64,000 nucleotides of DNA from IMG/VR virus record IMGVR_UViG_3300033066_002303, positions 7,078 through 71,077 of that record; one strand, given 5' to 3'. This DNA is from a virus (taxonomy: Duplodnaviria; Caudoviricetes). The notes under the pieces were generated by a model, which did not search any database, had not been told where the DNA came from, and saw nothing but the letters and a program-made list of their open reading frames with translations. A program made the position numbers and the translations under genes. Of the stretch, positions 1 through 64,000 are shown piece by piece (within the stretch, counting starts at the first letter, position 1; each line of letters opens with the position of its first letter).

Positions 1-297
1 GTGTTCGCTGATGCGGACGCATTTGGCCACCTGTCTTCCACTCATAACCGTGAGCACGCGCGGGCAGTCAGTGCGGTACAGCGTTTGAAACGCGAAATGA
101 TCGCGCAGTGTATAGGGCTTACCGTTGAGCTGCAGCACGAACGGTAAGAACAATTCGTACGATGGCAACTGGCGAGTATCGACCAGTTTTTTAAGAGCCG
201 CCAGCTGTTCGTTGAGATTGAGTCGGAAAAACTGAGGTGTCAGCCCAGCCGTCAGATCAGTTTTAATCTCGTTAGCCGGTGAGAACGTCAAACTCAT
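1..297 (-). CDS. terL: Terminase large subunit, N-terminal part (runs off the window's left edge); probable intein begins at Cys after RQVAK
   Basis: Not in the ORF track. Manual translation from ATG at 297: MSLTFSPANE...LQLNGKPYTLRDHFAFQTLYRTDCPRVLTVMSGRQVAK|CVRISEH. GKPY..DHF..Q.LY and GRQVAK resemble the adenine-binding and Walker A region of large-phage TerL. Confidence 0.75.
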   Translation of the reverse strand, partial: MSLTFSPANEIKTDLTAGLTPQFFRLNLNEQLAALKKLVDTRQLPSYELFLPFVLQLNGKPYTLRDHFAFQTLYRTDCPRVLTVMSGRQVAKCVRISEH

Positions 298-340
298 GGG
301 TTAACCTCACAACGAACCATTACAGCGCCGTCGCGACAGC

Positions 341-610
341 GTGACGCGCAAGGAGTCTTCAATGCCCGTTACAGTCAACGGTCTGCAGATTTCGCAGAGT
401 CCGCAGCTTTACCTTGAGCGCTGCGGTATCCGTGAACCGATGCGTGCGTTCGGCCCCCGGCTGGACTTCACGCAGCATCCGCTGGAGCGCAATGCGCTGG
501 TGCCGCCGTTCCCGCTACCGCCGGAACGTGGGCATACAGTGACGCCGCCACCAGCCGGGCAGTTGACACGGCCGTGGCCGTACGGGCGGATTATCGACGA
601 TATTCGCTAA
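341..610 (+). CDS. Hypothetical protein, Pro-rich (start may be ATG 362)
   Basis: First + strand ORF, divergent from terL; no motif recognised. Confidence 0.5.
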   Translation: MTRKESSMPVTVNGLQISQSPQLYLERCGIREPMRAFGPRLDFTQHPLERNALVPPFPLPPERGHTVTPPPAGQLTRPWPYGRIIDDIR

Positions 611-624
611 CTGGAAAATGCCAG

Positions 625-798
625 ATGCTGCCAATCGATCGAGGCACAGCGCAGAACATGTGCGGCATAGTTGTCGCACTGCTCGTTCTGACGCTGTTTG
701 TGCAACCACTCAATACCATGGACGGCCATCAGTGGATATTCGCCGGCATCATGTTGGTGCTGGGGCTACGGACAATCAAAACACATACACAGCTCTGA
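625..798 (+). CDS. Small two-TM membrane protein
   Basis: MLPIDRGTAQNMCGIVVALLVLTLFVQP...WIFAGIMLVLGLR has two hydrophobic segments; fills the gap between neighbours. Confidence 0.5.
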   Translation: MLPIDRGTAQNMCGIVVALLVLTLFVQPLNTMDGHQWIFAGIMLVLGLRTIKTHTQL

Positions 799-814
799 TA
801 CAGGAGGATTCTGT

Positions 815-1153
815 ATGGATGCACTGGCTAACGTCGTGCTGGTCTCGCTGGCTGCCGCGGCGGCCGTGCACTGCTGGTTCAAAGGCAGCATTTTTGCTGG
901 CGCACGAGACTGGGTGGAGTTCAACCACCACGAATGGTTGATATCAACCGATCAGCCACAGCCCATTGGCCGGCGCGTGGCGCTGTTTCTGGCCGAGCTG
1001 CTGCTCTGCCCGTACTGCCTGACGTTCTGGGTGACAGCCGGCCTGACGCTGACACAGCAGCCTACGCTGCTGGATTTCCTTTGCCGCTGGTGGGCAGCTG
1101 CCGCCCTGGCCACGGCGTACAACGCAGACCTGGCCAGCGGAAACGTGCCATGA
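815..1153 (+). CDS. DUF1360-like membrane protein
   Basis: SD AGGAGG upstream of ATG 815; LLLCPYCLTFWV motif typical of DUF1360; hydrophobic helices. Confidence 0.65.
   Translation: MDALANVVLVSLAAAAAVHCWFKGSIFAGARDWVEFNHHEWLISTDQPQPIGRRVALFLAELLLCPYCLTFWVTAGLTLTQQPTLLDFLCRWWAAAALATAYNADLASGNVP
936..949. repeat. Dispersed palindrome GGTTGATATCAACC, copy 1 (intragenic)
   Basis: Exact match; read as TGG TTG ATA TCA ACC (WLIST). Confidence 0.95.
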
Positions 1154-1467
1154 ACATACCCACCTATTACACCGCCTTTGGCCAACTGGCCGAACAGTTC
1201 GCCGCTACCGCGGTCGACAGCATCGCCGAGCTGGAATCCGTGCTGATCATTCCAACCTGGCAGACGGATCAGCCAGACCTGCCACCGGTCTTTATTCGTG
1301 GCCGCGTGCCCGGCACAGCGCTGAGCACATCAGCCGAAGTGGGCCATACCGCGATCCAGCTGGTGCGCACCTTCCAGATCGTTGTAAACCGCATGGCGGA
1401 TACCGTGATTCAGCTGGACGTCCGCATGGGTGAACTGGCGGCCGCCCTGAAAGCAAGCAATGGCTAA
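1150..1467 (+). CDS. Hypothetical protein
   Basis: ATGA overlap with upstream gene; overlaps downstream ATG. Confidence 0.6.
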   Translation: MNIPTYYTAFGQLAEQFAATAVDSIAELESVLIIPTWQTDQPDLPPVFIRGRVPGTALSTSAEVGHTAIQLVRTFQIVVNRMADTVIQLDVRMGELAAALKASNG

Positions 1468-2104
1468 AACGAAGCAACCCACGGCCAGCCACCCGCAAGC
1501 GCTCTCTGTCGGGGAGCGCGAGACACTGCAACAACTTTGCCAACGCCTCAATCTGCACACCTGGGATGTCCTGATTATTGGAGATGGCTCCGGGACAACC
1601 TGGGACCGGGCCAGTGGCTGGGCCTGCGTGCTGATTGATCGTTACCTGAGTGCCCGCCGCGATTTCTGCGGCGGTGTCAGTTTAGGCAGCATCAACTTTG
1701 CTGAACTGATGCCGTACTTCCAGGCCCTGTTGTGGTATGACCACTTCTACCAGGCAGCCTGGAAAGCGCGGCAATCCTTTCTGCGCGTGACCATCCTGAC
1801 TGACCATAAAGCACTGGTCGACCAGGCCACGCAAGCGGCGGACGACAAACGGCCGTTACCGGCAGCCCAGGAGCCTTTATGGGCGGCCTTCCGGCAACTG
1901 CTCCGGATGGGTTACCTGATTACGTTTGTGTGGCAGCCCCGGGACACGTCGGATATCAACCGGGCTTGTGACATCCTGTCCAAGGATTGTCGTAAGACGG
2001 TGGAAGCTGTCCGGGACAACCTGGACAAACAACGCTGGGTAGACCCGGCCAGTAAAGCGGACACGAATATCTATGACATCAACCCGCTGGTTAAACCTGG
2101 GTAA
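1460..2104 (+). CDS. Ribonuclease HI-like protein
   Basis: RNase H acidic tetrad in context: IIGDGSG, NFAEL, ILTD, NRACD. Confidence 0.8.
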   Translation: MAKTKQPTASHPQALSVGERETLQQLCQRLNLHTWDVLIIGDGSGTTWDRASGWACVLIDRYLSARRDFCGGVSLGSINFAELMPYFQALLWYDHFYQAAWKARQSFLRVTILTDHKALVDQATQAADDKRPLPAAQEPLWAAFRQLLRMGYLITFVWQPRDTSDINRACDILSKDCRKTVEAVRDNLDKQRWVDPASKADTNIYDINPLVKPG

Positions 2105-2609
2105 GCTGGATAATTTCAGCGCAACAACCAGATAACCGGGCGTGTGGTTTTGCTGGCGTTTGCAAAAATGGCCTTCAAAACGCTTCCGGCGGTTGGTTTG
2201 AAGGATTCTATGTCCGGGGCCTCCGGACGACGTAGGAGGCCTAAAATAAACGATTCCTGACCCGGAGCCGTCTGGTAATCATCCCGGACAGCTACCGGGT
2301 CAGTGTATTTCGAAACCAATCAGTTCGCTTCCGGGCGGGTATGGAAACCGCCCGGAACAGGAGTGGATTTTGAGTTTGTTGTTTGGGTACTTACGTCTTG
2401 TCTTCAACAGCCAGGATGGCCGCGGCAGCCGGCCGCGGCCCTCAGGCTGCCGTCTAATAGCAATGCCGTATAGGCATTGCGTTTAGTATGCCACATCTCG
2501 GAGATGTTTTTCAGCCAAAATTTGCGTTTCTCCCCTGTTTTAGGGCACTGAACATTTGCTGTGTACTGCCACATCTCGGAGTTGTCCTTACACTTTTTCC
2601 CCGTGTTTT

Positions 2610-2638
2610 TTGACGTGTACAAATATGACCCATACAAC
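2610..2638 (+). promoter_or_regulatory. sigma70-like promoter candidate TTGACG-N17-TACAAC
   Basis: -35 at 2610-2615, 17-nt spacer, -10 at 2633-2638; upstream of the replication operon. Confidence 0.5.
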
Positions 2639-2732
2639 GCCGGTCATTTTAGACGACTTGTCTAATTTGACGTAAGTGTCTGAAACGTGTGCTGCGTTTC
2701 AGGCCTGCTGCAGCCGGTGATTTGGGGTGGCT

Positions 2733-2746
2733 GGTTGATATCAACC
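2733..2746. repeat. Dispersed palindrome, copy 2 (intergenic, upstream of replication operon)
   Basis: Exact GGTTGATATCAACC. Confidence 0.95.
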
Positions 2747-2796
2747 GCCAGTCGGAGCGCCCGGATTGTCGGCTGTTAATTTGGGGGAGGTGTATA

Positions 2797-3608
2797 TGAG
2801 TTCTGGCGACGTGCCGCCAAGTGAAGAATGGATACCGAGTCCTTACTTGCGGGCAGCCAATCTGACCTATCTTCTGCCGTTTATCGGCAGCAGCGGCCGG
2901 GGGCGGATTGAAAGCAGCCAGGTTTGCGTCGAGATGCCCGGGTTTATTACGGCCTGGGCGTCGCGTTTACGTGAGCTGACTGCGGCAGGGCTGCCAGTGG
3001 GCCGGGCTGTAGCCACATGCTGGCCACGTTATTTAAGCGGCGACCGCCGAACCATGTGGCACTGCGGGCAGGTGGTTTGCCCATATTGCCACGGGCGTGT
3101 GGTTGCGCGCATGCTGCAGCAGCTGTGCTGCAAGAAGCACTACGGCTTGTACTGTACGGTGACATCCTCAGCGCGCCTGACCCGGTATGCGGATATCGAT
3201 CAACCGAATCCGGCGGAGCTGAAGCGGTTGCTGGTGGCGCTGCGGCGAGTAGCGCAGCAGACGTCCTCTACGCGGGCGGAGTACATGCAGGCAGAAGCCC
3301 GTGTGCTGTCGCTGCAGGTCGAGCTGGATCTGAATGGCCGCGGCGTCTGGTTGCGTTCCAGCGAGTTGTATGTTACCGGTACAGCGCCGGCGCTGGCGTT
3401 ACTGCCAGTCCACAGTGGCACGCTGCGGGCTTCGACGCAGATTACGCGCGCAACGCGTGTCCGCCTGGCGTATCTTGTCGCCCGGGCGTTTCCCTACCCT
3501 GTCACACAGCTGACGGCGCCTGTACCTCGTGTGCTTGCAGTACTGCAAGCACTCCGGAATCAAAAACGGTTTATCGCAGACGGCTTTCTGAAAGGTGTTT
3601 CGAAGTGA
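2797..3608 (+). CDS. Hypothetical protein with C-x4-C-x2-C zinc-finger-like motif
   Basis: SD GGAGG before ATG 2797; HCGQVVCPYCHGR. Confidence 0.6.
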
Positions 3609-4810
3609 CGGTAAAAGAACAATTGGAGCAGTTCGCAGCGGTTGCCGCTGGCGGCGAGCGTTATACCGGCGACGCAAAGAAGATCGATCTTCTGCTGACT
3701 TATTTCTGGCTGCGCGAACTGATGCCGACCAAGCTTGGGTTTGCCGAGTTCCTGGCGCAGTACGCCCGCGTGGCGGATTACGACGACACGAACCTCAAGC
3801 ATCCGGCCGATGCCGCCGCCCGCTGGTGCCCCCGGCAAGCAGACAAAGCCAAGCAGTACAACCTGCCGCAATGGACGGCGCGGCAACTGCTGCAGTTTCT
3901 GAGCGGCTGGGTGGATGCGTTGGAAGAGTGCCGCTTGGCAGGGCAGTCGGAGCCGCCAATTACGTTCGCGCAGTTCCTGGAGCGGGTCGGGCCGCAGTTC
4001 CTGTCTGGAGCGCTGACTCCGGCGCCGGTGCAGCCTGCTGAGAAGGAAAAGCGGACGCGCAAGAAGAAGGACGAGGCGGCACCGACACCGGCGCTACCCG
4101 GACAACAGCAACTGCCGTTTACACAGCCTGCGGCGGATGTGACGACGGCCGCGCCGCCCAGCCTGGCGCCGCTGACGACGGGCATTGGCGCGTCTGCGCC
4201 GGTGACGTCTGGCCAAGCGGCGTTTACCGATGAAGAGCTGGCGGCGGTGTCACAACCGACAATACCGCCAAGCGCGCTGCGGCCCACGCAAGCGGGGCAG
4301 CGGGTGCGTGTCACGGTGCCGCGGCCGCTGGGCGCGTCCAGCAATTCGCTGGGCGTTGTGCGCGACATTATCACGGACAACGGCAACATGCAGTACGTGG
4401 ATGTGCAACTGGATGACGGCACGCTGCTGCAGAACGTGGGGATCACCTCTGTTCAGCTGCTGCCGGGCGCAGTACTGCCGCAGACGCCTACGCCGACCTA
4501 CGTAATGTCGGTGGCTGTACCGCCGGACCAAAAACAGGCGTGGACGAACCTGCTGACGCTGACCACCCCGGTACAGAATACGGGGATCATCGCACCGGAT
4601 AACCTGCTGTTCGATCCGATCCCGTTGAAGATTGCCAATACGAACAAGCAGTTCGAGCTGATTATGAGCAACACCGATATGGGCCCCACGCTCGAGGTGG
4701 CGCTGGTGGAATCAGAGAATGAGCTCGTAACGACACCGCCCCGCAAAACGTTGCTGGGGGATTACAACCTGGAATACCAGGGCGAAACCTACCGATTGAC
4801 ATTGCGATGA
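3605..4810 (+). CDS. Hypothetical protein with Pro/Ala linker (true start GTG 3605, not 3017)
   Basis: GTGA overlap with upstream stop; protein-like composition only from VTVKEQLEQF onward. Confidence 0.7.
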   Translation: MTVKEQLEQFAAVAAGGERYTGDAKKIDLLLTYFWLRELMPTKLGFAEFLAQYARVADYDDTNLKHPADAAARWCPRQADKAKQYNLPQWTARQLLQFLSGWVDALEECRLAGQSEPPITFAQFLERVGPQFLSGALTPAPVQPAEKEKRTRKKKDEAAPTPALPGQQQLPFTQPAADVTTAAPPSLAPLTTGIGASAPVTSGQAAFTDEELAAVSQPTIPPSALRPTQAGQRVRVTVPRPLGASSNSLGVVRDIITDNGNMQYVDVQLDDGTLLQNVGITSVQLLPGAVLPQTPTPTYVMSVAVPPDQKQAWTNLLTLTTPVQNTGIIAPDNLLFDPIPLKIANTNKQFELIMSNTDMGPTLEVALVESENELVTTPPRKTLLGDYNLEYQGETYRLTLR

Positions 4811-6249
4811 GCAAACCGCTGATTGCCGTGCTGGGTGATCCCTGCCTGGACCATTATGTGTTCGGGCAGGAGCAGCGCCTGAATCCCGAAGGCGGCGGAC
4901 CACTGCTGGATGTACAGGCGACGGATACGCGACCTGGTGGTGCGTTAAACCTGGCGGCGAACATCGCAGCACTTTGTCCGCTTGCCAACGTGGTGTTTAT
5001 TGGCGGATTGTCTGCTGCACCACCCTGCGTTTGCCCTGGCGTTGATTTTGGTGCGTACGCGCTGCCACAGCCGCAGCTGTATTTGGCCAAAACACGGTTT
5101 TACTCTGGCGGGAATGCAGCCGTGCTGCGTGTAGACGATCGCCCGCGTTACCCGGACGGCGTCGGCAGCCTGGTTTACGAACAACTTGCCCGCTTTCTGT
5201 CACAGCACCAGCCACAACTGGTTGCCGTGGCAGATTACAACAAAGGCTGCGTGAGTGATTCCAGCCAGCGGTTGCTGTCGCAGCTGGCTGCCCTGGGCAC
5301 GCCTGTGCTGGTGGACAGCCGGCCCGCGACTATGGCGGGCTATGAGCACTGTTTATTGAAGCCCAATGCGAAAGAAGCCCGCCAGTACCTGGCCGGGTGC
5401 GTACATCCGGCGGCAGCGTCACACGACGCTGAGGAGCTGGCTATGGTCATGCTGCAGCAGCTGCCCACGGTGCGGGCTGTGGTCTGCACAAACGGCAGTG
5501 CTGCTGCGGGCATAGCCCACCGGTTTCCAGGCGGACCAGCCACACACCGGGCTGCTGTTTTCTGTACTTCGCGTGTGCAGGCCAGTCCTGTTGGCGCTGG
5601 CGACGTCTTTTTGGCGGCGCTGGCTAGTCGCCTGGCGCTGGATCCGGTGCCGTACCAGCAACTACCCGCCGCGGCTGAGTATGCTGCCGCAGCAGCTGCG
5701 GTGTCTGTGGATACGCTGGGTACGGTGATTGTGCCTCTGCACGCGGCCCGGGCAGAGTGGGTCCGCGCCGATCTGCGCCGAAAGGTGCTGGCAGATGCGG
5801 AGCTGATCAGCTGGGCTTATTCCGTGCGGGCCAGTGGCAAGCAGCTGGTGCTGGCCAACGGCTGTTTTGACGTACTGCACGCCGGGCATATGGAATTGTT
5901 GCGGTTTGCGAAAAGCCGGGGCGATGTGCTGCTCGTGGCGGCCAACACGGATGCGTCGGTGACTGCCCTTAAAGGCGCTGACCGTCCGCGGGTGCCGCAG
6001 CAGGTCCGTGCGGAACAGCTGGCAGCGCTGGGCTGTGTCGATGCGGTCACGCTATTTGACGGCAATGTGACCGCACTGGTAGCTGCGACCGGGCCGACAG
6101 TCCTGGTGAAAGGTGGCGATTATGCGAATACGCCACCAGAACAGATTGGCGGTTATGCCCAACTGGCGGCACTGGGCGGGCGGGTGGAATACGGACCATA
6201 CGTGGCCGGGTTTTCTACAACAGCACTGGTAGCGCACCATGGCGGGTAA
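4807..6249 (+). CDS. hldE: Bifunctional heptose-7-phosphate kinase / heptose-1-phosphate adenylyltransferase (HldE/RfaE)
   Basis: PfkB domain (VLGDPCLDHY, PGGALN.AAN, DYNKG, LKPNAKEA, GAGDVF) plus nucleotidyltransferase domain (NGCFDVLHAGH, NTDASV..LKG..RP, LVKGGDY, GFSTT). Confidence 0.95.
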   Translation: MSKPLIAVLGDPCLDHYVFGQEQRLNPEGGGPLLDVQATDTRPGGALNLAANIAALCPLANVVFIGGLSAAPPCVCPGVDFGAYALPQPQLYLAKTRFYSGGNAAVLRVDDRPRYPDGVGSLVYEQLARFLSQHQPQLVAVADYNKGCVSDSSQRLLSQLAALGTPVLVDSRPATMAGYEHCLLKPNAKEARQYLAGCVHPAAASHDAEELAMVMLQQLPTVRAVVCTNGSAAAGIAHRFPGGPATHRAAVFCTSRVQASPVGAGDVFLAALASRLALDPVPYQQLPAAAEYAAAAAAVSVDTLGTVIVPLHAARAEWVRADLRRKVLADAELISWAYSVRASGKQLVLANGCFDVLHAGHMELLRFAKSRGDVLLVAANTDASVTALKGADRPRVPQQVRAEQLAALGCVDAVTLFDGNVTALVAATGPTVLVKGGDYANTPPEQIGGYAQLAALGGRVEYGPYVAGFSTTALVAHHGG

Positions 6250-7027
6250 AGCGGGGCGCCTGGCGTTTGTGACGCTGGCGCAGAATGACGAGCCCTACTT
6301 GTCGCTGTGGGTCCGGCATGCGGTAGATCTGTGTGGCGGTGACTCACAGCACGTCTACGTGCTGGACCACGGCAGTACCGGCGACCACGCTGTAAAGATG
6401 GCGGAGTATGCGCGGCTGGGTGTGCACGTGGTGCCTGTTACGTCGCCCGTCAGTTTCAGCCCGGTGTTTGTAGAATCTACGCTGGCGGCGTACGCGCAGC
6501 AGCTGCAAACTACTCAGCACTATACTGCTGTTATCTATACGGCCGCTGACGAGCTGCTGTTTCTGGTGGAACCAGCGCACCGGGTGCGCAATACAACGTT
6601 TAACGCGCAGTTTGTGCAGCTGGCGCAGCGCCGGGCGATTGCGCCCGCGGCCTATGAGCTGCTGCCTACCGACACGCCGTTCGCGTTTGAGCGCGGGCGG
6701 GTGCTGCGGCAGGGGAATCGTGTGTATCGTTGCCGCAAGTACGCCCGCCGCGGTTTGTGGTTTCCGCCCGAACAGCCCCGCAAGGTGTCCGAGCGGTTGA
6801 TCTTGCTGCACCTGCACAGGGCGGATTTGTTCACAGCGTTGTACCGGCACCAGGAGCGTGCCTTGCGGATCTGGGCGCCAGGTCAGCGGGCAGCGAATAG
6901 CTGGTATGCCCACAACCTGATTACCGAGATTGACCAGCTGCGCCGGTGGGCTGCCTGTAACGCGGATGACACAAGTCAGTTCGCGCAGGCGCACGCCATT
7001 CCTGACGAGTGGGGAGATTGGTTGTGA
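6239..7027 (+). CDS. GT-A (GT2-like) glycosyltransferase
   Basis: NDEPYLSLWVRH, VYVLDHGSTGD, AADELLF (DADE-like); coupled to hldE. Confidence 0.65.
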   Translation: MAGKAGRLAFVTLAQNDEPYLSLWVRHAVDLCGGDSQHVYVLDHGSTGDHAVKMAEYARLGVHVVPVTSPVSFSPVFVESTLAAYAQQLQTTQHYTAVIYTAADELLFLVEPAHRVRNTTFNAQFVQLAQRRAIAPAAYELLPTDTPFAFERGRVLRQGNRVYRCRKYARRGLWFPPEQPRKVSERLILLHLHRADLFTALYRHQERALRIWAPGQRAANSWYAHNLITEIDQLRRWAACNADDTSQFAQAHAIPDEWGDWL

Positions 7028-7788
7028 GTTTGACTACAGCCATTGTGCTGTCTTCGCGGGAGCCGACGGCGCCTGAGTCTCGCTTGCTGCAAGCAGAGAT
7101 CCGGTATGCTTGCGGCGATGTGCAGATCCTGTGGGCGGCAACGGCACAGGATGTTTTTCGGCAACTGGCGGCACAGGTTGACGACGTGCTGGTGCTGACT
7201 GAGCAGTGCTGGCTACGCGGTGCCCGGCTGGGCGCCTGGTGCGCCGATATGTTGGAGCGCGCCCGCGGCGGGGTGATTAGTGCTGACAGCGAGCTGGATA
7301 TTTACGACAAACAGCTGCCGCTGCAGCAAGCCTGCCTGGAGCTGGGCATTGATGTGCCTGGCTGGGTGCCTGGTCAGGTATTGAACAGTCCCCATTTTTG
7401 CGTGCTGGGGGCAACGACAGTGGCTACGCTGGCGGACGCCGGGTGGTTACCGCGGTTAGCCAGCTCAGCTGTTTTTGCGGAGTTGCCGCCGCTGTGCTGG
7501 CTCGGGCTGCTGGCCCAGTTTGCCGGGCAGTACCGGATTGGCGTCGGTACAGCTATTCGGCCGATGTTCCCGTTACTGTTGTTGCCGGACCGGCCCGGTT
7601 ATCTGGCAGTGCCGCCGCAGTTTCTTTCGCCGGACGTGTGGGTGTATGCCCCGTTACGAAATGTCGTGGGGTATAGTGAGCACACGCTGCGCAAGATTGC
7701 GCAGACCTTGCGGGGAGAAGAATCTGTGGAAGGGTGGGTAAAGCAACAAGTCACGATCCATCAACCAGAAGGTGTGTATGGCGGCTGA
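7024..7788 (+). CDS. Hypothetical protein, possibly a degenerate GT-A fold
   Basis: GTGA overlap; weak resemblance only. Confidence 0.5.
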   Translation: MSLTTAIVLSSREPTAPESRLLQAEIRYACGDVQILWAATAQDVFRQLAAQVDDVLVLTEQCWLRGARLGAWCADMLERARGGVISADSELDIYDKQLPLQQACLELGIDVPGWVPGQVLNSPHFCVLGATTVATLADAGWLPRLASSAVFAELPPLCWLGLLAQFAGQYRIGVGTAIRPMFPLLLLPDRPGYLAVPPQFLSPDVWVYAPLRNVVGYSEHTLRKIAQTLRGEESVEGWVKQQVTIHQPEGVYGG

Positions 7789-8221
7789 CAGCCCTACGGG
7801 GCCCTTGTGGGCGTCGGCGCAGCGGGCTTGGCCGCAGCTGCCGCCGGCGCGTTTGATGTTACTGCTCCGCATGTATTTGCTGTGGGGTGCTTGCGGGCAC
7901 AGTTCAGCATCGCGGCTGGACCAGCAACGCTTCAAGCGGATTTCCTGTATTTTGCCGACAGCGGATCGTTCTGCAGCGGCACTGATCTACAGCGCGATTT
8001 ATGCGGATCATGCGCTGATGTCGCTGTATTTCGAGCAGCTGGCTGAGCAGGAAAGTGTGCTGTGCGACTGGGCAGCAGCCAGTCGGCAGGCGAAGTCGCT
8101 ATATGCTGCGCGTATGTCCTTTTTTAGCCAACTTCCTGACGAGGCATCACAGCGCTGTGCGCTGTGTGATCAGCGTTGCGGGGGAGCACTGGCACCGCCA
8201 CAGACTGGAGATTTTGAATGA
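7778..8221 (+). CDS. Hypothetical protein
   Basis: Overlaps both neighbours; C-terminal CALC. Confidence 0.55.
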   Translation: MAADSPTGPLWASAQRAWPQLPPARLMLLLRMYLLWGACGHSSASRLDQQRFKRISCILPTADRSAAALIYSAIYADHALMSLYFEQLAEQESVLCDWAAASRQAKSLYAARMSFFSQLPDEASQRCALCDQRCGGALAPPQTGDFE

Positions 8222-9393
8222 CCCGTACGGTGCTTGCCGTATTTTCTGCTGATACGCATTTGCAGCCTGCCGCCTGGACGAGTGAGCCCGAACTGTGCGG
8301 CGATGCGTTGTACAGTTTTGAACAGCTGTGTGCCCAGGCGGCGCACTACGGCGTGCCGCTGATTTTGGGTGGCGATATTTTTGATCGTAACCGGCCCGAT
8401 CCGCAGACGGTGGCGGCCTTCGTGCGCACGCTGCAGCAGTACAACATACGGCTGCTGTATGTGCAGGGTGACCACGACTACGACCAGACCGCGGCCTGGC
8501 CGAGTCTGTATAACAACGCGATTGCACTGCAGATACAGGCGGTTAATCTGAATCCGCGTGTGTGCGTTGCCGGCGTTGATTTTCACACGGCCGATAAGCT
8601 GCCGGCGGCATTGGCCGGGGTTCCGCCTCAAGCCACGTTGCTGGTAACCCACCAGGCTTGGGGGGAATTGCGGCCTGTCGGCGCCACTGCTGGCCGGTGC
8701 AGTGACTTGGTCCCCGGACATATCCGGTACGTATTGTCTGGCGATACGCACCTGTATCGCCAGTTGCAGACAACGAATGCAGCCGGCGGGCCGGTAACAC
8801 TGGTCTCTCCGGGCTCGACTTGTATGCAGGATATCGGAGAACCGCGGGACAAAGTGGCTGTGCTGGTCTGCGAGGACAGTACGAATACGGCAGCGCCACT
8901 CGAGTTTGTGCCTGTACCGCTGGTTACGCGGCGCATGCAGCACGTGCATTTGCTGGAAGAAGCAGACTTGGACGAGTTCTGCCGGCAGGACTGGGCAAGA
9001 CTGGCAGCCCAGCAGGCGGCAGCCGTGGCTGCGGCTGGCGCGCCTGTTGGCGTGCAGAAGCCGATTTTGCGCGTCAGTTATATGAGCACGCTGACACGCC
9101 CGATGCCGCGGATCCAGGCGGCAGTCGGGAACAGCTTTTTCCTGTTTCTGTCGGCGCTGGCACCCGAGCAGGAAACGGGAATTACTGTCACTGCCGAAAT
9201 GTTGGCAGGGCATGCGACCGCCCGTGACGAGCTGGCTGCCGTGGCAAATGCCGTGTCTGCGCCCGGCTCGCTACAGCACGGGCATATTCTGAAGCTGTTA
9301 GCAGCCACGGACAAGAAGGATGTCGACAGGTTAGTGACCGAGGTTGTGGAAGAGTTCACTGCGCAATTTACTGAGGCAACATGCAGCTCCTAG
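8218..9393 (+). CDS. sbcD: SbcD/Mre11-like metallophosphoesterase nuclease
   Basis: ADTHL, GGDIFD, GDHD, SGDTH, SPGS motifs; adjacent to an SMC-like ATPase. Confidence 0.9.
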   Translation: MTRTVLAVFSADTHLQPAAWTSEPELCGDALYSFEQLCAQAAHYGVPLILGGDIFDRNRPDPQTVAAFVRTLQQYNIRLLYVQGDHDYDQTAAWPSLYNNAIALQIQAVNLNPRVCVAGVDFHTADKLPAALAGVPPQATLLVTHQAWGELRPVGATAGRCSDLVPGHIRYVLSGDTHLYRQLQTTNAAGGPVTLVSPGSTCMQDIGEPRDKVAVLVCEDSTNTAAPLEFVPVPLVTRRMQHVHLLEEADLDEFCRQDWARLAAQQAAAVAAAGAPVGVQKPILRVSYMSTLTRPMPRIQAAVGNSFFLFLSALAPEQETGITVTAEMLAGHATARDELAAVANAVSAPGSLQHGHILKLLAATDKKDVDRLVTEVVEEFTAQFTEATCSS

Positions 9394-11528
9394 ATATTGA
9401 ACTGTGCAACATCGGACCGCGCCGGCGGTTCAAGCACAACTTCTCGCCAGGGATTACCGCGATTACGGGCGAAAACGGCACGGGCAAGTCCATGCTGTTC
9501 GAGTCCGTACGCTGGTTGTTGACTGGCGATTACCCGCACCGCGACGGTAAAGAGGCGTCTATTTTTCAGCTGGCTTCGCCGGATGAGAAGGCCTATGGCG
9601 TTCTGCGGTTTGCGCACCGTGGCGTGGAAGCTACGGTGACGCGCTATGCGCGCCCAGAGACTACGAAAGACCGACTGGTGCTCAAAGACCAGACGGTTAA
9701 CGGCAGTACGCGTGTCAATGCAGTCCTCAGCGATTTGCTGGGGCTGGACGTGCCCACGCTGAACGATGTGGTGATTGTTGGCCAGGATGATCTGCACGGG
9801 TTTCTGGCAAAAACGGAAGCGCGCCGTGCGGAGATTTTACAGCGGCTGTTCCGTACAGCGATTGTGAATGACATCTACGCGCAGCTTGGTGAGCGCCTGG
9901 CTACGCTACCGGCACTGTTGCCCATGCAGTCAGTGGAGATGGCTGTCGACGCGGTACGCCGGGCGGAGACGCAATTGGCCCAGTTGCCGGGCGGCGCGGT
10001 TGATATCAACCAACTGCAACTGCGCGTGAGTGCGGCGCAGGCGTTGTTTGACCAGGGACGGCTGGCCCTGGATGTCCAGGTGCAGCAGTATCAAGCTGAG
10101 GGCAAGCGCCACGAGCTGGCGGATACTCAAATCCCTGCGGCGGCCGCGGCAGACATTGCGGCCCAACAAGCTGTAACCAGCACAGAAGCACAGCTGGCGT
10201 CGCTGACACAGGCTGCGCAAGAAGTGACTGCAATTCAGCAGGAACAGGCCCTGGCGCGGAGCATGGCTGCCGCGCTGGATGCGGCTGCGCAACGGCTCCA
10301 GGCACTGACAGCTTCGCGAAATGCCGCTACGGCAGAAGCTGCCAAGTACCCACAACCCGATCTAGCCCAGCGACCGGATCCAGCCTGGGAAATGGGGCTG
10401 GAAGTGCAACTGGCGGCCGACAACAAGTTTCTGGCAGCCTACGCCGGAAAGTCGACGGGGGTTTGCCCGACCTGCGGGCAAGCGACGCCATTTCCTGCAG
10501 AAGAGCTGGCTGCTACGAAACAGCGTGTGGCAGAGAATGCGAATCGCTTACAGCAGTTGCGGCGGGACCGGGCGGCTTATGCGCAAGCCGAGCAGCTGTG
10601 GCAAACGCACCAGCAGCAAGTGACGTTGCTGGAAGCGCAGGTACAACAGGCGCAAACAGCTTTTCAGCAAATGCCGCCCACGTTCACTGCCCGGGAGTTA
10701 CCGCCGAACAGTGCCGAGCTGTTACGCGATGTGCAGACACTGCAGTCCCGGCTGCTACAGCAACGTGCCAATGCCAGGACTGCAGCGCAGCGTGTGGCCA
10801 CGTTACAAGCAGAGCTGGCACATGTGACGCAAGAACTATCTCGGCTGACGCAGCAATTAGCGCAGCTGCCAGCTGTGACACCGGCTGCCGTTCAGTTGCG
10901 GCAGCAAGAGCTGGCACAATTACAGGCAACGTTCGCGCAGGCGCAACAGGAGCAGGCGTTGCGTGATCAGGCGGCATTGGAGCTGCGTGTGTGCCAGCAA
11001 CGGCTGCAAGAGGCGCAACAGGCGCAGCAGCAGCATGCGCAACGTGAGGCTTTGCGCGAGTATTTGCGACAACTGCGTGACGTGTTCCACAAAGATGCGT
11101 TGCCGCGGGCGGTGATTACCAGAAAGCTGGCTTTGCTGGAAACAGCAGTAAACCAGACGCTGGCTGCGTTCGATACGCCGTTTTTCATCAAGGCGACGAA
11201 CAACTATTCGCTGCTGGCCAAGTTCCACGATGGCCGGTCGCAACCAGCCCCCGCACTATCCGGCGGGCAGAAGGTTATCCTCAGTCTGGCTTTTCGGCTA
11301 AGCTTGAATTTACGGGCGGTGCCCGAGCTGGGTTTTATTGCGCTGGACGAGCCGACAGCTGCTCTGGATAACAAACGGGTAGAAGCCCTTGTGCCGTTCT
11401 TTCGCCACTTACGCCAGTTCGCGGCAGACAACCAGCTGCAGTGCCTCATCGTGACGCACGAGCAAAAACTGGCCCCTATTTTTGATGATGTGATCCGATT
11501 AACGCATGACAATTCTGCCTCAGGATGA
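9381..11528 (+). CDS. sbcC: SbcC/Rad50-like ATPase
   Basis: Walker A GENGTGKS, coiled coil, zinc hook CPTCG, signature LSGGQ, Walker B LDEPT, H-loop VTHE. Confidence 0.93.
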   Translation: MQLLDIELCNIGPRRRFKHNFSPGITAITGENGTGKSMLFESVRWLLTGDYPHRDGKEASIFQLASPDEKAYGVLRFAHRGVEATVTRYARPETTKDRLVLKDQTVNGSTRVNAVLSDLLGLDVPTLNDVVIVGQDDLHGFLAKTEARRAEILQRLFRTAIVNDIYAQLGERLATLPALLPMQSVEMAVDAVRRAETQLAQLPGGAVDINQLQLRVSAAQALFDQGRLALDVQVQQYQAEGKRHELADTQIPAAAAADIAAQQAVTSTEAQLASLTQAAQEVTAIQQEQALARSMAAALDAAAQRLQALTASRNAATAEAAKYPQPDLAQRPDPAWEMGLEVQLAADNKFLAAYAGKSTGVCPTCGQATPFPAEELAATKQRVAENANRLQQLRRDRAAYAQAEQLWQTHQQQVTLLEAQVQQAQTAFQQMPPTFTARELPPNSAELLRDVQTLQSRLLQQRANARTAAQRVATLQAELAHVTQELSRLTQQLAQLPAVTPAAVQLRQQELAQLQATFAQAQQEQALRDQAALELRVCQQRLQEAQQAQQQHAQREALREYLRQLRDVFHKDALPRAVITRKLALLETAVNQTLAAFDTPFFIKATNNYSLLAKFHDGRSQPAPALSGGQKVILSLAFRLSLNLRAVPELGFIALDEPTAALDNKRVEALVPFFRHLRQFAADNQLQCLIVTHEQKLAPIFDDVIRLTHDNSASG
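9998..10011. repeat. Dispersed palindrome, copy 3 (inside sbcC)
   Basis: Exact match; read as GTT GAT ATC AAC (VDIN). Confidence 0.95.
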
Positions 11529-12417
11529 GTCCGCGACAAAAGTTTGCGTGGACCAAAACGGGATTTGCTGGCATGTCGTCGGTGACGGCGCGCCAGTTTG
11601 CACGCAACTGTCAGTTGCCGGGTATGTTGCGAAGTTAGCGCAGGAGCGGGTGCAGCTGCCGCTGTTGCGCGTAATCAGCTTGCCGGAGACTGTGGCACTT
11701 GTGGTGGCCGCCTACGAGATATTGCGCCCGCGCGGGTTGCGCGTGCAGGTGGCCTCACCGCAGATTGTGCAGGATGTTCCCAGCGTGGTGACACAGTTGT
11801 GCCTGATGCGGCAGTGTATGCGTACAGCGGAACAGGGCGGCTGGCGCGATATTGGCGATGCGGATGTCCAGGGATACCGCTTTACACTGGCGGCAGCAAA
11901 CCCCGCTACGGATAAGGCGGCGTTGTTTCAAACGCACCCATTATCCCATATCTTGGGGTTCGTGGACGACCTGGACACAATCTCTGCAGCTGGGCTGTTA
12001 GCCGAGATCGCAGATCCGTATCGTTTCGTGAGCCCGATTGCGCCACAGCGTACCGGGGCTGTCTTTTCGTTCCTGGGATTGTTTCCCACACGGCGGCCGA
12101 TCAACAACAAGGACTTGTTGCGGCGGCGGGGTTTGGCCATCAATGCCTGGAGCGGTTCCAAGCTGGATAGCGCCCGTTTGCATCTGCCGGGCCATTTTCT
12201 GTGGCGCCGGTTTGTGCGAGCTAGTTCCGTGGAGCAGGGACAGTTGCGTGCTACACAACTTTTTGTCAGGCTGCTGTACCTGACGTGGCTGGATCTGCTG
12301 CGGGCGGGCCGTGTGGGACCATCGGGTCTGCTGTTCTCGCCAATACAGCTATTTGGTGATAAGCTGACGGCTGAAGCTTTTCAGCAACACTGCGGCTTGT
12401 CAGCTGCGTCGATTTGA
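11506..12417 (+). CDS. Divergent IS110/IS116-family transposase-like protein (probably domesticated)
   Basis: AAGLLAEIADPYRF...FSFLGLFP matches the Transposase_20 pattern (llaEIgD..RF......GL.P); the conserved SG after GLxP is absent. Confidence 0.6.
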   Translation: MTILPQDESATKVCVDQNGICWHVVGDGAPVCTQLSVAGYVAKLAQERVQLPLLRVISLPETVALVVAAYEILRPRGLRVQVASPQIVQDVPSVVTQLCLMRQCMRTAEQGGWRDIGDADVQGYRFTLAAANPATDKAALFQTHPLSHILGFVDDLDTISAAGLLAEIADPYRFVSPIAPQRTGAVFSFLGLFPTRRPINNKDLLRRRGLAINAWSGSKLDSARLHLPGHFLWRRFVRASSVEQGQLRATQLFVRLLYLTWLDLLRAGRVGPSGLLFSPIQLFGDKLTAEAFQQHCGLSAASI

Positions 12418-12425
12418 CAAATGAA

Positions 12426-12458
12426 AACGCCCAACCAGCGGCTAACTGGTTGGGCGTT
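12426..12458. other. 13-bp perfect hairpin in the gap after the IS110-like gene
   Basis: AACGCCCAACCAG-cggctaa-CTGGTTGGGCGTT. Confidence 0.85.
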
Positions 12459-12496
12459 ACAGGCGTCCATCGCAGGACTGGTGCGAAGGATTCGCG

Positions 12497-14086
12497 ATGA
12501 TTTCAACGAATGATACGCGTGCGGCAACGCACGTGCAAGGGCCGTCTGCGCCGCCGCAGACGCCCATGCTGCTGATTCGCTGCAACAATTTTGTAAGCGT
12601 GGCGGATGCCGCAGGCGGCCCCACGCCGCAGTCTGTAGCCTCCGTGTTGCACGGTTATCTGGGCTATCAGTACAAGCAGTTTCTGCGCGGGTTGGCACAG
12701 ATCGACCCGATTACCGGCAAGCGGCGGTCGATCATTATTGATCGCAAATCGCTGTACAAGCTGGACCAGCTGGGCCGCGTGACCACGTACGCCGGGTTTA
12801 TTCCCCGGATTGCCAGCGTGTTGTCTGAGAAGTGCGGCTGTGCCGTCAGCCTGGTGGACCTGACGCCACCACCCACGCGACCTGACTGGAATACGCCTGT
12901 CTGGGAAAACCTGGCAGGCGTCAACTTCCGGTACCGGCAGGAAGAGCTGCTGCAGCACGTGGTGACCGCTGAGCGGGGCATCTTCAACTGCTCGATGGGC
13001 TTCGGCAAATCTTTCCTGTTTGGCGCCATCAGCCGCTTGTTCTCGCATGCGCGGATTGCGATCGTTGTTCCCGGGCGAGCTACAGCAGCAAGCGTCTATC
13101 GTGACTTGCTGCAGTTTGTAGGCCTGCCCGGACGCGTAGACGGCAGCCACCGCGATATTCAGCGCGTAACGGTTTATTCTCCGGATTCGCTGCACCATTT
13201 TGATGATGACGCGGACATTATGCTGGTAGACGAGGTCGACAAGTGCCTCGCTACGACGCTGCGTGAGAAGCTGTTTGCCGCGGCGACGCGTGTCCGCAAG
13301 CTGTTTGCATTCAGCGGAACGCCATACGCCCGGCTGGACGGGACAGCAGCTTGTCTGGAAGCCGTGTTTGGGCAAGAGCTCATGCGTGTAACAAACAATG
13401 AGCTGGTCAACAACGGCAGCGTGACTGCAATTCACGTACACTGGCTGCCAATCTCGCTGCCATCGAACCCGATTGCGCAGTACAAGTCGTCGCACAAGCG
13501 GGTGCAGATGGGCATCTGGCGCAACGTTGGGCGCAATGCGCAGATCGCCAACTTTGTGCGGACGCATTACGGCGACCCGGACGTACAGGTGCTGATCTCC
13601 GTAGCGACGGTGGATCATGCGCTGCACCTGTGGCAGCACCTGCCCGAGTTCCACATGGCGTACGCCGGCAAGGACTATAACTACTTTGAAAAGTCGGATT
13701 TTGTTCGACTGCTGCCGCCCAGCTTTCAGCCACTCTCTCGTAAAGCTGGCCAGACGCTGGCTGAGGGGTTTGCGGCGGGCACGATTAAGAAAGTGATTGC
13801 CACAGATATCTGGAGCACCGGGTGCAACTTTCCGCAGTTGCAGGTGCTGGTGCGGGCTGATGCCAGGGAGAGTGAAGGGCTGAACTTGCAATGGGCTGCC
13901 CGACCAAACCGGCTGTATGAGAACAAGCATATGGCAGTCATGGTGGACTGCGTGGATTTCTGGGACTCCGGCTACTGCAGGAAATCCAATACACGGTACC
14001 GACAGTACAAACAGCAGGGGCATACACAAACCTGGCCAGATCGGAACACGTTACTGCAGGCAGGGCATAATGCCGATTCCGTATAA
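12497..14086 (+). CDS. Superfamily 2 (UvsW/Rad25-like) DNA helicase
   Basis: Motif I SMGFGKS, II DEVD, III SGTP, V IATDIWSTGCNFP, VI ARPNR. Confidence 0.88.
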   Translation: MISTNDTRAATHVQGPSAPPQTPMLLIRCNNFVSVADAAGGPTPQSVASVLHGYLGYQYKQFLRGLAQIDPITGKRRSIIIDRKSLYKLDQLGRVTTYAGFIPRIASVLSEKCGCAVSLVDLTPPPTRPDWNTPVWENLAGVNFRYRQEELLQHVVTAERGIFNCSMGFGKSFLFGAISRLFSHARIAIVVPGRATAASVYRDLLQFVGLPGRVDGSHRDIQRVTVYSPDSLHHFDDDADIMLVDEVDKCLATTLREKLFAAATRVRKLFAFSGTPYARLDGTAACLEAVFGQELMRVTNNELVNNGSVTAIHVHWLPISLPSNPIAQYKSSHKRVQMGIWRNVGRNAQIANFVRTHYGDPDVQVLISVATVDHALHLWQHLPEFHMAYAGKDYNYFEKSDFVRLLPPSFQPLSRKAGQTLAEGFAAGTIKKVIATDIWSTGCNFPQLQVLVRADARESEGLNLQWAARPNRLYENKHMAVMVDCVDFWDSGYCRKSNTRYRQYKQQGHTQTWPDRNTLLQAGHNADSV

Positions 14087-14798
14087 ACGACGATTCGGAC
14101 TGCTGCCAATTACGCCCGTGCCGCGACCGGCTGCGATGCCGTCACGGACGATTGGGGAGCAACCGGAACAAGCCGCAGCAACTGCGGCAGCAAACGAAGC
14201 ACGCCGCGCTTTTTGCATGTACATGCAATTTCGCGGGGCCGTGAATTATGGCGAGCGGCCGATGCCGCAGTGGGATGGCGGGCAAACGCAGTTTGGCGCA
14301 AACAGGCAGAACATCTGGCCCAAGGTTGTTACGGCAGCGGCCGAGCAGGGCGCGTCCCCCTGGGAGTACGTGACGGCGTTGTTCTTGTCAGCCAAAGCGA
14401 CGCGGATTGCACCGACTTTGCTGCTTTCGCAGGTCGCAAAAGATGCCTGGGTCGAGTATTGCAGCCGGACACCAGCGGAGACGCTGCGTGACTTTGATTA
14501 CGCTATTGAGCGGCTACAGGCTGAGTTCGTGTGCGGCCAGCTGGTCAATATGTCGGAGAGCGCATCCTGGGCCTATGCCCTGCGCAACATGACCGTGTCT
14601 GCGGGACCGCTGGTGCGCCACACGCTGGCCCGGCAGCTGGACCTGGATGACGTGGCAGCTGAGTTTTACGACGCGGCAGTCGCAGAGTATGCGATGAAAT
14701 TTCGCTTTTATTCACCGACGTTGGATTCGCGGGTGGCGCTGGAAGTCCAGCAAGCCGGCCGCGATCTGCGGCAGCGACTTATGTCAGGAGTTTCATGA
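14070..14798 (+). CDS. Hypothetical protein (helicase-loader position)
   Basis: ATG 14070 overlaps helicase end; lies directly before the replicative helicase. Confidence 0.6.
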   Translation: MPIPYKRRFGLLPITPVPRPAAMPSRTIGEQPEQAAATAAANEARRAFCMYMQFRGAVNYGERPMPQWDGGQTQFGANRQNIWPKVVTAAAEQGASPWEYVTALFLSAKATRIAPTLLLSQVAKDAWVEYCSRTPAETLRDFDYAIERLQAEFVCGQLVNMSESASWAYALRNMTVSAGPLVRHTLARQLDLDDVAAEFYDAAVAEYAMKFRFYSPTLDSRVALEVQQAGRDLRQRLMSGVS

Positions 14799-14799
14799 G

Positions 14800-16467
14800 G
14801 TGCCCCCCACACCAAATAATCGCGCTATCGATCTTGTGCTGGATGCGCAGCGGACACAGGCGACACAGGCCGCCATCACGCAGCTGGATATGGATATGCT
14901 GTGTGCGTACTGGGCACGGCGACCGTTGTTCCTGGCGGAGTCGCGACAGCATATTCGTCCGGAGTTATTTGATCCTGTCAGAGAAGCGCATTACCAGCTG
15001 CTGTTTTCGGTGCTGTGCGATCTGCAGGATCGGAAGATCGATGTTACGCTGCTTTCGGTGCTGCAAGCTGTGCACGATCGCATGGCGCAGCATGGAGCAA
15101 TGCTGCTGACCCCCCAACAGCAGGCAGACCTGTTACGCCAGGATGATCACGGCATCGTGTACATGGTGTTCGTGACAATCCAGGACTCGTTCATGTCGCT
15201 GAGCCATGCGCGGGCCCTGTTGCAGAAGTTCTTGCAAGAGCGGGCAATCGCCAACCCGTTACGACGGCTCCTGGCGCAAGGGACCAACGGGGCTTATCTG
15301 ACCGCGTTGCCAGCCGTGCTGGAGTTTGCCAGCAATCAGGCTAGTCGGCTGCAGGGGATTGCCCGCCCGTTGCCGACGCCGCTGATGCCGTTGCCTGGGG
15401 CGGTACTGACGCCGCCGTCTGTGTTCGAGCAGACCGGGATTGGCTTTGTGGACAAGCCGCTGGGTGGCCAACGACAGGGCGACAGTAACGCAATCGTAGG
15501 TCCGTTCGGGGGCGGTAAATCTACGCTGGCGTCGCAGTTTATCTGCTCCGCCGCCCGGCTGGAGTATGCTGACGCGTACTTGCATAACCGCACTCCGCGG
15601 TACTCTGTGCTGTTTACGTACGAAGAGCCTCGTGAAAAGGCCTGGCCCCGGCTGGTCTCGATGGCCACTAAAATCCGCCGAGACAAGCTGGAAGCGCTGT
15701 CCGACTGGAGCATGCTGACCACACAGCAAAATATGGAGCAGTACGAGCGTTCCCTGACACAAACGGCCGGCCAGCAACTGTCTGAGTCGGAGCGTTACCA
15801 GGCCAATATGCCTTGGGTGAATACCTGTATCCGCGTGTTCGACATGTCCGGTTCGGGCAGTGAGAACAACGGCGGATCTGGCGGTATTGCCGAAATTGCG
15901 GCGTGCTTGCAGCGTCTGGTCGACGAGACCGGCTGCGGCATCCGGACCGTGGTGATCGACTACGCGGAAATCGCCTGTCGCCGCTATATGAGCGCCAGAA
16001 ACTGGCCGGAAGAGCGCTTGCGGCACCTGCTGACCTCGTGGGGTGATGAAGTCCGCATGCAGATTTCTGAGCGGTTTCGTTGCGCTACGTGGTCCTTGCA
16101 GCAGGCGACCGGCGAGGCAAACAAGTACCCGCCCTGGAAGCTGCTGACAATTGCTGACATCAAGGAATGTCGGGCGTTTGCAGAAAACCTGGCGGTGTGC
16201 GGTTGTATCGGCGTGGAAGACCCGACAACCGGGTGTCGTTATATCAACTGGGCCAAGATGCGCTACCGACCGAAAACGTCAGCGCCGCCATCGCTCGTTA
16301 AAGTGCACCCGCAGTGGGCAGAACTGATTGACGTGAGCGATCGGTACCAGCTGGACGAGATCGGGCGGCGGTTTGAAGAGCGGACACAGATGCGACGACT
16401 GCAGGGCGGTGATGCGCTCCTGTCGGCGCCGCAGCAAGGGCTGGCCCTGACGCCAGTCGGGACGTGA
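14800..16467 (+). CDS. DnaB-like (SF4) replicative helicase
   Basis: Walker A GPFGGGKS, FTYEE, Walker B VVIDY, SLQQ; next to primase. Confidence 0.8.
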   Translation: MPPTPNNRAIDLVLDAQRTQATQAAITQLDMDMLCAYWARRPLFLAESRQHIRPELFDPVREAHYQLLFSVLCDLQDRKIDVTLLSVLQAVHDRMAQHGAMLLTPQQQADLLRQDDHGIVYMVFVTIQDSFMSLSHARALLQKFLQERAIANPLRRLLAQGTNGAYLTALPAVLEFASNQASRLQGIARPLPTPLMPLPGAVLTPPSVFEQTGIGFVDKPLGGQRQGDSNAIVGPFGGGKSTLASQFICSAARLEYADAYLHNRTPRYSVLFTYEEPREKAWPRLVSMATKIRRDKLEALSDWSMLTTQQNMEQYERSLTQTAGQQLSESERYQANMPWVNTCIRVFDMSGSGSENNGGSGGIAEIAACLQRLVDETGCGIRTVVIDYAEIACRRYMSARNWPEERLRHLLTSWGDEVRMQISERFRCATWSLQQATGEANKYPPWKLLTIADIKECRAFAENLAVCGCIGVEDPTTGCRYINWAKMRYRPKTSAPPSLVKVHPQWAELIDVSDRYQLDEIGRRFEERTQMRRLQGGDALLSAPQQGLALTPVGT

Positions 16468-16471
16468 GCCT

Positions 16472-17599
16472 ATGTCTGTAGTACGGCCCGACTCATTGGC
16501 GCAATTGACAGCGAACCAGATTGTGACCGTACCACCGCAACGCGTGGACGGCCCGCTGGTTCCAGAGCTCTATCGGCGGATGCAGCTGTACCTGGGAGAA
16601 GTGGCCATCGCCAATCCCGGGGAAGAGATGGCCGGCGCGTGGGGTTATGACCCTGTGCGCCAGCGGCCACGTTTTATCGTGACGCATTATGGCGAGACAT
16701 ACCGGGCAAACTGCCCGTTCTGTTCCGATACGCGGAAACGGCTATGGATTCCGTACGGCTATGCCATGCAGGATCCCGCCAATCCACAGTACCAGCAGAC
16801 GTTTTTCGGAACGTGCTACAACGAAGCCTGCCTGGAAAACCATGACAACAGAAAGCAGCTGGCAGACCGGTTGGTGGGGTTCATCAATGCGGAACACCGG
16901 CAGATGATCATTCGGCCCGGGGTGCAGGTGGCGACAACAGTCGGCCCACGCAACCCGCCGGGCGTGTGTATGCCGATCAGCAATCTGGTGGATAATCACC
17001 CGGCGCGGCAGTATCTTTGTGAGCGCGCGTTTTACGCGCCCACGTGGCAGGCTTTTAACTTGTCTGTGTGCACCCAGGTCGGGCAGGATTACCTGCAGTA
17101 TTCTCGACTGTTGCTGGGGCGGATTGTCATCCCGCTGATTTTTAACGGCATGTACGCTGGCTGGCAGGCGCGGGCTGTGGGCGATGTCCCGAAGGGCGTC
17201 CCGAAGTACTTCACCTGCCCCCAGATGCCCCGCCGATTATGCCTGTATAACTACGACACCGCGCGGCAGCACACGCCGTTTGTTGTGGTGTTTGAAGGTC
17301 CGACAGACGTGTGGCGGCTGCCCTGGTGCAGCGTAGCGCTGTTAGGAAAAGCGATGACAGTGCGGCAGCGGCAGCTGCTGCAGGAGACTTGGCCCGGGCG
17401 CCCGATTGTGCTGGTGCTGGACCCGGATGCCGAGGACGAGATGCGGGACCAGCTGCAGCTGTTGCAGCAAGAGCATACGAACCCGGTATGTGCTGTACGG
17501 CTGCCGGCCAACGTGGACCCGGCACAGATCGAAGAGCGGCTGCTGCTGCAGGAGATTTTCCGACAGGCAGCGCAGCAAGGCATTAACCTGGCAGCGTAG
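16472..17599 (+). CDS. DNA primase (zinc-binding domain plus TOPRIM)
   Basis: CPFCSD...CYNEAC, WQARAV, VVFEGPTDVW, VLDPDA. Confidence 0.9.
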   Translation: MSVVRPDSLAQLTANQIVTVPPQRVDGPLVPELYRRMQLYLGEVAIANPGEEMAGAWGYDPVRQRPRFIVTHYGETYRANCPFCSDTRKRLWIPYGYAMQDPANPQYQQTFFGTCYNEACLENHDNRKQLADRLVGFINAEHRQMIIRPGVQVATTVGPRNPPGVCMPISNLVDNHPARQYLCERAFYAPTWQAFNLSVCTQVGQDYLQYSRLLLGRIVIPLIFNGMYAGWQARAVGDVPKGVPKYFTCPQMPRRLCLYNYDTARQHTPFVVVFEGPTDVWRLPWCSVALLGKAMTVRQRQLLQETWPGRPIVLVLDPDAEDEMRDQLQLLQQEHTNPVCAVRLPANVDPAQIEERLLLQEIFRQAAQQGINLAA

Positions 17600-17607
17600 G
17601 TTTTTCG

Positions 17608-20600
17608 ATGATTGATGTTTCGTATGCCCAGCAGCTGTTTCAATCGCTGCTGCAGAATACAGAGCCCAGTCCGGCACTGGATAAGTTCTTTCCGTGGGTG
17701 CCGCTGAACGATTACGGTATGCCGTTACCGGGCCCGAACTTTACAGCTACGGCTGTGCGAGCAGGCGATCCGGCACCTACGATTGAGGGGACTGGTGCCA
17801 AAAAGCACTGCCTGGCATTCGGCCCCCGGCTGCACTATCTGTATCGTCGCGCGCTGTATGACTCCAACTCCGTACTGACCGTGGACGTCAAAGGGGTGCC
17901 CAAGCCCACATCCATGGTGCCCGGGCACTTGTTGGGCGGAAATGCGTACGCCTGTAATGGCGGCCCGCGGCCGGCCAAGGTGATGCTGATCGGCAAGCAC
18001 CCCGGGATTGAAGAGTTGGCGCAGTCCAGCAACCTGGTCGGCCCGTCATCCGAAGAGCTGTGGAAGGCGATGGAAGCGATCGGGCTGTCGCCGGCGGACT
18101 ACAACGACTGGTACGCCACGAACCTGGTCAAGTGGCCGAACCTGGATCCGCATAGCGACGGGTTACCCAAGGCCTGGATAAACGATTGCCGCCCGTTGCT
18201 GGAGATGGAAATACGCATCTGCCAGCCGGACTATATCCTGTGCCTGGGTAGCGACTCTTCCAAAGCGTTGCTGGGTACCAGCTGCGGTGTCGAGGCCATG
18301 AATGGCCGTGTGATGCATTACTCCTATCCGTCGGAGCTGACGGAAGATGGCTGGACGATCAAGACCGCAAAAGTCATGACGTCCGTACACCCAGCATACG
18401 TCTCTCGTCGGCCGGAGCTGTTCGACTCATTCAAGGACCAGCTGGCCCTGTTTGTGCGCTTGGCTGGTGGCGGGGATGTGGGCGGCGAAGAGAAAGATGT
18501 CGTACGCCATTATGTTTATAGCGAGCGCCGGCTGGCGGCTCTGGTGGATGCTGCCCTGGCAGATCCCGAGCAGCAGTTTATGGCGTTTGACGGTGAGTGG
18601 CACGGTCAGCACCCGCAGGACGAGAACGCCTACTTGCGGACGATCCAGTTTTCAACGCAGCACAAGCAGGCCGTTACGGTCGTGCTGCGACATCAGGGTG
18701 GCGCGCCTGCGTTTATACCGAATATCGCTGCGGCGATCCGCCAGTTGAAACGGCTGACTACACCGGTGCCCGGCCAGTGGGAGCCGCGTGTGGGCGGTCA
18801 CTTCTTTCGGGCAGACTTGCCCTGGCTGCTGCATGAAGGGCTGGACCTGCGTGACCAGTATGCGCCACATCCTGATCCGGCGGTGCGTGATTGCGGTGGC
18901 TGGGATACATCACTGCTGTACCACGCCGTGAATGAGACAGCCAGCTTTAAGCTGGAAGATATCGCCATGCGGCTGACCAGTATGCCGCGGTACGATGTGC
19001 AATTGCAGCGCTGGAAGAAAATTGCCTGTAAAATCCTGGACGAAGAGGAAAAGACTCTCGAAGGGTACGGCATGGCGCCGGATGAAATCTTGCATCCTTA
19101 CAGTGCATCTGACGCCGACGCTACGAGACGGATTGCCAAGAAATTGCTGCAGGCTGATCCCGATACGGGCCAGCTGACTTTGAGAGATTCCTATGGCAAC
19201 GACTGCTGGTTGCCGTACTGGATCTCGCACAGCGCCAGCCTCGCATTTCTGGAAATGGAAATGACTGGCATTCTGGTGGACTTTGCCCGGGTAGACAGCC
19301 TGACTGCGCAGTTCATGCAGGTCTACGAGCAGCTGCTGGCCTGGTTCCGCAAACAGATCAACTGGGAGCAGTCGGCACCAGATGCGCCGGTGAAGCATTC
19401 CGGGTTTAACCCGAACAGTTCCGGGCACGCCAAGGCGTTCCTGTTCGGTGACAAGTTTGCGACGCGAAAGGATCCGGTAACAAAACTGCAGATCCCCATC
19501 CGGCCACCCACGGCCATGACGCTGGGGCTGACGCCGATCAAATCGACCGGACGCCGGCCCAAGTTGTGGGAAGTGCTGCAGCGGCGGGGCGAGTTATCCG
19601 GCGTGTCGCCGTCTACCGACAAGGAAACGCTGGGGATCCTGGGCCAGAAGCACCCCCTGGCTATGACGCTCCGCGACCTGAAATTCATCTCGCAGGTGCT
19701 GAAGAGCGTGCTGCGCCGGCCCAATATCAACAAGGAGACCGGAGAACCAGAAACAACGGAAGAGGGTTTCTGGGAGTACGATGACGGGTTGGTGGTTTAT
19801 GCCGGGCACGACGGGCGTGTGCGGACGCATATTTACCAGACCAAGGAAACAGGCCGCTGTTCCAGCGCGCGACCGGCGCTGCAGTGTATCAGCAAGCGCC
19901 GCGAGGATGACTATCGCCGCATCCTGGGCTATTACGACAAGAAGAAAAAGCAGGACGAGGGCACATACAAGCAGCTGTACCCGGCGCAGTACGCACACCC
20001 GTTGCGGTCTGTGTTGCGGGCCACGCCTGGCTATGTGCTTGTCGAGTGCGATTATACGGGCGCTGAGCTGGCGGTAATCGCCTGGTTGTCCGGCGACCAG
20101 AACATGATCGAACATGTCCGGCGTAACGCGTTGCCGGAAGATCATCCGGAGTTCTTCGATATTCACAGCCAGACTGCCGTCCGCGTATTTCACCTGGATT
20201 GCCCGCCGACCAAGAAAGGATTGAAAGACGCCGGGTTCTCCGGGATGCGTGTGGCGGCGAAAAATGTGAATTTCGGGGTGCCTTACGGTCGCGGAGCGGA
20301 GGCAATTGCGCGACAATGCCGTGAAGAGGGTGTTGACGTTACGCCGGAGCAGACGCAGGCGGTTATTAACTTCTACTTTGAGCAATATCCCGGTACTGCA
20401 AAATTCCTGCAGCAGTGCCGCGACGGGGTAGTGAATCCGGGCTGGCTGTCGACTGCGTTCGGCCGCTTGCGCCGGTTCACACGCAGCTACGACAAATCGG
20501 TGCTGGGCGAGCAAGAACGCTCGGCGATGAATGCACCGATTCAGGGTACTGTGGCTGACGCAGTGTATCGCGCGCTGGCCCATTTGCGTGCGTACCGCCA

Positions 20601-20877
20601 GGAGCGCCCAGCGCTTGATTATCGCTTGCTTTTACAGATCCATGACGCCATCCTGTTCGAGGTTCGCTGGGACTGCGTCAATGAGTTCGTGCGTGTGGCG
20701 GCGCCGGAATGCATGGTCCGCCGCGTACCAGTCTGGCCGCGTTATCTGGACGGGTCGTTTATGCCCGTGACGCAGCCGTATTTTTTCTCAATCGACAAAG
20801 AGATTTGTGTCAACTGGGGCGAGCCGATCACCGAGGCGGAAGCCGTGGCGATGGGTATCGATCCCGAACTTGTCTGA
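17608..20877 (+). CDS. polA: Family A DNA polymerase with N-terminal uracil-DNA-glycosylase-like domain and 3'-5' exonuclease
   Basis: UDG-like (MLIGKHPG, VGPS, TNLVK, PDYILCLG, HPAY); Exo (FDGE, ADL, YSASD); Pol motifs A DYTGAEL, B AKNVNFGVPYG, C QIHDA. Confidence 0.95.
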   Translation: MIDVSYAQQLFQSLLQNTEPSPALDKFFPWVPLNDYGMPLPGPNFTATAVRAGDPAPTIEGTGAKKHCLAFGPRLHYLYRRALYDSNSVLTVDVKGVPKPTSMVPGHLLGGNAYACNGGPRPAKVMLIGKHPGIEELAQSSNLVGPSSEELWKAMEAIGLSPADYNDWYATNLVKWPNLDPHSDGLPKAWINDCRPLLEMEIRICQPDYILCLGSDSSKALLGTSCGVEAMNGRVMHYSYPSELTEDGWTIKTAKVMTSVHPAYVSRRPELFDSFKDQLALFVRLAGGGDVGGEEKDVVRHYVYSERRLAALVDAALADPEQQFMAFDGEWHGQHPQDENAYLRTIQFSTQHKQAVTVVLRHQGGAPAFIPNIAAAIRQLKRLTTPVPGQWEPRVGGHFFRADLPWLLHEGLDLRDQYAPHPDPAVRDCGGWDTSLLYHAVNETASFKLEDIAMRLTSMPRYDVQLQRWKKIACKILDEEEKTLEGYGMAPDEILHPYSASDADATRRIAKKLLQADPDTGQLTLRDSYGNDCWLPYWISHSASLAFLEMEMTGILVDFARVDSLTAQFMQVYEQLLAWFRKQINWEQSAPDAPVKHSGFNPNSSGHAKAFLFGDKFATRKDPVTKLQIPIRPPTAMTLGLTPIKSTGRRPKLWEVLQRRGELSGVSPSTDKETLGILGQKHPLAMTLRDLKFISQVLKSVLRRPNINKETGEPETTEEGFWEYDDGLVVYAGHDGRVRTHIYQTKETGRCSSARPALQCISKRREDDYRRILGYYDKKKKQDEGTYKQLYPAQYAHPLRSVLRATPGYVLVECDYTGAELAVIAWLSGDQNMIEHVRRNALPEDHPEFFDIHSQTAVRVFHLDCPPTKKGLKDAGFSGMRVAAKNVNFGVPYGRGAEAIARQCREEGVDVTPEQTQAVINFYFEQYPGTAKFLQQCRDGVVNPGWLSTAFGRLRRFTRSYDKSVLGEQERSAMNAPIQGTVADAVYRALAHLRAYRQERPALDYRLLLQIHDAILFEVRWDCVNEFVRVAAPECMVRRVPVWPRYLDGSFMPVTQPYFFSIDKEICVNWGEPITEAEAVAMGIDPELV

Positions 20878-20886
20878 AAGGACGTA

Positions 20887-22713
20887 ATGTCTCGACTTTC
20901 TACCAACTACAGCATGGCCGATTACGGGCAATCCGGTTACACCGACGATCAGCAGAAAATCACTGTCACCGGGGTGCCGTTGCGAAAGCCCAACACCAAG
21001 GGCTTTATGGCCGTGCACCCCGTGACGGCACGCGTGGTGGATGCCGTGGGTTCGCCAGTCCTGGTGAACGGGCACCCGCAGTTTCACGGGTTCAAGGATG
21101 CCCGCGGCGAGGGCTACGGCGACTGGATTCGCCGGTACGACTGTGCCAACAGTGTCGGCATGTTGCAGGATCAGCGGATCTCGTTCATCTGCTACGACCC
21201 GGCCAGCCCGGGGCAGGATACAGCGATGCACCCGCTGACGCTGCTGTACAACACCTGCAAGACAGCTGTGGCGAACCGCACGGATACCGGCGGCTGGGCC
21301 GGACTGCTGGATGGCGCCAAAGGCCGCGGAGCGCAACTGACGCGACCGTCGCCGCGGTACTTCTTCCAGGGGATTATCGCGCAGAACGGCGAGCAGATTG
21401 AAAACCCGTGGCTCGGTTTGCAGCCCGGGTCGCCGCTGCCGATTATCAGCATGTCGCCGACAGCGTTCCAGGCGATGAACGCAGTGTTGTTCCCGAGCGA
21501 CCAGGCCCGCATGGCGGCCCAGGCCAATCCGCAATCGCAGGAAGCGGCGAATCTGCAGTATCTGAAAGCGGACCCGCTGAGCCTGACGAACGGGAACTGG
21601 TTGCAGATTCGGTTCATCGAAGGCAGCAGCGGCGATAAGCAGCAGCAGTTCGGTGTGGCTTCGGCAGCCCTGATGCCGCAGCAGCCGGTGAGCGACCGGG
21701 ACAAGCGGAGCCGCTTCGAGTGCTCGCTGTTCCCGGACAGCGTTGTTCCGGCGTTTACTCCGGACGTGGCTGCGGATATCTCGAGTCGTGCGCGCAACCT
21801 GTCCGAGGTGCTGCACCTGATGACCTATGAAGAGCAGGCGCAGCTGCTGGCCAAGCGCTTCCCGCCAGACTTGGTGCTGCGGGCGTATGAGATGTTCCCG
21901 CAGTGGGTCCCGCAGGACGTCCGGGATGCCGCGGCATCCCGGACAGTCTGGGGTGGTTTTGGTGCGCAGCCAGCGGCGCCGTTTGGTCAGCCGCCGTTTA
22001 ACGCTGGCGGCATGCCCGGAATTCCTCCGGCGGCCTTTGGTCAACAGCCTGTTGCACCCTTTGGCCAGCCGCCTGCGGCGCCCTTCGGGCAGCCGGGCAT
22101 GACTCCGCAAGGGTTCGGTTACCCGGCGACTCCGCCGGCACACAACTTCGGGCAGCAGCCCGTGCCACCCCAGCAGCCTGTGCAGGGTTTCCCCCAGCAG
22201 CCTGCGCCGCAGGGGTTCCCGCAGCATAACCCAGCCGCTCCGCAAGGGCTGGTGCCGCAAGGGTTCGGCCAGCCGCAGCAGCCCGCGCCGCAAGGCTTTG
22301 GGCAGCAGCCTGCTCCGCAGGGTTTTGCGCAGCAACCTGCGCCGACGTTTCCGTCAGTTGGTGTGCCTGGGCTGGCACCGCAGGGTTTCGGTCAGCCGCA
22401 GCCACCGGCGGGTGGTCAGCAGTTCGGGCAGCCGATGAACGGGCTGTCTGCTGCCGGCCATCAGGTTACGCAGCACGTGACCCCTGACGTGACTACCAAT
22501 GCGTTGCCGACACAGGCGTTCCAGTTGCCGGCCGGTCTCGTGCCGACACCGGTGCCCGGTGTGCCGCAACAACAGCCTACGCAGTCACTGGCGCCCGGCG
22601 CGGCGTTTGCCGCCAACCCGGCGGCTGGCCCGGCTGACGGTACTCGCGGCGGTGCTGTGAACAGCATGCTGGCTGCCGCTTTCCAGGCAGCTGGCGGCGG
22701 ACAGGGCAGCTGA
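20887..22713 (+). CDS. Putative ssDNA-binding protein with long Q/P/G/F low-complexity tail
   Basis: Position between polymerase and recA (the usual SSB slot); about 350-aa globular N-terminus plus repeat tail. The SSB call is by synteny only. Confidence 0.55.
   Translation: MSRLSTNYSMADYGQSGYTDDQQKITVTGVPLRKPNTKGFMAVHPVTARVVDAVGSPVLVNGHPQFHGFKDARGEGYGDWIRRYDCANSVGMLQDQRISFICYDPASPGQDTAMHPLTLLYNTCKTAVANRTDTGGWAGLLDGAKGRGAQLTRPSPRYFFQGIIAQNGEQIENPWLGLQPGSPLPIISMSPTAFQAMNAVLFPSDQARMAAQANPQSQEAANLQYLKADPLSLTNGNWLQIRFIEGSSGDKQQQFGVASAALMPQQPVSDRDKRSRFECSLFPDSVVPAFTPDVAADISSRARNLSEVLHLMTYEEQAQLLAKRFPPDLVLRAYEMFPQWVPQDVRDAAASRTVWGGFGAQPAAPFGQPPFNAGGMPGIPPAAFGQQPVAPFGQPPAAPFGQPGMTPQGFGYPATPPAHNFGQQPVPPQQPVQGFPQQPAPQGFPQHNPAAPQGLVPQGFGQPQQPAPQGFGQQPAPQGFAQQPAPTFPSVGVPGLAPQGFGQPQPPAGGQQFGQPMNGLSAAGHQVTQHVTPDVTTNALPTQAFQLPAGLVPTPVPGVPQQQPTQSLAPGAAFAANPAAGPADGTRGGAVNSMLAAAFQAAGGGQGS
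21949..22440 (+). repeat. Coding tandem degenerate repeats (PQGFGQQP-like; 11 FG dipeptides)
   Basis: Counted directly from the translation. Confidence 0.85.
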
Positions 22714-22732
22714 TTGCTTGTCGTGTTTCTGG

Positions 22733-22760
22733 GTGCTGCGGTTGATATCAACCGCAGCAC
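22733..22760. repeat. Dispersed palindrome, copy 4, extended to a 28-bp perfect palindrome
   Basis: GTGCTGC-GGTTGATATCAACC-GCAGCAC between the SSB-like gene and recA. Confidence 0.95.
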
Positions 22761-22784
22761 TGACTTTTCTACGGTGGACGTGTT

Positions 22785-24215
22785 ATGGCGCGTAAGAAAA
22801 AGGCACCGTCGCAGCCAGTTGAGGCTCCGAGTTTTGCGGACTTCAGCGACATCGACGCGGCATTTGACGAAGCAATGCAGGGGGCGGCGCAGAAGGCCGG
22901 CCCTGGGTTGTATTTTACGTCACCCCATGTCGTGAATGTCGGGATCCCGCTGCCGGCGATCTGCCTGCGGTATCTGCTGAAGTCTACCGTCTTTCCGATT
23001 GGCCGGTTCTCGCAGCTGGCCGGGGAAGAGGGTGCGGGCAAATCGATGTTCCTGACGGAAATCATCCGTTGGGTGTTGCATCGGGGCGGGCGGGGCCTGT
23101 TAGCTGAAAACGAATACAAGGAATACCCGCAACTGCGGAACAGCATCTTCTGGTGGGACAGCTCGCTGATTGACCGCCTGAAGGTGACGCAGACTACGAA
23201 CGTACAGGAATGGCAGGGCGCGTTTACGCACGCCATGACGCATGTCAGGAAGCTGATGGACCAGCACGGAAAGACATTTCCGTTTATCCTGGCGCTGGAC
23301 TCGCTGAACGGCACGTTGACGCAGGACGAGCTGCTGGCAATTCAGACCGAGGGCTATGCGTCGAAAAGCTATCCCGCCGGCGCGCAGATTATTACGCGTT
23401 ACATCCGGTCACTGGGACACCAGTTTCGCGGGTACCCGTTTTTGATGGTGGCTACAAACCATCTTCGGCAGCAGATGCCGCAGCCGGGTGTCTACTCTCC
23501 GGGCGGACCACAGTGGCAGTCCGGCGGCGGCAAGTCAGCCAAGTACAACGAAACGTACGAGATCTGGCTGAAGAAGATCAAGGACATCAAGCTGCGGACG
23601 CACGAGGGTTTGCGTGTGCATTTCAAAGTGCACAAGAGCTCGTTTGGCCCGTCGCGAGACGAAATTACTGCTGAGGTGCTGTGGTGGAATGAGACACCAG
23701 CCGACGGCGGTCCGCCGCTACAGCGTACGCTGTGGGACTGGGATACTGCGACGATCGAGATGATTCTGGGCTTTGCCAATCCGGACGGCAAGAAAACGCT
23801 GTACGCAGAGCTGCTGGATCTGCTCAAGCTGGAGAATATTGACTCCAGTGCCCGCAAGGCGACCAGCCGCCTGATTATGGGTACGAAGGAGAAGTGCGAA
23901 TTCCGCCAGATTGCGCGGCAACTGGAGCAGACGCCCCAGCTGCGTGACGAGGTGCACCGTATACTCGATATCCGCACGGATGTGGAGCTGCAGGTGAACC
24001 AGGACTATGGCATCTATTTGCAAGAGGCTATGCAGCGCACGGTGCAGGAGCAATCTGCGGCCATGGCGCAGGCGCAGGCCGCGGCGTTGCAATCGCCGTA
24101 TCGAGAAACGCAAACCTTCGTGGGGGCGACACAGATTGAACAGCCCCACGACGCAGCCGGGCAGCCGGAGATTTCTGGTGCCACTGCGCCCGAGGAAACT
24201 GACGAGGTGCTGTAA
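22785..24215 (+). CDS. recA: RecA/UvsX-like recombinase
   Basis: Walker A GEEGAGKS, Walker B ILALDSL, ATNHL, GGKS.KY, VHKSSFGP. Confidence 0.85.
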   Translation: MARKKKAPSQPVEAPSFADFSDIDAAFDEAMQGAAQKAGPGLYFTSPHVVNVGIPLPAICLRYLLKSTVFPIGRFSQLAGEEGAGKSMFLTEIIRWVLHRGGRGLLAENEYKEYPQLRNSIFWWDSSLIDRLKVTQTTNVQEWQGAFTHAMTHVRKLMDQHGKTFPFILALDSLNGTLTQDELLAIQTEGYASKSYPAGAQIITRYIRSLGHQFRGYPFLMVATNHLRQQMPQPGVYSPGGPQWQSGGGKSAKYNETYEIWLKKIKDIKLRTHEGLRVHFKVHKSSFGPSRDEITAEVLWWNETPADGGPPLQRTLWDWDTATIEMILGFANPDGKKTLYAELLDLLKLENIDSSARKATSRLIMGTKEKCEFRQIARQLEQTPQLRDEVHRILDIRTDVELQVNQDYGIYLQEAMQRTVQEQSAAMAQAQAAALQSPYRETQTFVGATQIEQPHDAAGQPEISGATAPEETDEVL

Positions 24216-24799
24216 TGGATGACATTGACGCTGCGTTTCATAGTGGCTTCGGACAGACTGAGGCGGCCCGTGACGAGGCCACCGAACAATCGTTTGTCTG
24301 CCAGCTGCTGGCTGAGGCGCGGCTGACACCGGCCCAGGTGCGGCAGCGGGCCCGTAACGACGGAGAGGATGCTCCGTCGTTACAGTGGTTTGCGCGCAAC
24401 TACCCGAACTTCCCGGTCCGGCTGGCTACTTGCCGCATTCCGCATCTGGCGCAAACGCCTGCGGCCGCGCTGTTCGTGAAGGACTTTTTGAAGCATCCTG
24501 TCATGACAGCGCTGACTACGGCGGCTGATGCCGCAGATGTGGACGTGACTGAAGAGCGGTTCGGAATCCTGTTCCGCTGGCCGGGCGTTGGTCCTATGAT
24601 CCTGCACGTGCTGCCAGAGAGCAGCTACTTTCATCTGGCTGCGCCGACTGCCAGTCATGACGACCTGGGGCAAAGCCGCCTGGTGCGTGTGACGGCTGTA
24701 AAGCGCGAGCGGGTGTGCCTGGTCCTGGAGCGCCTGGCACTGTTTCTGGCGAGTCTGCGCAAAGACTCAAACGACATGGCGGAGTGGTGCCGACAGTAG
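24215..24799 (+). CDS. Hypothetical protein
   Basis: TAATG overlap with recA. Confidence 0.65.
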   Translation: MDDIDAAFHSGFGQTEAARDEATEQSFVCQLLAEARLTPAQVRQRARNDGEDAPSLQWFARNYPNFPVRLATCRIPHLAQTPAAALFVKDFLKHPVMTALTTAADAADVDVTEERFGILFRWPGVGPMILHVLPESSYFHLAAPTASHDDLGQSRLVRVTAVKRERVCLVLERLALFLASLRKDSNDMAEWCRQ

Positions 24800-24808
24800 G
24801 CTACCGTT

Positions 24809-25969
24809 ATGGTTGATACCGTTGTTCAGCCGCTGTTCGTTTTTCCTGAACTGCAGCGCTACGCTGTTAAGCAGCGCGGTGATTTTGAAACCGCGCTGCG
24901 AAAGCAGGCTGTCTCCGGCTCGCGGGTCCAACTCTCAGACCCGCGAGACCTGGAGCTGCAACCGAACGGCGTTACGCGGCGCTGGTCATTTCGCTTTACG
25001 TGGCCCGCCTTCGTAAAGGTCAGCTCCTTGTTGTGCCGCGGACTGGCGGCCACTGTGGCGGACCTGGCCGGGATCCGGTTGATATCAACCAACAAAACAA
25101 CGCAGGCGCCGCTGTTCGACGCCACAGAAGCGGTGACCGTATTCAACCGCGCGTTGTATTTGCGGTTCGATCAGATCGCTACGAATAACGTGCTGCTAGA
25201 CCGCCACCAGCGCGTCATCGACGGTATCTTTTCACCGCAACACCAGTTGCTTACGAACTGGTCTTCCTATAACCTACTCGCAGAACGCTTGCAGCATGCG
25301 GATGCGCAGTGCGCGTTCTACGCCGGCCGGATGCAGGGTCGGCGTATGCAGGTCTGGTTTCGCGACACACAGCCACTGTTCTCGTTTCCGTATAACGGTA
25401 CGAACTGGCAAGCGTGGTACGGCTACTTTATGGCCAACGCCGAGACCGCCAATGGCGCTGTCGGCGTGGAGCCGGTGTTGTACACACCTGCCGGTGTGTG
25501 TCGTCTACCAATACCCGGGCTGGGTGTTACCCGCGTCCGCCACGCCGGCCGCAAGTTTCAGCAGTCGCTGGACAGCATGCTGGAGTCTGCTGTTGCGTGG
25601 GGGCGTGATGTGACTGGCTGGCGCGAGCGGATGTTTGCACTATCGCAACAGCCGCTGTGCTCGGCTGATTACGTGTTCGATCGAAGTGCGATGACGCGAG
25701 ATACAGACTGGCTGCGGTCGGCGATGAAGGTTCCAGCTGTTGTCGCCAGGGCAGCTATTTCGCGTGCAGTGGTGCGTCGGGACGTCAAGGACGGCGGCTT
25801 AGACTTGTCTGAAATGGGGTCAGTGACGCCTCACGGACGTACTCGGTTGGATTTTTACTGCGGGTTGTGCGAGACAGCCCGGCGCTGCGCTCCGACACAC
25901 CGCGCGCGGCTGGAGAACTTTGCTGGAAAAATCCTGTTGGCGGAAACCTGGCCGCCACTGTTTTCATGA
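24809..25969 (+). CDS. Hypothetical protein, weakly DUF932-like
   Basis: Intact 386-aa ORF in the operon; the DUF932 resemblance is tentative. Confidence 0.6.
   Translation: MVDTVVQPLFVFPELQRYAVKQRGDFETALRKQAVSGSRVQLSDPRDLELQPNGVTRRWSFRFTWPAFVKVSSLLCRGLAATVADLAGIRLISTNKTTQAPLFDATEAVTVFNRALYLRFDQIATNNVLLDRHQRVIDGIFSPQHQLLTNWSSYNLLAERLQHADAQCAFYAGRMQGRRMQVWFRDTQPLFSFPYNGTNWQAWYGYFMANAETANGAVGVEPVLYTPAGVCRLPIPGLGVTRVRHAGRKFQQSLDSMLESAVAWGRDVTGWRERMFALSQQPLCSADYVFDRSAMTRDTDWLRSAMKVPAVVARAAISRAVVRRDVKDGGLDLSEMGSVTPHGRTRLDFYCGLCETARRCAPTHRARLENFAGKILLAETWPPLFS
25077..25090. repeat. Dispersed palindrome, copy 5 (intragenic)
   Basis: Exact match; read as CGG TTG ATA TCA ACC (RLIST). Confidence 0.95.
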
Positions 25970-25976
25970 GGATCTT

Positions 25977-26810
25977 ATGCCCAAGACCGGCAATATTACA
26001 CGAGACCGCCGGAACGCCACGGCGGCGCAACTGGAAGCGGTGGAAAAGGCTCTGGAGCATTTATCGCCCGCCGCGCGGGCCTTGTTCGCAGAGCTGGACA
26101 CGGCCGGGTCGTCGGCCCGCGAGCAGGACGTGTTGTACTTTCACAAGCAGGGCGAAATCTTTCGCACGGTGATGGAAGACAAGAACACGTATACCGACAG
26201 CGACGCCGGGTATTTGCGGGCTGCGCTGCAGCTGCCCCGGCGACAGGTGACCAGCGCGCTGGATTTTGCAAATCAGTACACGGCCAAAGAAGTGCGTGTG
26301 CTGGTTGCGCGGGTGAATCCTACGACACGCCGCGGGCTGACTGCCTCGCATATTCAGTACATGCTGTCGGTACCGAAGGACCGGCATGAAGCGCTGATTG
26401 CGCATGCGCTGGAACACAGCCTGACGGCGCGTGATTTCCACAAGTATATCAAAGTGAAAATGCAGCGCGCTGCCGGCCACGGCCGCAAGCCCACGTTGCC
26501 GGAGGCGCTGGACAAGCAAGTACAGCAGCTGAACGACGGCATGGAGCTCTTCTTGCGGCGTCAGCAGGGGCTGTGGAATGCTGAGCGCGGGTCTATCTTC
26601 GCCAATATTCAGATGGCGCCGAAAGAGCGGCTGACCGGTGTGCGGGAAGCGCTGGAGCATTGCCAGCTGCTGACACGGTCTATGCTGGACGAACTTTCCC
26701 GGAATATGACCGATGCTGCGCTGGCTTTGGCGCACGTGGCGTTACTGGAAGCGAACACAGCGCCGCTGACTGCAGCGGCCCATCGGCGTAAGGGGGCAGC
26801 GAGCAGCTGA
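25977..26810 (+). CDS. Helical DNA-binding protein, DUF1016-N/ParB-DBD-like
   Basis: YFHKQGEIF...TY...LRAALQL...ALDFANQY and LTASHIQYMLSV...HALEHSLTARDFHKYIK resemble DUF1016_N (YW.IG..I...LSWSH..LL.v...wS.R.L...I). Confidence 0.5.
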   Translation: MPKTGNITRDRRNATAAQLEAVEKALEHLSPAARALFAELDTAGSSAREQDVLYFHKQGEIFRTVMEDKNTYTDSDAGYLRAALQLPRRQVTSALDFANQYTAKEVRVLVARVNPTTRRGLTASHIQYMLSVPKDRHEALIAHALEHSLTARDFHKYIKVKMQRAAGHGRKPTLPEALDKQVQQLNDGMELFLRRQQGLWNAERGSIFANIQMAPKERLTGVREALEHCQLLTRSMLDELSRNMTDAALALAHVALLEANTAPLTAAAHRRKGAASS

Positions 26811-26812
26811 CT

Positions 26813-27187
26813 ATGGCAACTTTTGCTGTGCGATATATTGAGCTGCCAGCCAGTGCTGACAACGAGCGGCCGAGTGTGCTGGTCAAACGCCGCCCTGGCC
26901 TGCGTACCTACGTGTTTGCGTTGCGCAAAGTGGCAGACGGCAACGCGTTTGAGTGGCGCCTGGACGCGGATAGTGAGAGCGTGGCGGCTTTACTGATTCC
27001 GTTCCAGGTCCCGAATGATCCTCCCGCTGTTCTGGGTTTTGGCGCCCAGCTGGTCCAGCAGCTTCTGGCATCATTGCCGGCGGGAATTGCCGCGCGCGCA
27101 ACTGGCGAGCTTGTTGTTTGTTCGCCCGCGCTGGAACTAGACGCGGAACTGTTGCGCGTTTACGCGGCTGCGTATATTTTCGTGTAG
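26813..27187 (+). CDS. Hypothetical protein
   Basis: Coupled ORF. Confidence 0.6.
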   Translation: MATFAVRYIELPASADNERPSVLVKRRPGLRTYVFALRKVADGNAFEWRLDADSESVAALLIPFQVPNDPPAVLGFGAQLVQQLLASLPAGIAARATGELVVCSPALELDAELLRVYAAAYIFV

Positions 27188-27195
27188 AGGTAGGC

Positions 27196-27582
27196 ATGAC
27201 AGAGTCCGCAGACAGGCCAGCTAATTTGGCTCACTGGATCGATGCCGTTGCGTCGCAGCTTGATATTCTTAACGAGATTCAGGCGACGCTCACGCAGGTG
27301 AAACAGCACCTGTACCGCAACCACACCGCTAAACCTGGTGAGGTTTTGCCGAACACCTTGATGGTGTCTTTAGTCGTTCGTTTTGCTCAGAGTGATCTGA
27401 GTGTTGAGGTGCCACACGAGCTGCCGGCAGAGCAGGAAAACCAGCTGCTGGCGGATGTGTTCATCGCAGAGCAGGAAAAAATTCGTGCCGCATTTTTAGC
27501 TACCCGCGATGTGGCGGCAGCGGCGGCAGATTGGACGCAACGTGAAATTGATAAGTGGCAGCCAGCGTCCGCTGCTTCGTAA
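27196..27582 (+). CDS. Hypothetical protein
   Basis: SD GAGG before ATG 27196. Confidence 0.6.
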   Translation: MTESADRPANLAHWIDAVASQLDILNEIQATLTQVKQHLYRNHTAKPGEVLPNTLMVSLVVRFAQSDLSVEVPHELPAEQENQLLADVFIAEQEKIRAAFLATRDVAAAAADWTQREIDKWQPASAAS

Positions 27583-27597
27583 CAGGGGATCATTATC

Positions 27598-27717
27598 GTG
27601 GCGAAGAAAGTTGCAGCGAAGAAAGCGTCAGCCAAGAAGGCTACTGCGAAGAAGGTGACGAAGAAGGCCACCCGGAAGGCCCGCGGAATTCCTGGCGCTT
27701 CTCCGAGTACGAATTGA
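27598..27717 (+). CDS. 39-aa histone-H1-like Lys/Ala-rich peptide (missed by ORF track)
   Basis: SD AGGGGA then GTG; MAKKVAAKKASAKKATAKKVTKKATRKARGIPGASPSTN; stop overlaps the next start (TTGA). Confidence 0.75.
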   Translation: MAKKVAAKKASAKKATAKKVTKKATRKARGIPGASPSTN

Positions 27718-28583
27718 GTACGAATGACCCGGCGTTTGCCGAGCCCCTCCCGACATACGTTGTCGGGAGGGTGTTTGCTTTGCGCGACAAACTGCTGGCC
27801 CGGTCGTTTTCTGATTTCTACCGACATACGCTGTCGGCAGACCAACTGCTGCAATTGGCCAGCACAGCAGCGGAGATCATCGGTCGCGGCGTGACTTACG
27901 AGTGCGTCGCGGCCTCGTTAATGGAATTGCTCGGGCAGGAGCTTACGCCGGCCCTGGCAGCTACGGCGGCCTGGCGCTTGGCAGGTAATGTCGCCAGCCT
28001 GCAGGCCGGCAACGTGGTGACGGCCTGGACAACCCAGGCCCGCCCGGAGTGGATTCCTGTCGAACTGCAATCGGCCTATCGCGACAAGACGCAGACTAGC
28101 TTCGGGATTAGTGCCACATTCGTGGTGCTGGCAGGTACGCCCAGCGGCATGATGTTCCGCCAGTTCCTGTCTGACAAGCTGTGCCGCGTGGCTGCGCTGC
28201 GCGTTGGTTTTACGCGCCGACACGGTAAGTACCCGTATCACGGCAGTATCGAGCTGGTAGGGCTGCGGATGTTTGTCCAGGCAATGCCTTCGCAGCAGGC
28301 AAACAAGCTGGTGTTCTCCGGTATTCGTGGCAGTTCCGGGCTATTGGCGTACAACCGCCAGAATGTTTTGGCCTACCGTATCCGGGCGAAGCCCTGCCCC
28401 CGGGAATATAAACACCCGTGCCGAAACTGCGTGATTGGCCGGGACCAGTGCCCGGGTGCTGTTTTCTTTCAAACCCTGCAGGCCCGGCTGTGCCCGGTGT
28501 GTAAAGAGCAGGGTTTTTTCTACCCCGCAGAAACGGAAAGTTGTGTGGAATGTCAGCAGAGAGCGAGACTGGCGGCCCGGTAG
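27714..28583 (+). CDS. Hypothetical protein with C-terminal Cys-rich zinc finger (true start probably TTG 27714)
   Basis: CPREYKHPCRNC...C...CPVC...CVEC. Confidence 0.65.
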   Translation: MSTNDPAFAEPLPTYVVGRVFALRDKLLARSFSDFYRHTLSADQLLQLASTAAEIIGRGVTYECVAASLMELLGQELTPALAATAAWRLAGNVASLQAGNVVTAWTTQARPEWIPVELQSAYRDKTQTSFGISATFVVLAGTPSGMMFRQFLSDKLCRVAALRVGFTRRHGKYPYHGSIELVGLRMFVQAMPSQQANKLVFSGIRGSSGLLAYNRQNVLAYRIRAKPCPREYKHPCRNCVIGRDQCPGAVFFQTLQARLCPVCKEQGFFYPAETESCVECQQRARLAAR

Positions 28584-29704
28584 CCGCCGACAGTACGGAG
28601 AAGTTTCTGGGCCTGCGGAAAATGGTCGAGGACGAGCTGTTTTCTGGTCGCGGCGCGATCCTGCGGGTGTACTGTACATACAAATCTGATGCGATTGACG
28701 CGCCGGAGTTGGCTGATCACATCGCACGCGTGCTGTACTGGCGCGAAACGCCAATCTCGATTGGCGGCAGCGGCTATGTCTGGTACGTCGACCACACCGG
28801 ATCCGATAAGCGGATTGTCGCGGCGGCACGCACTACGTCGCAGAAGCGCGGCAGTACGCCGGACGACGATATCAAACTGTTGCGGTACTTGCTCCGGCAC
28901 AGGCATACGACGCCTATTGAGTTCGGTCAACTGACGGTGAAGATCCGGGCGCCGATGGATGTGATCCGGCAGCATATCAGGCACAGGATGTCATCGACGT
29001 CTGAATACTCGACGCGATATTCGAATGCGATCGATGATGCCTACGTAACCCCCTTGGGTGGCTGGCGCACCCAGGCCACGTCGAACAGGCAAGGTAGCGC
29101 TGGCGCAATCAGCGAACAGTGGCCTGAGGGGTGGTCTATCGACGAGCGGGGTACGGTGCACGGACCTGACGGCTATACTGTGGCGGCTGCTGAGGATATC
29201 TCGACGCCAGAAAAGCTGCTGAGTATGGAAGAGCGCTGGTTGCAGCGCCAAGCCCGCGAGGTGTATGAGCGGCGGCTGGCTTTGGGTGTGGCGCGTGAGC
29301 AGGCCCGCAAGGATTTGCCGCTGTCGACATATACAGAGATGTACTGGACGATTGACCTGCACAACCTGTTGCACTACCTTGGGCTGCGCTTGCACAGCCA
29401 TGCGCAACTGGAGATCCGCCAGCTGGCCGCAGGATTGGCTCGGCTGGTGGAGGAATTCTTTCCGGAATCCTGGGCCGCATTCCAGGACTATCAGCAGAAG
29501 GCGGTAGCGCTGACAGCGACGGACCAGGCCGTGTTGCTGTACTACATCCAGAATCATCCGCAGGACCTGTACCGGCCTGTTAACGAGATCTGGCAGACAG
29601 CCACGGCTGTTGTACCGGCGCTGGTGGGCGATAACGGCAAGCGCGAGCGTAATGAAACACTCGCGAAGTTGAAGGCTTTGGGTTTCTTCCAGGAACAGGA
29701 ATGA
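28550..29704 (+). CDS. thyX: Flavin-dependent thymidylate synthase ThyX with N-terminal extension
   Basis: IVAAARTTS, LRHRHTTPIEF, ThyX motif RHRMSSTSEYSTRY, REQARKDLP, DLHNLLHYLGLR..HAQLEIR. Confidence 0.93.
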   Translation: MSAESETGGPVAADSTEKFLGLRKMVEDELFSGRGAILRVYCTYKSDAIDAPELADHIARVLYWRETPISIGGSGYVWYVDHTGSDKRIVAAARTTSQKRGSTPDDDIKLLRYLLRHRHTTPIEFGQLTVKIRAPMDVIRQHIRHRMSSTSEYSTRYSNAIDDAYVTPLGGWRTQATSNRQGSAGAISEQWPEGWSIDERGTVHGPDGYTVAAAEDISTPEKLLSMEERWLQRQAREVYERRLALGVAREQARKDLPLSTYTEMYWTIDLHNLLHYLGLRLHSHAQLEIRQLAAGLARLVEEFFPESWAAFQDYQQKAVALTATDQAVLLYYIQNHPQDLYRPVNEIWQTATAVVPALVGDNGKRERNETLAKLKALGFFQEQE

Positions 29705-30216
29705 GTATGGCTGAAGAGCGGGTATATACGGACCACGAGGCGCGCATCGTAAAGATGATGCAGGGCTTCCAGCAGCCGGTGGCCGAGAAGCCGACACCTG
29801 GCAGCGCGCACGACCGGCAGCTGCGCTTCCGGCTGATTTTTGAAGAGCTGTTGGAGTATGCCCACGGCGCCGGTGTGAACGTCGCGGTGCGTGCCGGTTC
29901 GGGCGATTTGTTGTTGCTGCCGCACACGATGTCCAGTTATGTGGTCAGCGTGGAAGAGGACCATCCTGCCGATCTGGTAGAGATGATTGACGCGCTGGGT
30001 GACCTGCACGTCGTCGTGACAGGCGGTTTTGTATCGCATGGCGTGCCCGTTACGCCCGTGCTGGCCGCGATCGATGAGAATAACCTGCTCAAGATCGCCA
30101 ACGGCCACGTCGATCCGGAAACGGGTAAATTCATCAAACCGCAGAACCATCCCAAAGTGGACCTGCTGCCGATCTTGAAGCAGTACGGGTATGAGGAGGG
30201 TGCCAGTGTTTCCTAA
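29701..30216 (+). CDS. MazG-like / PRA-PH family NTP pyrophosphohydrolase (possible dUTPase)
   Basis: LRFRLIFEELLE, EMIDALGDL.VV, NLLK...GKFIKP. Confidence 0.8.
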   Translation: MSMAEERVYTDHEARIVKMMQGFQQPVAEKPTPGSAHDRQLRFRLIFEELLEYAHGAGVNVAVRAGSGDLLLLPHTMSSYVVSVEEDHPADLVEMIDALGDLHVVVTGGFVSHGVPVTPVLAAIDENNLLKIANGHVDPETGKFIKPQNHPKVDLLPILKQYGYEEGASVS

Positions 30217-30832
30217 CGTACCGCCAGCCGGTCTGGCGTTTGTGAGTCAGCCCAGCGGCCTGGTGGTTAGCCCGGACCGTGACTTGGCTTACTGTTTTGC
30301 TCCGCTCGTCGCGCAGATGCTGCACGATGCCGACACCGCGTTCCTGACGCCGGCAGCAGGCAGCGCATTGGCGCAGCTTGGCTTTGAGCGCCAGTCGCTG
30401 AACTACGGCTTTGCCGCGTTGGCGGACGCCACGCAGAACTTTATCAAGTCGCAGTGCCCTGATTGCAACGCGGCTTTTGCGCAAACGGGCTGGTCTGCCC
30501 TGCCGCCCGCCACACAGCTGGCATTATTGGCCATGTTCGGCGAGCTGTTTATCTCGGCCTACTTCTCCGCTGCCCGGGATATTACGCAACAGGGCTCGAT
30601 GCCGCCCCGACAGATCGGGTTTACTGATCTGGTGGCCATGTACCGCTGGCGTGCGCTGGGCGTAACCCCGACGCAGCAGGAGACGCCTGAGGCCGGGCAA
30701 CAAGCGTTGCTGGAGGCGAAGGCCCAGGTGGCGATGCTGGAGAAGACGGTGCAGCAGCTGCAGGCCTTGTTGGAACAGCAGCGCCAGGCGACGGCGGCCG
30801 ACACGCAACGGGACATGCCCCGGGAAGAGTAA
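30206..30832 (+). CDS. Hypothetical protein with C-terminal coiled coil
   Basis: SD GAGGAGG before GTG 30206. Confidence 0.6.
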   Translation: MFPNVPPAGLAFVSQPSGLVVSPDRDLAYCFAPLVAQMLHDADTAFLTPAAGSALAQLGFERQSLNYGFAALADATQNFIKSQCPDCNAAFAQTGWSALPPATQLALLAMFGELFISAYFSAARDITQQGSMPPRQIGFTDLVAMYRWRALGVTPTQQETPEAGQQALLEAKAQVAMLEKTVQQLQALLEQQRQATAADTQRDMPREE

Positions 30833-30835
30833 ACC

Positions 30836-31567
30836 ATGGCTAAGCGGGCTAAGCGGGCGGCGGGTACTGCGAAAATTCTGGAAGGTCGTTACAAGGACTT
30901 CCAGGATCCGCAGGTCTTTTCTGCGCAGTTGCGCGGTAAAGCGGAGCAGCACTTGCGCATCGTCGGGTTGGATCTGGGCAACTCGTGCGGTGTCGCTGCG
31001 CTGGATCTGTATCCCGGCGTGCCGCTGGTCGACTGCCCGATTTACCTCGGCCAGTGGGACTTGTCGCTGAGCCGTTACGACAGCGGGATTATCTCGCTGT
31101 TGCGCTTACAGGCGTTTATCACTGTTTGCCGCCCCGATTTCGTGGCGTTTGAGCAGCCCATGTTTACGCCAAACATTCGCGGCCCCCGCGCAGCCGTGTT
31201 GCTGCAGGGGGCGATGCGTAGCCAGTCGCATATTTCTGAGCTGGCTGCGGCGTTAATGCTGTGGTGCCACACCCACAGCGTGCCGTATTGCGCCTACACC
31301 AGCACAACGATTAAGCGGTTCGCTACTGGCAAGGGTAATGCCAGCAAAGAGGATATGGTGAACGCTGCCAAATCACGGCTGTCTGTGGTGTTCCCGGACG
31401 GCAGTGATGCGGAAGAGATCAGTAACATGGTGGATGCGGCCTTTTGCGGCCTGTTGGCTTTCGGCCAGCATCGCGACGGGCTGGCCAGCCTGGCTGCGTT
31501 ACAGATGGAGCTGCCGCCGGAAGTGCTGGCGGCCATGAACCCGATACAGGAAGCAGAGCATGACTAA
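30836..31567 (+). CDS. ruvC: RuvC-like Holliday junction resolvase
   Basis: IVGLDLG, VAFEQP, IKRFATGKGNASKEDM, DAAF. Confidence 0.88.
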   Translation: MAKRAKRAAGTAKILEGRYKDFQDPQVFSAQLRGKAEQHLRIVGLDLGNSCGVAALDLYPGVPLVDCPIYLGQWDLSLSRYDSGIISLLRLQAFITVCRPDFVAFEQPMFTPNIRGPRAAVLLQGAMRSQSHISELAAALMLWCHTHSVPYCAYTSTTIKRFATGKGNASKEDMVNAAKSRLSVVFPDGSDAEEISNMVDAAFCGLLAFGQHRDGLASLAALQMELPPEVLAAMNPIQEAEHD

Positions 31568-31985
31568 AAAACAGAAGCCGCGCATTGAGGTGCAACAGGC
31601 GCAGGCGGCGCCAGCAGAAGAGCAGCTGGTGACATACCTGTCGGCCGACGTCCGGCCGGAAACTTACAACCACTGCCAGCGCGACGTTGCCTGGCTGCTG
31701 GAGAACGATCCAGAAGCGGCGGCAGTACTGCAGCTGCGTATTTTACTGGTTGCGATGGACCATATTGCGCGGCAGGGCCTGCTGCGTGTGCTGTCGCAAC
31801 ACGACAATCTGAAAGATACGAAAACCATCATCGAGTTGTTTACGGCAGCAGCCGAGCACCATGTGCGGCTGGGCAAGGCGACACCAGCCGCGTTGCAGGA
31901 TCTGACGCAACAGGTCTGGCTGCCGCTGCTGGAGCAGTTGGTAAACAACGCAGAGCAGGGAAAGCAAGTAACGAATGACAATTGA
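31560..31985 (+). CDS. Hypothetical protein
   Basis: Coupled ORF. Confidence 0.6.
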   Translation: MTKKQKPRIEVQQAQAAPAEEQLVTYLSADVRPETYNHCQRDVAWLLENDPEAAAVLQLRILLVAMDHIARQGLLRVLSQHDNLKDTKTIIELFTAAAEHHVRLGKATPAALQDLTQQVWLPLLEQLVNNAEQGKQVTNDN

Positions 31986-32640
31986 GACTGACGACAATAC
32001 GCTCGACGTGCTGTTTATCGGCGCGATTACCGCGCGGCGACCTGACTGGGAGTTGTATGCCGCTTTGCCGGAACAGCAGGCTGATCCCAAGAAGGAGGCC
32101 AAGCGCCAGGAGCAGCTGGCAGAGATGACCGCTGATGCGGCTGCCGTGCCCTACCAGGCCTATGTGGCGGAGCTGAGCTGTCTGCACTACAAGATCGACC
32201 AGCTGGGGAGCCTGCTGCAGGATACGCCCACGCTAGTGCGCTGCCGGGGGCCGCTGGATGGCGCTGATAGCCCGGCTGCCCAGTTTAGCCGGTATGTGAA
32301 CGAGCACGTGACGCTGGCGAAATGGTTACCCATTCCCCAGTTCTGGGGATTCGGTATTCGTGACGTGTTGCGGATTATTGCGGCCGACGTGTCGCGGGTA
32401 CGTCGGAAACACTCGGATGTGCCGACACTGCCGACGGCTGTGTGGTATCATCCGACATTCGCCACGCCGAGAGCTTACGATCCGCGCGAGGTGCTGGTGC
32501 ACAGCAGTACGCAGAAAAATGTGGGGATCCCGCAACTGCTGACTTTCTTCGGCGCGGATGTTATGTACGATTTACGAGATTCTTTCCAGTCCGCCAACTG
32601 CGCTGAGTTCCTGTGTCGCGCTGGCGGTCTTGTGGGGTAG
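31975..32640 (+). CDS. Possible degenerate DnaQ/PolB-like 3'-5' exonuclease homologue
   Basis: KKEAKRQEQLAEMTADAAAVPY...ELSC and FWGFGIRDVLRI resemble phage PolB-exo-like proteins, but the catalytic DxE and FD are missing. Confidence 0.35.
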   Translation: MTIETDDNTLDVLFIGAITARRPDWELYAALPEQQADPKKEAKRQEQLAEMTADAAAVPYQAYVAELSCLHYKIDQLGSLLQDTPTLVRCRGPLDGADSPAAQFSRYVNEHVTLAKWLPIPQFWGFGIRDVLRIIAADVSRVRRKHSDVPTLPTAVWYHPTFATPRAYDPREVLVHSSTQKNVGIPQLLTFFGADVMYDLRDSFQSANCAEFLCRAGGLVG

Positions 32641-32648
32641 GTGGTGCG

Positions 32649-33416
32649 ATGACAGCGCCGGCAGAGTCGAAGCCGATTAACGTGGTAGCGGGGGTTGCTG
32701 CGGATAGCGGCGAGCCGACCCTGCCGGCGCCTGTTCACAGTCCGTGTCTTGTAGATCTGGCGCAGGAGTTCGTGCTGTGTACTCCGGCGTTGCTGTATAC
32801 AGCCGCGGGAGCAAATAAAGATCTGGTCAGTATGTTCACGACCAGTCACAACCAGCAGTTTGAGGAGGGGCAGTGCCCGCTGTTTTTTGACAGCGAGACT
32901 GCCCTGTTTTGCGGGCTGGGGTTGAGCCAACCGGAAGGTCAGCCCTGGATTCACTGGGACCGGCGGCTCTACCTGTTCGAGCCGCCCGTCTGGCGCTTGT
33001 TTTCGCAGTTTATTGCTGGCCTGGCGGTGTGCTGTCGGCCGCAGCGACGGTTTTCGCGCTGCGGTATTTCTGCTGTTGCGGTGCCAGACCAGCTGTTGAT
33101 GCAGCGGCAGCCGTTCCGGACAGAGATTCCAACAGCGACTGTGCAGGTCTGTACGGTCTCGAGTAACGATGGGGTGTTTACCTTGCAGCCGCCGCCTGGG
33201 CGGCCCTGGGAACCGCCCCGTGTCGTGCGTAGTGCGCCGACTGCGCAGCTCCTGCGGGAAGCGCAGGCGTTATTGTCGGCAGGTGACGGTACACATCAGT
33301 TTGGCGAAAATCTGGAGACTGTTTATGGTGCGGATCGAGCTACGGATGCCCAGCGTGCACGAGACGAGCGAGTTGCAGCTGCTCGACGCCAACGGGAAGC
33401 CCATCCGCCTGCCTGA
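32649..33416 (+). CDS. Hypothetical protein
   Basis: ATG 32649; protein-like composition. Confidence 0.55.
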   Translation: MTAPAESKPINVVAGVAADSGEPTLPAPVHSPCLVDLAQEFVLCTPALLYTAAGANKDLVSMFTTSHNQQFEEGQCPLFFDSETALFCGLGLSQPEGQPWIHWDRRLYLFEPPVWRLFSQFIAGLAVCCRPQRRFSRCGISAVAVPDQLLMQRQPFRTEIPTATVQVCTVSSNDGVFTLQPPPGRPWEPPRVVRSAPTAQLLREAQALLSAGDGTHQFGENLETVYGADRATDAQRARDERVAAARRQREAHPPA

Positions 33417-33606
33417 CGGGCAGGTTGTCGGCACGGTGCGGCTTGTGCCAAAGGTGGCGATCGGGGCCAACCGGTTTTATGCCGGCACGCTGGTAGGGTC
33501 GCTGGTGGCTGAGGACGGTCAGGAAACAAAGCAGACGGGGTACACGCTGACTGTGACCCAGTCGGCAGACGCCTGCGAACTGCGGTTGTCGCCGCAGCCG
33601 CAATAA
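33325..33606 (+). CDS. Hypothetical protein
   Basis: SD GGAGA before ATG 33325; overlaps upstream ORF. Confidence 0.5.
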   Translation: MVRIELRMPSVHETSELQLLDANGKPIRLPDGQVVGTVRLVPKVAIGANRFYAGTLVGSLVAEDGQETKQTGYTLTVTQSADACELRLSPQPQ

Positions 33607-33616
33607 GGGAGGGGCC

Positions 33617-34135
33617 ATGAGCGAACCAGAAACAGTCCCAACACCGCCACCGGCGGCACTCCCGCCACCCAGACCCGCTGTGCCGAAACAATCGGCAGCC
33701 CGGGCCTTGCAGCGCGAGCTGGCAAAGGATGTGCTGACGGCGCAGTCCAAGATGTATCTTGTGATTGTGGACCTGGACGATTCTGTGACAGAGCCGGAGA
33801 ACTGTCTGCAGATCCGTGAGTGCGAGTCGACAGAAGCGCTGCGGCTGCATTTGCAGGACTTCAAGCGGCGGCGGGCCAACGTTGTTGTCCGGGCGTTTCT
33901 CGGCTGCGAGATGCCGATCACGTCTGACCCGCTAGAGGTGCTGACGCCTTACGGGGTACTCAAAGTGGACGAGCCCCCACCGCCGGCGACTGGCGGGGCT
34001 GCGTACTTCGGTGGTAACAGGCTGCCGCAGCCGAAGGAACCTGATAGTGCGGAAACACGCGATTACCAGGTTGAGCCCGGTAGCGAGTTGCCGCACGAGT
34101 ACGAGCCCAGCGGACAGGACGATACGCCTGTCTGA
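33617..34135 (+). CDS. Hypothetical protein
   Basis: SD GGGAGG; last gene before an AT-rich gap. Confidence 0.65.
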   Translation: MSEPETVPTPPPAALPPPRPAVPKQSAARALQRELAKDVLTAQSKMYLVIVDLDDSVTEPENCLQIRECESTEALRLHLQDFKRRRANVVVRAFLGCEMPITSDPLEVLTPYGVLKVDEPPPPATGGAAYFGGNRLPQPKEPDSAETRDYQVEPGSELPHEYEPSGQDDTPV

Positions 34136-34140
34136 CGGGG

Positions 34141-34220
34141 CTTAATTTCAGGCTGTTTTGCGCTATATATAATTGCACCGCCCCAGTGCTATGTTTTAAG
34201 CACGTGGGGTATTTTTTTTA
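34141..34220 (+). promoter_or_regulatory. AT-rich intergenic promoter-like segment
   Basis: TATAAT at 34168-34173 and extended -10 TGcTATGTT at 34187-34195; no good -35. Confidence 0.35.
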
Positions 34221-34287
34221 GCTGTCCGAACTCACCCGTATTCTGGAAAGGAGTGTATTGCCATGCGCACGAAGTAGCAGGCGGTTT

Positions 34288-34473
34288 ATGCCAGTGTGGT
34301 ACAAGGAACGGAAAGTTGCGCAGATGAAGCGCTGGGGTGCAGGCATCCGTGTGGTGCTTGCGCCCGTCATTGTTGATGGCACCGTTGTGGTGCCAAAGCA
34401 GCGCGTGGTTATTTCCCAACAAGACTGGGCTCAGCACAGTCTGACCACGCCGCCACAAAAACCCTCCTGTTAG
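34288..34473 (+). CDS. Small hypothetical protein
   Basis: MPVWYKERKV...; start uncertain. Confidence 0.35.
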   Translation: MPVWYKERKVAQMKRWGAGIRVVLAPVIVDGTVVVPKQRVVISQQDWAQHSLTTPPQKPSC

Positions 34474-34481
34474 GAGCGACT

Positions 34482-35816
34482 ATGAAAAACCGCCGACAGC
34501 AGACCGCTACGCAAGAGACGATGGAGCAACTGAGCCAGCGGCAAAAAACGCAAATCTTCGCGCTGACGGCTCAGGAAAAGTCGCGAGCTCGTGCGTACTG
34601 GACGATGCACGTGTGTCAGCGGGACGGCAGCTGTGTGTTTCCAGCTGACGGGGAGCTGCGCCCGCTGGGCGCGTTTACGCTGGTGATCCAGCATGGCATG
34701 GCGCCAACGGCGGACTGTCGTTACGAGCGCTGCAGTGTGATGTCCGTCAAGGGGCAGGCGACGCGGCGAACTGCTGCGTACACGCTGCCGCTGTCGTGGG
34801 TGGACCTGTCGCAGCGTTTCACGCATACGCGGCGACCGACTACCCGAGACACCATGAACATTCGTATGTACCCGCTCAGCGCGTCTGCTGCGCTGGATGC
34901 CTACGCGTGTCGCATGCAGGCGGCTAACAACAAGATGTTGCAGGGCCAACTGCCGACGGCGCCCACGCTGCCGGAGGTGTACTGGGGCTTCTTCCAGGAC
35001 ACGCTTCCGGAGTACGTGGTGACGCCGTCATTGCGCAACCTGGTGCGTGTGCGTGTGGGCAGCTGTGATGACGGCGCCATGGCCACGCACGGCCCGGAGT
35101 TGTTCCGTCAGCTCGGCACGCCGCCGCAAGCGGCGTTACCGTGTGGCGCTGTGAACAATACGGACTTCGTGCTGTATCCGGCAGCGGCCGTGCAGCTGGA
35201 CGGGCAGCCCGTGCCGCGGGCCATCGCTGCTTTCGAGTCGATCCGGCCGGTGCTCGGCGCGACGGTAACCAATCCGTTCGTCCGGGGCCAGCTGGCGTTT
35301 GCGAATCCTGCGCGGGCGGTCAGTCGCGAGTTGCGGCTGCCGCTGGATATTCTGAACTCGGCGCCGACCCAGGCGCAGCTGACAGCCATGGCTGCTGGCA
35401 TGCGCGACACGCTGGGCGCGGCGGCTGCGGCGTTTTCTGACGACGACCTGATCGACGCCATGCGTGATCCGGATTCGCCGTTGTATGCGTCGCGGCTGGC
35501 CGGCGAGCTGCCCGACGAGCAGCTGGTGGCTGTGGTTGATGAAATCCTGCCGCCGTATTACCGGGGCGGGGCGACGGCAGCGGATGTGCGGGAAGCCGCG
35601 GCTTCGCCAAGCCTGCCGTTGCGCCTTTCGCGCGCGTCTCGGATGGAAGTGTTGCGTACGGACAGGCATCTGACGCGGCAGGATGCGATGCAAAAGATCG
35701 CAGACATGCTGGCCGTGCCGGTGCTGCTGTACGCGGATAGTATGGCGGACGCAAAGCAACAGGCGGAACGGCCTGACGAGGTTCTGCATGTTGTGCCGCA
35801 GCCGTCTGTCGGTTAG
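34482..35816 (+). CDS. Hypothetical protein
   Basis: SD AGGAG; 444 aa with consistent codon usage. Confidence 0.7.
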   Translation: MKNRRQQTATQETMEQLSQRQKTQIFALTAQEKSRARAYWTMHVCQRDGSCVFPADGELRPLGAFTLVIQHGMAPTADCRYERCSVMSVKGQATRRTAAYTLPLSWVDLSQRFTHTRRPTTRDTMNIRMYPLSASAALDAYACRMQAANNKMLQGQLPTAPTLPEVYWGFFQDTLPEYVVTPSLRNLVRVRVGSCDDGAMATHGPELFRQLGTPPQAALPCGAVNNTDFVLYPAAAVQLDGQPVPRAIAAFESIRPVLGATVTNPFVRGQLAFANPARAVSRELRLPLDILNSAPTQAQLTAMAAGMRDTLGAAAAAFSDDDLIDAMRDPDSPLYASRLAGELPDEQLVAVVDEILPPYYRGGATAADVREAAASPSLPLRLSRASRMEVLRTDRHLTRQDAMQKIADMLAVPVLLYADSMADAKQQAERPDEVLHVVPQPSVG

Positions 35817-35820
35817 TGAG

Positions 35821-36087
35821 GTGTCTGTCTGGTTGCAAGGCGTGGGTAGCCCTCACGTCTTGCCGCCGACAGACGAGGAGCTGGCTGGTGGCTTTCTCCT
35901 GGTGTGGTTGTTTGCGGTAGACGCGCAGCAAGAATCACCCCAGGAGCGCACAGCGTTGTATTTAGTGGACGCTACTGCGGGTCTGGCTGAGTTGATGCCG
36001 CATCTGCCGGCAGACGCGCTTCCGATGTTTTTCCAGCTACCGCAATCTCTATTTATGCAGGAGGACTGGGACACGCTTAGCGAGTAA
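35821..36087 (+). CDS. Small acidic hypothetical protein
   Basis: GTG start just after upstream stop. Confidence 0.45.
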   Translation: MSVWLQGVGSPHVLPPTDEELAGGFLLVWLFAVDAQQESPQERTALYLVDATAGLAELMPHLPADALPMFFQLPQSLFMQEDWDTLSE

Positions 36088-36175
36088 TTCGGGAAAGTTG
36101 TATGGATGTGCGCGCAGCGGCCGAGTATGCTGCAGGCCGGCTGCGCGCACATCGTTTCCCGGACGGAGTAAGGTC

Positions 36176-37069
36176 ATGGACGAAAGTTACCCCGAAGATT
36201 CGGGGGATATTGTGTACCCGGCGGGGCTAAAACCGCTGACCGTTAAATCGGTACGGCGTGGTTTGCGGTTGCCGGAATCGTTTTTGGGTGTCGCCGGCGG
36301 CGGGGTAGTAGTGCCCCTGGCGGACAGAAAGAATTCTGATCGCTTGTATTTGCAGCAGCGTGACGATGCGACAGATAACCACATGATTCAACTGGATCCG
36401 CAGCACGGCGGACCGAAACTGACTAGCCGCGAACGGGCTGAAATTGTGCGCCGGACAGGAAGGGATTGGCTCAGCATGTCGTACGACCAGCTTACGCAAA
36501 TGTTGACAGAGATCCGGGCGAACACTGCGCCCGCAGCCAAGCAGGCCAGCGACGCGGCGGGGCTTGCCGCTATCCTGCCGTCACCGGCGCCCGTTACACC
36601 GCCGCAGCCCCCGGTAATGGCTGCTCCGACGCCTGCCCGGCCCCCGGCGCCCGTGCAGCGGTTTCGTCAGTCTCTGTTTGACCGGGCTGAGTCTGCTGCG
36701 GCCGCGGCTGCGGCGCGTGCGGCTGCCCCGCCGACAACGCCAACAACCGCTGTCGTGCCGACGGTTAACTTGCAGCTGGATATCGGCGGCTGGTTGCAGC
36801 TGGACGTGCAGTGTCATTACTGGCAGGAGTATGACAACCAGCTGGTGTTGATCTATGACGACAGTCAGCAGATCAAGCCGTCGATCCCGACCCGGACGGC
36901 TGATACGCCAGCAGAGGCGCTGGCTATCCAGATTAGCGGGCAGCCGCGGATCTACGTTGTTCAGCCGGCGCCGCCACCGTTAAACTGGAATGGCTACACG
37001 TTCTACTTTTTGCCGATTGTCGACATTGTAGACGATACGGTCGGCGATCCAACCGCCGCCGACGGTTGA
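36176..37069 (+). CDS. Hypothetical protein with Pro/Ala linker
   Basis: ATG 36176; its TGA stop lies inside palindrome copy 6. Confidence 0.65.
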   Translation: MDESYPEDSGDIVYPAGLKPLTVKSVRRGLRLPESFLGVAGGGVVVPLADRKNSDRLYLQQRDDATDNHMIQLDPQHGGPKLTSRERAEIVRRTGRDWLSMSYDQLTQMLTEIRANTAPAAKQASDAAGLAAILPSPAPVTPPQPPVMAAPTPARPPAPVQRFRQSLFDRAESAAAAAAARAAAPPTTPTTAVVPTVNLQLDIGGWLQLDVQCHYWQEYDNQLVLIYDDSQQIKPSIPTRTADTPAEALAIQISGQPRIYVVQPAPPPLNWNGYTFYFLPIVDIVDDTVGDPTAADG

Positions 37070-37077
37070 TATCAACC
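37064..37077. repeat. Dispersed palindrome, copy 6 (overlaps a stop codon; 16 bp before the portal-like gene)
   Basis: Exact match. Confidence 0.95.
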
Positions 37078-37093
37078 AGTATACAGGTGCGCG

Positions 37094-39028
37094 ATGACGC
37101 TTTTTGGCGGCGGGCCCCATAACTCAACCGGGTCCGCAAGCCGCTGGTGGAATGCCAGCGCATCACCGTTTCCAGACCCGTTTTGCGATATCGCGTCGAT
37201 GGCTATGCCACGCACGATGCGCGACGCGTTGTGGTGGTCCGAGCGTATCGCGGTCAAACAGGGCGTGCTTGCCCAGGCACTCCGCCGGGTGGTCAGCTAC
37301 TTCATTACGGAAGTGGAGCTGACCACGGAGAACGGGGAGCAGCTGGGGCATAAGGAAAAACAGGAGATCCTGGACTTCCTGAACGACGACATGGGCATCG
37401 CCGGCGTACTGGAATCCGCCGGCGTTGACTTCATGATTTACGGCAACAGCTTCACTTCGCTGGTGATGCCGTTCAAGCGGTCACTCATGTGCCGCAACCC
37501 GGCCTGTAGCATGGAAGTGCCGCTGCGGCAGCTGTTCAAATCGGACAAGGCGCAGGCCAGTTACCGGGACGGCAAGTTCTACGCGACTTGCCCCCGGTGC
37601 AAACACACCGGCGAGTGGCGGATGCTGGATCGCCGCAGTAACGACAAGAAGAACATTGCGGTCCATCGCTGGTCGCCGCACGAGATCGATATTCGTTACT
37701 GTCCCACGTCACAGCGGCGCGAGTACCTGTGGCGCATTCCGACGAATTACCGCAGCCTGATCAAGGATGGCCGCAGCCTGTTCCACCTGGAGAGCGTGGA
37801 AGAGTGCGTGCTGGAAGCGATCCACAAGAACGAAGTGCTGCTGTTCAATCCGGATGCTATCCACCACATGTTCGAACCCCCGCCGGCCGGTGTTACAACC
37901 GAAGGCTGGGGTTTTTCGCGCATGCTGACAAACTTCGGGATGGCGTACTACGTCCAGATCCTGATGCGGTACAACGAGGCGATCGCGCTGGACTTCGTGG
38001 TGCCCACCCGGGTGATCACACCCATGCCGCGCCCTGGCGCTGCGGCCAACGAGGGCGGCGATCCGCTGCAGACGTTGCGTGGCGACGGGTTCTCTTCGTT
38101 CATTCGCAATGCGTTGCAGCAGCACCGCATGAACCCGGCAGACTACGTGATCAGCCCCTACCCGCTGCAGTACCAGCTGCTGTCGGGCGAAGCAAACGAA
38201 CTGGCGCCGCGCGAGCTGGTTGACCAGGGTATGGAACTGTTGCTGGCTTCTGTCGGTATTCCGGCAGAAATGTTCAAGGGCACGTTGACCACCCAGGCAG
38301 CTGTTCCGGCGATGCGGCAGTTTGAAGCCAATTGGCAGCATCTGGTGTTCCAGCTCAACCGCACATTGCGGCGGATTGTCGACGGCGCCGGGCAACGCCT
38401 GGGCTGGAAAACGGTAAAGGCCAAGTTGCGCCGCGCCAGCCACGCGGACGACTTGAACCGCCAGATGGCGATTCTGCAGCTGATGACCCAGGGCAGTGTC
38501 TCCATGTCGACCGGATTCCGGATGTTGGGCCTGGACGTGCTGCAGGAACTGCGCAACAAGTCCGAGGAAGCCAAGGCCACGGCAGAGATCCAGGCGGATG
38601 CCGACAAGGATATGCAGCAGGCCACGATCATGGACGAGATGACGCAGCCCTCGCCGCAAGCCGGGATGGTGGGCGCGGCGCAAGCGGGGCCAGGTGCACA
38701 GCCGGGTGGCGCGATGGCACCGCAGGCCGGTGGGCCGGTCACGCAGGCGCAGCAGGCCGCGCAGCAGTTTGGGGCCACAGCAGATCAGCAGGGCCCTGTC
38801 AGCCTGCACGACCTGTCTGCGCAGGCAGAATCTCAAGCCAATATGGTAGCCCGGATGCAGCCTGCCCAGCGCGAAGCGTTCTTGCGCAAACTGCGGCAGT
38901 CTAACGAAACGATGCACTCGCTGGTAACAGCGGCCCTGCAACGGATGGATCAGCAGCTGCGTAGCGATTCCTACGCGGCGGCCAAGCAACAGCAGACAGC
39001 AGGCCAACCGGCACCGCTGGCGTCATAA
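37094..39028 (+). CDS. Portal protein-like, with zinc-ribbon insertion
   Basis: Size, helical content, DFMIYGNSF (portal YGNAF-like), LASVGIPAEM, Q-rich tail; CRNPAC...CPRC insert. Confidence 0.6.
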   Translation: MTLFGGGPHNSTGSASRWWNASASPFPDPFCDIASMAMPRTMRDALWWSERIAVKQGVLAQALRRVVSYFITEVELTTENGEQLGHKEKQEILDFLNDDMGIAGVLESAGVDFMIYGNSFTSLVMPFKRSLMCRNPACSMEVPLRQLFKSDKAQASYRDGKFYATCPRCKHTGEWRMLDRRSNDKKNIAVHRWSPHEIDIRYCPTSQRREYLWRIPTNYRSLIKDGRSLFHLESVEECVLEAIHKNEVLLFNPDAIHHMFEPPPAGVTTEGWGFSRMLTNFGMAYYVQILMRYNEAIALDFVVPTRVITPMPRPGAAANEGGDPLQTLRGDGFSSFIRNALQQHRMNPADYVISPYPLQYQLLSGEANELAPRELVDQGMELLLASVGIPAEMFKGTLTTQAAVPAMRQFEANWQHLVFQLNRTLRRIVDGAGQRLGWKTVKAKLRRASHADDLNRQMAILQLMTQGSVSMSTGFRMLGLDVLQELRNKSEEAKATAEIQADADKDMQQATIMDEMTQPSPQAGMVGAAQAGPGAQPGGAMAPQAGGPVTQAQQAAQQFGATADQQGPVSLHDLSAQAESQANMVARMQPAQREAFLRKLRQSNETMHSLVTAALQRMDQQLRSDSYAAAKQQQTAGQPAPLAS

Positions 39029-39037
39029 GGGACAGTT

Positions 39038-39751
39038 ATGCAACTGGCGCTCGGAATGACGTGCTGCGCCCGGACAGACGGCAGCCGTCGGTACGACTAC
39101 ACCAAAGCGGCCATTACCAGCTTGCGCGATACGGGCGGCTTTCACGAGCCGCTCGTTCTGTACTGCGAACCTGGCGATATTCCCGTCCCGAACTCGAAAA
39201 CATACAACTTCACCGAGGTCCGTAACACGAGCGTGCTCGGCTGTTTCCAGAACTGGCGGGCGGGTTTGACAGACTTGCTGCAGCGCTACCCGGAAGCGAG
39301 CGCTTACATGATGCTGCAGGACGACAGCGTGTGGGCTGCTGATGCGGCACAGCGCGTGCGGGCAGCGCTGGAAACGGACTGGTTCCCGTCTTGCGGGTTT
39401 ATCTCGCCCTACACCAGCCCGGCCATGGTACCTAGGAAGCTCAGATATCGGCGGTCTGCGGCGAGCGAGAGTTGGGTGGATGCGAACTTTTTCAACAAGT
39501 CGTTCTGGGGCGCTGTCGCAATCTGTTTGCCGCGGGCATCTGCCGAGTACTTGTTGCAGGCGTCGCGGTTTGCCCACCACGATCACGCGCGCAAGCTGGA
39601 TGTTGTCGTCGGCAATGTGTTTCGTGATGCGGATAAAAGGATGATGGTGTCGGTTCCGTCACTGTGTGATCATATCGGCGCGTTCTCCAGTCTCGGGCGG
39701 CACAAGTTCCGCAGCATTCAGTGGGGGCGTCGCGGGTTCCAATTCAGGTGA
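39038..39751 (+). CDS. GT-A fold glycosyltransferase
   Basis: LGCFQNW, YMMLQDDSVW (DxD-like), GFISPY, PSLCDHIG. Confidence 0.7.
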   Translation: MQLALGMTCCARTDGSRRYDYTKAAITSLRDTGGFHEPLVLYCEPGDIPVPNSKTYNFTEVRNTSVLGCFQNWRAGLTDLLQRYPEASAYMMLQDDSVWAADAAQRVRAALETDWFPSCGFISPYTSPAMVPRKLRYRRSAASESWVDANFFNKSFWGAVAICLPRASAEYLLQASRFAHHDHARKLDVVVGNVFRDADKRMMVSVPSLCDHIGAFSSLGRHKFRSIQWGRRGFQFR

Positions 39752-39755
39752 GCCA

Positions 39756-40787
39756 GTGATTGCAGTTGTCGTCACCCAGTACGGGCGTAATCTGGCTACT
39801 GCCGCCGCAGTGATGCTGGAGCGTAATCTACGTTGGCTGGGGCATGACGTACGACTGTACGCCACACAGGCCACCGCCTACCCGGTCGGGCATGATACGG
39901 ACAACGCCTTGCGGCTGGTGTCGTTGCCGCAGCTCGCGCGTAGCAACTTCTCCGCCGTGTTTGTTTGCGGGCCCGTGCCGGACGCTTTTCTGTACGACAC
40001 CTTTGACCGGTTGCGGGTCATCGTGGTTGTTACAGATCATGCTTACCTGGAACAGCGGCCGGCCGGACTGGGCGCTGCGGCAGCTGTATTGTGTTTTGAC
40101 CAGCTGACCCAGGAGATCGCCGCGGACCATACGGAACAGGGGCCTGTGTGCTTCATTCCGTTCATGACGGCTCTGCCGATTACTGGCAAATCCCCAGCAG
40201 GTGCTCCGCTGCGTGTGCTGTTTCCACTGGCCTGGCAGCTCACAGCCCAGCTTGAAATCACGGCGATTGACGTTATATTGCGAGCAGCCCAGCGACCGGG
40301 TGTTCGTGTGGCGGTGATGGCTGACTCGCGAGATCTGACAGGGCGTGCGCGGTACTTGCTGCAGAAAAACAGGATTGCTGTCATCAAGCGACCCCGGTAC
40401 GATCGCTGGCCGTTGCTGTTTAACGGGCACGATCTGGTAGCCTGTCTGGCGGTGGCTGACACTGTGGGCGTAATGCCTGCTGTGGGTTTAACGTGCGGCA
40501 GCGCTGTCCTGTCAGTAGATACGCCCGTAGTGCGTTCGCAGGAAATGGTAATTCACGACAGCCTGTTTCCAGGAGGCGGGCACTGGCGGTATACCAAGGC
40601 CGGCCAGGTTGTGGTAACTCCGCATTATGCGGAGTTTGAAGACAGGTTGCACGGCTTGCTCGATACTCCCGAACGCTTGATTGCCGCTGGCGATAGTGCT
40701 GCGGCGGCGATGCGCGACAGCGGGATTGCCGGGCGTGCCGTGCTGCACAGTCTCGTTACAGAGGATGGAGCCGGCGATGATCAATGA
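39756..40787 (+). CDS. Degenerate GT-B (GT4-like) glycosyltransferase
   Basis: LRWLGHDVRLY N-terminus; HDLVACL...GVMPAVGLTCGSAVLSVDTP resembles the GT4 C-terminal domain. Confidence 0.45.
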   Translation: MIAVVVTQYGRNLATAAAVMLERNLRWLGHDVRLYATQATAYPVGHDTDNALRLVSLPQLARSNFSAVFVCGPVPDAFLYDTFDRLRVIVVVTDHAYLEQRPAGLGAAAAVLCFDQLTQEIAADHTEQGPVCFIPFMTALPITGKSPAGAPLRVLFPLAWQLTAQLEITAIDVILRAAQRPGVRVAVMADSRDLTGRARYLLQKNRIAVIKRPRYDRWPLLFNGHDLVACLAVADTVGVMPAVGLTCGSAVLSVDTPVVRSQEMVIHDSLFPGGGHWRYTKAGQVVVTPHYAEFEDRLHGLLDTPERLIAAGDSAAAAMRDSGIAGRAVLHSLVTEDGAGDDQ

Positions 40788-41448
40788 TTTGCTGTGTGGC
40801 GTCGACCGTGTCAAAGCGACCCGCCTGGCCGGGCAGTGGTACGGTGACGCGAAGCACCCCTCGGGCAAATCGGTGTTCTCGTTATATTCGGCCCTGGCCG
40901 CTATGGTGGTGGAAGAGCTGGCGCTGGCTAAACCGCAAATGCGGCCAGATGCGTTCAAAGCGTATGACCCGCCCAGCTGCTGGCACGCGGCGCTGTTGCT
41001 GGGCACGTTTCTGTATACGCCCACGAATTTTGACACGCTGTGCCGCGCGGCCTCGTTACAGGTGGCTGAGCTGGTTGCGGTGCTGACACCGGACAAACGG
41101 CTAGCTGGGCCGCGACAGCGCTTGCTGTACCATGCGGCCGTGCGCAGTTTCACCCCACAAGCAAAGTTACTGTGCCTGCTGCATGTCCGTCAGCAGGCAC
41201 AGTTATTTACAACGTTGTTGTCTGCTAATTTAGTCCCCTCGCCGGCGCTGCTGGAGGAAGCGAGTACGTTTCGGGAGGATGCGCAGGTTCTGGTAAGTGA
41301 GTGCCGTACAGTTCAAACCGAGTTACCGCTGCCGTTGCCAGAGTTGGCCACGCGCTGCGTGGCCGATTTGAAGCGGCTGGCCGCTGCAATCAAGCAGAAA
41401 GGCGTAAACAATGGACAACAGGAACAGCAACGGAAGAACGTGGGCTGA
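40777..41448 (+). CDS. HD-domain (Mesh1/SpoT-hydrolase-like) homologue lacking the HD dyad
   Basis: YGDAKHPSG, AALLLGT (for AALLHD), VAELVAVLTPDKRL. Confidence 0.45.
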   Translation: MINDLLCGVDRVKATRLAGQWYGDAKHPSGKSVFSLYSALAAMVVEELALAKPQMRPDAFKAYDPPSCWHAALLLGTFLYTPTNFDTLCRAASLQVAELVAVLTPDKRLAGPRQRLLYHAAVRSFTPQAKLLCLLHVRQQAQLFTTLLSANLVPSPALLEEASTFREDAQVLVSECRTVQTELPLPLPELATRCVADLKRLAAAIKQKGVNNGQQEQQRKNVG

Positions 41449-41656
41449 CGTGGCGCACGCGCTGATTCGGCACGATGATGCCTTGGCGTTCGCATTCTTC
41501 GGCATGATCACGGTGCAGGGCATCGTTAGTGCCGTTTCTGCAGCAGCGGCAACGGTGCTGAATTCGCATATCGCGGCCCGTAAACAACAGGAGTGTGTAC
41601 AAGAATGCGATACGTTATCGACGGCGCCGACTGCTGCGGCAAAACAACAGCCTTGA
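41411..41656 (+). CDS. Small membrane-associated hypothetical protein
   Basis: Hydrophobic stretch ALAFAFFGMITVQGIVSAV. Confidence 0.4.
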   Translation: MDNRNSNGRTWADVAHALIRHDDALAFAFFGMITVQGIVSAVSAAAATVLNSHIAARKQQECVQECDTLSTAPTAAAKQQP

Positions 41657-42336
41657 AACTGGCTGCCGCGCAGCTGGGCTTGCCTGCGCTGCACTCTGTG
41701 CGGCACGCGGGCTGGACAAACAAGATCTGGCAGACCGTGTGCGACGACGGCGCGGCGCATGCCGATCTGACAACCCAGCTGCTGCTGTCTGCCGCCTTGC
41801 AGCGTAACTGCTTCAAGGTGGCGCCGCAGAGCTGTCTGATTGACCGGGGCGTGGTGTCGATGACGGCGCTGCAGTTTTCTGTGCAGCTGCCGATCGCTCT
41901 TGCGTTTAAGGGGGCAGTCGAAACGTACGCGCAGTACGTGACAACTGAGCCGTATATCTTGATCCTGCCGCACGCCAGCCTGGCCACCTGCCAGGCCCGT
42001 CGGCAGGCGCGTGGCGATGCAGCTGACGTGTTCGAACAGAACATGCCAGCGTTGCACGACCGCTACGCCCAGCTGCGGGCCTGGTTGCCTGCAAACTGCT
42101 CAGCTATGCGGCTGCCATACCTGGACGAATCGGATTTTGGTACGAACGTGGGCTATCCGATTATTAGTGACGATGGCGACCTGCTAATGACGATTGTGCT
42201 GCCGGCTGTTAGTATTTTTGAAGGGGCAGCGGATAACGCAGCTGCATATCTTGTCGATTTTATCAGCCGCGCTGAGAGGTATTACCACCGTGCCACTGAA
42301 ATCGAAAAGCCAGCAGCGCTGGATGTTCTGGGCTGA
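41605..42336 (+). CDS. Thymidylate-kinase-like dNMP kinase
   Basis: VIDGADCCGKTT P-loop, LIDRG, CQARRQARG lid. Confidence 0.75.
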   Translation: MRYVIDGADCCGKTTALKLAAAQLGLPALHSVRHAGWTNKIWQTVCDDGAAHADLTTQLLLSAALQRNCFKVAPQSCLIDRGVVSMTALQFSVQLPIALAFKGAVETYAQYVTTEPYILILPHASLATCQARRQARGDAADVFEQNMPALHDRYAQLRAWLPANCSAMRLPYLDESDFGTNVGYPIISDDGDLLMTIVLPAVSIFEGAADNAAAYLVDFISRAERYYHRATEIEKPAALDVLG

Positions 42337-42889
42337 ATCGCAAGACAAACTTCCGAAAGGAACGGCAAAGCGATGGGCGGATCACACCCCGGAGATCAAG
42401 AGCCTGCCGGAGAAGGCAGCGCAGGATATGAGCACTGTGCAGTTGGCGCTGGCAGCAGCGGAGCAGTTGCCGCAAGTGGACCCGCAACTGCAGCGGGCAA
42501 TCAAGACAGCCGTGGCTGTTTGCGGTGCAGTAAAAAGTCCGACACAGTGGCAAAACGCTTTGGCAAAGTTTGCACTCGGGCCGGCTGCGCCAACGGACGG
42601 GACAATGCTGCCAGCAGCACAGATTCCGCAGGGGCAGGGAACGCCCCAGGCTGTGGCGCAGATGCAGCAGCAGATGCCGCTGGTAGCGCCGGCAGTTGAC
42701 CCGGCACAGCAGCTGTCTGCTGCGATTACGCCGCAGGCGAAGCCTATGCCGATGGGCGGCGGCGCGAATACACCCACCAACAACCCCATCGGGTTGTTCT
42801 CCGGTTTGTCGACAACGCCCGGGAAGGTGGATGGGAACTCCGCATTTGGCACGCGCAAAACGGCCTGGCGGAATTATTTCGGAGTGTGA
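42290..42889 (+). CDS. Conserved phage protein (MPFKSKAQ-type N-terminus)
   Basis: PLKSKSQQRWMFWAE...AKRWADHTPEIKSLPEK matches a recurrent phage motif. Confidence 0.6.
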   Translation: MPLKSKSQQRWMFWAESQDKLPKGTAKRWADHTPEIKSLPEKAAQDMSTVQLALAAAEQLPQVDPQLQRAIKTAVAVCGAVKSPTQWQNALAKFALGPAAPTDGTMLPAAQIPQGQGTPQAVAQMQQQMPLVAPAVDPAQQLSAAITPQAKPMPMGGGANTPTNNPIGLFSGLSTTPGKVDGNSAFGTRKTAWRNYFGV

Positions 42890-42892
42890 GGG

Positions 42893-43258
42893 ATGGCGAG
42901 TGACAAGCTGCAGGTGTGCGTAGATTTTGACGGGGTTGTGCATGCGCACCGCTTACCGTTCGTACACCCGGCCGAGATACCAGACGTGCCTGTAGCTGGC
43001 GCGTTTGAAGCCCTGACGGCGTACCTGGATGCTGGGTACGCCGTTGCTATTTTCTCCTGCCGCAACCAGCACGAGGGTGCGCCGGATGCGATGCGCCTCT
43101 GGTTCGCGAAGCACGGCTTTGAGCGCGCAGCCGAGCTGACCTTTCCAGCTATTAAACCTGGTGCCGTACTTTACATTGATGACCGCGCGTTCTGTTTTCA
43201 GGGGGAGTTTCCAACGGTGGAAGCAATCGGTACGTTCAAGACCTGGCTGGGGCACTGA
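42893..43258 (+). CDS. HAD-superfamily phosphatase
   Basis: VCVDFDGVVH, IFSCR, KPGAVLYIDDRA. Confidence 0.85.
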   Translation: MASDKLQVCVDFDGVVHAHRLPFVHPAEIPDVPVAGAFEALTAYLDAGYAVAIFSCRNQHEGAPDAMRLWFAKHGFERAAELTFPAIKPGAVLYIDDRAFCFQGEFPTVEAIGTFKTWLGH

Positions 43259-43262
43259 CACG

Positions 43263-43925
43263 GTGACCCGCTATCGGCTGGATTTCGTGTACGGCGACGC
43301 TACGGACGAATTCGACGAGTGGCTGGCCACAAGTGAATGGGAAGTGAAAAGCTTTTCCCGCCGCCACGGTAACGCTAACCCGTACGACTACATCCAGAAA
43401 GTGGATCGCTACGGCGACGTGGTTCCAGCAAACGTCGGGATTCGCCGGCGGCTGGAATGTGGCACGGCTTTCGTGCTCTCTTACTACGAGCACTCGCTCT
43501 GCCGCTGGGCATTAAAGGGCGAAGCGCCAAACGACATCTGGGACACAGCCCAGGTCGCTGGCATGCTGCTGCGGACAGAGCCCTTTCCGCGCACCGTGAA
43601 GTTGTACAGCGACCGCCAGGCGGCGGCGCGGACATTTCTGCAGTACTACACCGACTGGTGCAACGGCTCGATCATCAGTTGCCAGTATTGCGAGCTGGCC
43701 GAGGATACTGAAAGTACCGAGCCTGTAACGGCCTGGGAGTACTCCGGGCAGTACTGTATGACAGACGAAGACCTGTTATTCAAAGACCTGGAGACGTGGC
43801 TGCCGTCCGATATGACTGCGGCCAACACTGTGCTGGTGACAGCGGATTCTCAGTCATACGCACCGCAATTGCAGAAAGTGTGGGACCGTCGTGCAGGAAT
43901 GGCGCTGTCCGCAGTGCACGCGTGA
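43263..43925 (+). CDS. Conserved hypothetical phage protein
   Basis: LSYYEHS...WDTAQVAG...YTDWCNG pattern seen in phage/plasmid hypotheticals. Confidence 0.6.
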   Translation: MTRYRLDFVYGDATDEFDEWLATSEWEVKSFSRRHGNANPYDYIQKVDRYGDVVPANVGIRRRLECGTAFVLSYYEHSLCRWALKGEAPNDIWDTAQVAGMLLRTEPFPRTVKLYSDRQAAARTFLQYYTDWCNGSIISCQYCELAEDTESTEPVTAWEYSGQYCMTDEDLLFKDLETWLPSDMTAANTVLVTADSQSYAPQLQKVWDRRAGMALSAVHA

Positions 43926-43938
43926 AGATGCGTTCGGC

Positions 43939-44160
43939 ATGGTAGCGATTATCTGCCCTGATACGTGGGCCAGGCGTGTGGGTACACATGCGATTTTTGT
44001 ACCTGACCGCGGACCACGGGCCGGGCAGCAGCTTCGCGGCTATCTTGTGAGGAAGGGCACACGCCGCGCGTATAAAGGAAGCTGGCTGGTTTTCGACTGC
44101 CCCTTGTTGTGGGTAGCGTTGCAGAAAGACCAGAAAATCGTTGTCACCATGAGATACTGA
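43939..44160 (+). CDS. Small hypothetical protein
   Basis: Fills the gap before gmhA; start uncertain. Confidence 0.4.
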   Translation: MVAIICPDTWARRVGTHAIFVPDRGPRAGQQLRGYLVRKGTRRAYKGSWLVFDCPLLWVALQKDQKIVVTMRY

Positions 44161-44163
44161 GCC

Positions 44164-44952
44164 ATGTACGTTATCAAGCGGACACCCGGCGGTCCGGGAT
44201 TGCTTTTTTTCGGGCCAGACGGCGGGCAGATTGCGTCTATTCACGTGGCGCATGTAACACAAGCCAAACAGGCGACAACCAAGCTGGTTGTCGAGGCTAT
44301 TCCGACCATAACCGTGCTCCGGCAGGAAGCGGACGACAAGCGGCGTGCTGATAGCCTGACGGCTGCGCCAGCGCAGCGCACAGCACGGCTGCTGTTTACA
44401 CAAAGTTTCGGTTGTGCCGGGCTTCGGCAACATTACCCGGATCATGTCGCGCGCCTGGATATAGAAGCAGACGAGTTGCTGGCGAAGATCCGCGGCGTTC
44501 GCGGACGGCCGTATAGCGGCTTACTCGTGTGCGGAAATGGCGGGAGCGCCTGTAATGCGGCGCACCTGACAGAGGATCTGCAGACACAGCTCCGCGGCTC
44601 GCTGCATCTGCCGACGGTCTGTCTGAACGATTCTGTCGGAGCGTTGACCGCGCTGGCAAACGATCACAGCTACGAGGAGGTATTCTCCCGGCAGCTGTCC
44701 CGCGTCTTTCCGACCGACACGGAGCTGACGGTCCTGTTGCTGTCCACCAGCGGGACCAGCAAAAACATCCTGGCTGCAGCTACTGCGGCCAAGCAGCAGC
44801 GCTGTACAGTCCTGGGGGTGACCGCCTATAAATCACCCCTGTATGATATGGCGGACGTAGCGCTGGGCTTTCCGGCAGCTGTGACAACGCCGCAACAAGA
44901 AGAGTTGCAGCTAGTGCTGACGCACTGGCTGATTAACGACTTAAACCGCTAG
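44164..44952 (+). CDS. gmhA: Phosphoheptose isomerase GmhA with N-terminal extension
   Basis: CGNGGSACNAAH, LTALANDHSYEEVFSRQ, LSTSGTSKNI, QEELQLVLTH. Confidence 0.9.
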   Translation: MYVIKRTPGGPGLLFFGPDGGQIASIHVAHVTQAKQATTKLVVEAIPTITVLRQEADDKRRADSLTAAPAQRTARLLFTQSFGCAGLRQHYPDHVARLDIEADELLAKIRGVRGRPYSGLLVCGNGGSACNAAHLTEDLQTQLRGSLHLPTVCLNDSVGALTALANDHSYEEVFSRQLSRVFPTDTELTVLLLSTSGTSKNILAAATAAKQQRCTVLGVTAYKSPLYDMADVALGFPAAVTTPQQEELQLVLTHWLINDLNR

Positions 44953-44962
44953 AGGTTACACG

Positions 44963-46222
44963 GTGGCAAAGTTTATTCTGCGTGTGGACGACTGTGGTTG
45001 GGTACCCCCAAGCAAGGCCAACGATCGCGGCCTGGAGTACTTCCAGCGCTGGCGCAACGCTTTCGGGATTGCCGGGCACCCTGTCTACTACGGGTTTATT
45101 CCGACCACGATCGGGCCACCAGAAATTGACTGGTTGCGGCGAAACCTGTCACCGGCAGAAAAGCTGACTGTGCACGGCTGGAACCACGCGCGTGGTGCTG
45201 AGGTGGAAGCCTTTCGGATGCAGCAGGCGCTGACCGACTGGCAGCTGCCAGAGATGCGCCAGGCGTATATTCCGCCGTTTAACGCCTACACCCGCAAGAC
45301 GATCGAAGACTGGGGCGCTACGTCACCGGAAGGTTATTTCTTCGGCGGGTTTCACCGCGAGCACCACACCTACGGCAATTTGCCCGTGTTCCTGCCGCAA
45401 TACGACGTGTGGCACATCCCGGCGCCGCGGGAGCTGTATGACCGGGCCCCTGAGATTCTCAAGAATCTGGACGCATATCGGCAGTACGACTGTCCGCTGA
45501 CGGTCACGCTGCACGCTACCTGGGATGCCGAAAACCTGCCCGCGCTGCGGGAGCTGTTGACTGCGCTGGAGCCTGACCTGGTGCCAGCCGATACGCTGTA
45601 TAACTGGCAACGTGCGGCAGAACTGAATCGGCACCAATTGACCGGCCCGCACTTCTACGCCTATTCGTGGATCTGCGAGCATGTCCAGCTGGCCGACAAG
45701 ATTCTGGATTTTGGCAGCCGTTACTCGGAGTTGCCGTCCCAGATGGCGCTGCGTGGGGGGCTGGTGACTGCCGTAGATCGTGATACGGCATCCTTGCAGC
45801 GCCAGCACCAGATTGCCAAGAAGTACGGCGTATCGAGTCTGTCTGTGGTGACCTGGGATGGCACAACGGCCCCACCGGCTGCTGACTACCACCGGGTCAC
45901 GTCCTGCTGGGCTTTGCAGCACAACCTGGCTGAGGGCGCTATTGAGGGCATCGTGAAGAATATGGCTGCAGCGCTGCGGCCGAACGGCACGCTGTTGCTG
46001 GTGGGCAGCTTTTCGCCAGACCTGTCCGTATGCGACCGGACCCGCGAAGATCCGCAATGGATTCTTAACTGGGAAGATTACGAGCGGCGTGTGATTGCAC
46101 CGTCGGGGCTCCAGTTGGAAACGTGCGAGTTCTTCAAGTACCGCCACCGCTCGCCGGATGCGGCTGAGTGTGAGCAGGCGGCGGCAAATGCCGTATGTCT
46201 GGAATTGCGTAAAGTAGGCTGA
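44963..46222 (+). CDS. Fusion of polysaccharide-deacetylase-like (DUF2334/NodB) domain and class I SAM methyltransferase
   Basis: ILRVDD, VHGWNH, YIPPFN; then ILDFGS, VTAVD, LRPNGTLLL. Confidence 0.75.
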   Translation: MAKFILRVDDCGWVPPSKANDRGLEYFQRWRNAFGIAGHPVYYGFIPTTIGPPEIDWLRRNLSPAEKLTVHGWNHARGAEVEAFRMQQALTDWQLPEMRQAYIPPFNAYTRKTIEDWGATSPEGYFFGGFHREHHTYGNLPVFLPQYDVWHIPAPRELYDRAPEILKNLDAYRQYDCPLTVTLHATWDAENLPALRELLTALEPDLVPADTLYNWQRAAELNRHQLTGPHFYAYSWICEHVQLADKILDFGSRYSELPSQMALRGGLVTAVDRDTASLQRQHQIAKKYGVSSLSVVTWDGTTAPPAADYHRVTSCWALQHNLAEGAIEGIVKNMAAALRPNGTLLLVGSFSPDLSVCDRTREDPQWILNWEDYERRVIAPSGLQLETCEFFKYRHRSPDAAECEQAAANAVCLELRKVG

Positions 46223-46239
46223 TTTCTGCTGTTTGCTTT

Positions 46240-47499
46240 ATGGCGGGTATTGTTATGCCGTACGACGCGAAAACATTACTGGCGTTATTGTCGCACCACT
46301 TGCCCCGGATCCGGCCGCTGGACACTGGCGCCGGGGCAGCAGCTGGCGCGGGTCTGGGCGCACTAACGTATCTATTCCGGCGGCTTGCTTCTGATAAAGC
46401 GCAGCGTAAGCAGCTGTCATTGACGAAGCACCTGTTGACGGGTGCCGCGGCTGGCGCTGCCGGCGGAAACGTCATCGGTGACCGACTGCGCCGTTACGTG
46501 GCTAATACCGTAGCCCCGTGGGGTTATGCGGCGAACAGGAAGTTTATCGGTACGCCGTCTCAAATTTACCAGGCGGCTATTCTCGACAAGCCGGTGTACC
46601 CGCTGGTTGCCGATAATAATGCGGACGGCCCAGCCCGTCTTCAAACCTGGAACAATGAAGCACGTTACGAGCTGTTCCGGCGCGCTTTGGGTTTGCCGGC
46701 GCCGTTCGGCAAAACGCCGATCTTCCGAGATATTGGGCCGCAGCCGTACTTTCCAACAGAGACTGGCGGCGGTGTCGAGGGCACGTTTAGAACAGTGGAA
46801 CTGAATAAGCCCCGCTGGGACACACTGATGGCTGACGAATGGGCTGCAGATGACTTCAAAGCAAGCATGCAGCAAGGTGCTGACGATTTACAGGCGGGGA
46901 AGCCTGCCAACGGCGGCTACGAGTTCTGGCGTCGCACGCTTGCGCGGCATGATTTTAATCCGCGCGATGTTTTCACGAAAACGGACGGCAGCCGTGTACC
47001 GGCGCAAACTGTGTCAGATTTGTGGGATTTTGCGCTAACGCCTACTGAAGAGCGGTTGCTGCGGTTTTACGCGCGCACGGGGCTGACGCGGCCAGCTGCG
47101 CTGCGTTCGCCGGCACCCTGGTATCCGGATTTGCTGGCTCGTGGAAAAATTGACTCAGTCAACGGTGTACAGACGGCTGTTGGTATCGGGCAGAACTATA
47201 AAGATATGCCCAGCACGGATCTCAGCTCGCAAGGCGAGCATTTTATGGCGCTAGCGCAGCGAAAGTTTTTGAATGATGTGCTGGCTTACGGCGGCGGTGT
47301 TAAATTTCACCAGTCGTTCGATGCTGCGCACCAGCCGTTATACACAGCTGCGCCAACTTTGCAGCATAACGATTTTGCAAATCGGGTGCTGTTCCCTGCC
47401 GCAGCCGCCACGGCAGGAACTTACGGGGCTGTCAAGGGCCTCGGCATGCTGCGCACGGCATTGCCAACATTCCGACGGAAACCGAAAACGCAACGGTAA
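46240..47499 (+). CDS. Hypothetical protein with glycine-zipper segments
   Basis: GAGAAAGAGLG, GAAAGAAGG, C-terminal hydrophobic helix. Confidence 0.65.
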   Translation: MAGIVMPYDAKTLLALLSHHLPRIRPLDTGAGAAAGAGLGALTYLFRRLASDKAQRKQLSLTKHLLTGAAAGAAGGNVIGDRLRRYVANTVAPWGYAANRKFIGTPSQIYQAAILDKPVYPLVADNNADGPARLQTWNNEARYELFRRALGLPAPFGKTPIFRDIGPQPYFPTETGGGVEGTFRTVELNKPRWDTLMADEWAADDFKASMQQGADDLQAGKPANGGYEFWRRTLARHDFNPRDVFTKTDGSRVPAQTVSDLWDFALTPTEERLLRFYARTGLTRPAALRSPAPWYPDLLARGKIDSVNGVQTAVGIGQNYKDMPSTDLSSQGEHFMALAQRKFLNDVLAYGGGVKFHQSFDAAHQPLYTAAPTLQHNDFANRVLFPAAAATAGTYGAVKGLGMLRTALPTFRRKPKTQR

Positions 47500-47530
47500 A
47501 GACTTACTTTTTTACTAAGAAAGGCCACAG

Positions 47531-47887
47531 ATGGCAGACGCTGGAGAAGACGAAGATGTGATCGAACGCGTGTGGTTCAACCTGTTCGTGACCGAGAGCG
47601 GGCATCCACCACGCATTGCGGGCTGTCCGCAAATTTACAACGTGTACGCGACGCCGGAAGACGCTGTGGCGCAGTACCGGACAGGCATTCCCGGTTACAC
47701 TGGTGAAGTGGCCGTACCGCACGTGCGGCTGACACCCGCCGTAGAGCAGGCGTTGCACCGCACGCGGTTGACGGCGACAGTGCAGCCGATCAAGGCCGCC
47801 ATTCGGCCTGGGCAGCGTTTCGTGCGGCTGTTGCCAGCCTTGGCGCAGTGTCTGGACGAACAAGCATTACAGCTGGCTGGTGTGTAA
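47531..47887 (+). CDS. Hypothetical protein
   Basis: SD AAGG; in-operon ORF. Confidence 0.55.
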   Translation: MADAGEDEDVIERVWFNLFVTESGHPPRIAGCPQIYNVYATPEDAVAQYRTGIPGYTGEVAVPHVRLTPAVEQALHRTRLTATVQPIKAAIRPGQRFVRLLPALAQCLDEQALQLAGV

Positions 47888-47889
47888 CC

Positions 47890-48192
47890 ATGGCCGCGCG
47901 ACCAACCCCACCGGAAGCCTGCAAGACAGTTGAGCAGCGTCTTGCTTACAGTCGGTTTCTCCGACTGAACGCTACAAGCCGTGAGCTGCGTGCAGCCATT
48001 ACAGCCTGGCACGGTCGTTACGTCCATCCTACAAACGTAACGATGTGCCGACTGGCCGCAGACTACGCGCTTCAAGCGACGGATTCCGGTGGGGTGGTTT
48101 TGATTGACCACAACCTGTATAGCAGTCTCGAGATGCAATTTGGCACCGGTACAGTTCCAGACCGTCGGTACACTACTGCCCACCATGGATAA
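47890..48192 (+). CDS. Hypothetical protein
   Basis: ATG 2 nt after upstream stop. Confidence 0.45.
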   Translation: MAARPTPPEACKTVEQRLAYSRFLRLNATSRELRAAITAWHGRYVHPTNVTMCRLAADYALQATDSGGVVLIDHNLYSSLEMQFGTGTVPDRRYTTAHHG

Positions 48193-48649
48193 ACCCCCGC
48201 TTCCGCCACACCTGGCTCGCCGCGTCTGGCTGGCCTGCGAAGATTACAGTGACAAGCAGCGCGGCCCCCGTACTGCACGCGAGCGTATTGCGGATTTCCG
48301 CAACGTGCTGATTGCCTGCGAGCTGCATGAATGGGTACGTGATGTTGATCACATTTTTGCCGATGCCTATTTCACCGGAGTTAGTGACCGGGAACGTCTG
48401 CATCGGGCGTATGAGGCGCTTCAGCTGTACGTGACCAGCGTGCGCCCGCCTTACGTACACGCTGTCCGCGACTTGCGGGGCTTGAAAGAAGATCGGAGAA
48501 AAATTACGAATGAGCAGCGATGCCAAGAGCAGGTAGATATAAACACGTGGCTCGACGATGGTATCACGGAGCCGAGCGCCGTCGTACCGCCTGGGACCTG
48601 TCAACGATTGGACAGGGAAATGACGAGTACGGACCAGGCTGGTACCTGA
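48185..48649 (+). CDS. Hypothetical protein
   Basis: ATG 48185; overlaps both neighbours. Confidence 0.5.
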   Translation: MDKPPLPPHLARRVWLACEDYSDKQRGPRTARERIADFRNVLIACELHEWVRDVDHIFADAYFTGVSDRERLHRAYEALQLYVTSVRPPYVHAVRDLRGLKEDRRKITNEQRCQEQVDINTWLDDGITEPSAVVPPGTCQRLDREMTSTDQAGT

Positions 48650-49104
48650 CCACCCGCGAGGAGACCGCTGCCGGGTACGCCAAAGCCCCGGACGGTCTGG
48701 TGCATGTGGTGCACTGGCAGCCAGGCACAAAATTGCTGCGCCGCGAGCACCGCATCCGCGCACAGGGCTTGTGGCACAATTACGTGACGCGCCTGATAAA
48801 AATGGCGCCCGACAGTGAAAACACTGTCGCTAATTTCGGCGAAGATCCCGGGCAGGCGTTGCGGGCTGCCGTGGCCGCCGTGCTGCAGCGGCAGTTTATG
48901 CACGAGGTGATGCTGCAAATCTGGATCGACTTTTATCGCTACAGCCCCGCAGCCTGGGCTGAGAACGTGCTGACTGTGACCGGAATTTCCGGGGCACTGA
49001 TTGACCGGCCGAACAGTTATGAGCCGCACGAAGAGTGGGCGGTTATCTGGAATCCGGGCGCGTTGGTACTACTGGAAGCCTATCCACCCAAGGAGCCCGC
49101 GTAA
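48520..49104 (+). CDS. ADP-ribosyltransferase-like protein (H-Y-E clade)
   Basis: WYHG, YGPGWYLT...AAGYA, late EEWAVIW. Confidence 0.6.
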   Translation: MPRAGRYKHVARRWYHGAERRRTAWDLSTIGQGNDEYGPGWYLTTREETAAGYAKAPDGLVHVVHWQPGTKLLRREHRIRAQGLWHNYVTRLIKMAPDSENTVANFGEDPGQALRAAVAAVLQRQFMHEVMLQIWIDFYRYSPAAWAENVLTVTGISGALIDRPNSYEPHEEWAVIWNPGALVLLEAYPPKEPA

Positions 49105-50216
49105 TGGCTGCAGAGAGAATTGTGCTGGTCTGCCGCGTGCACCCGTCACACCGTAGTGGCGGAATGCCGTTTGTGCTGCACGATCGGGCCACCGCGCTGG
49201 CGAAAGACGGCTATGACGTGCACGTGATTACAACAGCGCTGACGCCTGTTGGGACTGCCGTGGCAGAGTATAGCCCGGCAGAGCGCTACACGGTGCACTA
49301 CATGCCCGGCAAGTCGTGCGCCTACACATCAGAGTTTGCGCAGGCGGCGCACGACCAGACGGCCAAACTGCGGCCACACGTGCTGCATTTTGACAGCTTG
49401 GACTTTTCTGCGCCCTGGTTGTCGCAGCGGCCAGGTAACCCGAGTGTCGTGGCGGTTACGATGCACGGGTTTGATGCCGGCGCGATGCTGACAGACTGGA
49501 ACATGTTTCGGCGCAGCAAGGCGGACGCACCCAGTTCGCAGATCTGGCAGAAGATGCGCGAACAGTCAGACGTGCTGCGCCGGCACGCTGACAAGGTACT
49601 GGCAATCAGTCATCACGAGCATGACCTGCTGCGGTCTGTGTACGGCACAACAGCGCAGCAGACCCGGTTGGTGTATAACCCGATTGCCCCGCAGTTCTTT
49701 GCACCGCTGCCACCTGCACCACTGACCGATGTGGTGCTGATGGCCGCAATCAGCGGGCACGGCATCCGCAACTTTGAGTGGGCTGCCGGTGTTGTGTCCG
49801 CTGCCGGGTATGTGCCGCGCGTGGTGAAAAACGTACCACGTGAGCAGATGCCGGCAGCGTACGACGCAGCTTGGTGCGTACTGATTCCGACGTACTACGG
49901 CCAGGGTTACGATCTGGTTGTAGCTGAGGCGTGCGCACGACGGCGCTTGTCGTTATGCTCTGCCGTGGGGAGCTACTATGCGGAGTTCCAGCGACTGGCT
50001 GCAGAGGCGGCACACCCGGAGAGCCCGATCCGGGCGCATCTGGGGCTGTTTGAATTGGACGATGCTGCCAGTTTGCGGGCGCTGCTTGTAGCGGCGCGTA
50101 CGCAATATCTGGCGGAGCGTGCCTGGCCGTATCTGGCCTGGTCTACCAGTCTGAAACACGAACCGACTTACCACAAACAGGCCTGGTTAGAGGCTGTTAC
50201 GAAAGGCTCACTATGA
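49104..50216 (+). CDS. GT4-family glycosyltransferase
   Basis: HRSGGM, LAKDGYDVHVIT, VTMHG, LAISHH, LVYNPI, LIPTYYGQGYDLVVAEA. Confidence 0.85.
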   Translation: MAAERIVLVCRVHPSHRSGGMPFVLHDRATALAKDGYDVHVITTALTPVGTAVAEYSPAERYTVHYMPGKSCAYTSEFAQAAHDQTAKLRPHVLHFDSLDFSAPWLSQRPGNPSVVAVTMHGFDAGAMLTDWNMFRRSKADAPSSQIWQKMREQSDVLRRHADKVLAISHHEHDLLRSVYGTTAQQTRLVYNPIAPQFFAPLPPAPLTDVVLMAAISGHGIRNFEWAAGVVSAAGYVPRVVKNVPREQMPAAYDAAWCVLIPTYYGQGYDLVVAEACARRRLSLCSAVGSYYAEFQRLAAEAAHPESPIRAHLGLFELDDAASLRALLVAARTQYLAERAWPYLAWSTSLKHEPTYHKQAWLEAVTKGSL

Positions 50217-50734
50217 ACTGCGCAGTGCTGCCTCAACTCAGTTATATTCTGCAGCGCGATATTGCGGCCGTGACAGAGCTGGAGCAGCAACTTTTTGAAA
50301 GTCCGTGGACGCGGGATGAGCTGGTTGCGCGCTTGCGGCGTCCGAGCACCCTGTCGATGGCTGCCCGGTTAGCGCGCGGCGGTCCGATTGTGGGCTATGT
50401 GCTGTGGTCGTTGTGCGCAGATGCGGGCTGCAAAACAGCGGAGATCTTGCGTATCGGCGTGGCTCCGGAATATCGTCGACAGGGCATCGGCGCGGCACTG
50501 CTGAGCGCGCCGCTGGCCCGTTTGCGTCGTCGTCCGGTAGCAGAGGACTGCCGCGTACAAATTGCGGTCACCGACCGTGATCTGGCGGTGCACCTGTTTT
50601 TGAAAAATAACGGCTTCGTGGCTGAGCGTATTTTGCCAGAGCACGCGGCAGACGGCAGCGACAGCTATATGTTCGTGTGCCGCAGAAAGGATTCGCATCA
50701 TGCACGTCACGTTCGGCTCAATCCTGGTCAATGA
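50213..50734 (+). CDS. RimI-like GNAT acetyltransferase
   Basis: LEQQLFESPWT, EILRIGVAPEYRRQGIGAALL, LFLKNNGF. Confidence 0.85.
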   Translation: MNCAVLPQLSYILQRDIAAVTELEQQLFESPWTRDELVARLRRPSTLSMAARLARGGPIVGYVLWSLCADAGCKTAEILRIGVAPEYRRQGIGAALLSAPLARLRRRPVAEDCRVQIAVTDRDLAVHLFLKNNGFVAERILPEHAADGSDSYMFVCRRKDSHHARHVRLNPGQ

Positions 50735-51524
50735 ATCCGAATACTTGCTGGATTCGCTGCAGCAGCATTACCAGTTCTGTGATCGCTGGGTGCTGGTTGA
50801 AGGTGCCGATCGCCGCTATCCTGCCGCGACAGCGGACGGGTTGTCGCGCGACAACTCTGCGGAGATCATCCGCAACTTCCCTGACCCGGACAAGAAGCTG
50901 AAGTTCATTCAGCACGGCTGGGCGGAGAGTAAGCAGGAGTTGCGCAACCGCTACCTGGAGCACACCCCGGAAGGGATTCTGGTGGTGATCGATATCGACG
51001 AATTTCTGACACACCGCGATATGCGGGAAGTTTTACAAGCACTGCGTGTTGTGGAGGGTTACGGTTGTCTGTGCATTCCGCATGTGCATTTCTGGAAAAC
51101 GGATGCATCCATCATTACGGGCAAGTATTACGACGTGCCCCACAACCGCTGCTACCGGCTGCCGTCGGGGTGCCGGTACAAGGGCGACCACAATCACCCG
51201 GAGCTGCCGTCCGGCGAGTTTGTGCATGCCCAGAAGCACCTGCGCTGGGATCGCCGCTTGGTGCCGGCAGCGACTGGGACACCTGCGGTTTGTCACGCTG
51301 GCCCAGCCTGGCTGCACTATGGGTTTTGCAAAGACCCATCGAACATCCAGGCCAAGAATGACTACTATATTTCCCGCGGAGAGGCGAAATCGCGGCCCGT
51401 GACAACTGAAAGTCGGGCGGCGTGGTTCGCTGAGCAGTTGCCGCCCGGGTTGCTCGTGCAGCGCTGGGCCGGGCAACGACCCGAGGTGTTTGTAGCAAAA
51501 GGCGCAGAATGGCCACAATTGTAA
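50700..51524 (+). CDS. GT2-family glycosyltransferase
   Basis: ILVNESEYL, SRDNSAEII, VIDIDEFL, WLHYGF. Confidence 0.8.
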   Translation: MHVTFGSILVNESEYLLDSLQQHYQFCDRWVLVEGADRRYPAATADGLSRDNSAEIIRNFPDPDKKLKFIQHGWAESKQELRNRYLEHTPEGILVVIDIDEFLTHRDMREVLQALRVVEGYGCLCIPHVHFWKTDASIITGKYYDVPHNRCYRLPSGCRYKGDHNHPELPSGEFVHAQKHLRWDRRLVPAATGTPAVCHAGPAWLHYGFCKDPSNIQAKNDYYISRGEAKSRPVTTESRAAWFAEQLPPGLLVQRWAGQRPEVFVAKGAEWPQL

Positions 51525-52486
51525 CCGGGGCAGAAGGGCAGGACGGCCTGCTGTTAATCCAGTTGCTGCTGGAACACACGACGGGCTTTAAGATCGTAGC
51601 CGTTGTGCGGCCAAAAGGCAGCCAGGGGTTGCGGGCCGAGCTGGCTGCTCAAGTGGTCCTGGGCCGCGGCCGGGTTGTCATAGAAACGGTTGATATCAAC
51701 GACCCGGCCGCGGTGTACCGCCTGGTGGAAACGCACCGGCCGAAAGAACTGTACCATCTGGCGGCGCAGTCGTTTGTGGGCACCAGCTACGACAACCCGG
51801 GCCACACGTTCAGTGTGAACGCTGTGGGTACGCTGAACGTGCTGGAAGCTGTCCGGCAGGGTTGCCCGGAAACAAAGGTGTACGTCGCGGCGACCAGCGA
51901 GATGTTTTCTGGCGCCCCGGAGACAGCCCCGCAGCATGAGCTGACACCGCTGGATCCGCAAAGCCCGTACGGCGTATCGAAAGTCGCTGCTTACCAGCTG
52001 GCCCGGATCTACCGGCAAGCTTATCAGCTGCGAGTCTGGTGCGGGATCCTGTTCAATCACGAGAGCCACTTGCGGGGCAGCCAGTTTGTCACGCAGAAGA
52101 TTGCGCAAGCGGCCGCACGCATCTACAAGCAGCAGCGGCACCAGTGGCTGTTGCTGGGCAACCTGGACGCCTGTCGTGATTGGGGTTATGCGCCGGAGTA
52201 TGTGCGCGGCATGGTCCAGATGCTGCAAACGGAGACCCCGGACGATTACGTGCTGGCCACCGGTGTTACAACGTCAGTGCGGGACTTTGCCAAGCTGGCA
52301 TTTGCTGCGGTAGATTTGGACTGGACAAAATACGTGCAGGTGGACGCCGCCCTGGTGCGCCCGACGGAAGTGCGTGTGCTGCGTGGCAACGCAGAGAAGG
52401 CCCGACAACAGCTGGGCTGGACGCCAGAAACAGACGTGGCGCAGCTGGCACAAATCATGGTGAGTGCAGCACTGGCAACCGTATGA
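51509..52486 (+). CDS. gmd: GDP-mannose 4,6-dehydratase
   Basis: VTGAEGQDG, YHLAAQSFV, ATSEMF, PQSPYGVSK, GILFNHES, FVTQKI, LGNLDACRDWGYAPEYV. Confidence 0.95.
   Translation: MATIVTGAEGQDGLLLIQLLLEHTTGFKIVAVVRPKGSQGLRAELAAQVVLGRGRVVIETVDINDPAAVYRLVETHRPKELYHLAAQSFVGTSYDNPGHTFSVNAVGTLNVLEAVRQGCPETKVYVAATSEMFSGAPETAPQHELTPLDPQSPYGVSKVAAYQLARIYRQAYQLRVWCGILFNHESHLRGSQFVTQKIAQAAARIYKQQRHQWLLLGNLDACRDWGYAPEYVRGMVQMLQTETPDDYVLATGVTTSVRDFAKLAFAAVDLDWTKYVQVDAALVRPTEVRVLRGNAEKARQQLGWTPETDVAQLAQIMVSAALATV
51688..51701. repeat. Dispersed palindrome, copy 7 (13/14; perfect 12-bp core, inside gmd)
   Basis: GGTTGATATCAACG; read as VDIND. Confidence 0.8.
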
Positions 52487-53571
52487 ACAACCCATTGCGC
52501 ATCGGTATCGTGGGCTGGGCTACACGCACAGGCCTGGGCTCCATGAATGCTGACATGTTCGATCTCGGCTTTGCCGACTCCTGGCTGGCTGTGCAGCACC
52601 CGAAGCTGGGTGTGGAAGAGTGCGTGCTGTCACGGCCACAAGCTGTCAGCGTAGTCGGTACGCGTGCTGGTAAAGCGCTCGGTAAATTTCTGGACGATTT
52701 GCAGATCGTCGTGTTTGCTGAGCGCCCGGTGCTGGACGACATCGATCTGGTGGCCGAGTGCCGCCGGCGAGGAATTCTGACTTGCTGTATTCCGATGCTG
52801 GAATGGCTGCCCATGCCGGACCAGCGGGCCTGGGTACAGCAGACGGATGTGATGTGGGCGACCTCGCAATGGTGTGGGCGGATTCTGGCGGCCCTGGCTG
52901 CCAAGTACCGCAGGCGCCGGTACGTGTGTCACTGGGAGCATGCCATTATCGGCCAGCGCTGGGGCGTAAATTTGGCGCGGTTTCCGTTCAAGCCCCGTAC
53001 GCGGTGCGAGCGGTTCCTGTTTGCCAATGGCTTCGGCGGGGCCCACCAGCGCCGCGGTGCCAGTGTCGTACAGCAAATTGCCCAACTGTTGCCGCAGGCC
53101 CGGTTTGTGGTGTTAAGTCAGCGCGATAACCTGCCCGAGATGCCGGCCAACTGCGAGGTGCTCACAGAGAACTTTGAAACGGCTGCCAGGATCTACAAGG
53201 ACGGCGATATCTTCCTGGCGCCGTCACGCTGGGAAGGGTTGGGCTTAACGCTGTATGAAGCGCAGGCTTGCGGGTTGCCGCTGGCCACTACGGACGGTTC
53301 GCCGATGGACGAAGCACGGCCGCTGATTAAGCTGCCCTGTACGACTAGCCAGGTGACGATGCGATTTGATGTAATTACATCGCACGAAGTTGTACCTGCG
53401 CGGGCTGCGCAGATCCTGAGCGAGTGGGTTGGTGCAGATATCTCTGCAGCTAGCCAGCACGCCAGGCAGCAGATTGTGAAGGACTACAGTTTGCAGACAA
53501 CGCTGGAAAATGTCAGGGCCGAGCTTACAAAGCGCTACCGCTTGCGCGAGCCGTACCGTACACGCCGTTAA
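52483..53571 (+). CDS. GT4-family glycosyltransferase
   Basis: FLAPSRWEGLGLTLYEAQACGLPLATTD. Confidence 0.88.
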   Translation: MNNPLRIGIVGWATRTGLGSMNADMFDLGFADSWLAVQHPKLGVEECVLSRPQAVSVVGTRAGKALGKFLDDLQIVVFAERPVLDDIDLVAECRRRGILTCCIPMLEWLPMPDQRAWVQQTDVMWATSQWCGRILAALAAKYRRRRYVCHWEHAIIGQRWGVNLARFPFKPRTRCERFLFANGFGGAHQRRGASVVQQIAQLLPQARFVVLSQRDNLPEMPANCEVLTENFETAARIYKDGDIFLAPSRWEGLGLTLYEAQACGLPLATTDGSPMDEARPLIKLPCTTSQVTMRFDVITSHEVVPARAAQILSEWVGADISAASQHARQQIVKDYSLQTTLENVRAELTKRYRLREPYRTRR

Positions 53572-53892
53572 ATGGAGTTGATTATGCGCCGTGTGTCGCT
53601 GCAGAGTGTGCTCCTGTTTCGCTGCCCGCACTGCCGTACGATCAGCCGGGCGCCTATTGAACGCATCTCTGAGGGGCATCCGCTGCACGAAACGCTGTGT
53701 CGACAATTTGACGAACTGGAGGACTGGCAGGGTGTCGATCCGAATGCCACGTTTGCCAGCACGCCGCCGACAGTGACCTGCCGCAAGTGCAAAGCCGAAT
53801 TAGCTGTGCGCCCGCCCAAGGAATTGCTGAGTGACTGTGACGCTGTCGAATTCGATTTTCCTGAACCGCCGGAAGAGGACACCAACCAGTGA
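53572..53892 (+). CDS. Zinc-ribbon protein
   Basis: CPHC...CRKC. Confidence 0.65.
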   Translation: MELIMRRVSLQSVLLFRCPHCRTISRAPIERISEGHPLHETLCRQFDELEDWQGVDPNATFASTPPTVTCRKCKAELAVRPPKELLSDCDAVEFDFPEPPEEDTNQ

Positions 53893-54578
53893 CGGTAGTC
53901 CTATGCGTTACCGTATTGAACCGCTGGGAGCAGTTTCGGCAGTTCCTGGCGTCAATTGCGCAGCTTGAACCCGCAGATCAGTTTGAGCTGCGGGTTTCTG
54001 ATTGGGGCTCTACAGACGTGGATCTGGCCGCTATGCTGGCCTCCACGCGCTACCGGCGCAGCATCGGCCGGATCTCCGGACAACCGTCGGGAACATTCAA
54101 TCGCTCGTTTGGGCTGAACGTACTGGCCCGCAACAGGTTGACCCCGGACCAGATTGTCTGTTTTCTTGATGCGGACATCTGGGTGCCGCCAAACTTCCTG
54201 CAGCAGCTGCAGCTCCGGGTTACGCCCGGGACCTGCTGGTTTCCTGTCTGTTACTCGTTGTACGCAGGACGGCCCCGGGAAGTTTGGGATGACGAGCCAC
54301 CACTGGCCCCGTTGCATCAGTACACGCCGCAGCGCGCTAACGGCTGGTGGCGGGAGGCTGGCAAGGGGTTATGCGCTTTTACTGCTGCCGACTGGCAGCA
54401 GCTGGGTGGCTGGGACGAGCAGATCGGAGCGACGTATGGTGAAGAGGACGGTGACTTGTTTCGCCGTGCGGAAGCCCTGGGGCTGACCGTGTTGCGAAAT
54501 CGCTGTCAGGGCCTGTTTCATGTGTGGCATGCGCCATCAGACGAATACCGTAAACGATATGAAGGGATACAGTCGTGA
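53889..54578 (+). CDS. GT2/GT7-like glycosyltransferase
   Basis: VSDWGSTD, CFLDADI, GGWDEQIGATYGEEDGDLFRR. Confidence 0.85.
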   Translation: MTVVLCVTVLNRWEQFRQFLASIAQLEPADQFELRVSDWGSTDVDLAAMLASTRYRRSIGRISGQPSGTFNRSFGLNVLARNRLTPDQIVCFLDADIWVPPNFLQQLQLRVTPGTCWFPVCYSLYAGRPREVWDDEPPLAPLHQYTPQRANGWWREAGKGLCAFTAADWQQLGGWDEQIGATYGEEDGDLFRRAEALGLTVLRNRCQGLFHVWHAPSDEYRKRYEGIQS

Positions 54579-54904
54579 GTGCCAATACCGCGTCAGCGTA
54601 TACACAGACAGAGGCGTTATCAGGGGCGACAGCGCATGCTTGTCGCCAGGCGGCCGGCGCACAAGATGCGATAAACTTGCGAGCAGTTGTGCGCAGTTTT
54701 GACAGGCAGCTGGATGCGCTGTATGCACAGGATATCTGTGGCGACCAGCTGACCAGTCATCCGGTTGTGTTGGCGTTTGTCAGTAAGCTGGCCAGCTTGA
54801 CTCGTCTGAATGTCGGGTCTCGGGAAACGGACGCGTTGCTGGCAGTCATGTCCGTGGCTGACAACAGTGTGACCGTGTTGAAGTATGAAGTGATTCCGCT
54901 GTAA
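54575..54904 (+). CDS. Hypothetical protein
   Basis: GTGA overlap. Confidence 0.55.
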   Translation: MSANTASAYTQTEALSGATAHACRQAAGAQDAINLRAVVRSFDRQLDALYAQDICGDQLTSHPVVLAFVSKLASLTRLNVGSRETDALLAVMSVADNSVTVLKYEVIPL

Positions 54905-54967
54905 CTGTGTTAGGTGTCGTAGTTTCCGGTGTCGATGTTCCTGGTTAACTTTGTGGAGAGATCTCGT

Positions 54968-55570
54968 ATGAGTAATGTTGCGCAAGCAAATGACGTGGCC
55001 CTGCAGAACATCGCGAAAATGTTCGGCCGCGCCGGCAATATTCCCAAGATGCCCGGAATGATGCCCGGAATGCACGGTATGCCCAGCATGCCGCCTGGCA
55101 TGTTTGGTGCGATGTCTGGTGGCATGCCCGAGATGCCGCCGTTGCCCGAGCAGCCTGTGGCGGGCGTGCCCGTGATGCTGTCGGCCGAGGCGGTGACGGA
55201 ACTGCTGGAAGACATCAAGAGCGTGGCGCCGGCGCTCTCTACCCGGTTGCCGCGGCTGTTCGCAGCGGAGACGGAGCTTGCCGAGCTCGTGCTGGCGACG
55301 ACGCAGGTGCTGGCGCAGGTCAGCATGATGCTGCAGTGTCTGCAGGCAGCGGCGAATGCTGCCCAGCAGCATGAGTCGATTGGGCAGTTGGAGGCGCTGA
55401 TGAACGCGCGGTCACGTATGTTGGCCAGCCTGCCGCGCCGGGAGCAGGCCAAGGCGCCGGAAGCGGCTGAAGGGTGCTGTGGTGGCGGGTGCCACGAAGA
55501 GCAGGATGCGGTTGCGTCGGCTGCTGCTGCCGTGAACCACGGTGAGTTTTGGGGGTCTGAGCAGGGATAG
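54968..55570 (+). CDS. Hypothetical protein with Met/Pro/Gly-rich segment
   Basis: SD GGAGAG; MPGMMPGMHGMPSMPPGM. Confidence 0.65.
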   Translation: MSNVAQANDVALQNIAKMFGRAGNIPKMPGMMPGMHGMPSMPPGMFGAMSGGMPEMPPLPEQPVAGVPVMLSAEAVTELLEDIKSVAPALSTRLPRLFAAETELAELVLATTQVLAQVSMMLQCLQAAANAAQQHESIGQLEALMNARSRMLASLPRREQAKAPEAAEGCCGGGCHEEQDAVASAAAAVNHGEFWGSEQG

Positions 55571-55711
55571 CGCAAACTGCGCAAAATATCTGCGACGTAG
55601 CTTCTACAAGTTGTGTCGGTTACTTGTCCCGACAGTCTCGCGCGACTGCGGCGCGTTATGAAGGAGGTAAACGTTGACATGCTGAAAAGACAATGCAGCA
55701 GGTCTTGCGTG

Positions 55712-55740
55712 TTGACATTCACAAACTGCTGCGATAGAAC
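55712..55740 (+). promoter_or_regulatory. sigma70-like promoter TTGACA-N17-TAGAAC
   Basis: Perfect -35, 17-nt spacer, 4/6 -10; followed by a 7-bp hairpin (55742-55766) and SD AAGGA. Confidence 0.65.
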
Positions 55741-55785
55741 TGGGGGTGCTTGAGTTTCACACCCCCGTTTTAAGAAGGATCGAAA

Positions 55786-56364
55786 ATGAGCAACGCAAGC
55801 AATGTCGCCACCGTCGAAGAGACCACCAACGTCGCCATCGAAACCACCAAGCGTATCGAGCGCGAAGCGGTCAAGACGATGGATCGTACGACGCGGAATG
55901 CTCTGCGGATGAAGGCCGGGCAGTACGTCCGTCAGGGTGACGTGTACATCACCAAGCTGTCGGACAAGCCGGAGTTCGACCAGGGGCTGGTTGACGCGTT
56001 TTTGGCCAAGTGCGCGAAGCGTGAGTACTTCAGCACCGCCACGAACGTCAAGTTCAAGGAAGCCCAGTACACCGCGGAGACGGCGAAGCGGCTGAAGCTC
56101 GCCCCGGGCGAAAACCAGGGGTCTCGGCACGAGGTGCCGAATCCGGCGGCGTCTGGCGTCAAGATCTGGTCGCCGGTTGATCGGACGACCTGCGAGCTGG
56201 TCGGCGACGTGCTGGTCATCGATCGCGATTCGGTCGAAGCTGCCGTGGACAACCCGGTGGCTGTCGAGCACCCGGAGCATGCTGACTGCATCTTCGGCGG
56301 TGGTCTGTACATCACGACCTACCAGGCCGACGCGCTGCGTCCGGCCCAGCGCGTCCGCGACTAG
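55786..56364 (+). CDS. Conserved phage protein (RQGDV / HPEH family, usual DUF6745 partner)
   Basis: YVRQGDVY, GENQGSRHEV, VEHPEHADC..GGGLY..TYQ. Confidence 0.75.
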   Translation: MSNASNVATVEETTNVAIETTKRIEREAVKTMDRTTRNALRMKAGQYVRQGDVYITKLSDKPEFDQGLVDAFLAKCAKREYFSTATNVKFKEAQYTAETAKRLKLAPGENQGSRHEVPNPAASGVKIWSPVDRTTCELVGDVLVIDRDSVEAAVDNPVAVEHPEHADCIFGGGLYITTYQADALRPAQRVRD

Positions 56365-56394
56365 GCATTTGCCGATAGTCTGCTGATGGTTGTT

Positions 56395-56435
56395 AACAGC
56401 CAGGTTACTTCACAGTAACCTGGCTGTTGTTGTTT
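56395..56435 (+). terminator. Intrinsic terminator-like hairpin (14-bp stem)
   Basis: AACAGCCAGGTTAC-ttcaca-GTAACCTGGCTGTT followed by GTTGTTT. Confidence 0.65.
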
Positions 56436-56447
56436 GATGCGCCAGTT

Positions 56448-56485
56448 GTATTACAGGGGCGGTGTCACAGCCGCCCCTGTAATAC
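56448..56485. other. Second hairpin (15-bp perfect stem)
   Basis: GTATTACAGGGGCGG-tgtcacag-CCGCCCCTGTAATAC. Confidence 0.85.
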
Positions 56486-56521
56486 CCATGTTGTTTCTGT
56501 CTTCTTGTTAAGGAGCTGTCT

Positions 56522-57790
56522 ATGTCTCTGTATCGACCGAAGTGGTTGACTCTGCCCGATATCAAGCTGCCGCCGAAGCCCGACAAGCCGGTTACCAAGG
56601 TCGAAGGACTGACGCCGGAACAGGAAGCCTGTGTGCCTGCCTGGAAAGAGTGGTGGACTGCGGTCAGCCTGACAACCCAGCCCGGTGACTTTGTTGTCGC
56701 GGAGCAGGGCGTGCGTGGCTGCTACACCACGGCGAAGCTGCCTCAGCCGATCGTGATCCTGCGGTGCGGATCTCCCCTGGCGATCGTGCTGGGTGGTCCG
56801 CTCGGTGAATTCATGATCGTCGAGTACGATCGGTTGCAGGAAGCCGGGCGTGCTGAGTATGTGAGTGTGCGGGCAGCTTGGCGTGAAGCCCTGCTGGCGG
56901 CAGCCGAGAAAAGCAAAGGCAAGTTCAAGCTGGATCTGCCCACGCTGCTGAAAGCGTTCCCGACCAGTGCCAGCAAGCTGAGCAGTACGACGGTCAAGGC
57001 GGGGCTGACCGCAGCCCAGACCGAGTATCGTGCGCCGTTCGATCTGCTGCTGTCGCTCGCTACGGCGCTGCTGCGGAGCGACGGTACTCCGGAGTTGAGT
57101 GAAGCCGCGTTCAGTGAATGGGTGGAGCACCTGACGATTGACACGGCGGAGCACCAGGCGCGTATCGCTGCTGTTACGGCGGCGCTGCAGGCCGCGAGCG
57201 ACACGGCCGATGTGGATGCCGAGCAGATGTCGTATCTGGACGAGTATCTGGCGAAGGATACGAGCGCCTTCGTGGCCGCTGTGACCGGACAGCTGCGGGC
57301 CGTGCTGTACGAAGATGACAAGGCGGCTGTGCGTGCGGCGATCGTGGCCGGCACGCTGACGCCGGAAGAGTTGCCCGTGACGCTGCCGCAACCGGAGCAC
57401 CCGCTGATCTGGGATGGCCTCACGCATCTCGAAAGTCGGGCGAATGCGACCGTGACGCGCGAAGGGATTTCGATTTCCGTGTCGCGTGGCGTGGTGCGCG
57501 ACCATGCGATCTGGCCGCAGTACGACGAGGCCATCTCGCTGGAAGAGGCGGAGCTCTGGGAGGCGCGTAACAAGCACGAAGCGGCCGTGGAAGAGAAGCT
57601 GACGGCCAAGAAAGCACCCGCGCTGCCGACCTGGGCCGAGAACTGGCTGCGCCAAGCCATGTTCGAGAAGCAGTGGGCGAAGCGGGATGTGCCGGCGAAG
57701 TTGACGAAGGACATGCCGCTGGACTGGCGCAAAATGCGTTTTGTCCGGCGCACGGACTTGTCTCGCGCGACGAGCTGGGTGAAAAGCTAG
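56522..57790 (+). CDS. Protein with the N-terminal signature of DUF6745-associated proteins
   Basis: LTPEQEACVPAWKEWW...AEQGVRGCY..AKLPQPIVILRCGSPL. Confidence 0.7.
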   Translation: MSLYRPKWLTLPDIKLPPKPDKPVTKVEGLTPEQEACVPAWKEWWTAVSLTTQPGDFVVAEQGVRGCYTTAKLPQPIVILRCGSPLAIVLGGPLGEFMIVEYDRLQEAGRAEYVSVRAAWREALLAAAEKSKGKFKLDLPTLLKAFPTSASKLSSTTVKAGLTAAQTEYRAPFDLLLSLATALLRSDGTPELSEAAFSEWVEHLTIDTAEHQARIAAVTAALQAASDTADVDAEQMSYLDEYLAKDTSAFVAAVTGQLRAVLYEDDKAAVRAAIVAGTLTPEELPVTLPQPEHPLIWDGLTHLESRANATVTREGISISVSRGVVRDHAIWPQYDEAISLEEAELWEARNKHEAAVEEKLTAKKAPALPTWAENWLRQAMFEKQWAKRDVPAKLTKDMPLDWRKMRFVRRTDLSRATSWVKS

Positions 57791-57834
57791 CCGCACAGAG
57801 CTGGCTGTTGAGCCTGTAACTGTCACACTCCAAC

Positions 57835-57860
57835 ACTGGGCCGGCGCAAGCCGGCCCAGT
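57835..57860 (+). terminator. Hairpin with GCAA tetraloop (11-bp stem)
   Basis: ACTGGGCCGGC-gcaa-GCCGGCCCAGT followed by T-rich sequence. Confidence 0.6.
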
Positions 57861-57908
57861 TCGTTGGGTGTGTTTATTGTTTCAATACCCGCGTACACCG
57901 AGGGGCAT

Positions 57909-58424
57909 ATGGCAAAAATTGATCGTATTGCGCCGGCCGTGTCGTACGAAGAGTTGCGTGAACGGCGCTCGCGACGCTTGTCGCGTATCATCGGCTGCTG
58001 GTTGCTGTCAAAAGCCACACGACGCAAACTGGCAGCGCCGGTGGCCAGTGTCCGCGTGGTGAAGCGCGGACGTAAAGAAGTGCAGGTTCCGTACAACATC
58101 TACCCGGACCTGGCGAGCAGGTCCTGTCCGCGCCGCACCAGCCCGTTGCCGCGACAGCAGCACGTGCGGCGGATGATCAGCCGCTTTGCGGCCCATACGC
58201 AGCGGGACTGGATGAATGGGCAATTGCCCGTGTGTGGGCTGTTCGTGATGGTGGGCAAGGCGGAGCAATTGCCGAAAGCCCACAAGTACAGGGCAACTGT
58301 GGCGCGGATCTTGTGGCGCCGACGGCAGCAGTGGCTGACGGCCCAGCGCATCGATGGGCTGGGCTTTGTGTCGGTTGTCCCGCTTGAAAATCTGCCACTC
58401 GTGGCTTTATCGGAAAGCGCCTAA
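57909..58424 (+). CDS. Basic hypothetical protein
   Basis: SD GAGGGG; Arg-rich. Confidence 0.55.
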   Translation: MAKIDRIAPAVSYEELRERRSRRLSRIIGCWLLSKATRRKLAAPVASVRVVKRGRKEVQVPYNIYPDLASRSCPRRTSPLPRQQHVRRMISRFAAHTQRDWMNGQLPVCGLFVMVGKAEQLPKAHKYRATVARILWRRRQQWLTAQRIDGLGFVSVVPLENLPLVALSESA

Positions 58425-59897
58425 ATGGATTCTTGGCTTAACTACGCTGGCCTGGCCGCACTCGGTACAGCGCTGTTTTCGTTTCGGTCTGCTGTGCTGG
58501 GGTTCTGGCAGCAGGCTGCCGGGCTGGTATTAGTCCGGGTGACGCTACCAGCGTCGCAGCGGGTAACCGTGTGCAACTGGTTGCGGCGTAACGGGCGGTT
58601 GCTGTCGACTGCCTCACAGTACGCGTATACGACAGAAGTCTGTGCTGTAGATGCGGTTAAGATGGCAGCGGACGAACCGGAGCGGGCGAGCTGGCTGCGC
58701 AATAGCCCGGCGTATGCTGCGCGGGTACCACAACGATTACCGCCCCGGCGGGCTGTCTGGCTGCTGTACGGCTGGGTGCCGATCTGGTCTAGCAGTGACG
58801 GTAACACCGGGGGCGGCGAGGGCGGACCCATATCCAGCGGGTCTAATGACATGTCGGGGATCGTCCTGACGTTTATTCGTGGTACGCTGTGCCCGCACTG
58901 GCTGGCAGACGTGCTGACGCAGTACGAAGAGCGTTTGGTCTGCCAGTCGCGGGTATCGCAGTTTCGCGTAATTCGCATTTCTGGCCTGTTGCCGGCAGTC
59001 GGGGCCGTTGGCGGTAAGGTCGCGCACAACGATTATTCTCGTTCGCCAGCGCCGGTTGGAGTCAATGACGGCAAGTTGTATCACGTGCAGACAACGCATC
59101 ACAGCACGGCCGGCCTGCATCGGGATTTATTTTACTATGACGACGGGTATATTCCGACAGCGCGGCGCTATGAGCACGCCAGTTCTCTGCCGGCCGGGCA
59201 GCGTCTGGATGATCTAGACCTGCCGCCAGCCGCGGCGCTGTTTACAAAACGGTTGCGGTTCTGGCTGGCTGGTCGCGGCTGGTACGTAGAGCGCGGGGTA
59301 CCCTGGAAACTGGGGGCGGGCTTTGTGGGGCCGCCAGGCACAGGCAAGACAGCCACAATTCGTGCGCTGGGCGCGGCTCTGGGGCTGCCGGTGTTACTAT
59401 TTGATCTCCCCACGCTTAATAACACCGCATTGACAGATGCGTGGTCAAAAGAGGTTTGTCAGCACGCGCCGGCGATTGTGGTGCTGGAAGACATTGATCG
59501 GGCGTTTACACACGATTCTGCCGAGCGCGGGAGTGTGACGCTGGATTGCCTGTTGAACCTGATCGATGGCGTGGCTGTGGCTGACGGGGTCGTGACAATC
59601 CTGACGGCCAACCACCCCGAGCGGCTGTCTTCTACGCTGTTTACGCAAAAGCCAGACGGGTCGTACACACTCCGTCCCGGGCGCGTCGATTACGTGGTGG
59701 AATTCGGCCCGCTATCCGCGGCTGGTCGACAAAAGATCGCAACGCGGATCCTGGCCGGGCACCCTGAAGAGATTCAGGCGTTGGCGCAGGCTGGTGAAAA
59801 CGACACGGGTGCAGCGTTTCAGCTGCGCTGTATGGAAGCGGCGCAGCAGTTGTATTGGCGCGATTATAAGGAGGATGCTCACGGAACCGACAATTGA
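58425..59897 (+). CDS. BCS1-like membrane-anchored AAA+ ATPase
   Basis: N-terminal TM; RGVPWKLG.GFVGPPGTGKT, VVLEDID, VTLDCLLNLIDG, LTANHPERL, RPGRVD. Confidence 0.88.
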   Translation: MDSWLNYAGLAALGTALFSFRSAVLGFWQQAAGLVLVRVTLPASQRVTVCNWLRRNGRLLSTASQYAYTTEVCAVDAVKMAADEPERASWLRNSPAYAARVPQRLPPRRAVWLLYGWVPIWSSSDGNTGGGEGGPISSGSNDMSGIVLTFIRGTLCPHWLADVLTQYEERLVCQSRVSQFRVIRISGLLPAVGAVGGKVAHNDYSRSPAPVGVNDGKLYHVQTTHHSTAGLHRDLFYYDDGYIPTARRYEHASSLPAGQRLDDLDLPPAAALFTKRLRFWLAGRGWYVERGVPWKLGAGFVGPPGTGKTATIRALGAALGLPVLLFDLPTLNNTALTDAWSKEVCQHAPAIVVLEDIDRAFTHDSAERGSVTLDCLLNLIDGVAVADGVVTILTANHPERLSSTLFTQKPDGSYTLRPGRVDYVVEFGPLSAAGRQKIATRILAGHPEEIQALAQAGENDTGAAFQLRCMEAAQQLYWRDYKEDAHGTDN

Positions 59898-60081
59898 AGA
59901 ACGCGTCGAGGCGGCTGAAGCGGCGTTGCATGCGTACGAGGTGGCAAAACCAACAGATCCTGACAGCCTGTTGGTAGACCTGCTTACCGATTTGATGCAC
60001 TGGGCACACGCGCGCGGCCGCGCATTTGACAACGCGGTACGCGTAGCTCAAAACCATTATGCGGCCGAACAGCACAATTAA
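59875..60081 (+). CDS. Small conserved phage protein
   Basis: LVDLLTDLMHWA...F...A..HY..E motif. Confidence 0.7.
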   Translation: MLTEPTIEERVEAAEAALHAYEVAKPTDPDSLLVDLLTDLMHWAHARGRAFDNAVRVAQNHYAAEQHN

Positions 60082-60094
60082 GTGCCGCGTGCTT

Positions 60095-60121
60095 GCAGGC
60101 GTTACGCCTGCTTATTATTTT
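60095..60121 (+). terminator. Intrinsic terminator candidate
   Basis: GCAGGCG-tta-CGCCTGC followed by TTATTATTTT. Confidence 0.55.
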
Positions 60122-60192
60122 GCAGGTCAAGCACGCCCAGTGTTGTGCGTGCTTCGAATGGTTCGTAGGGCCTTACACAAGGTAAGACGGTC

Positions 60193-61149
60193 ATGAGTGA
60201 AACGTCAGGTAACGGCGTTACTGCCGGCAGCACAGTCGCGCAGGCGCTTGTTGCGCTGGTGCAGCAACAAGTGGGTGGCCAGTTAAACGAGCTGGCAAAA
60301 TTGCTGACGGAGCGGGAAACGCTGACCCAGCGGTTGGCAGAGGTGAACACGGCGATTGCCGACGCTGCGGCAGCCGCCAACAGTGTTTTGCCGGGCATTG
60401 GTGACATGATGACGGCACCCGCGGCTGGTTTCCGTGTGCCGACGGTGGCTGTTGCGCCAGCGCCCCCCAGCGCGTTACAGCGCGAGCGCATGCCCGCAGG
60501 TCGCCGGCGGGCGCGGCGGAATCGGACGAATTACGAGGTGGCCAATGCGCCGACTGACCAGATTTACTGGGAAGACGAGCCGGCTATGCGCTATCCGCTG
60601 TTCCTCGAACTGTTCACGCGTACGGCGACAGTTACGGCCGGTTTTACGGTCGATGAGCTTGTGGCACAACTGGCGGCCGATGGTGTACGGCACGCGCAAA
60701 CGCGACAACCGCTGACGGCTGCGCAGGTCCAGTCGACGCTGGCCGCGGGCACCGGGCTGTTTGCGCAGATCGAAAAGCGCTGGCACACGTCCGCCAAGGT
60801 GCTCCGCGCGGCATTGCTGCCTGCCGCCTGGCGGCCAATCTACGACAGGCACCGCAGGGAGGTTACGCGGCGCATGAATTATGGACGGAGTGCCGGTGAC
60901 AAGACGCTGCCGCAGTTGCAGCTGTTGGAGGCTATCCGTGAGTACGTGTTGACGTCACCTACGCCGCCAACAACAAGCGAAATCGAAGCCGCTGTGCGCG
61001 CGGCCGGGCACAAGTTCCGCGCCATGCTGCCCTGGCAGGTGATTTCAGCCGCGTTGCGCTGGTCGCACCAGCGGGTGGTTTACAACAAGCGCGATCAGCG
61101 CTGGTATGTCAAAGACGAGCAGCCGCAACTTGCGGCGAGTGGCGTTTAG
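60193..61149 (+). CDS. Coiled-coil plus two winged-HTH-like domains (putative DNA-binding protein)
   Basis: FTVDELVAQLAADG...VQSTL..G.GLFAQIEKRW and LLEAIREYV...TTSEIEAAV...VISAAL...KRDQRW. Confidence 0.55.
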   Translation: MSETSGNGVTAGSTVAQALVALVQQQVGGQLNELAKLLTERETLTQRLAEVNTAIADAAAAANSVLPGIGDMMTAPAAGFRVPTVAVAPAPPSALQRERMPAGRRRARRNRTNYEVANAPTDQIYWEDEPAMRYPLFLELFTRTATVTAGFTVDELVAQLAADGVRHAQTRQPLTAAQVQSTLAAGTGLFAQIEKRWHTSAKVLRAALLPAAWRPIYDRHRREVTRRMNYGRSAGDKTLPQLQLLEAIREYVLTSPTPPTTSEIEAAVRAAGHKFRAMLPWQVISAALRWSHQRVVYNKRDQRWYVKDEQPQLAASGV

Positions 61150-61933
61150 GCGGGTCCCGGAGACCTGCCCGATTGTGCGCGGTATCCTGGACGAGGCGCA
61201 GCACGAATTGTGCTGTCAGTTAAATGTCCCCGCGTGGGACGTGGTAACTGTGGATACCGTGCTCAGTCGTGCTTTTTGTCAGCTGCGCGATCGCGTCACG
61301 GAGATGTGGCGGCGCGAGCAATTGACGCTGTTAGCCGTAGTGCAGCGGCAACTCATCAAGCAGCGACGGGCGCGTCGCAGTATTTTAAGGAGATCTGCTG
61401 TGGTGCAAACAATGCCACCGACACCGCTGTCGTGCATTTTGGAGGAGCGTGCTAGGCAGAAGGCGCGGGGGTACACCAGCGAGCACGACCAGCAACACAC
61501 TGACGGTTCGCTGCTGCGCGCCGCAACCGGGTTACTGGAAGCTGTGCTCGGTCAGTCACCGCCTGCGGTGTGTGATCGGCCAGACTGGGTGCCGGGGTTC
61601 GTGGAACACGCTACCACGAAGTATCGCGACAACGAAAACCAGCAGCTGGTGATTGCGGCAGCGTTGTTGCTGGCAGAGTTGGAGCGCCGCCACCTGGCCA
61701 CAGCGACAGAACCGCAGGTTGAACAGCCTGCGCAGCCCGCGGTGGAGTATTTCTGGCCTACTGAGCCGGGCTGGTACGAGTTTCACCGATCGTCCGGCGA
61801 AACAGCCATGTTCGAACTGGACGCTGGGGCTAGCCCGCCGTATTACCGTAAGCAGGGTGAGCGGCCGTGGCATTTCGCAGCGTCATTGCGTGGTGACGGG
61901 TGGCTGGGCGCTGTGCAGCAGCCGCCAACCTGA
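61106..61933 (+). CDS. Multi-domain hypothetical protein containing a conserved phage domain
   Basis: EERARQKARGYTSEHDQQH...QLVIAAALLLAELERR is a recurrent phage motif; start may be GTG 61139. Confidence 0.65.
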   Translation: MSKTSSRNLRRVAFRRVPETCPIVRGILDEAQHELCCQLNVPAWDVVTVDTVLSRAFCQLRDRVTEMWRREQLTLLAVVQRQLIKQRRARRSILRRSAVVQTMPPTPLSCILEERARQKARGYTSEHDQQHTDGSLLRAATGLLEAVLGQSPPAVCDRPDWVPGFVEHATTKYRDNENQQLVIAAALLLAELERRHLATATEPQVEQPAQPAVEYFWPTEPGWYEFHRSSGETAMFELDAGASPPYYRKQGERPWHFAASLRGDGWLGAVQQPPT

Positions 61934-61975
61934 TCTGTGTGTTTCAGCCCGTGTATGTCATGACAGGACAGGCTT

Positions 61976-62311
61976 ATGAGTACTCCGCAAGAGGTGATTC
62001 CGCAACTGGTGGCCGCGGCAGTTACCGAACTGCTGCAACAGGATCCGCATACGCTGACGCGGTTGTTCGAATACCGCACGCAGTGTTTGCGTAAAACGGC
62101 AGACCACCCTTACGCCACGGTCTCCGGCACAGCCCTGTGCCCCACGTTGGGGCTGTTGGGCGTTATTCAGGCAATTACCGGAAAGCTGTGTGAGGCTTTC
62201 CAGCAACCATACCAACAAGTTGTGCTGGAGTACGACGGCGACCGGCCGAACGCGCCTGTCGTGAAGTACTTGCGGGCAACGACTCGTGATCCACAGGCCA
62301 AGAGCTCATGA
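61976..62311 (+). CDS. Hypothetical protein
   Basis: In-operon ORF. Confidence 0.6.
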   Translation: MSTPQEVIPQLVAAAVTELLQQDPHTLTRLFEYRTQCLRKTADHPYATVSGTALCPTLGLLGVIQAITGKLCEAFQQPYQQVVLEYDGDRPNAPVVKYLRATTRDPQAKSS

Positions 62312-62799
62312 ACGAGGCAACAGCGCGATCGCTGACAGGTTGGCTGACGACATTGCCGGCGGTGGTGTCTGCTGCGGCGATTACGGCCGAGTGCGATGCC
62401 GAGCTGCGTCGCGTGATCCTGTACGGCGCCCGGTATACGACGCGTAACAGCTATACGGCAAGCATGACGGCTGTAACGCGGGGCCAGGTGGTTGCCGGGA
62501 CAACGTACGATGAAACGCAATATATCTTTCTGGGACAGCGCCCGTTTGTAAAACGCAGCAAGCAGGAACAGTCAGCCGTATTTCGTATCGGTGATGACGC
62601 GGCTGACTGGTACACCGCGTTTTACATGGACACTGTTCCTCCCGAGTTTGCCAAGTACCATCCGTACGGACCTACCTGGGGCCTGTGTCGCTGGGACCAT
62701 GAAAAACTCGGCTGCTATATCGATGATGACGAGCTAGCTGCGGGAAAACGCAAAACACGGCGCGAGCGTATCCCCTTGCGTGTACTGCAGTACGCGTAG
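62308..62799 (+). CDS. Hypothetical protein
   Basis: ATGA overlap. Confidence 0.6.
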   Translation: MNEATARSLTGWLTTLPAVVSAAAITAECDAELRRVILYGARYTTRNSYTASMTAVTRGQVVAGTTYDETQYIFLGQRPFVKRSKQEQSAVFRIGDDAADWYTAFYMDTVPPEFAKYHPYGPTWGLCRWDHEKLGCYIDDDELAAGKRKTRRERIPLRVLQYA

Positions 62800-62812
62800 A
62801 AAGCGAGTGCGC

Positions 62813-63226
62813 ATGTATACAGCGCTGATGCGCGAAGCCCTGCGGCAGCGTGCTGTGGGGCATATTGAGTACGACCTGGCAAAAACCAAGTATGAGCGGC
62901 AGCTACGCAACGTATTGCTGCGCGGCTACGTGGCACCTGACGACGCTACACCCTGCCTTTACGGCGTGTTTGTCGGCAGTCGTGTCGCAGCGTTGGCCGC
63001 CACGCCACGAGAAATAAAACGCCGCGAGTGCGCCCGTCAGGTGGTACTCAACAACCAACCGGCGGTTATTCAGGTTCGTGCGTGTGTCGCTTACTGGGTG
63101 GATGGCGTAAGTAGTTCTTACGACGAACCTGCAGCGGTAGTGCCAACAGCGGAACTGGTGCAAAATGCTGCTGCGGTCGTTCGGGCTGCATGTAAACTCA
63201 GTCCCAGGACCAGCCGCTCTGCGTAA
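62813..63226 (+). CDS. Hypothetical protein; N-terminus paralogous to 63594 ORF
   Basis: RAVGHIEYDLAKTKYERQLRNVLLRGY. Confidence 0.6.
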   Translation: MYTALMREALRQRAVGHIEYDLAKTKYERQLRNVLLRGYVAPDDATPCLYGVFVGSRVAALAATPREIKRRECARQVVLNNQPAVIQVRACVAYWVDGVSSSYDEPAAVVPTAELVQNAAAVVRAACKLSPRTSRSA

Positions 63227-63274
63227 CTTGTATACAAATACCGAGTGTTTCTGTCGCTAGCTGAAAGGAGACTA

Positions 63275-63604
63275 ATGTCATTAGTCCTTACAACCGGGCC
63301 GCCGCGCTGCCCCGTGTGCCAACAAGCCACGCTGCAGCCGGGTGAACGGGTCGATGTAGGCATAGGTGCGGAGCAGGTAACGCCCGATACGTGCGATATC
63401 TGCGGGTATATTCAACCCAGCGCGTATAGCGCAGACGCACCCGACATTGACTACTTCATCAAGTGCTGGGAATTGCAAGTAGATCCTTGGGGGCAGTTGG
63501 CTGCCGCCGCTACCACAGCCAGCGCTGCGGATACTACACCCGCAGGTACAGAACAAAGGAGACTGGACAAAATCAACGCAAGCGAGGAACGAAATGGGAT
63601 TTAA
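63275..63604 (+). CDS. Small zinc-ribbon protein
   Basis: SD AAGGAG; CPVC...CDICG. Confidence 0.65.
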   Translation: MSLVLTTGPPRCPVCQQATLQPGERVDVGIGAEQVTPDTCDICGYIQPSAYSADAPDIDYFIKCWELQVDPWGQLAAAATTASAADTTPAGTEQRRLDKINASEERNGI

Positions 63605-64000
63605 CGTTGCAAAGCTCACCAAGCAGTTCAAGTCGGTGCTCGACAAGCGTGCCGTGGGGCACATTGAACGAGATCTGGCGAAAACTGCGTACGACCGCCG
63701 TATCCGGAACATGCTGCTGCGCGACTACACGCCGCCTGGTGATGACCAGCGGTCGTGCTGTCACGAGGGTACGTTCACTTCTGGCTGGTTCGTCTGGACG
63801 ACGTTCTTCCGTGATGTGTGCCACGTCGAGCTGGCCTGGGCTGAAGAGCTGGCCTACGGCGAGCAGGTGGCCGGTGAGACGTCCTGGACCTGGTACGGTC
63901 CGCGTGTCGTGGCCATGGGCGATCATCCGGTGGTGATTGGGCGGCTGGATAACAACCAGATGCACAATGACCAGGGACCGGCGTTGGGCTGGCGCGATGG
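63594..64000 (+). CDS. DUF6745-like protein, truncated by the window's right edge (not in ORF track)
   Basis: Manual translation: MGFNVAKLTKQFKSVLDKRAVGHIERDLAKTAYDRRIRNMLLRDY...WTWYGPRVVAMGDHPVVIGRLDNNQMHNDQGPALGWRDG. Confidence 0.7.
   Translation, partial: MGFNVAKLTKQFKSVLDKRAVGHIERDLAKTAYDRRIRNMLLRDYTPPGDDQRSCCHEGTFTSGWFVWTTFFRDVCHVELAWAEELAYGEQVAGETSWTWYGPRVVAMGDHPVVIGRLDNNQMHNDQGPALGWRD

Follow-up and report, generated by a model that had tools for sequence, protein, structure and literature searches.

A dispersed array of GATATC-centred palindromes in a large phage genome: predicted sites of a two-fold symmetric DNA-binding protein

Introduction

Why should a phage genome carry, scattered between and within its genes, several almost identical copies of one palindrome? 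The question is raised by a 64,000-nucleotide stretch of viral DNA (Duplodnaviria; Caudoviricetes), hereafter the window, which corresponds to bases 7078–71,077 of a record of 71,077 bp (IMGVR_UViG_3300033066_002303) that derives from an uncultured phage of ~200 kb, is about 35% complete and is here called G000. An earlier note, made from the letters alone, had described the copies, attributed them to a dimeric binding protein and likened them to the parS and matS sites that organise chromosomes. As will be argued, the motif, YGGTTGAT-ATCAACCR, is on balance probably the site of a two-fold symmetric DNA-binding protein, as predicted from sequence comparison, and its copies would form a dispersed genome-wide array and not promoter operators or a centromere.

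Dispersed sites of several kinds are available for comparison. In the Cluster O mycobacteriophages (Corndog), siphoviruses of Mycobacterium of about 70 kb, a 17-bp dyad repeat (7-3-7, with a spacer) is present in more than 30 copies, with one spelling throughout the cluster (PMC4351075); in Cluster A phages (L5, Bxb1), which are temperate and have an integrase or parABS, the stoperators are bound by the known immunity repressor (PMC6550527); and KorB is a ParB-family CTPase clamp, its OB sites loading a protein that acts at a distance (PMC11790492).

The dyad and its copies in the record

Six exact copies of GGTTGATATCAACC lie in the window (at 936, 2733, 9998, 22740, 25077 and 37064), together with a seventh that matches at 13 of 14 letters (51688), just as the earlier note had reported; when up to two mismatches were allowed, no further copies were found in the window, and an eighth, again 13/14, lies outside it at record position 3971, which brings the density in the record to about one per ~9 kb (8 sites). 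Shuffled sequence would be expected to hold 0.12 copies, and none of 100 shuffles gave seven. The shorter TGATATCA (expected 0.23) falls within the full motif at all seven of its occurrences in the window, and the flanks are always C or T on the left and A or G on the right, all 14 half-sites reading YGGTTGAT; on both points the first description was accurate. The consensus is a degenerate 16-bp dyad, YGGTTGATATCAACCR, and a perfect 16-mer palindrome is found at site 22740 only, the flanking Y...R pairs being mostly non-complementary (C...A in four of the seven window sites). Since lone GGTTGAT half-sites (8–9 copies) occur only at chance level, it is the full dyad that is the selected unit. 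Among the palindromes of the record this dyad tops over-representation by far, and bare GATATC, with 30 copies against about 16–20 expected, is not avoided. The sites do not cluster, and the spacing of the eight shows no departure from random.

Sites 22740 and 25077 are retained in all of eleven independently made assemblies of this phage (ten at 99.2–99.9% identity, one at 93.8%), and the array is therefore no artefact of assembly, a concern raised at the outset. A scan of IMG/VR viral contigs for the exact motif gave scattered single matches among the matches listed, a full-text literature search for TTGATATCAA gave cloning primers only, and megablast and tblastn against cultured phages gave no close relative. 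No tRNA genes were found in the window.

Table 1. Copies of the dyad in the window; in the text each is named by the first base of its 14-mer.
Site	Coordinates	Strand	Sequence	Context
1	935..950	.	TGGTTGATATCAACCG	within ORF 815-1153; reads W-L-I-S-T via TTG-ATA-TCA
2	2732..2747	.	TGGTTGATATCAACCG	intergenic, in long ORF-poor gap 2104-2796
3	9997..10012	.	CGGTTGATATCAACCA	within SbcC/Rad50-like gene 9381-11528; reads V-D-I-N
4	22732..22761	.	perfect 16-mer CGGTTGATATCAACCG at 22739-22754	intergenic
5	25076..25091	.	CGGTTGATATCAACCA	within conserved gene of unannotated function 24809-25969; reads R-L-I-S-T, rare codons
6	37063..37078	.	CGGTTGATATCAACCA	supplies TGA stop of gene 36098/36176-37069
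7	51687..51702	.	CGGTTGATATCAACGA, 13/14 copy	within GDP-mannose 4,6-dehydratase gene 51509-52486; reads V-D-I-N

Gene context and codon choice

The only clearly intergenic sites are those at 2733 and 22740. The gap around the first, whose flanks extend the dyad imperfectly, lies upstream of the hldE/sbcCD/replication gene string; the second lies between gene 20887-22713 and a UvsX/RecA-like gene (22785-24215), and its 16-mer tips a hairpin with a 13-bp stem that is followed by a T-run (RNA fold −27.8 kcal/mol, z −4.05). For these two the intergenic placement given earlier stands, but site 936 is within an ORF that is DUF1360-like and for which a relative has a syntenic homologue, and site 37064 overlaps the stop of the upstream gene. 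A conserved gene of 609–644 aa starts 17–120 bp downstream of site 37064; it had been called a portal gene, a label left unconfirmed by Pfam and PHROGs, in which it has no match.

The four intragenic sites are read in two frames, and two of them use the rare TTG-ATA-TCA (in this genome ATA accounts for 5% of Ile, TCA for 9% of Ser and TTG for 21% of Leu codons). Synonymous-codon shuffling, the null that had been called for, left a mean of 2.2 twelve-mers against the seven observed, and as this 2.2 is essentially the unshuffled non-coding copies, the coding copies are almost never regenerated. The earlier argument that a protein motif cannot explain the copies is upheld by the two frames, the rare codons and this null. 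In other words, selection acts on the DNA itself, overriding coding preferences.

Palindrome arrays in relatives

Relatives were found via the DNA polymerase and the terminase, and include the sister jumbo phages G001 (96% complete) and G002 (100%), with core proteins 21–53% identical to those of G000. These distant phages, of about 200 kb, have their own palindromes centred on GATATC, 13–42 copies each, which are spelled CAWTGATATCAWTG in G001, AWAGATATCTWT in G002, G006, G011 and G015, and WWGATATCWW in G004, the density of WWGATATCWW in array-bearing relatives being 20–28 per 100 kb. Compared with those of G001 and G002, the site of G000 is longer, more GC-rich and about half as dense. Two-fold symmetry was found in all the genomes examined, and the GATATC centre is constant among very distant array phages with DNA polymerases 46–48% identical. 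The spacing of the 42 sites of G002 is more even than chance would give (CV 0.55, a value as low being reached in 0 of 5000 simulations), an evenness not demonstrable in G000 with its eight sites.

At orthologous positions of the sister phages, identical flanks enclose TTTGATATCAAA in one case and AAAGATATCTTT in the other, and between the G001 and G002 proteins N-D-I-I or N-D-I-N becomes K-D-I-Y at the same codons. The base beside the AGATATCT core of G002 is A or T, each side independently, with T...T as the commonest pair; this independence, together with the non-complementary Y...R of G000, fits a reading of DNA by half-sites and not a pairing of RNA.

The array is also patchy, as some close relatives have none; G003, G005 and L178–L180 are array-free. 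Three lineages nearer to G000 than G001–G005 by UvsX identity have no array in their replication modules, and the link of G000 to G001 and G002 therefore rests on the shared GATATC core and not on continuous inheritance. When the sites of G004 were mapped onto G008 and G009, mostly decayed sequence was met, in which loss and gain are not distinguishable. Respelling, symmetric rewriting and patchiness together point to a putative fast co-evolving, two-fold symmetric reader of DNA, and the dimeric binder proposed in the first place would be the simplest explanation of the site family, a reading strengthened by the core-constant respellings and by the symmetric rewrites at orthologous positions.

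Search for the reader

The predicted binding protein is most likely phage-encoded. Pfam and PHROGs detected no HTH, RHH or ParB protein among about 50 window proteins, and Pfam detected no HTH, RHH, ParB, repressor-type or other classical DNA-binding family among 200 proteins (≤420 aa) of the near-complete G001. Two candidates were set aside: gene 25977-26810, whose orthologues match DUF1016_N, is found in the array-free G003, G005 and L178–L180 and does not track the array, and the G001 gene 27698-27970 is array-specific by BLAST, yet present in G005 by HMM search.

A third, a 249-aa unannotated protein (the gene-23 family; G001 gene 15601-16350), tracks the array across 15 relatives, being present in 6/6 strong-array genomes, which occupy two places in the tree, and in 0/9 of the others; it evolves much faster than the neighbouring genes. 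In its AlphaFold model (pLDDT 84) an alpha/beta domain bears an antiparallel coiled-coil hairpin that is long and strongly basic. Foldseek against the PDB gave nothing at E ≤ 0.001, an Atlas search gave nothing and the only VIA-align matches (Z about 8) were to generic coiled coils; Pfam on distant members gave nothing except one fusion to a methyltransferase domain. A copy-pairing prediction passed (score 0.50 against 0.22 for the best control; runs agreeing in at least 75% of contacts, partner pLDDT at least 83, own alignment) and placed a two-fold pairing at the hairpin tips. Among proteins of solved structure, 20 of 30 pairs of one chain attain this mark, against 1 of 23 single chains, and the modelled pairing supports a dimer, not DNA binding. 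No enriched palindrome occurs in the 12–21-kb stretches that hold three distant homologues, and because these sit in array-free DNA gene 23 is only a weak lead; no homologue was seen in G000, at 35% completeness of the record. That this family is a new kind of DNA-binding protein, which would load at the palindromes, mark or coat the chromosome and move horizontally among jumbo-phage lineages, each arrival being followed by the growth of a new array, is a conjecture that we put forward with considerable doubt.

Discussion

Genome-wide docking or loading sites are the reading favoured here over promoter operators, and its parts would be the following: (i) each monomer would read the outer 4–5 bp of one half-site; (ii) the AT-rich centre would be retained for its shape or bendability; (iii) the array would serve the genome as a whole, in loading, anchoring or coating phage DNA so as to compact it, protect it or block its transcription; (iv) and the positions of the sites relative to genes would be free, with their density maintained. 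If these are docking points for one protein, a cis/trans system would be strong enough to dictate the use of codons and, beyond that, of amino-acid residues throughout a virus of 200 kb, and would have been repeatedly respelled during evolution. The several natural spellings make the question testable, as respelled sister sites would provide specificity controls for pull-downs and EMSA, and the pattern of gain and loss among close relatives would narrow the search to a few candidate genes. It would then be seen whether large lytic phages rely on sequence-specific loading sites to organise, protect or silence their chromosomes, for which KorB would be the plasmid parallel, but with other proteins in the phages.

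The sites could instead be global transcription operators or roadblocks comparable to stoperators, at which a phage regulator would stop transcription, or set its timing, along a string of genes that point one way. We consider this unlikely, if worth entertaining. Non-coding DNA makes up only ~8% of the genomes of the relatives, yet holds 11 of the 21 sites in G001 and 12 of the 42 in G002; most of these intergenic sites keep their position between the two phages, and one of those kept occupies the convergent junction where the large terminase, the only opposite-strand gene, has its 3′ end; site 22740 lies in its terminator-like hairpin; and three of the four promoter-like GCTAAA-N16-GGGCATAT elements in G001 have a site just upstream. 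Stoperators, too, number 20–30 per genome, spread out and mostly off promoters, and their spelling co-evolves with the binder (PMC6550527). However, most sites in the phage arrays are intragenic and may fall anywhere in the gene, as far as 1.7 kb from the start codon that follows, only one of six promoter-like elements in G002 has a site, and the sites never cluster, their minimum spacing being 610–1800 bp. Stoperators are moreover asymmetric and oriented with transcription (PMC6550527), whereas the sites here are symmetric, and the marks of temperate life that were searched for were not found: tyrosine integrase (PF00589) was negative in the record and two near-complete relatives, ParA and ParB (PF13614, PF02195) were equally negative, and the Pfam inventory of G001 contains no repressor-type family.

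Substrates of a symmetric enzyme are less probable still, whether a phage nuclease or nickase seeding recombination-dependent replication or an enzyme that modifies DNA site-specifically. The exactness is restriction-like (6/8 copies perfect over 14 bp, none with two mismatches), the core GATATC is the EcoRV sequence, the phage encodes SbcCD-like and UvsX-like recombination proteins and has sugar-nucleotide and glycosyltransferase genes within its replication block, and three glycosyltransferase genes that G000 shares with G001 and G002 are missing in G003 and G005, which are array-free. But G004 bears the array without those glycosyltransferases; cutting of both strands at a palindrome would fragment the genome, and no nuclease is tied to the sites; and, as regards restriction-modification of the EcoRV type, no D12 or N6/N4 methyltransferase family (PF02086, PF01555) was found in five records, the record and four relatives.

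To be doubted in equal measure is the binding of a host nucleoid or cell-cycle factor, by which the phage would accumulate whatever its host reads. The different spellings of sister phages and the patchiness among close relatives are what host switches would leave, and no phage binder was found; the constancy of GATATC over very distant phages, however, fits one phage protein family better, and among the 15 relatives a strong array and one accessory gene of the phages go together.

Very improbable is an RNA hairpin (5-bp stem, AUAU loop) acting as a processing or termination signal: the genes all run one way, by which every site would be transcribed, and site 22740 offers a strong hairpin and a T-run, but the extended stem with T-run occurs in only one of eight sites, the sole one with the form of an intrinsic terminator, the others forming a 5-bp stem, four of them within genes; the stem letters are fixed within each genome, with no covariation, and the conserved outer pairs are non-complementary, as C...A and T...T (above) illustrate.

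Most improbable of all is a centromere and silencer of the ParABS or KorB type, the segregation likeness of the earlier note, since, although the dyad has the length of parS (a palindrome of about 16 bp) and the OB sites of RK2 are likewise 16-bp palindromes dispersed at kilobase scale across the replicon, some far from promoters (PMC11790492), no ParB-family protein that could load as a clamp was detected: ParB_N (PF02195, six-frame) and the ParA-type ATPase (AAA_31, PF13614) had no matches in G000 (35% complete) or in G001–G004, the near-complete G001 and G002 included, while 11 of 14 and 14 of 14 controls, respectively, were positive. With tyrosine integrase negative as well and the sites unclustered, no specific tie to parS, matS or segregation is supported.

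The array resembles the dispersed dyads of Cluster O, a descriptive class and not a homologous family, in that there too a near-invariant inverted repeat is found between and within genes, mostly off promoters, at positions largely common to relatives (PMC4351075); to call the system undescribed, as had been done, was thus too strong. The mycobacteriophage arrays have likewise been without explanation since 2015, and the present phages would offer a second such case, a far larger one with a wide distribution. Unlike those of Cluster O, the dyad here is spacer-less, its copies are sparser (1 per ~9 kb), it stands in genomes of ~200 kb and the spelling around GATATC is lineage-specific. What the record adds to the GATATC-centred arrays is a further spelling, in a lineage distant from the sister phages.

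Results

The palindrome GGTTGATATCAACC occurs in the window as six exact copies and one 13/14 copy, with none further at up to two mismatches, against the 0.12 expected from shuffles, an enrichment that no other palindrome in the whole record approaches. Every TGATATCA in the window falls within a copy, and lone GGTTGAT half-sites are found at chance frequency only. The base to the left of each window site is invariably a pyrimidine and that to the right a purine, so that 14/14 half-sites read YGGTTGAT. The spacing does not differ significantly from random (n = 8 sites, one lying outside the window). The same phage is found in at least 11 independent assemblies (JGI, ENA, Logan), ten at 99.2–99.9% identity and one at 93.8%, samples with it including JGI 3300033067, ENA ERZ27282891 and ERZ27283032, and SRR14234140, and the full 16-mers at 22740 and 25077 stand in every assembly spanning them, which disposes of the assembly artefact allowed for in the earlier note. 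The 71,077-bp IMG/VR record, of which the window spans bases 7078–71077, has a CheckV completeness of 35%, and the genomes of its relatives measure 197–205 kb; it is thus a fragment of a jumbo phage.

Features of the record and of its relatives (window positions unless stated otherwise)
Feature	Position	Strand	Remarks
Extra 13/14 copy	record 3971		About 250 bp past the large-terminase gene, on its 3′ side
Large terminase (gpA-type ATPase)	1–297, continuing to record 4225	minus	Sole conserved opposite-strand gene in all relatives; 1049 aa here versus about 640, owing to an intein with LAGLIDADG homing endonuclease
Site	936		Inside DUF1360-like ORF; reads W-L-I-S-T
Gap	2104–2796		About 690 bp without convincing ORF, unusually long for a tightly packed genome; contains site 2733 and a hairpin; no tRNA genes found
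Hairpin in gap	2460–2480
Site	2733		Intergenic
HldE-like and glycosyltransferase genes	4807–7788, 51509–52486, 53889–54578		Within the replication gene string; the HldE-like gene is a sugar-kinase/cytidylyltransferase
Site	9998		Inside SbcC/Rad50-like gene; reads V-D-I-N
Polymerase fusion	17608–20877		1089 aa: uracil-DNA-glycosylase-like, 3′-5′ exonuclease, family A DNA polymerase; conserved in all relatives (45–48% identity)
Site	22740		Intergenic
28-bp perfect palindrome	22733–22760		gtgctgc-GGTTGATATCAACC-gcagcac, then GACTTTTCT
Site	25077		Inside gene; reads R-L-I-S-T
DUF1016_N gene	25977–26810
ThyX	28550–29704
PRA-PH/MazG-like gene	29707–30216		Adjoins ThyX
Site	37064		TGA of the site is the stop codon of the gene upstream
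Site	51688		Inside GDP-mannose dehydratase gene; reads V-D-I-N
Candidate reader gene	G001 15601–16350		249 aa
GCTAAA-N15-17-GGGCATAT, promoter-like	G001 80939, 95822, 103013, 164022; G002 six places; G004 69483		Upstream of genes

Nearly all genes of the record lie on the plus strand, the large terminase being the exception. The copies read as L-I-S employ the codons TTG (21% of Leu), ATA (5% of Ile) and TCA (9% of Ser), and synonymous-codon shuffling leaves about 2.2 twelve-mers of the 7 observed, approximately the non-coding copies only. These rare codons, together with the loss of the coding copies on shuffling, exclude a protein motif as the cause, as the earlier note had argued, and place the selection on the DNA.

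With the polymerase fusion as query, 8 IMG/VR loci were found at 45–48% identity, and with the terminase of one relative 37 more. None carries the exact GGTTGATATCAACC, and several relatives have GATATC-centred palindromes of their own: CAWTGATATCAWTG in G001 (197 kb, 31 TGATATCA cores), AWAGATATCTWT in G002 (204 kb with terminal repeats, 42 copies), the G002 spelling again in G006, G011 and G015, and a looser WWGATATCWW in G004. The density of WWGATATCWW is 20–28 per 100 kb in these six array relatives, that is, those with a dispersed genome-wide set of sites, 5–9 in G008 and G009, and 0–4 in G003, G005, G007, G012, G013 and G014. Only about 8% of the DNA of the relatives is non-coding, yet it contains a quarter to a half of the sites, while the remainder lie inside genes, in all three frames and at any position. 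Spacing in G002 is evener than random (CV 0.55; 0/5000 simulations as low), an effect that is weak in G001 (P 0.03). G002 also has a second repeat, ACTGCTAGGTACCGAA, in about nine copies, unrelated to the palindrome.

G001 and G002 are sisters, with protein identities of 50–98%. At orthologous sites the flanks are unchanged and the palindrome is rewritten symmetrically (CTGCGG-TTTGATATCAAA-TCGCGC versus CTGCGG-AAAGATATCTTT-TCGCGC); in two genes the same codons change from N-D-I-I or N-D-I-N to K-D-I-Y, and half-and-half hybrids are also present. Intergenic sites are mostly kept in position, including that at the convergent junction downstream of the terminase gene, and coding sites mostly turn over. 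Such respelling is the pattern expected if numerous cis sites track one changing reader, the putative dimeric protein that binds them.

The distribution of the array is patchy. The three lineages L178–L180, whose UvsX (37–42%) is closer to this phage than that of G001–G005, have no array in 16–21 kb of replication module. Genomes with a strong array occupy two places in trees of terminase and polymerase, namely the clade of G001, G002, G006, G011 and G015, and G004, beside G005, G008 and G009, whose arrays are weak or absent. The trait has therefore been gained or lost repeatedly. The complete genomes G008 and G009, which lack the candidate gene described below, show mostly one- or two-mismatch versions at places orthologous to G004 sites, possibly what is left of an array in decay.

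Every G001 gene was profiled against 12 relatives (five other strong-array, seven weak or array-free), and a single one, of the gene-23 family, is found in all five of the former and none of the latter; a profile search over 16 records repeats the split (6/6 against 0/9). Its protein, which has no Pfam family, is 32–39% identical among array phages, versus 60–80% for neighbouring genes. In the model (pLDDT 84) an antiparallel coiled-coil hairpin, 80 residues long and with a net charge of +4 to +10, is carried by an alpha/beta domain; the model resembles no solved fold beyond coiled coils. Pairing of two copies is predicted through the hairpin tips (score 0.50 against 0.22 for the best control; agreement between runs in at least 75% of contacts, pLDDT at least 83), at a mark reached by 20/30 proteins solved as pairs of one chain and 1/23 solved as single chains. 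Several results speak against it as reader: the family is large, at 970 clusters (E≤0.001); the DNA around three of its more distant members, 12–21 kb in each case, has no enriched palindrome; and no homologue was found in the 71 kb of this record. That this family is the reader is a doubtful proposition.

Discussion

Site 22740 occupies the tip of a hairpin (stem, 13 bp) with a T-run behind it, and resembles an intrinsic terminator; no other window site has a comparable dyad extension, the stem elsewhere being of 5 bp only, with four of these sites inside genes. The outer conserved positions are non-complementary (C...A flanks in 4/7 window sites), and in G002 either A or T stands beside the AGATATCT core, with the two sides independent and T...T the commonest pair. 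This flank pattern matches the prediction of half-site reading of duplex DNA, and not of RNA pairing.

In the likeliest mechanism, a two-fold symmetric protein would read the outer 4–5 bp of each half-site, which are the positions that vary between lineages, and the invariant AT-rich GATATC centre would be kept for shape or bendability. The free positions, the maintained density, the lack of clustering and the tolerance anywhere in genes make a genome-wide function in loading, anchoring or coating more likely than control of promoters.

Alternatively, the sites could act as a transcription roadblock, in line with the terminator-like hairpin at 22740; we consider this unlikely. Substrates of a symmetric enzyme are less probable still, and binding by a host factor is equally improbable. 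Six-frame searches, in which control genomes were positive, covered the record together with four relatives, of which two are 96–100% complete; they matched no ParB_N, no ParA-type ATPase, no tyrosine integrase and no D12 or N6/N4 methyltransferase.

The Pfam inventory, which covered 200 proteins of G001 no longer than 420 aa, includes two sigma-70 region-4 proteins, DUF1016_N, HNH and CsrA, and no repressor-type family. The DUF1016_N protein, the candidate first put forward as reader, is also encoded by array-free genomes and was rejected.

The nearest parallels are: (i) the 34 invariant 17-bp dyads of Cluster O mycobacteriophages, of unknown function, which as here lie within and between genes, and mostly away from promoters (PMC4351075); (ii) the 20–30 asymmetric stoperators of Cluster A, co-evolving with their repressor (PMC6550527); and (iii) the 16-bp OB sites at which KorB loads on RK2 (PMC11790492). 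New in this analysis are the distant lineage, whose site is spelled longer and richer in GC, the failure to find partition, tyrosine-integrase or methylase families in the searches above, the occurrence of the array in two lineages, and a single candidate gene that can be tested.

Further features were noted. The relatives with the GCTAAA element, of which none was seen in the window, also encode two sigma-70 region-4 proteins. Three glycosyltransferases are common to this record, G001 and G002 but lacking in G003 and G005, which have no array; DNA glycosylation is possible. Relatives (L165, L278 and G001) encode CsrA, a MazG domain and a MazZ-like protein with the N-terminal domain of a dATP/dGTP diphosphohydrolase; these genes, and the one beside ThyX in the window, may point to modified bases or a changed nucleotide pool.
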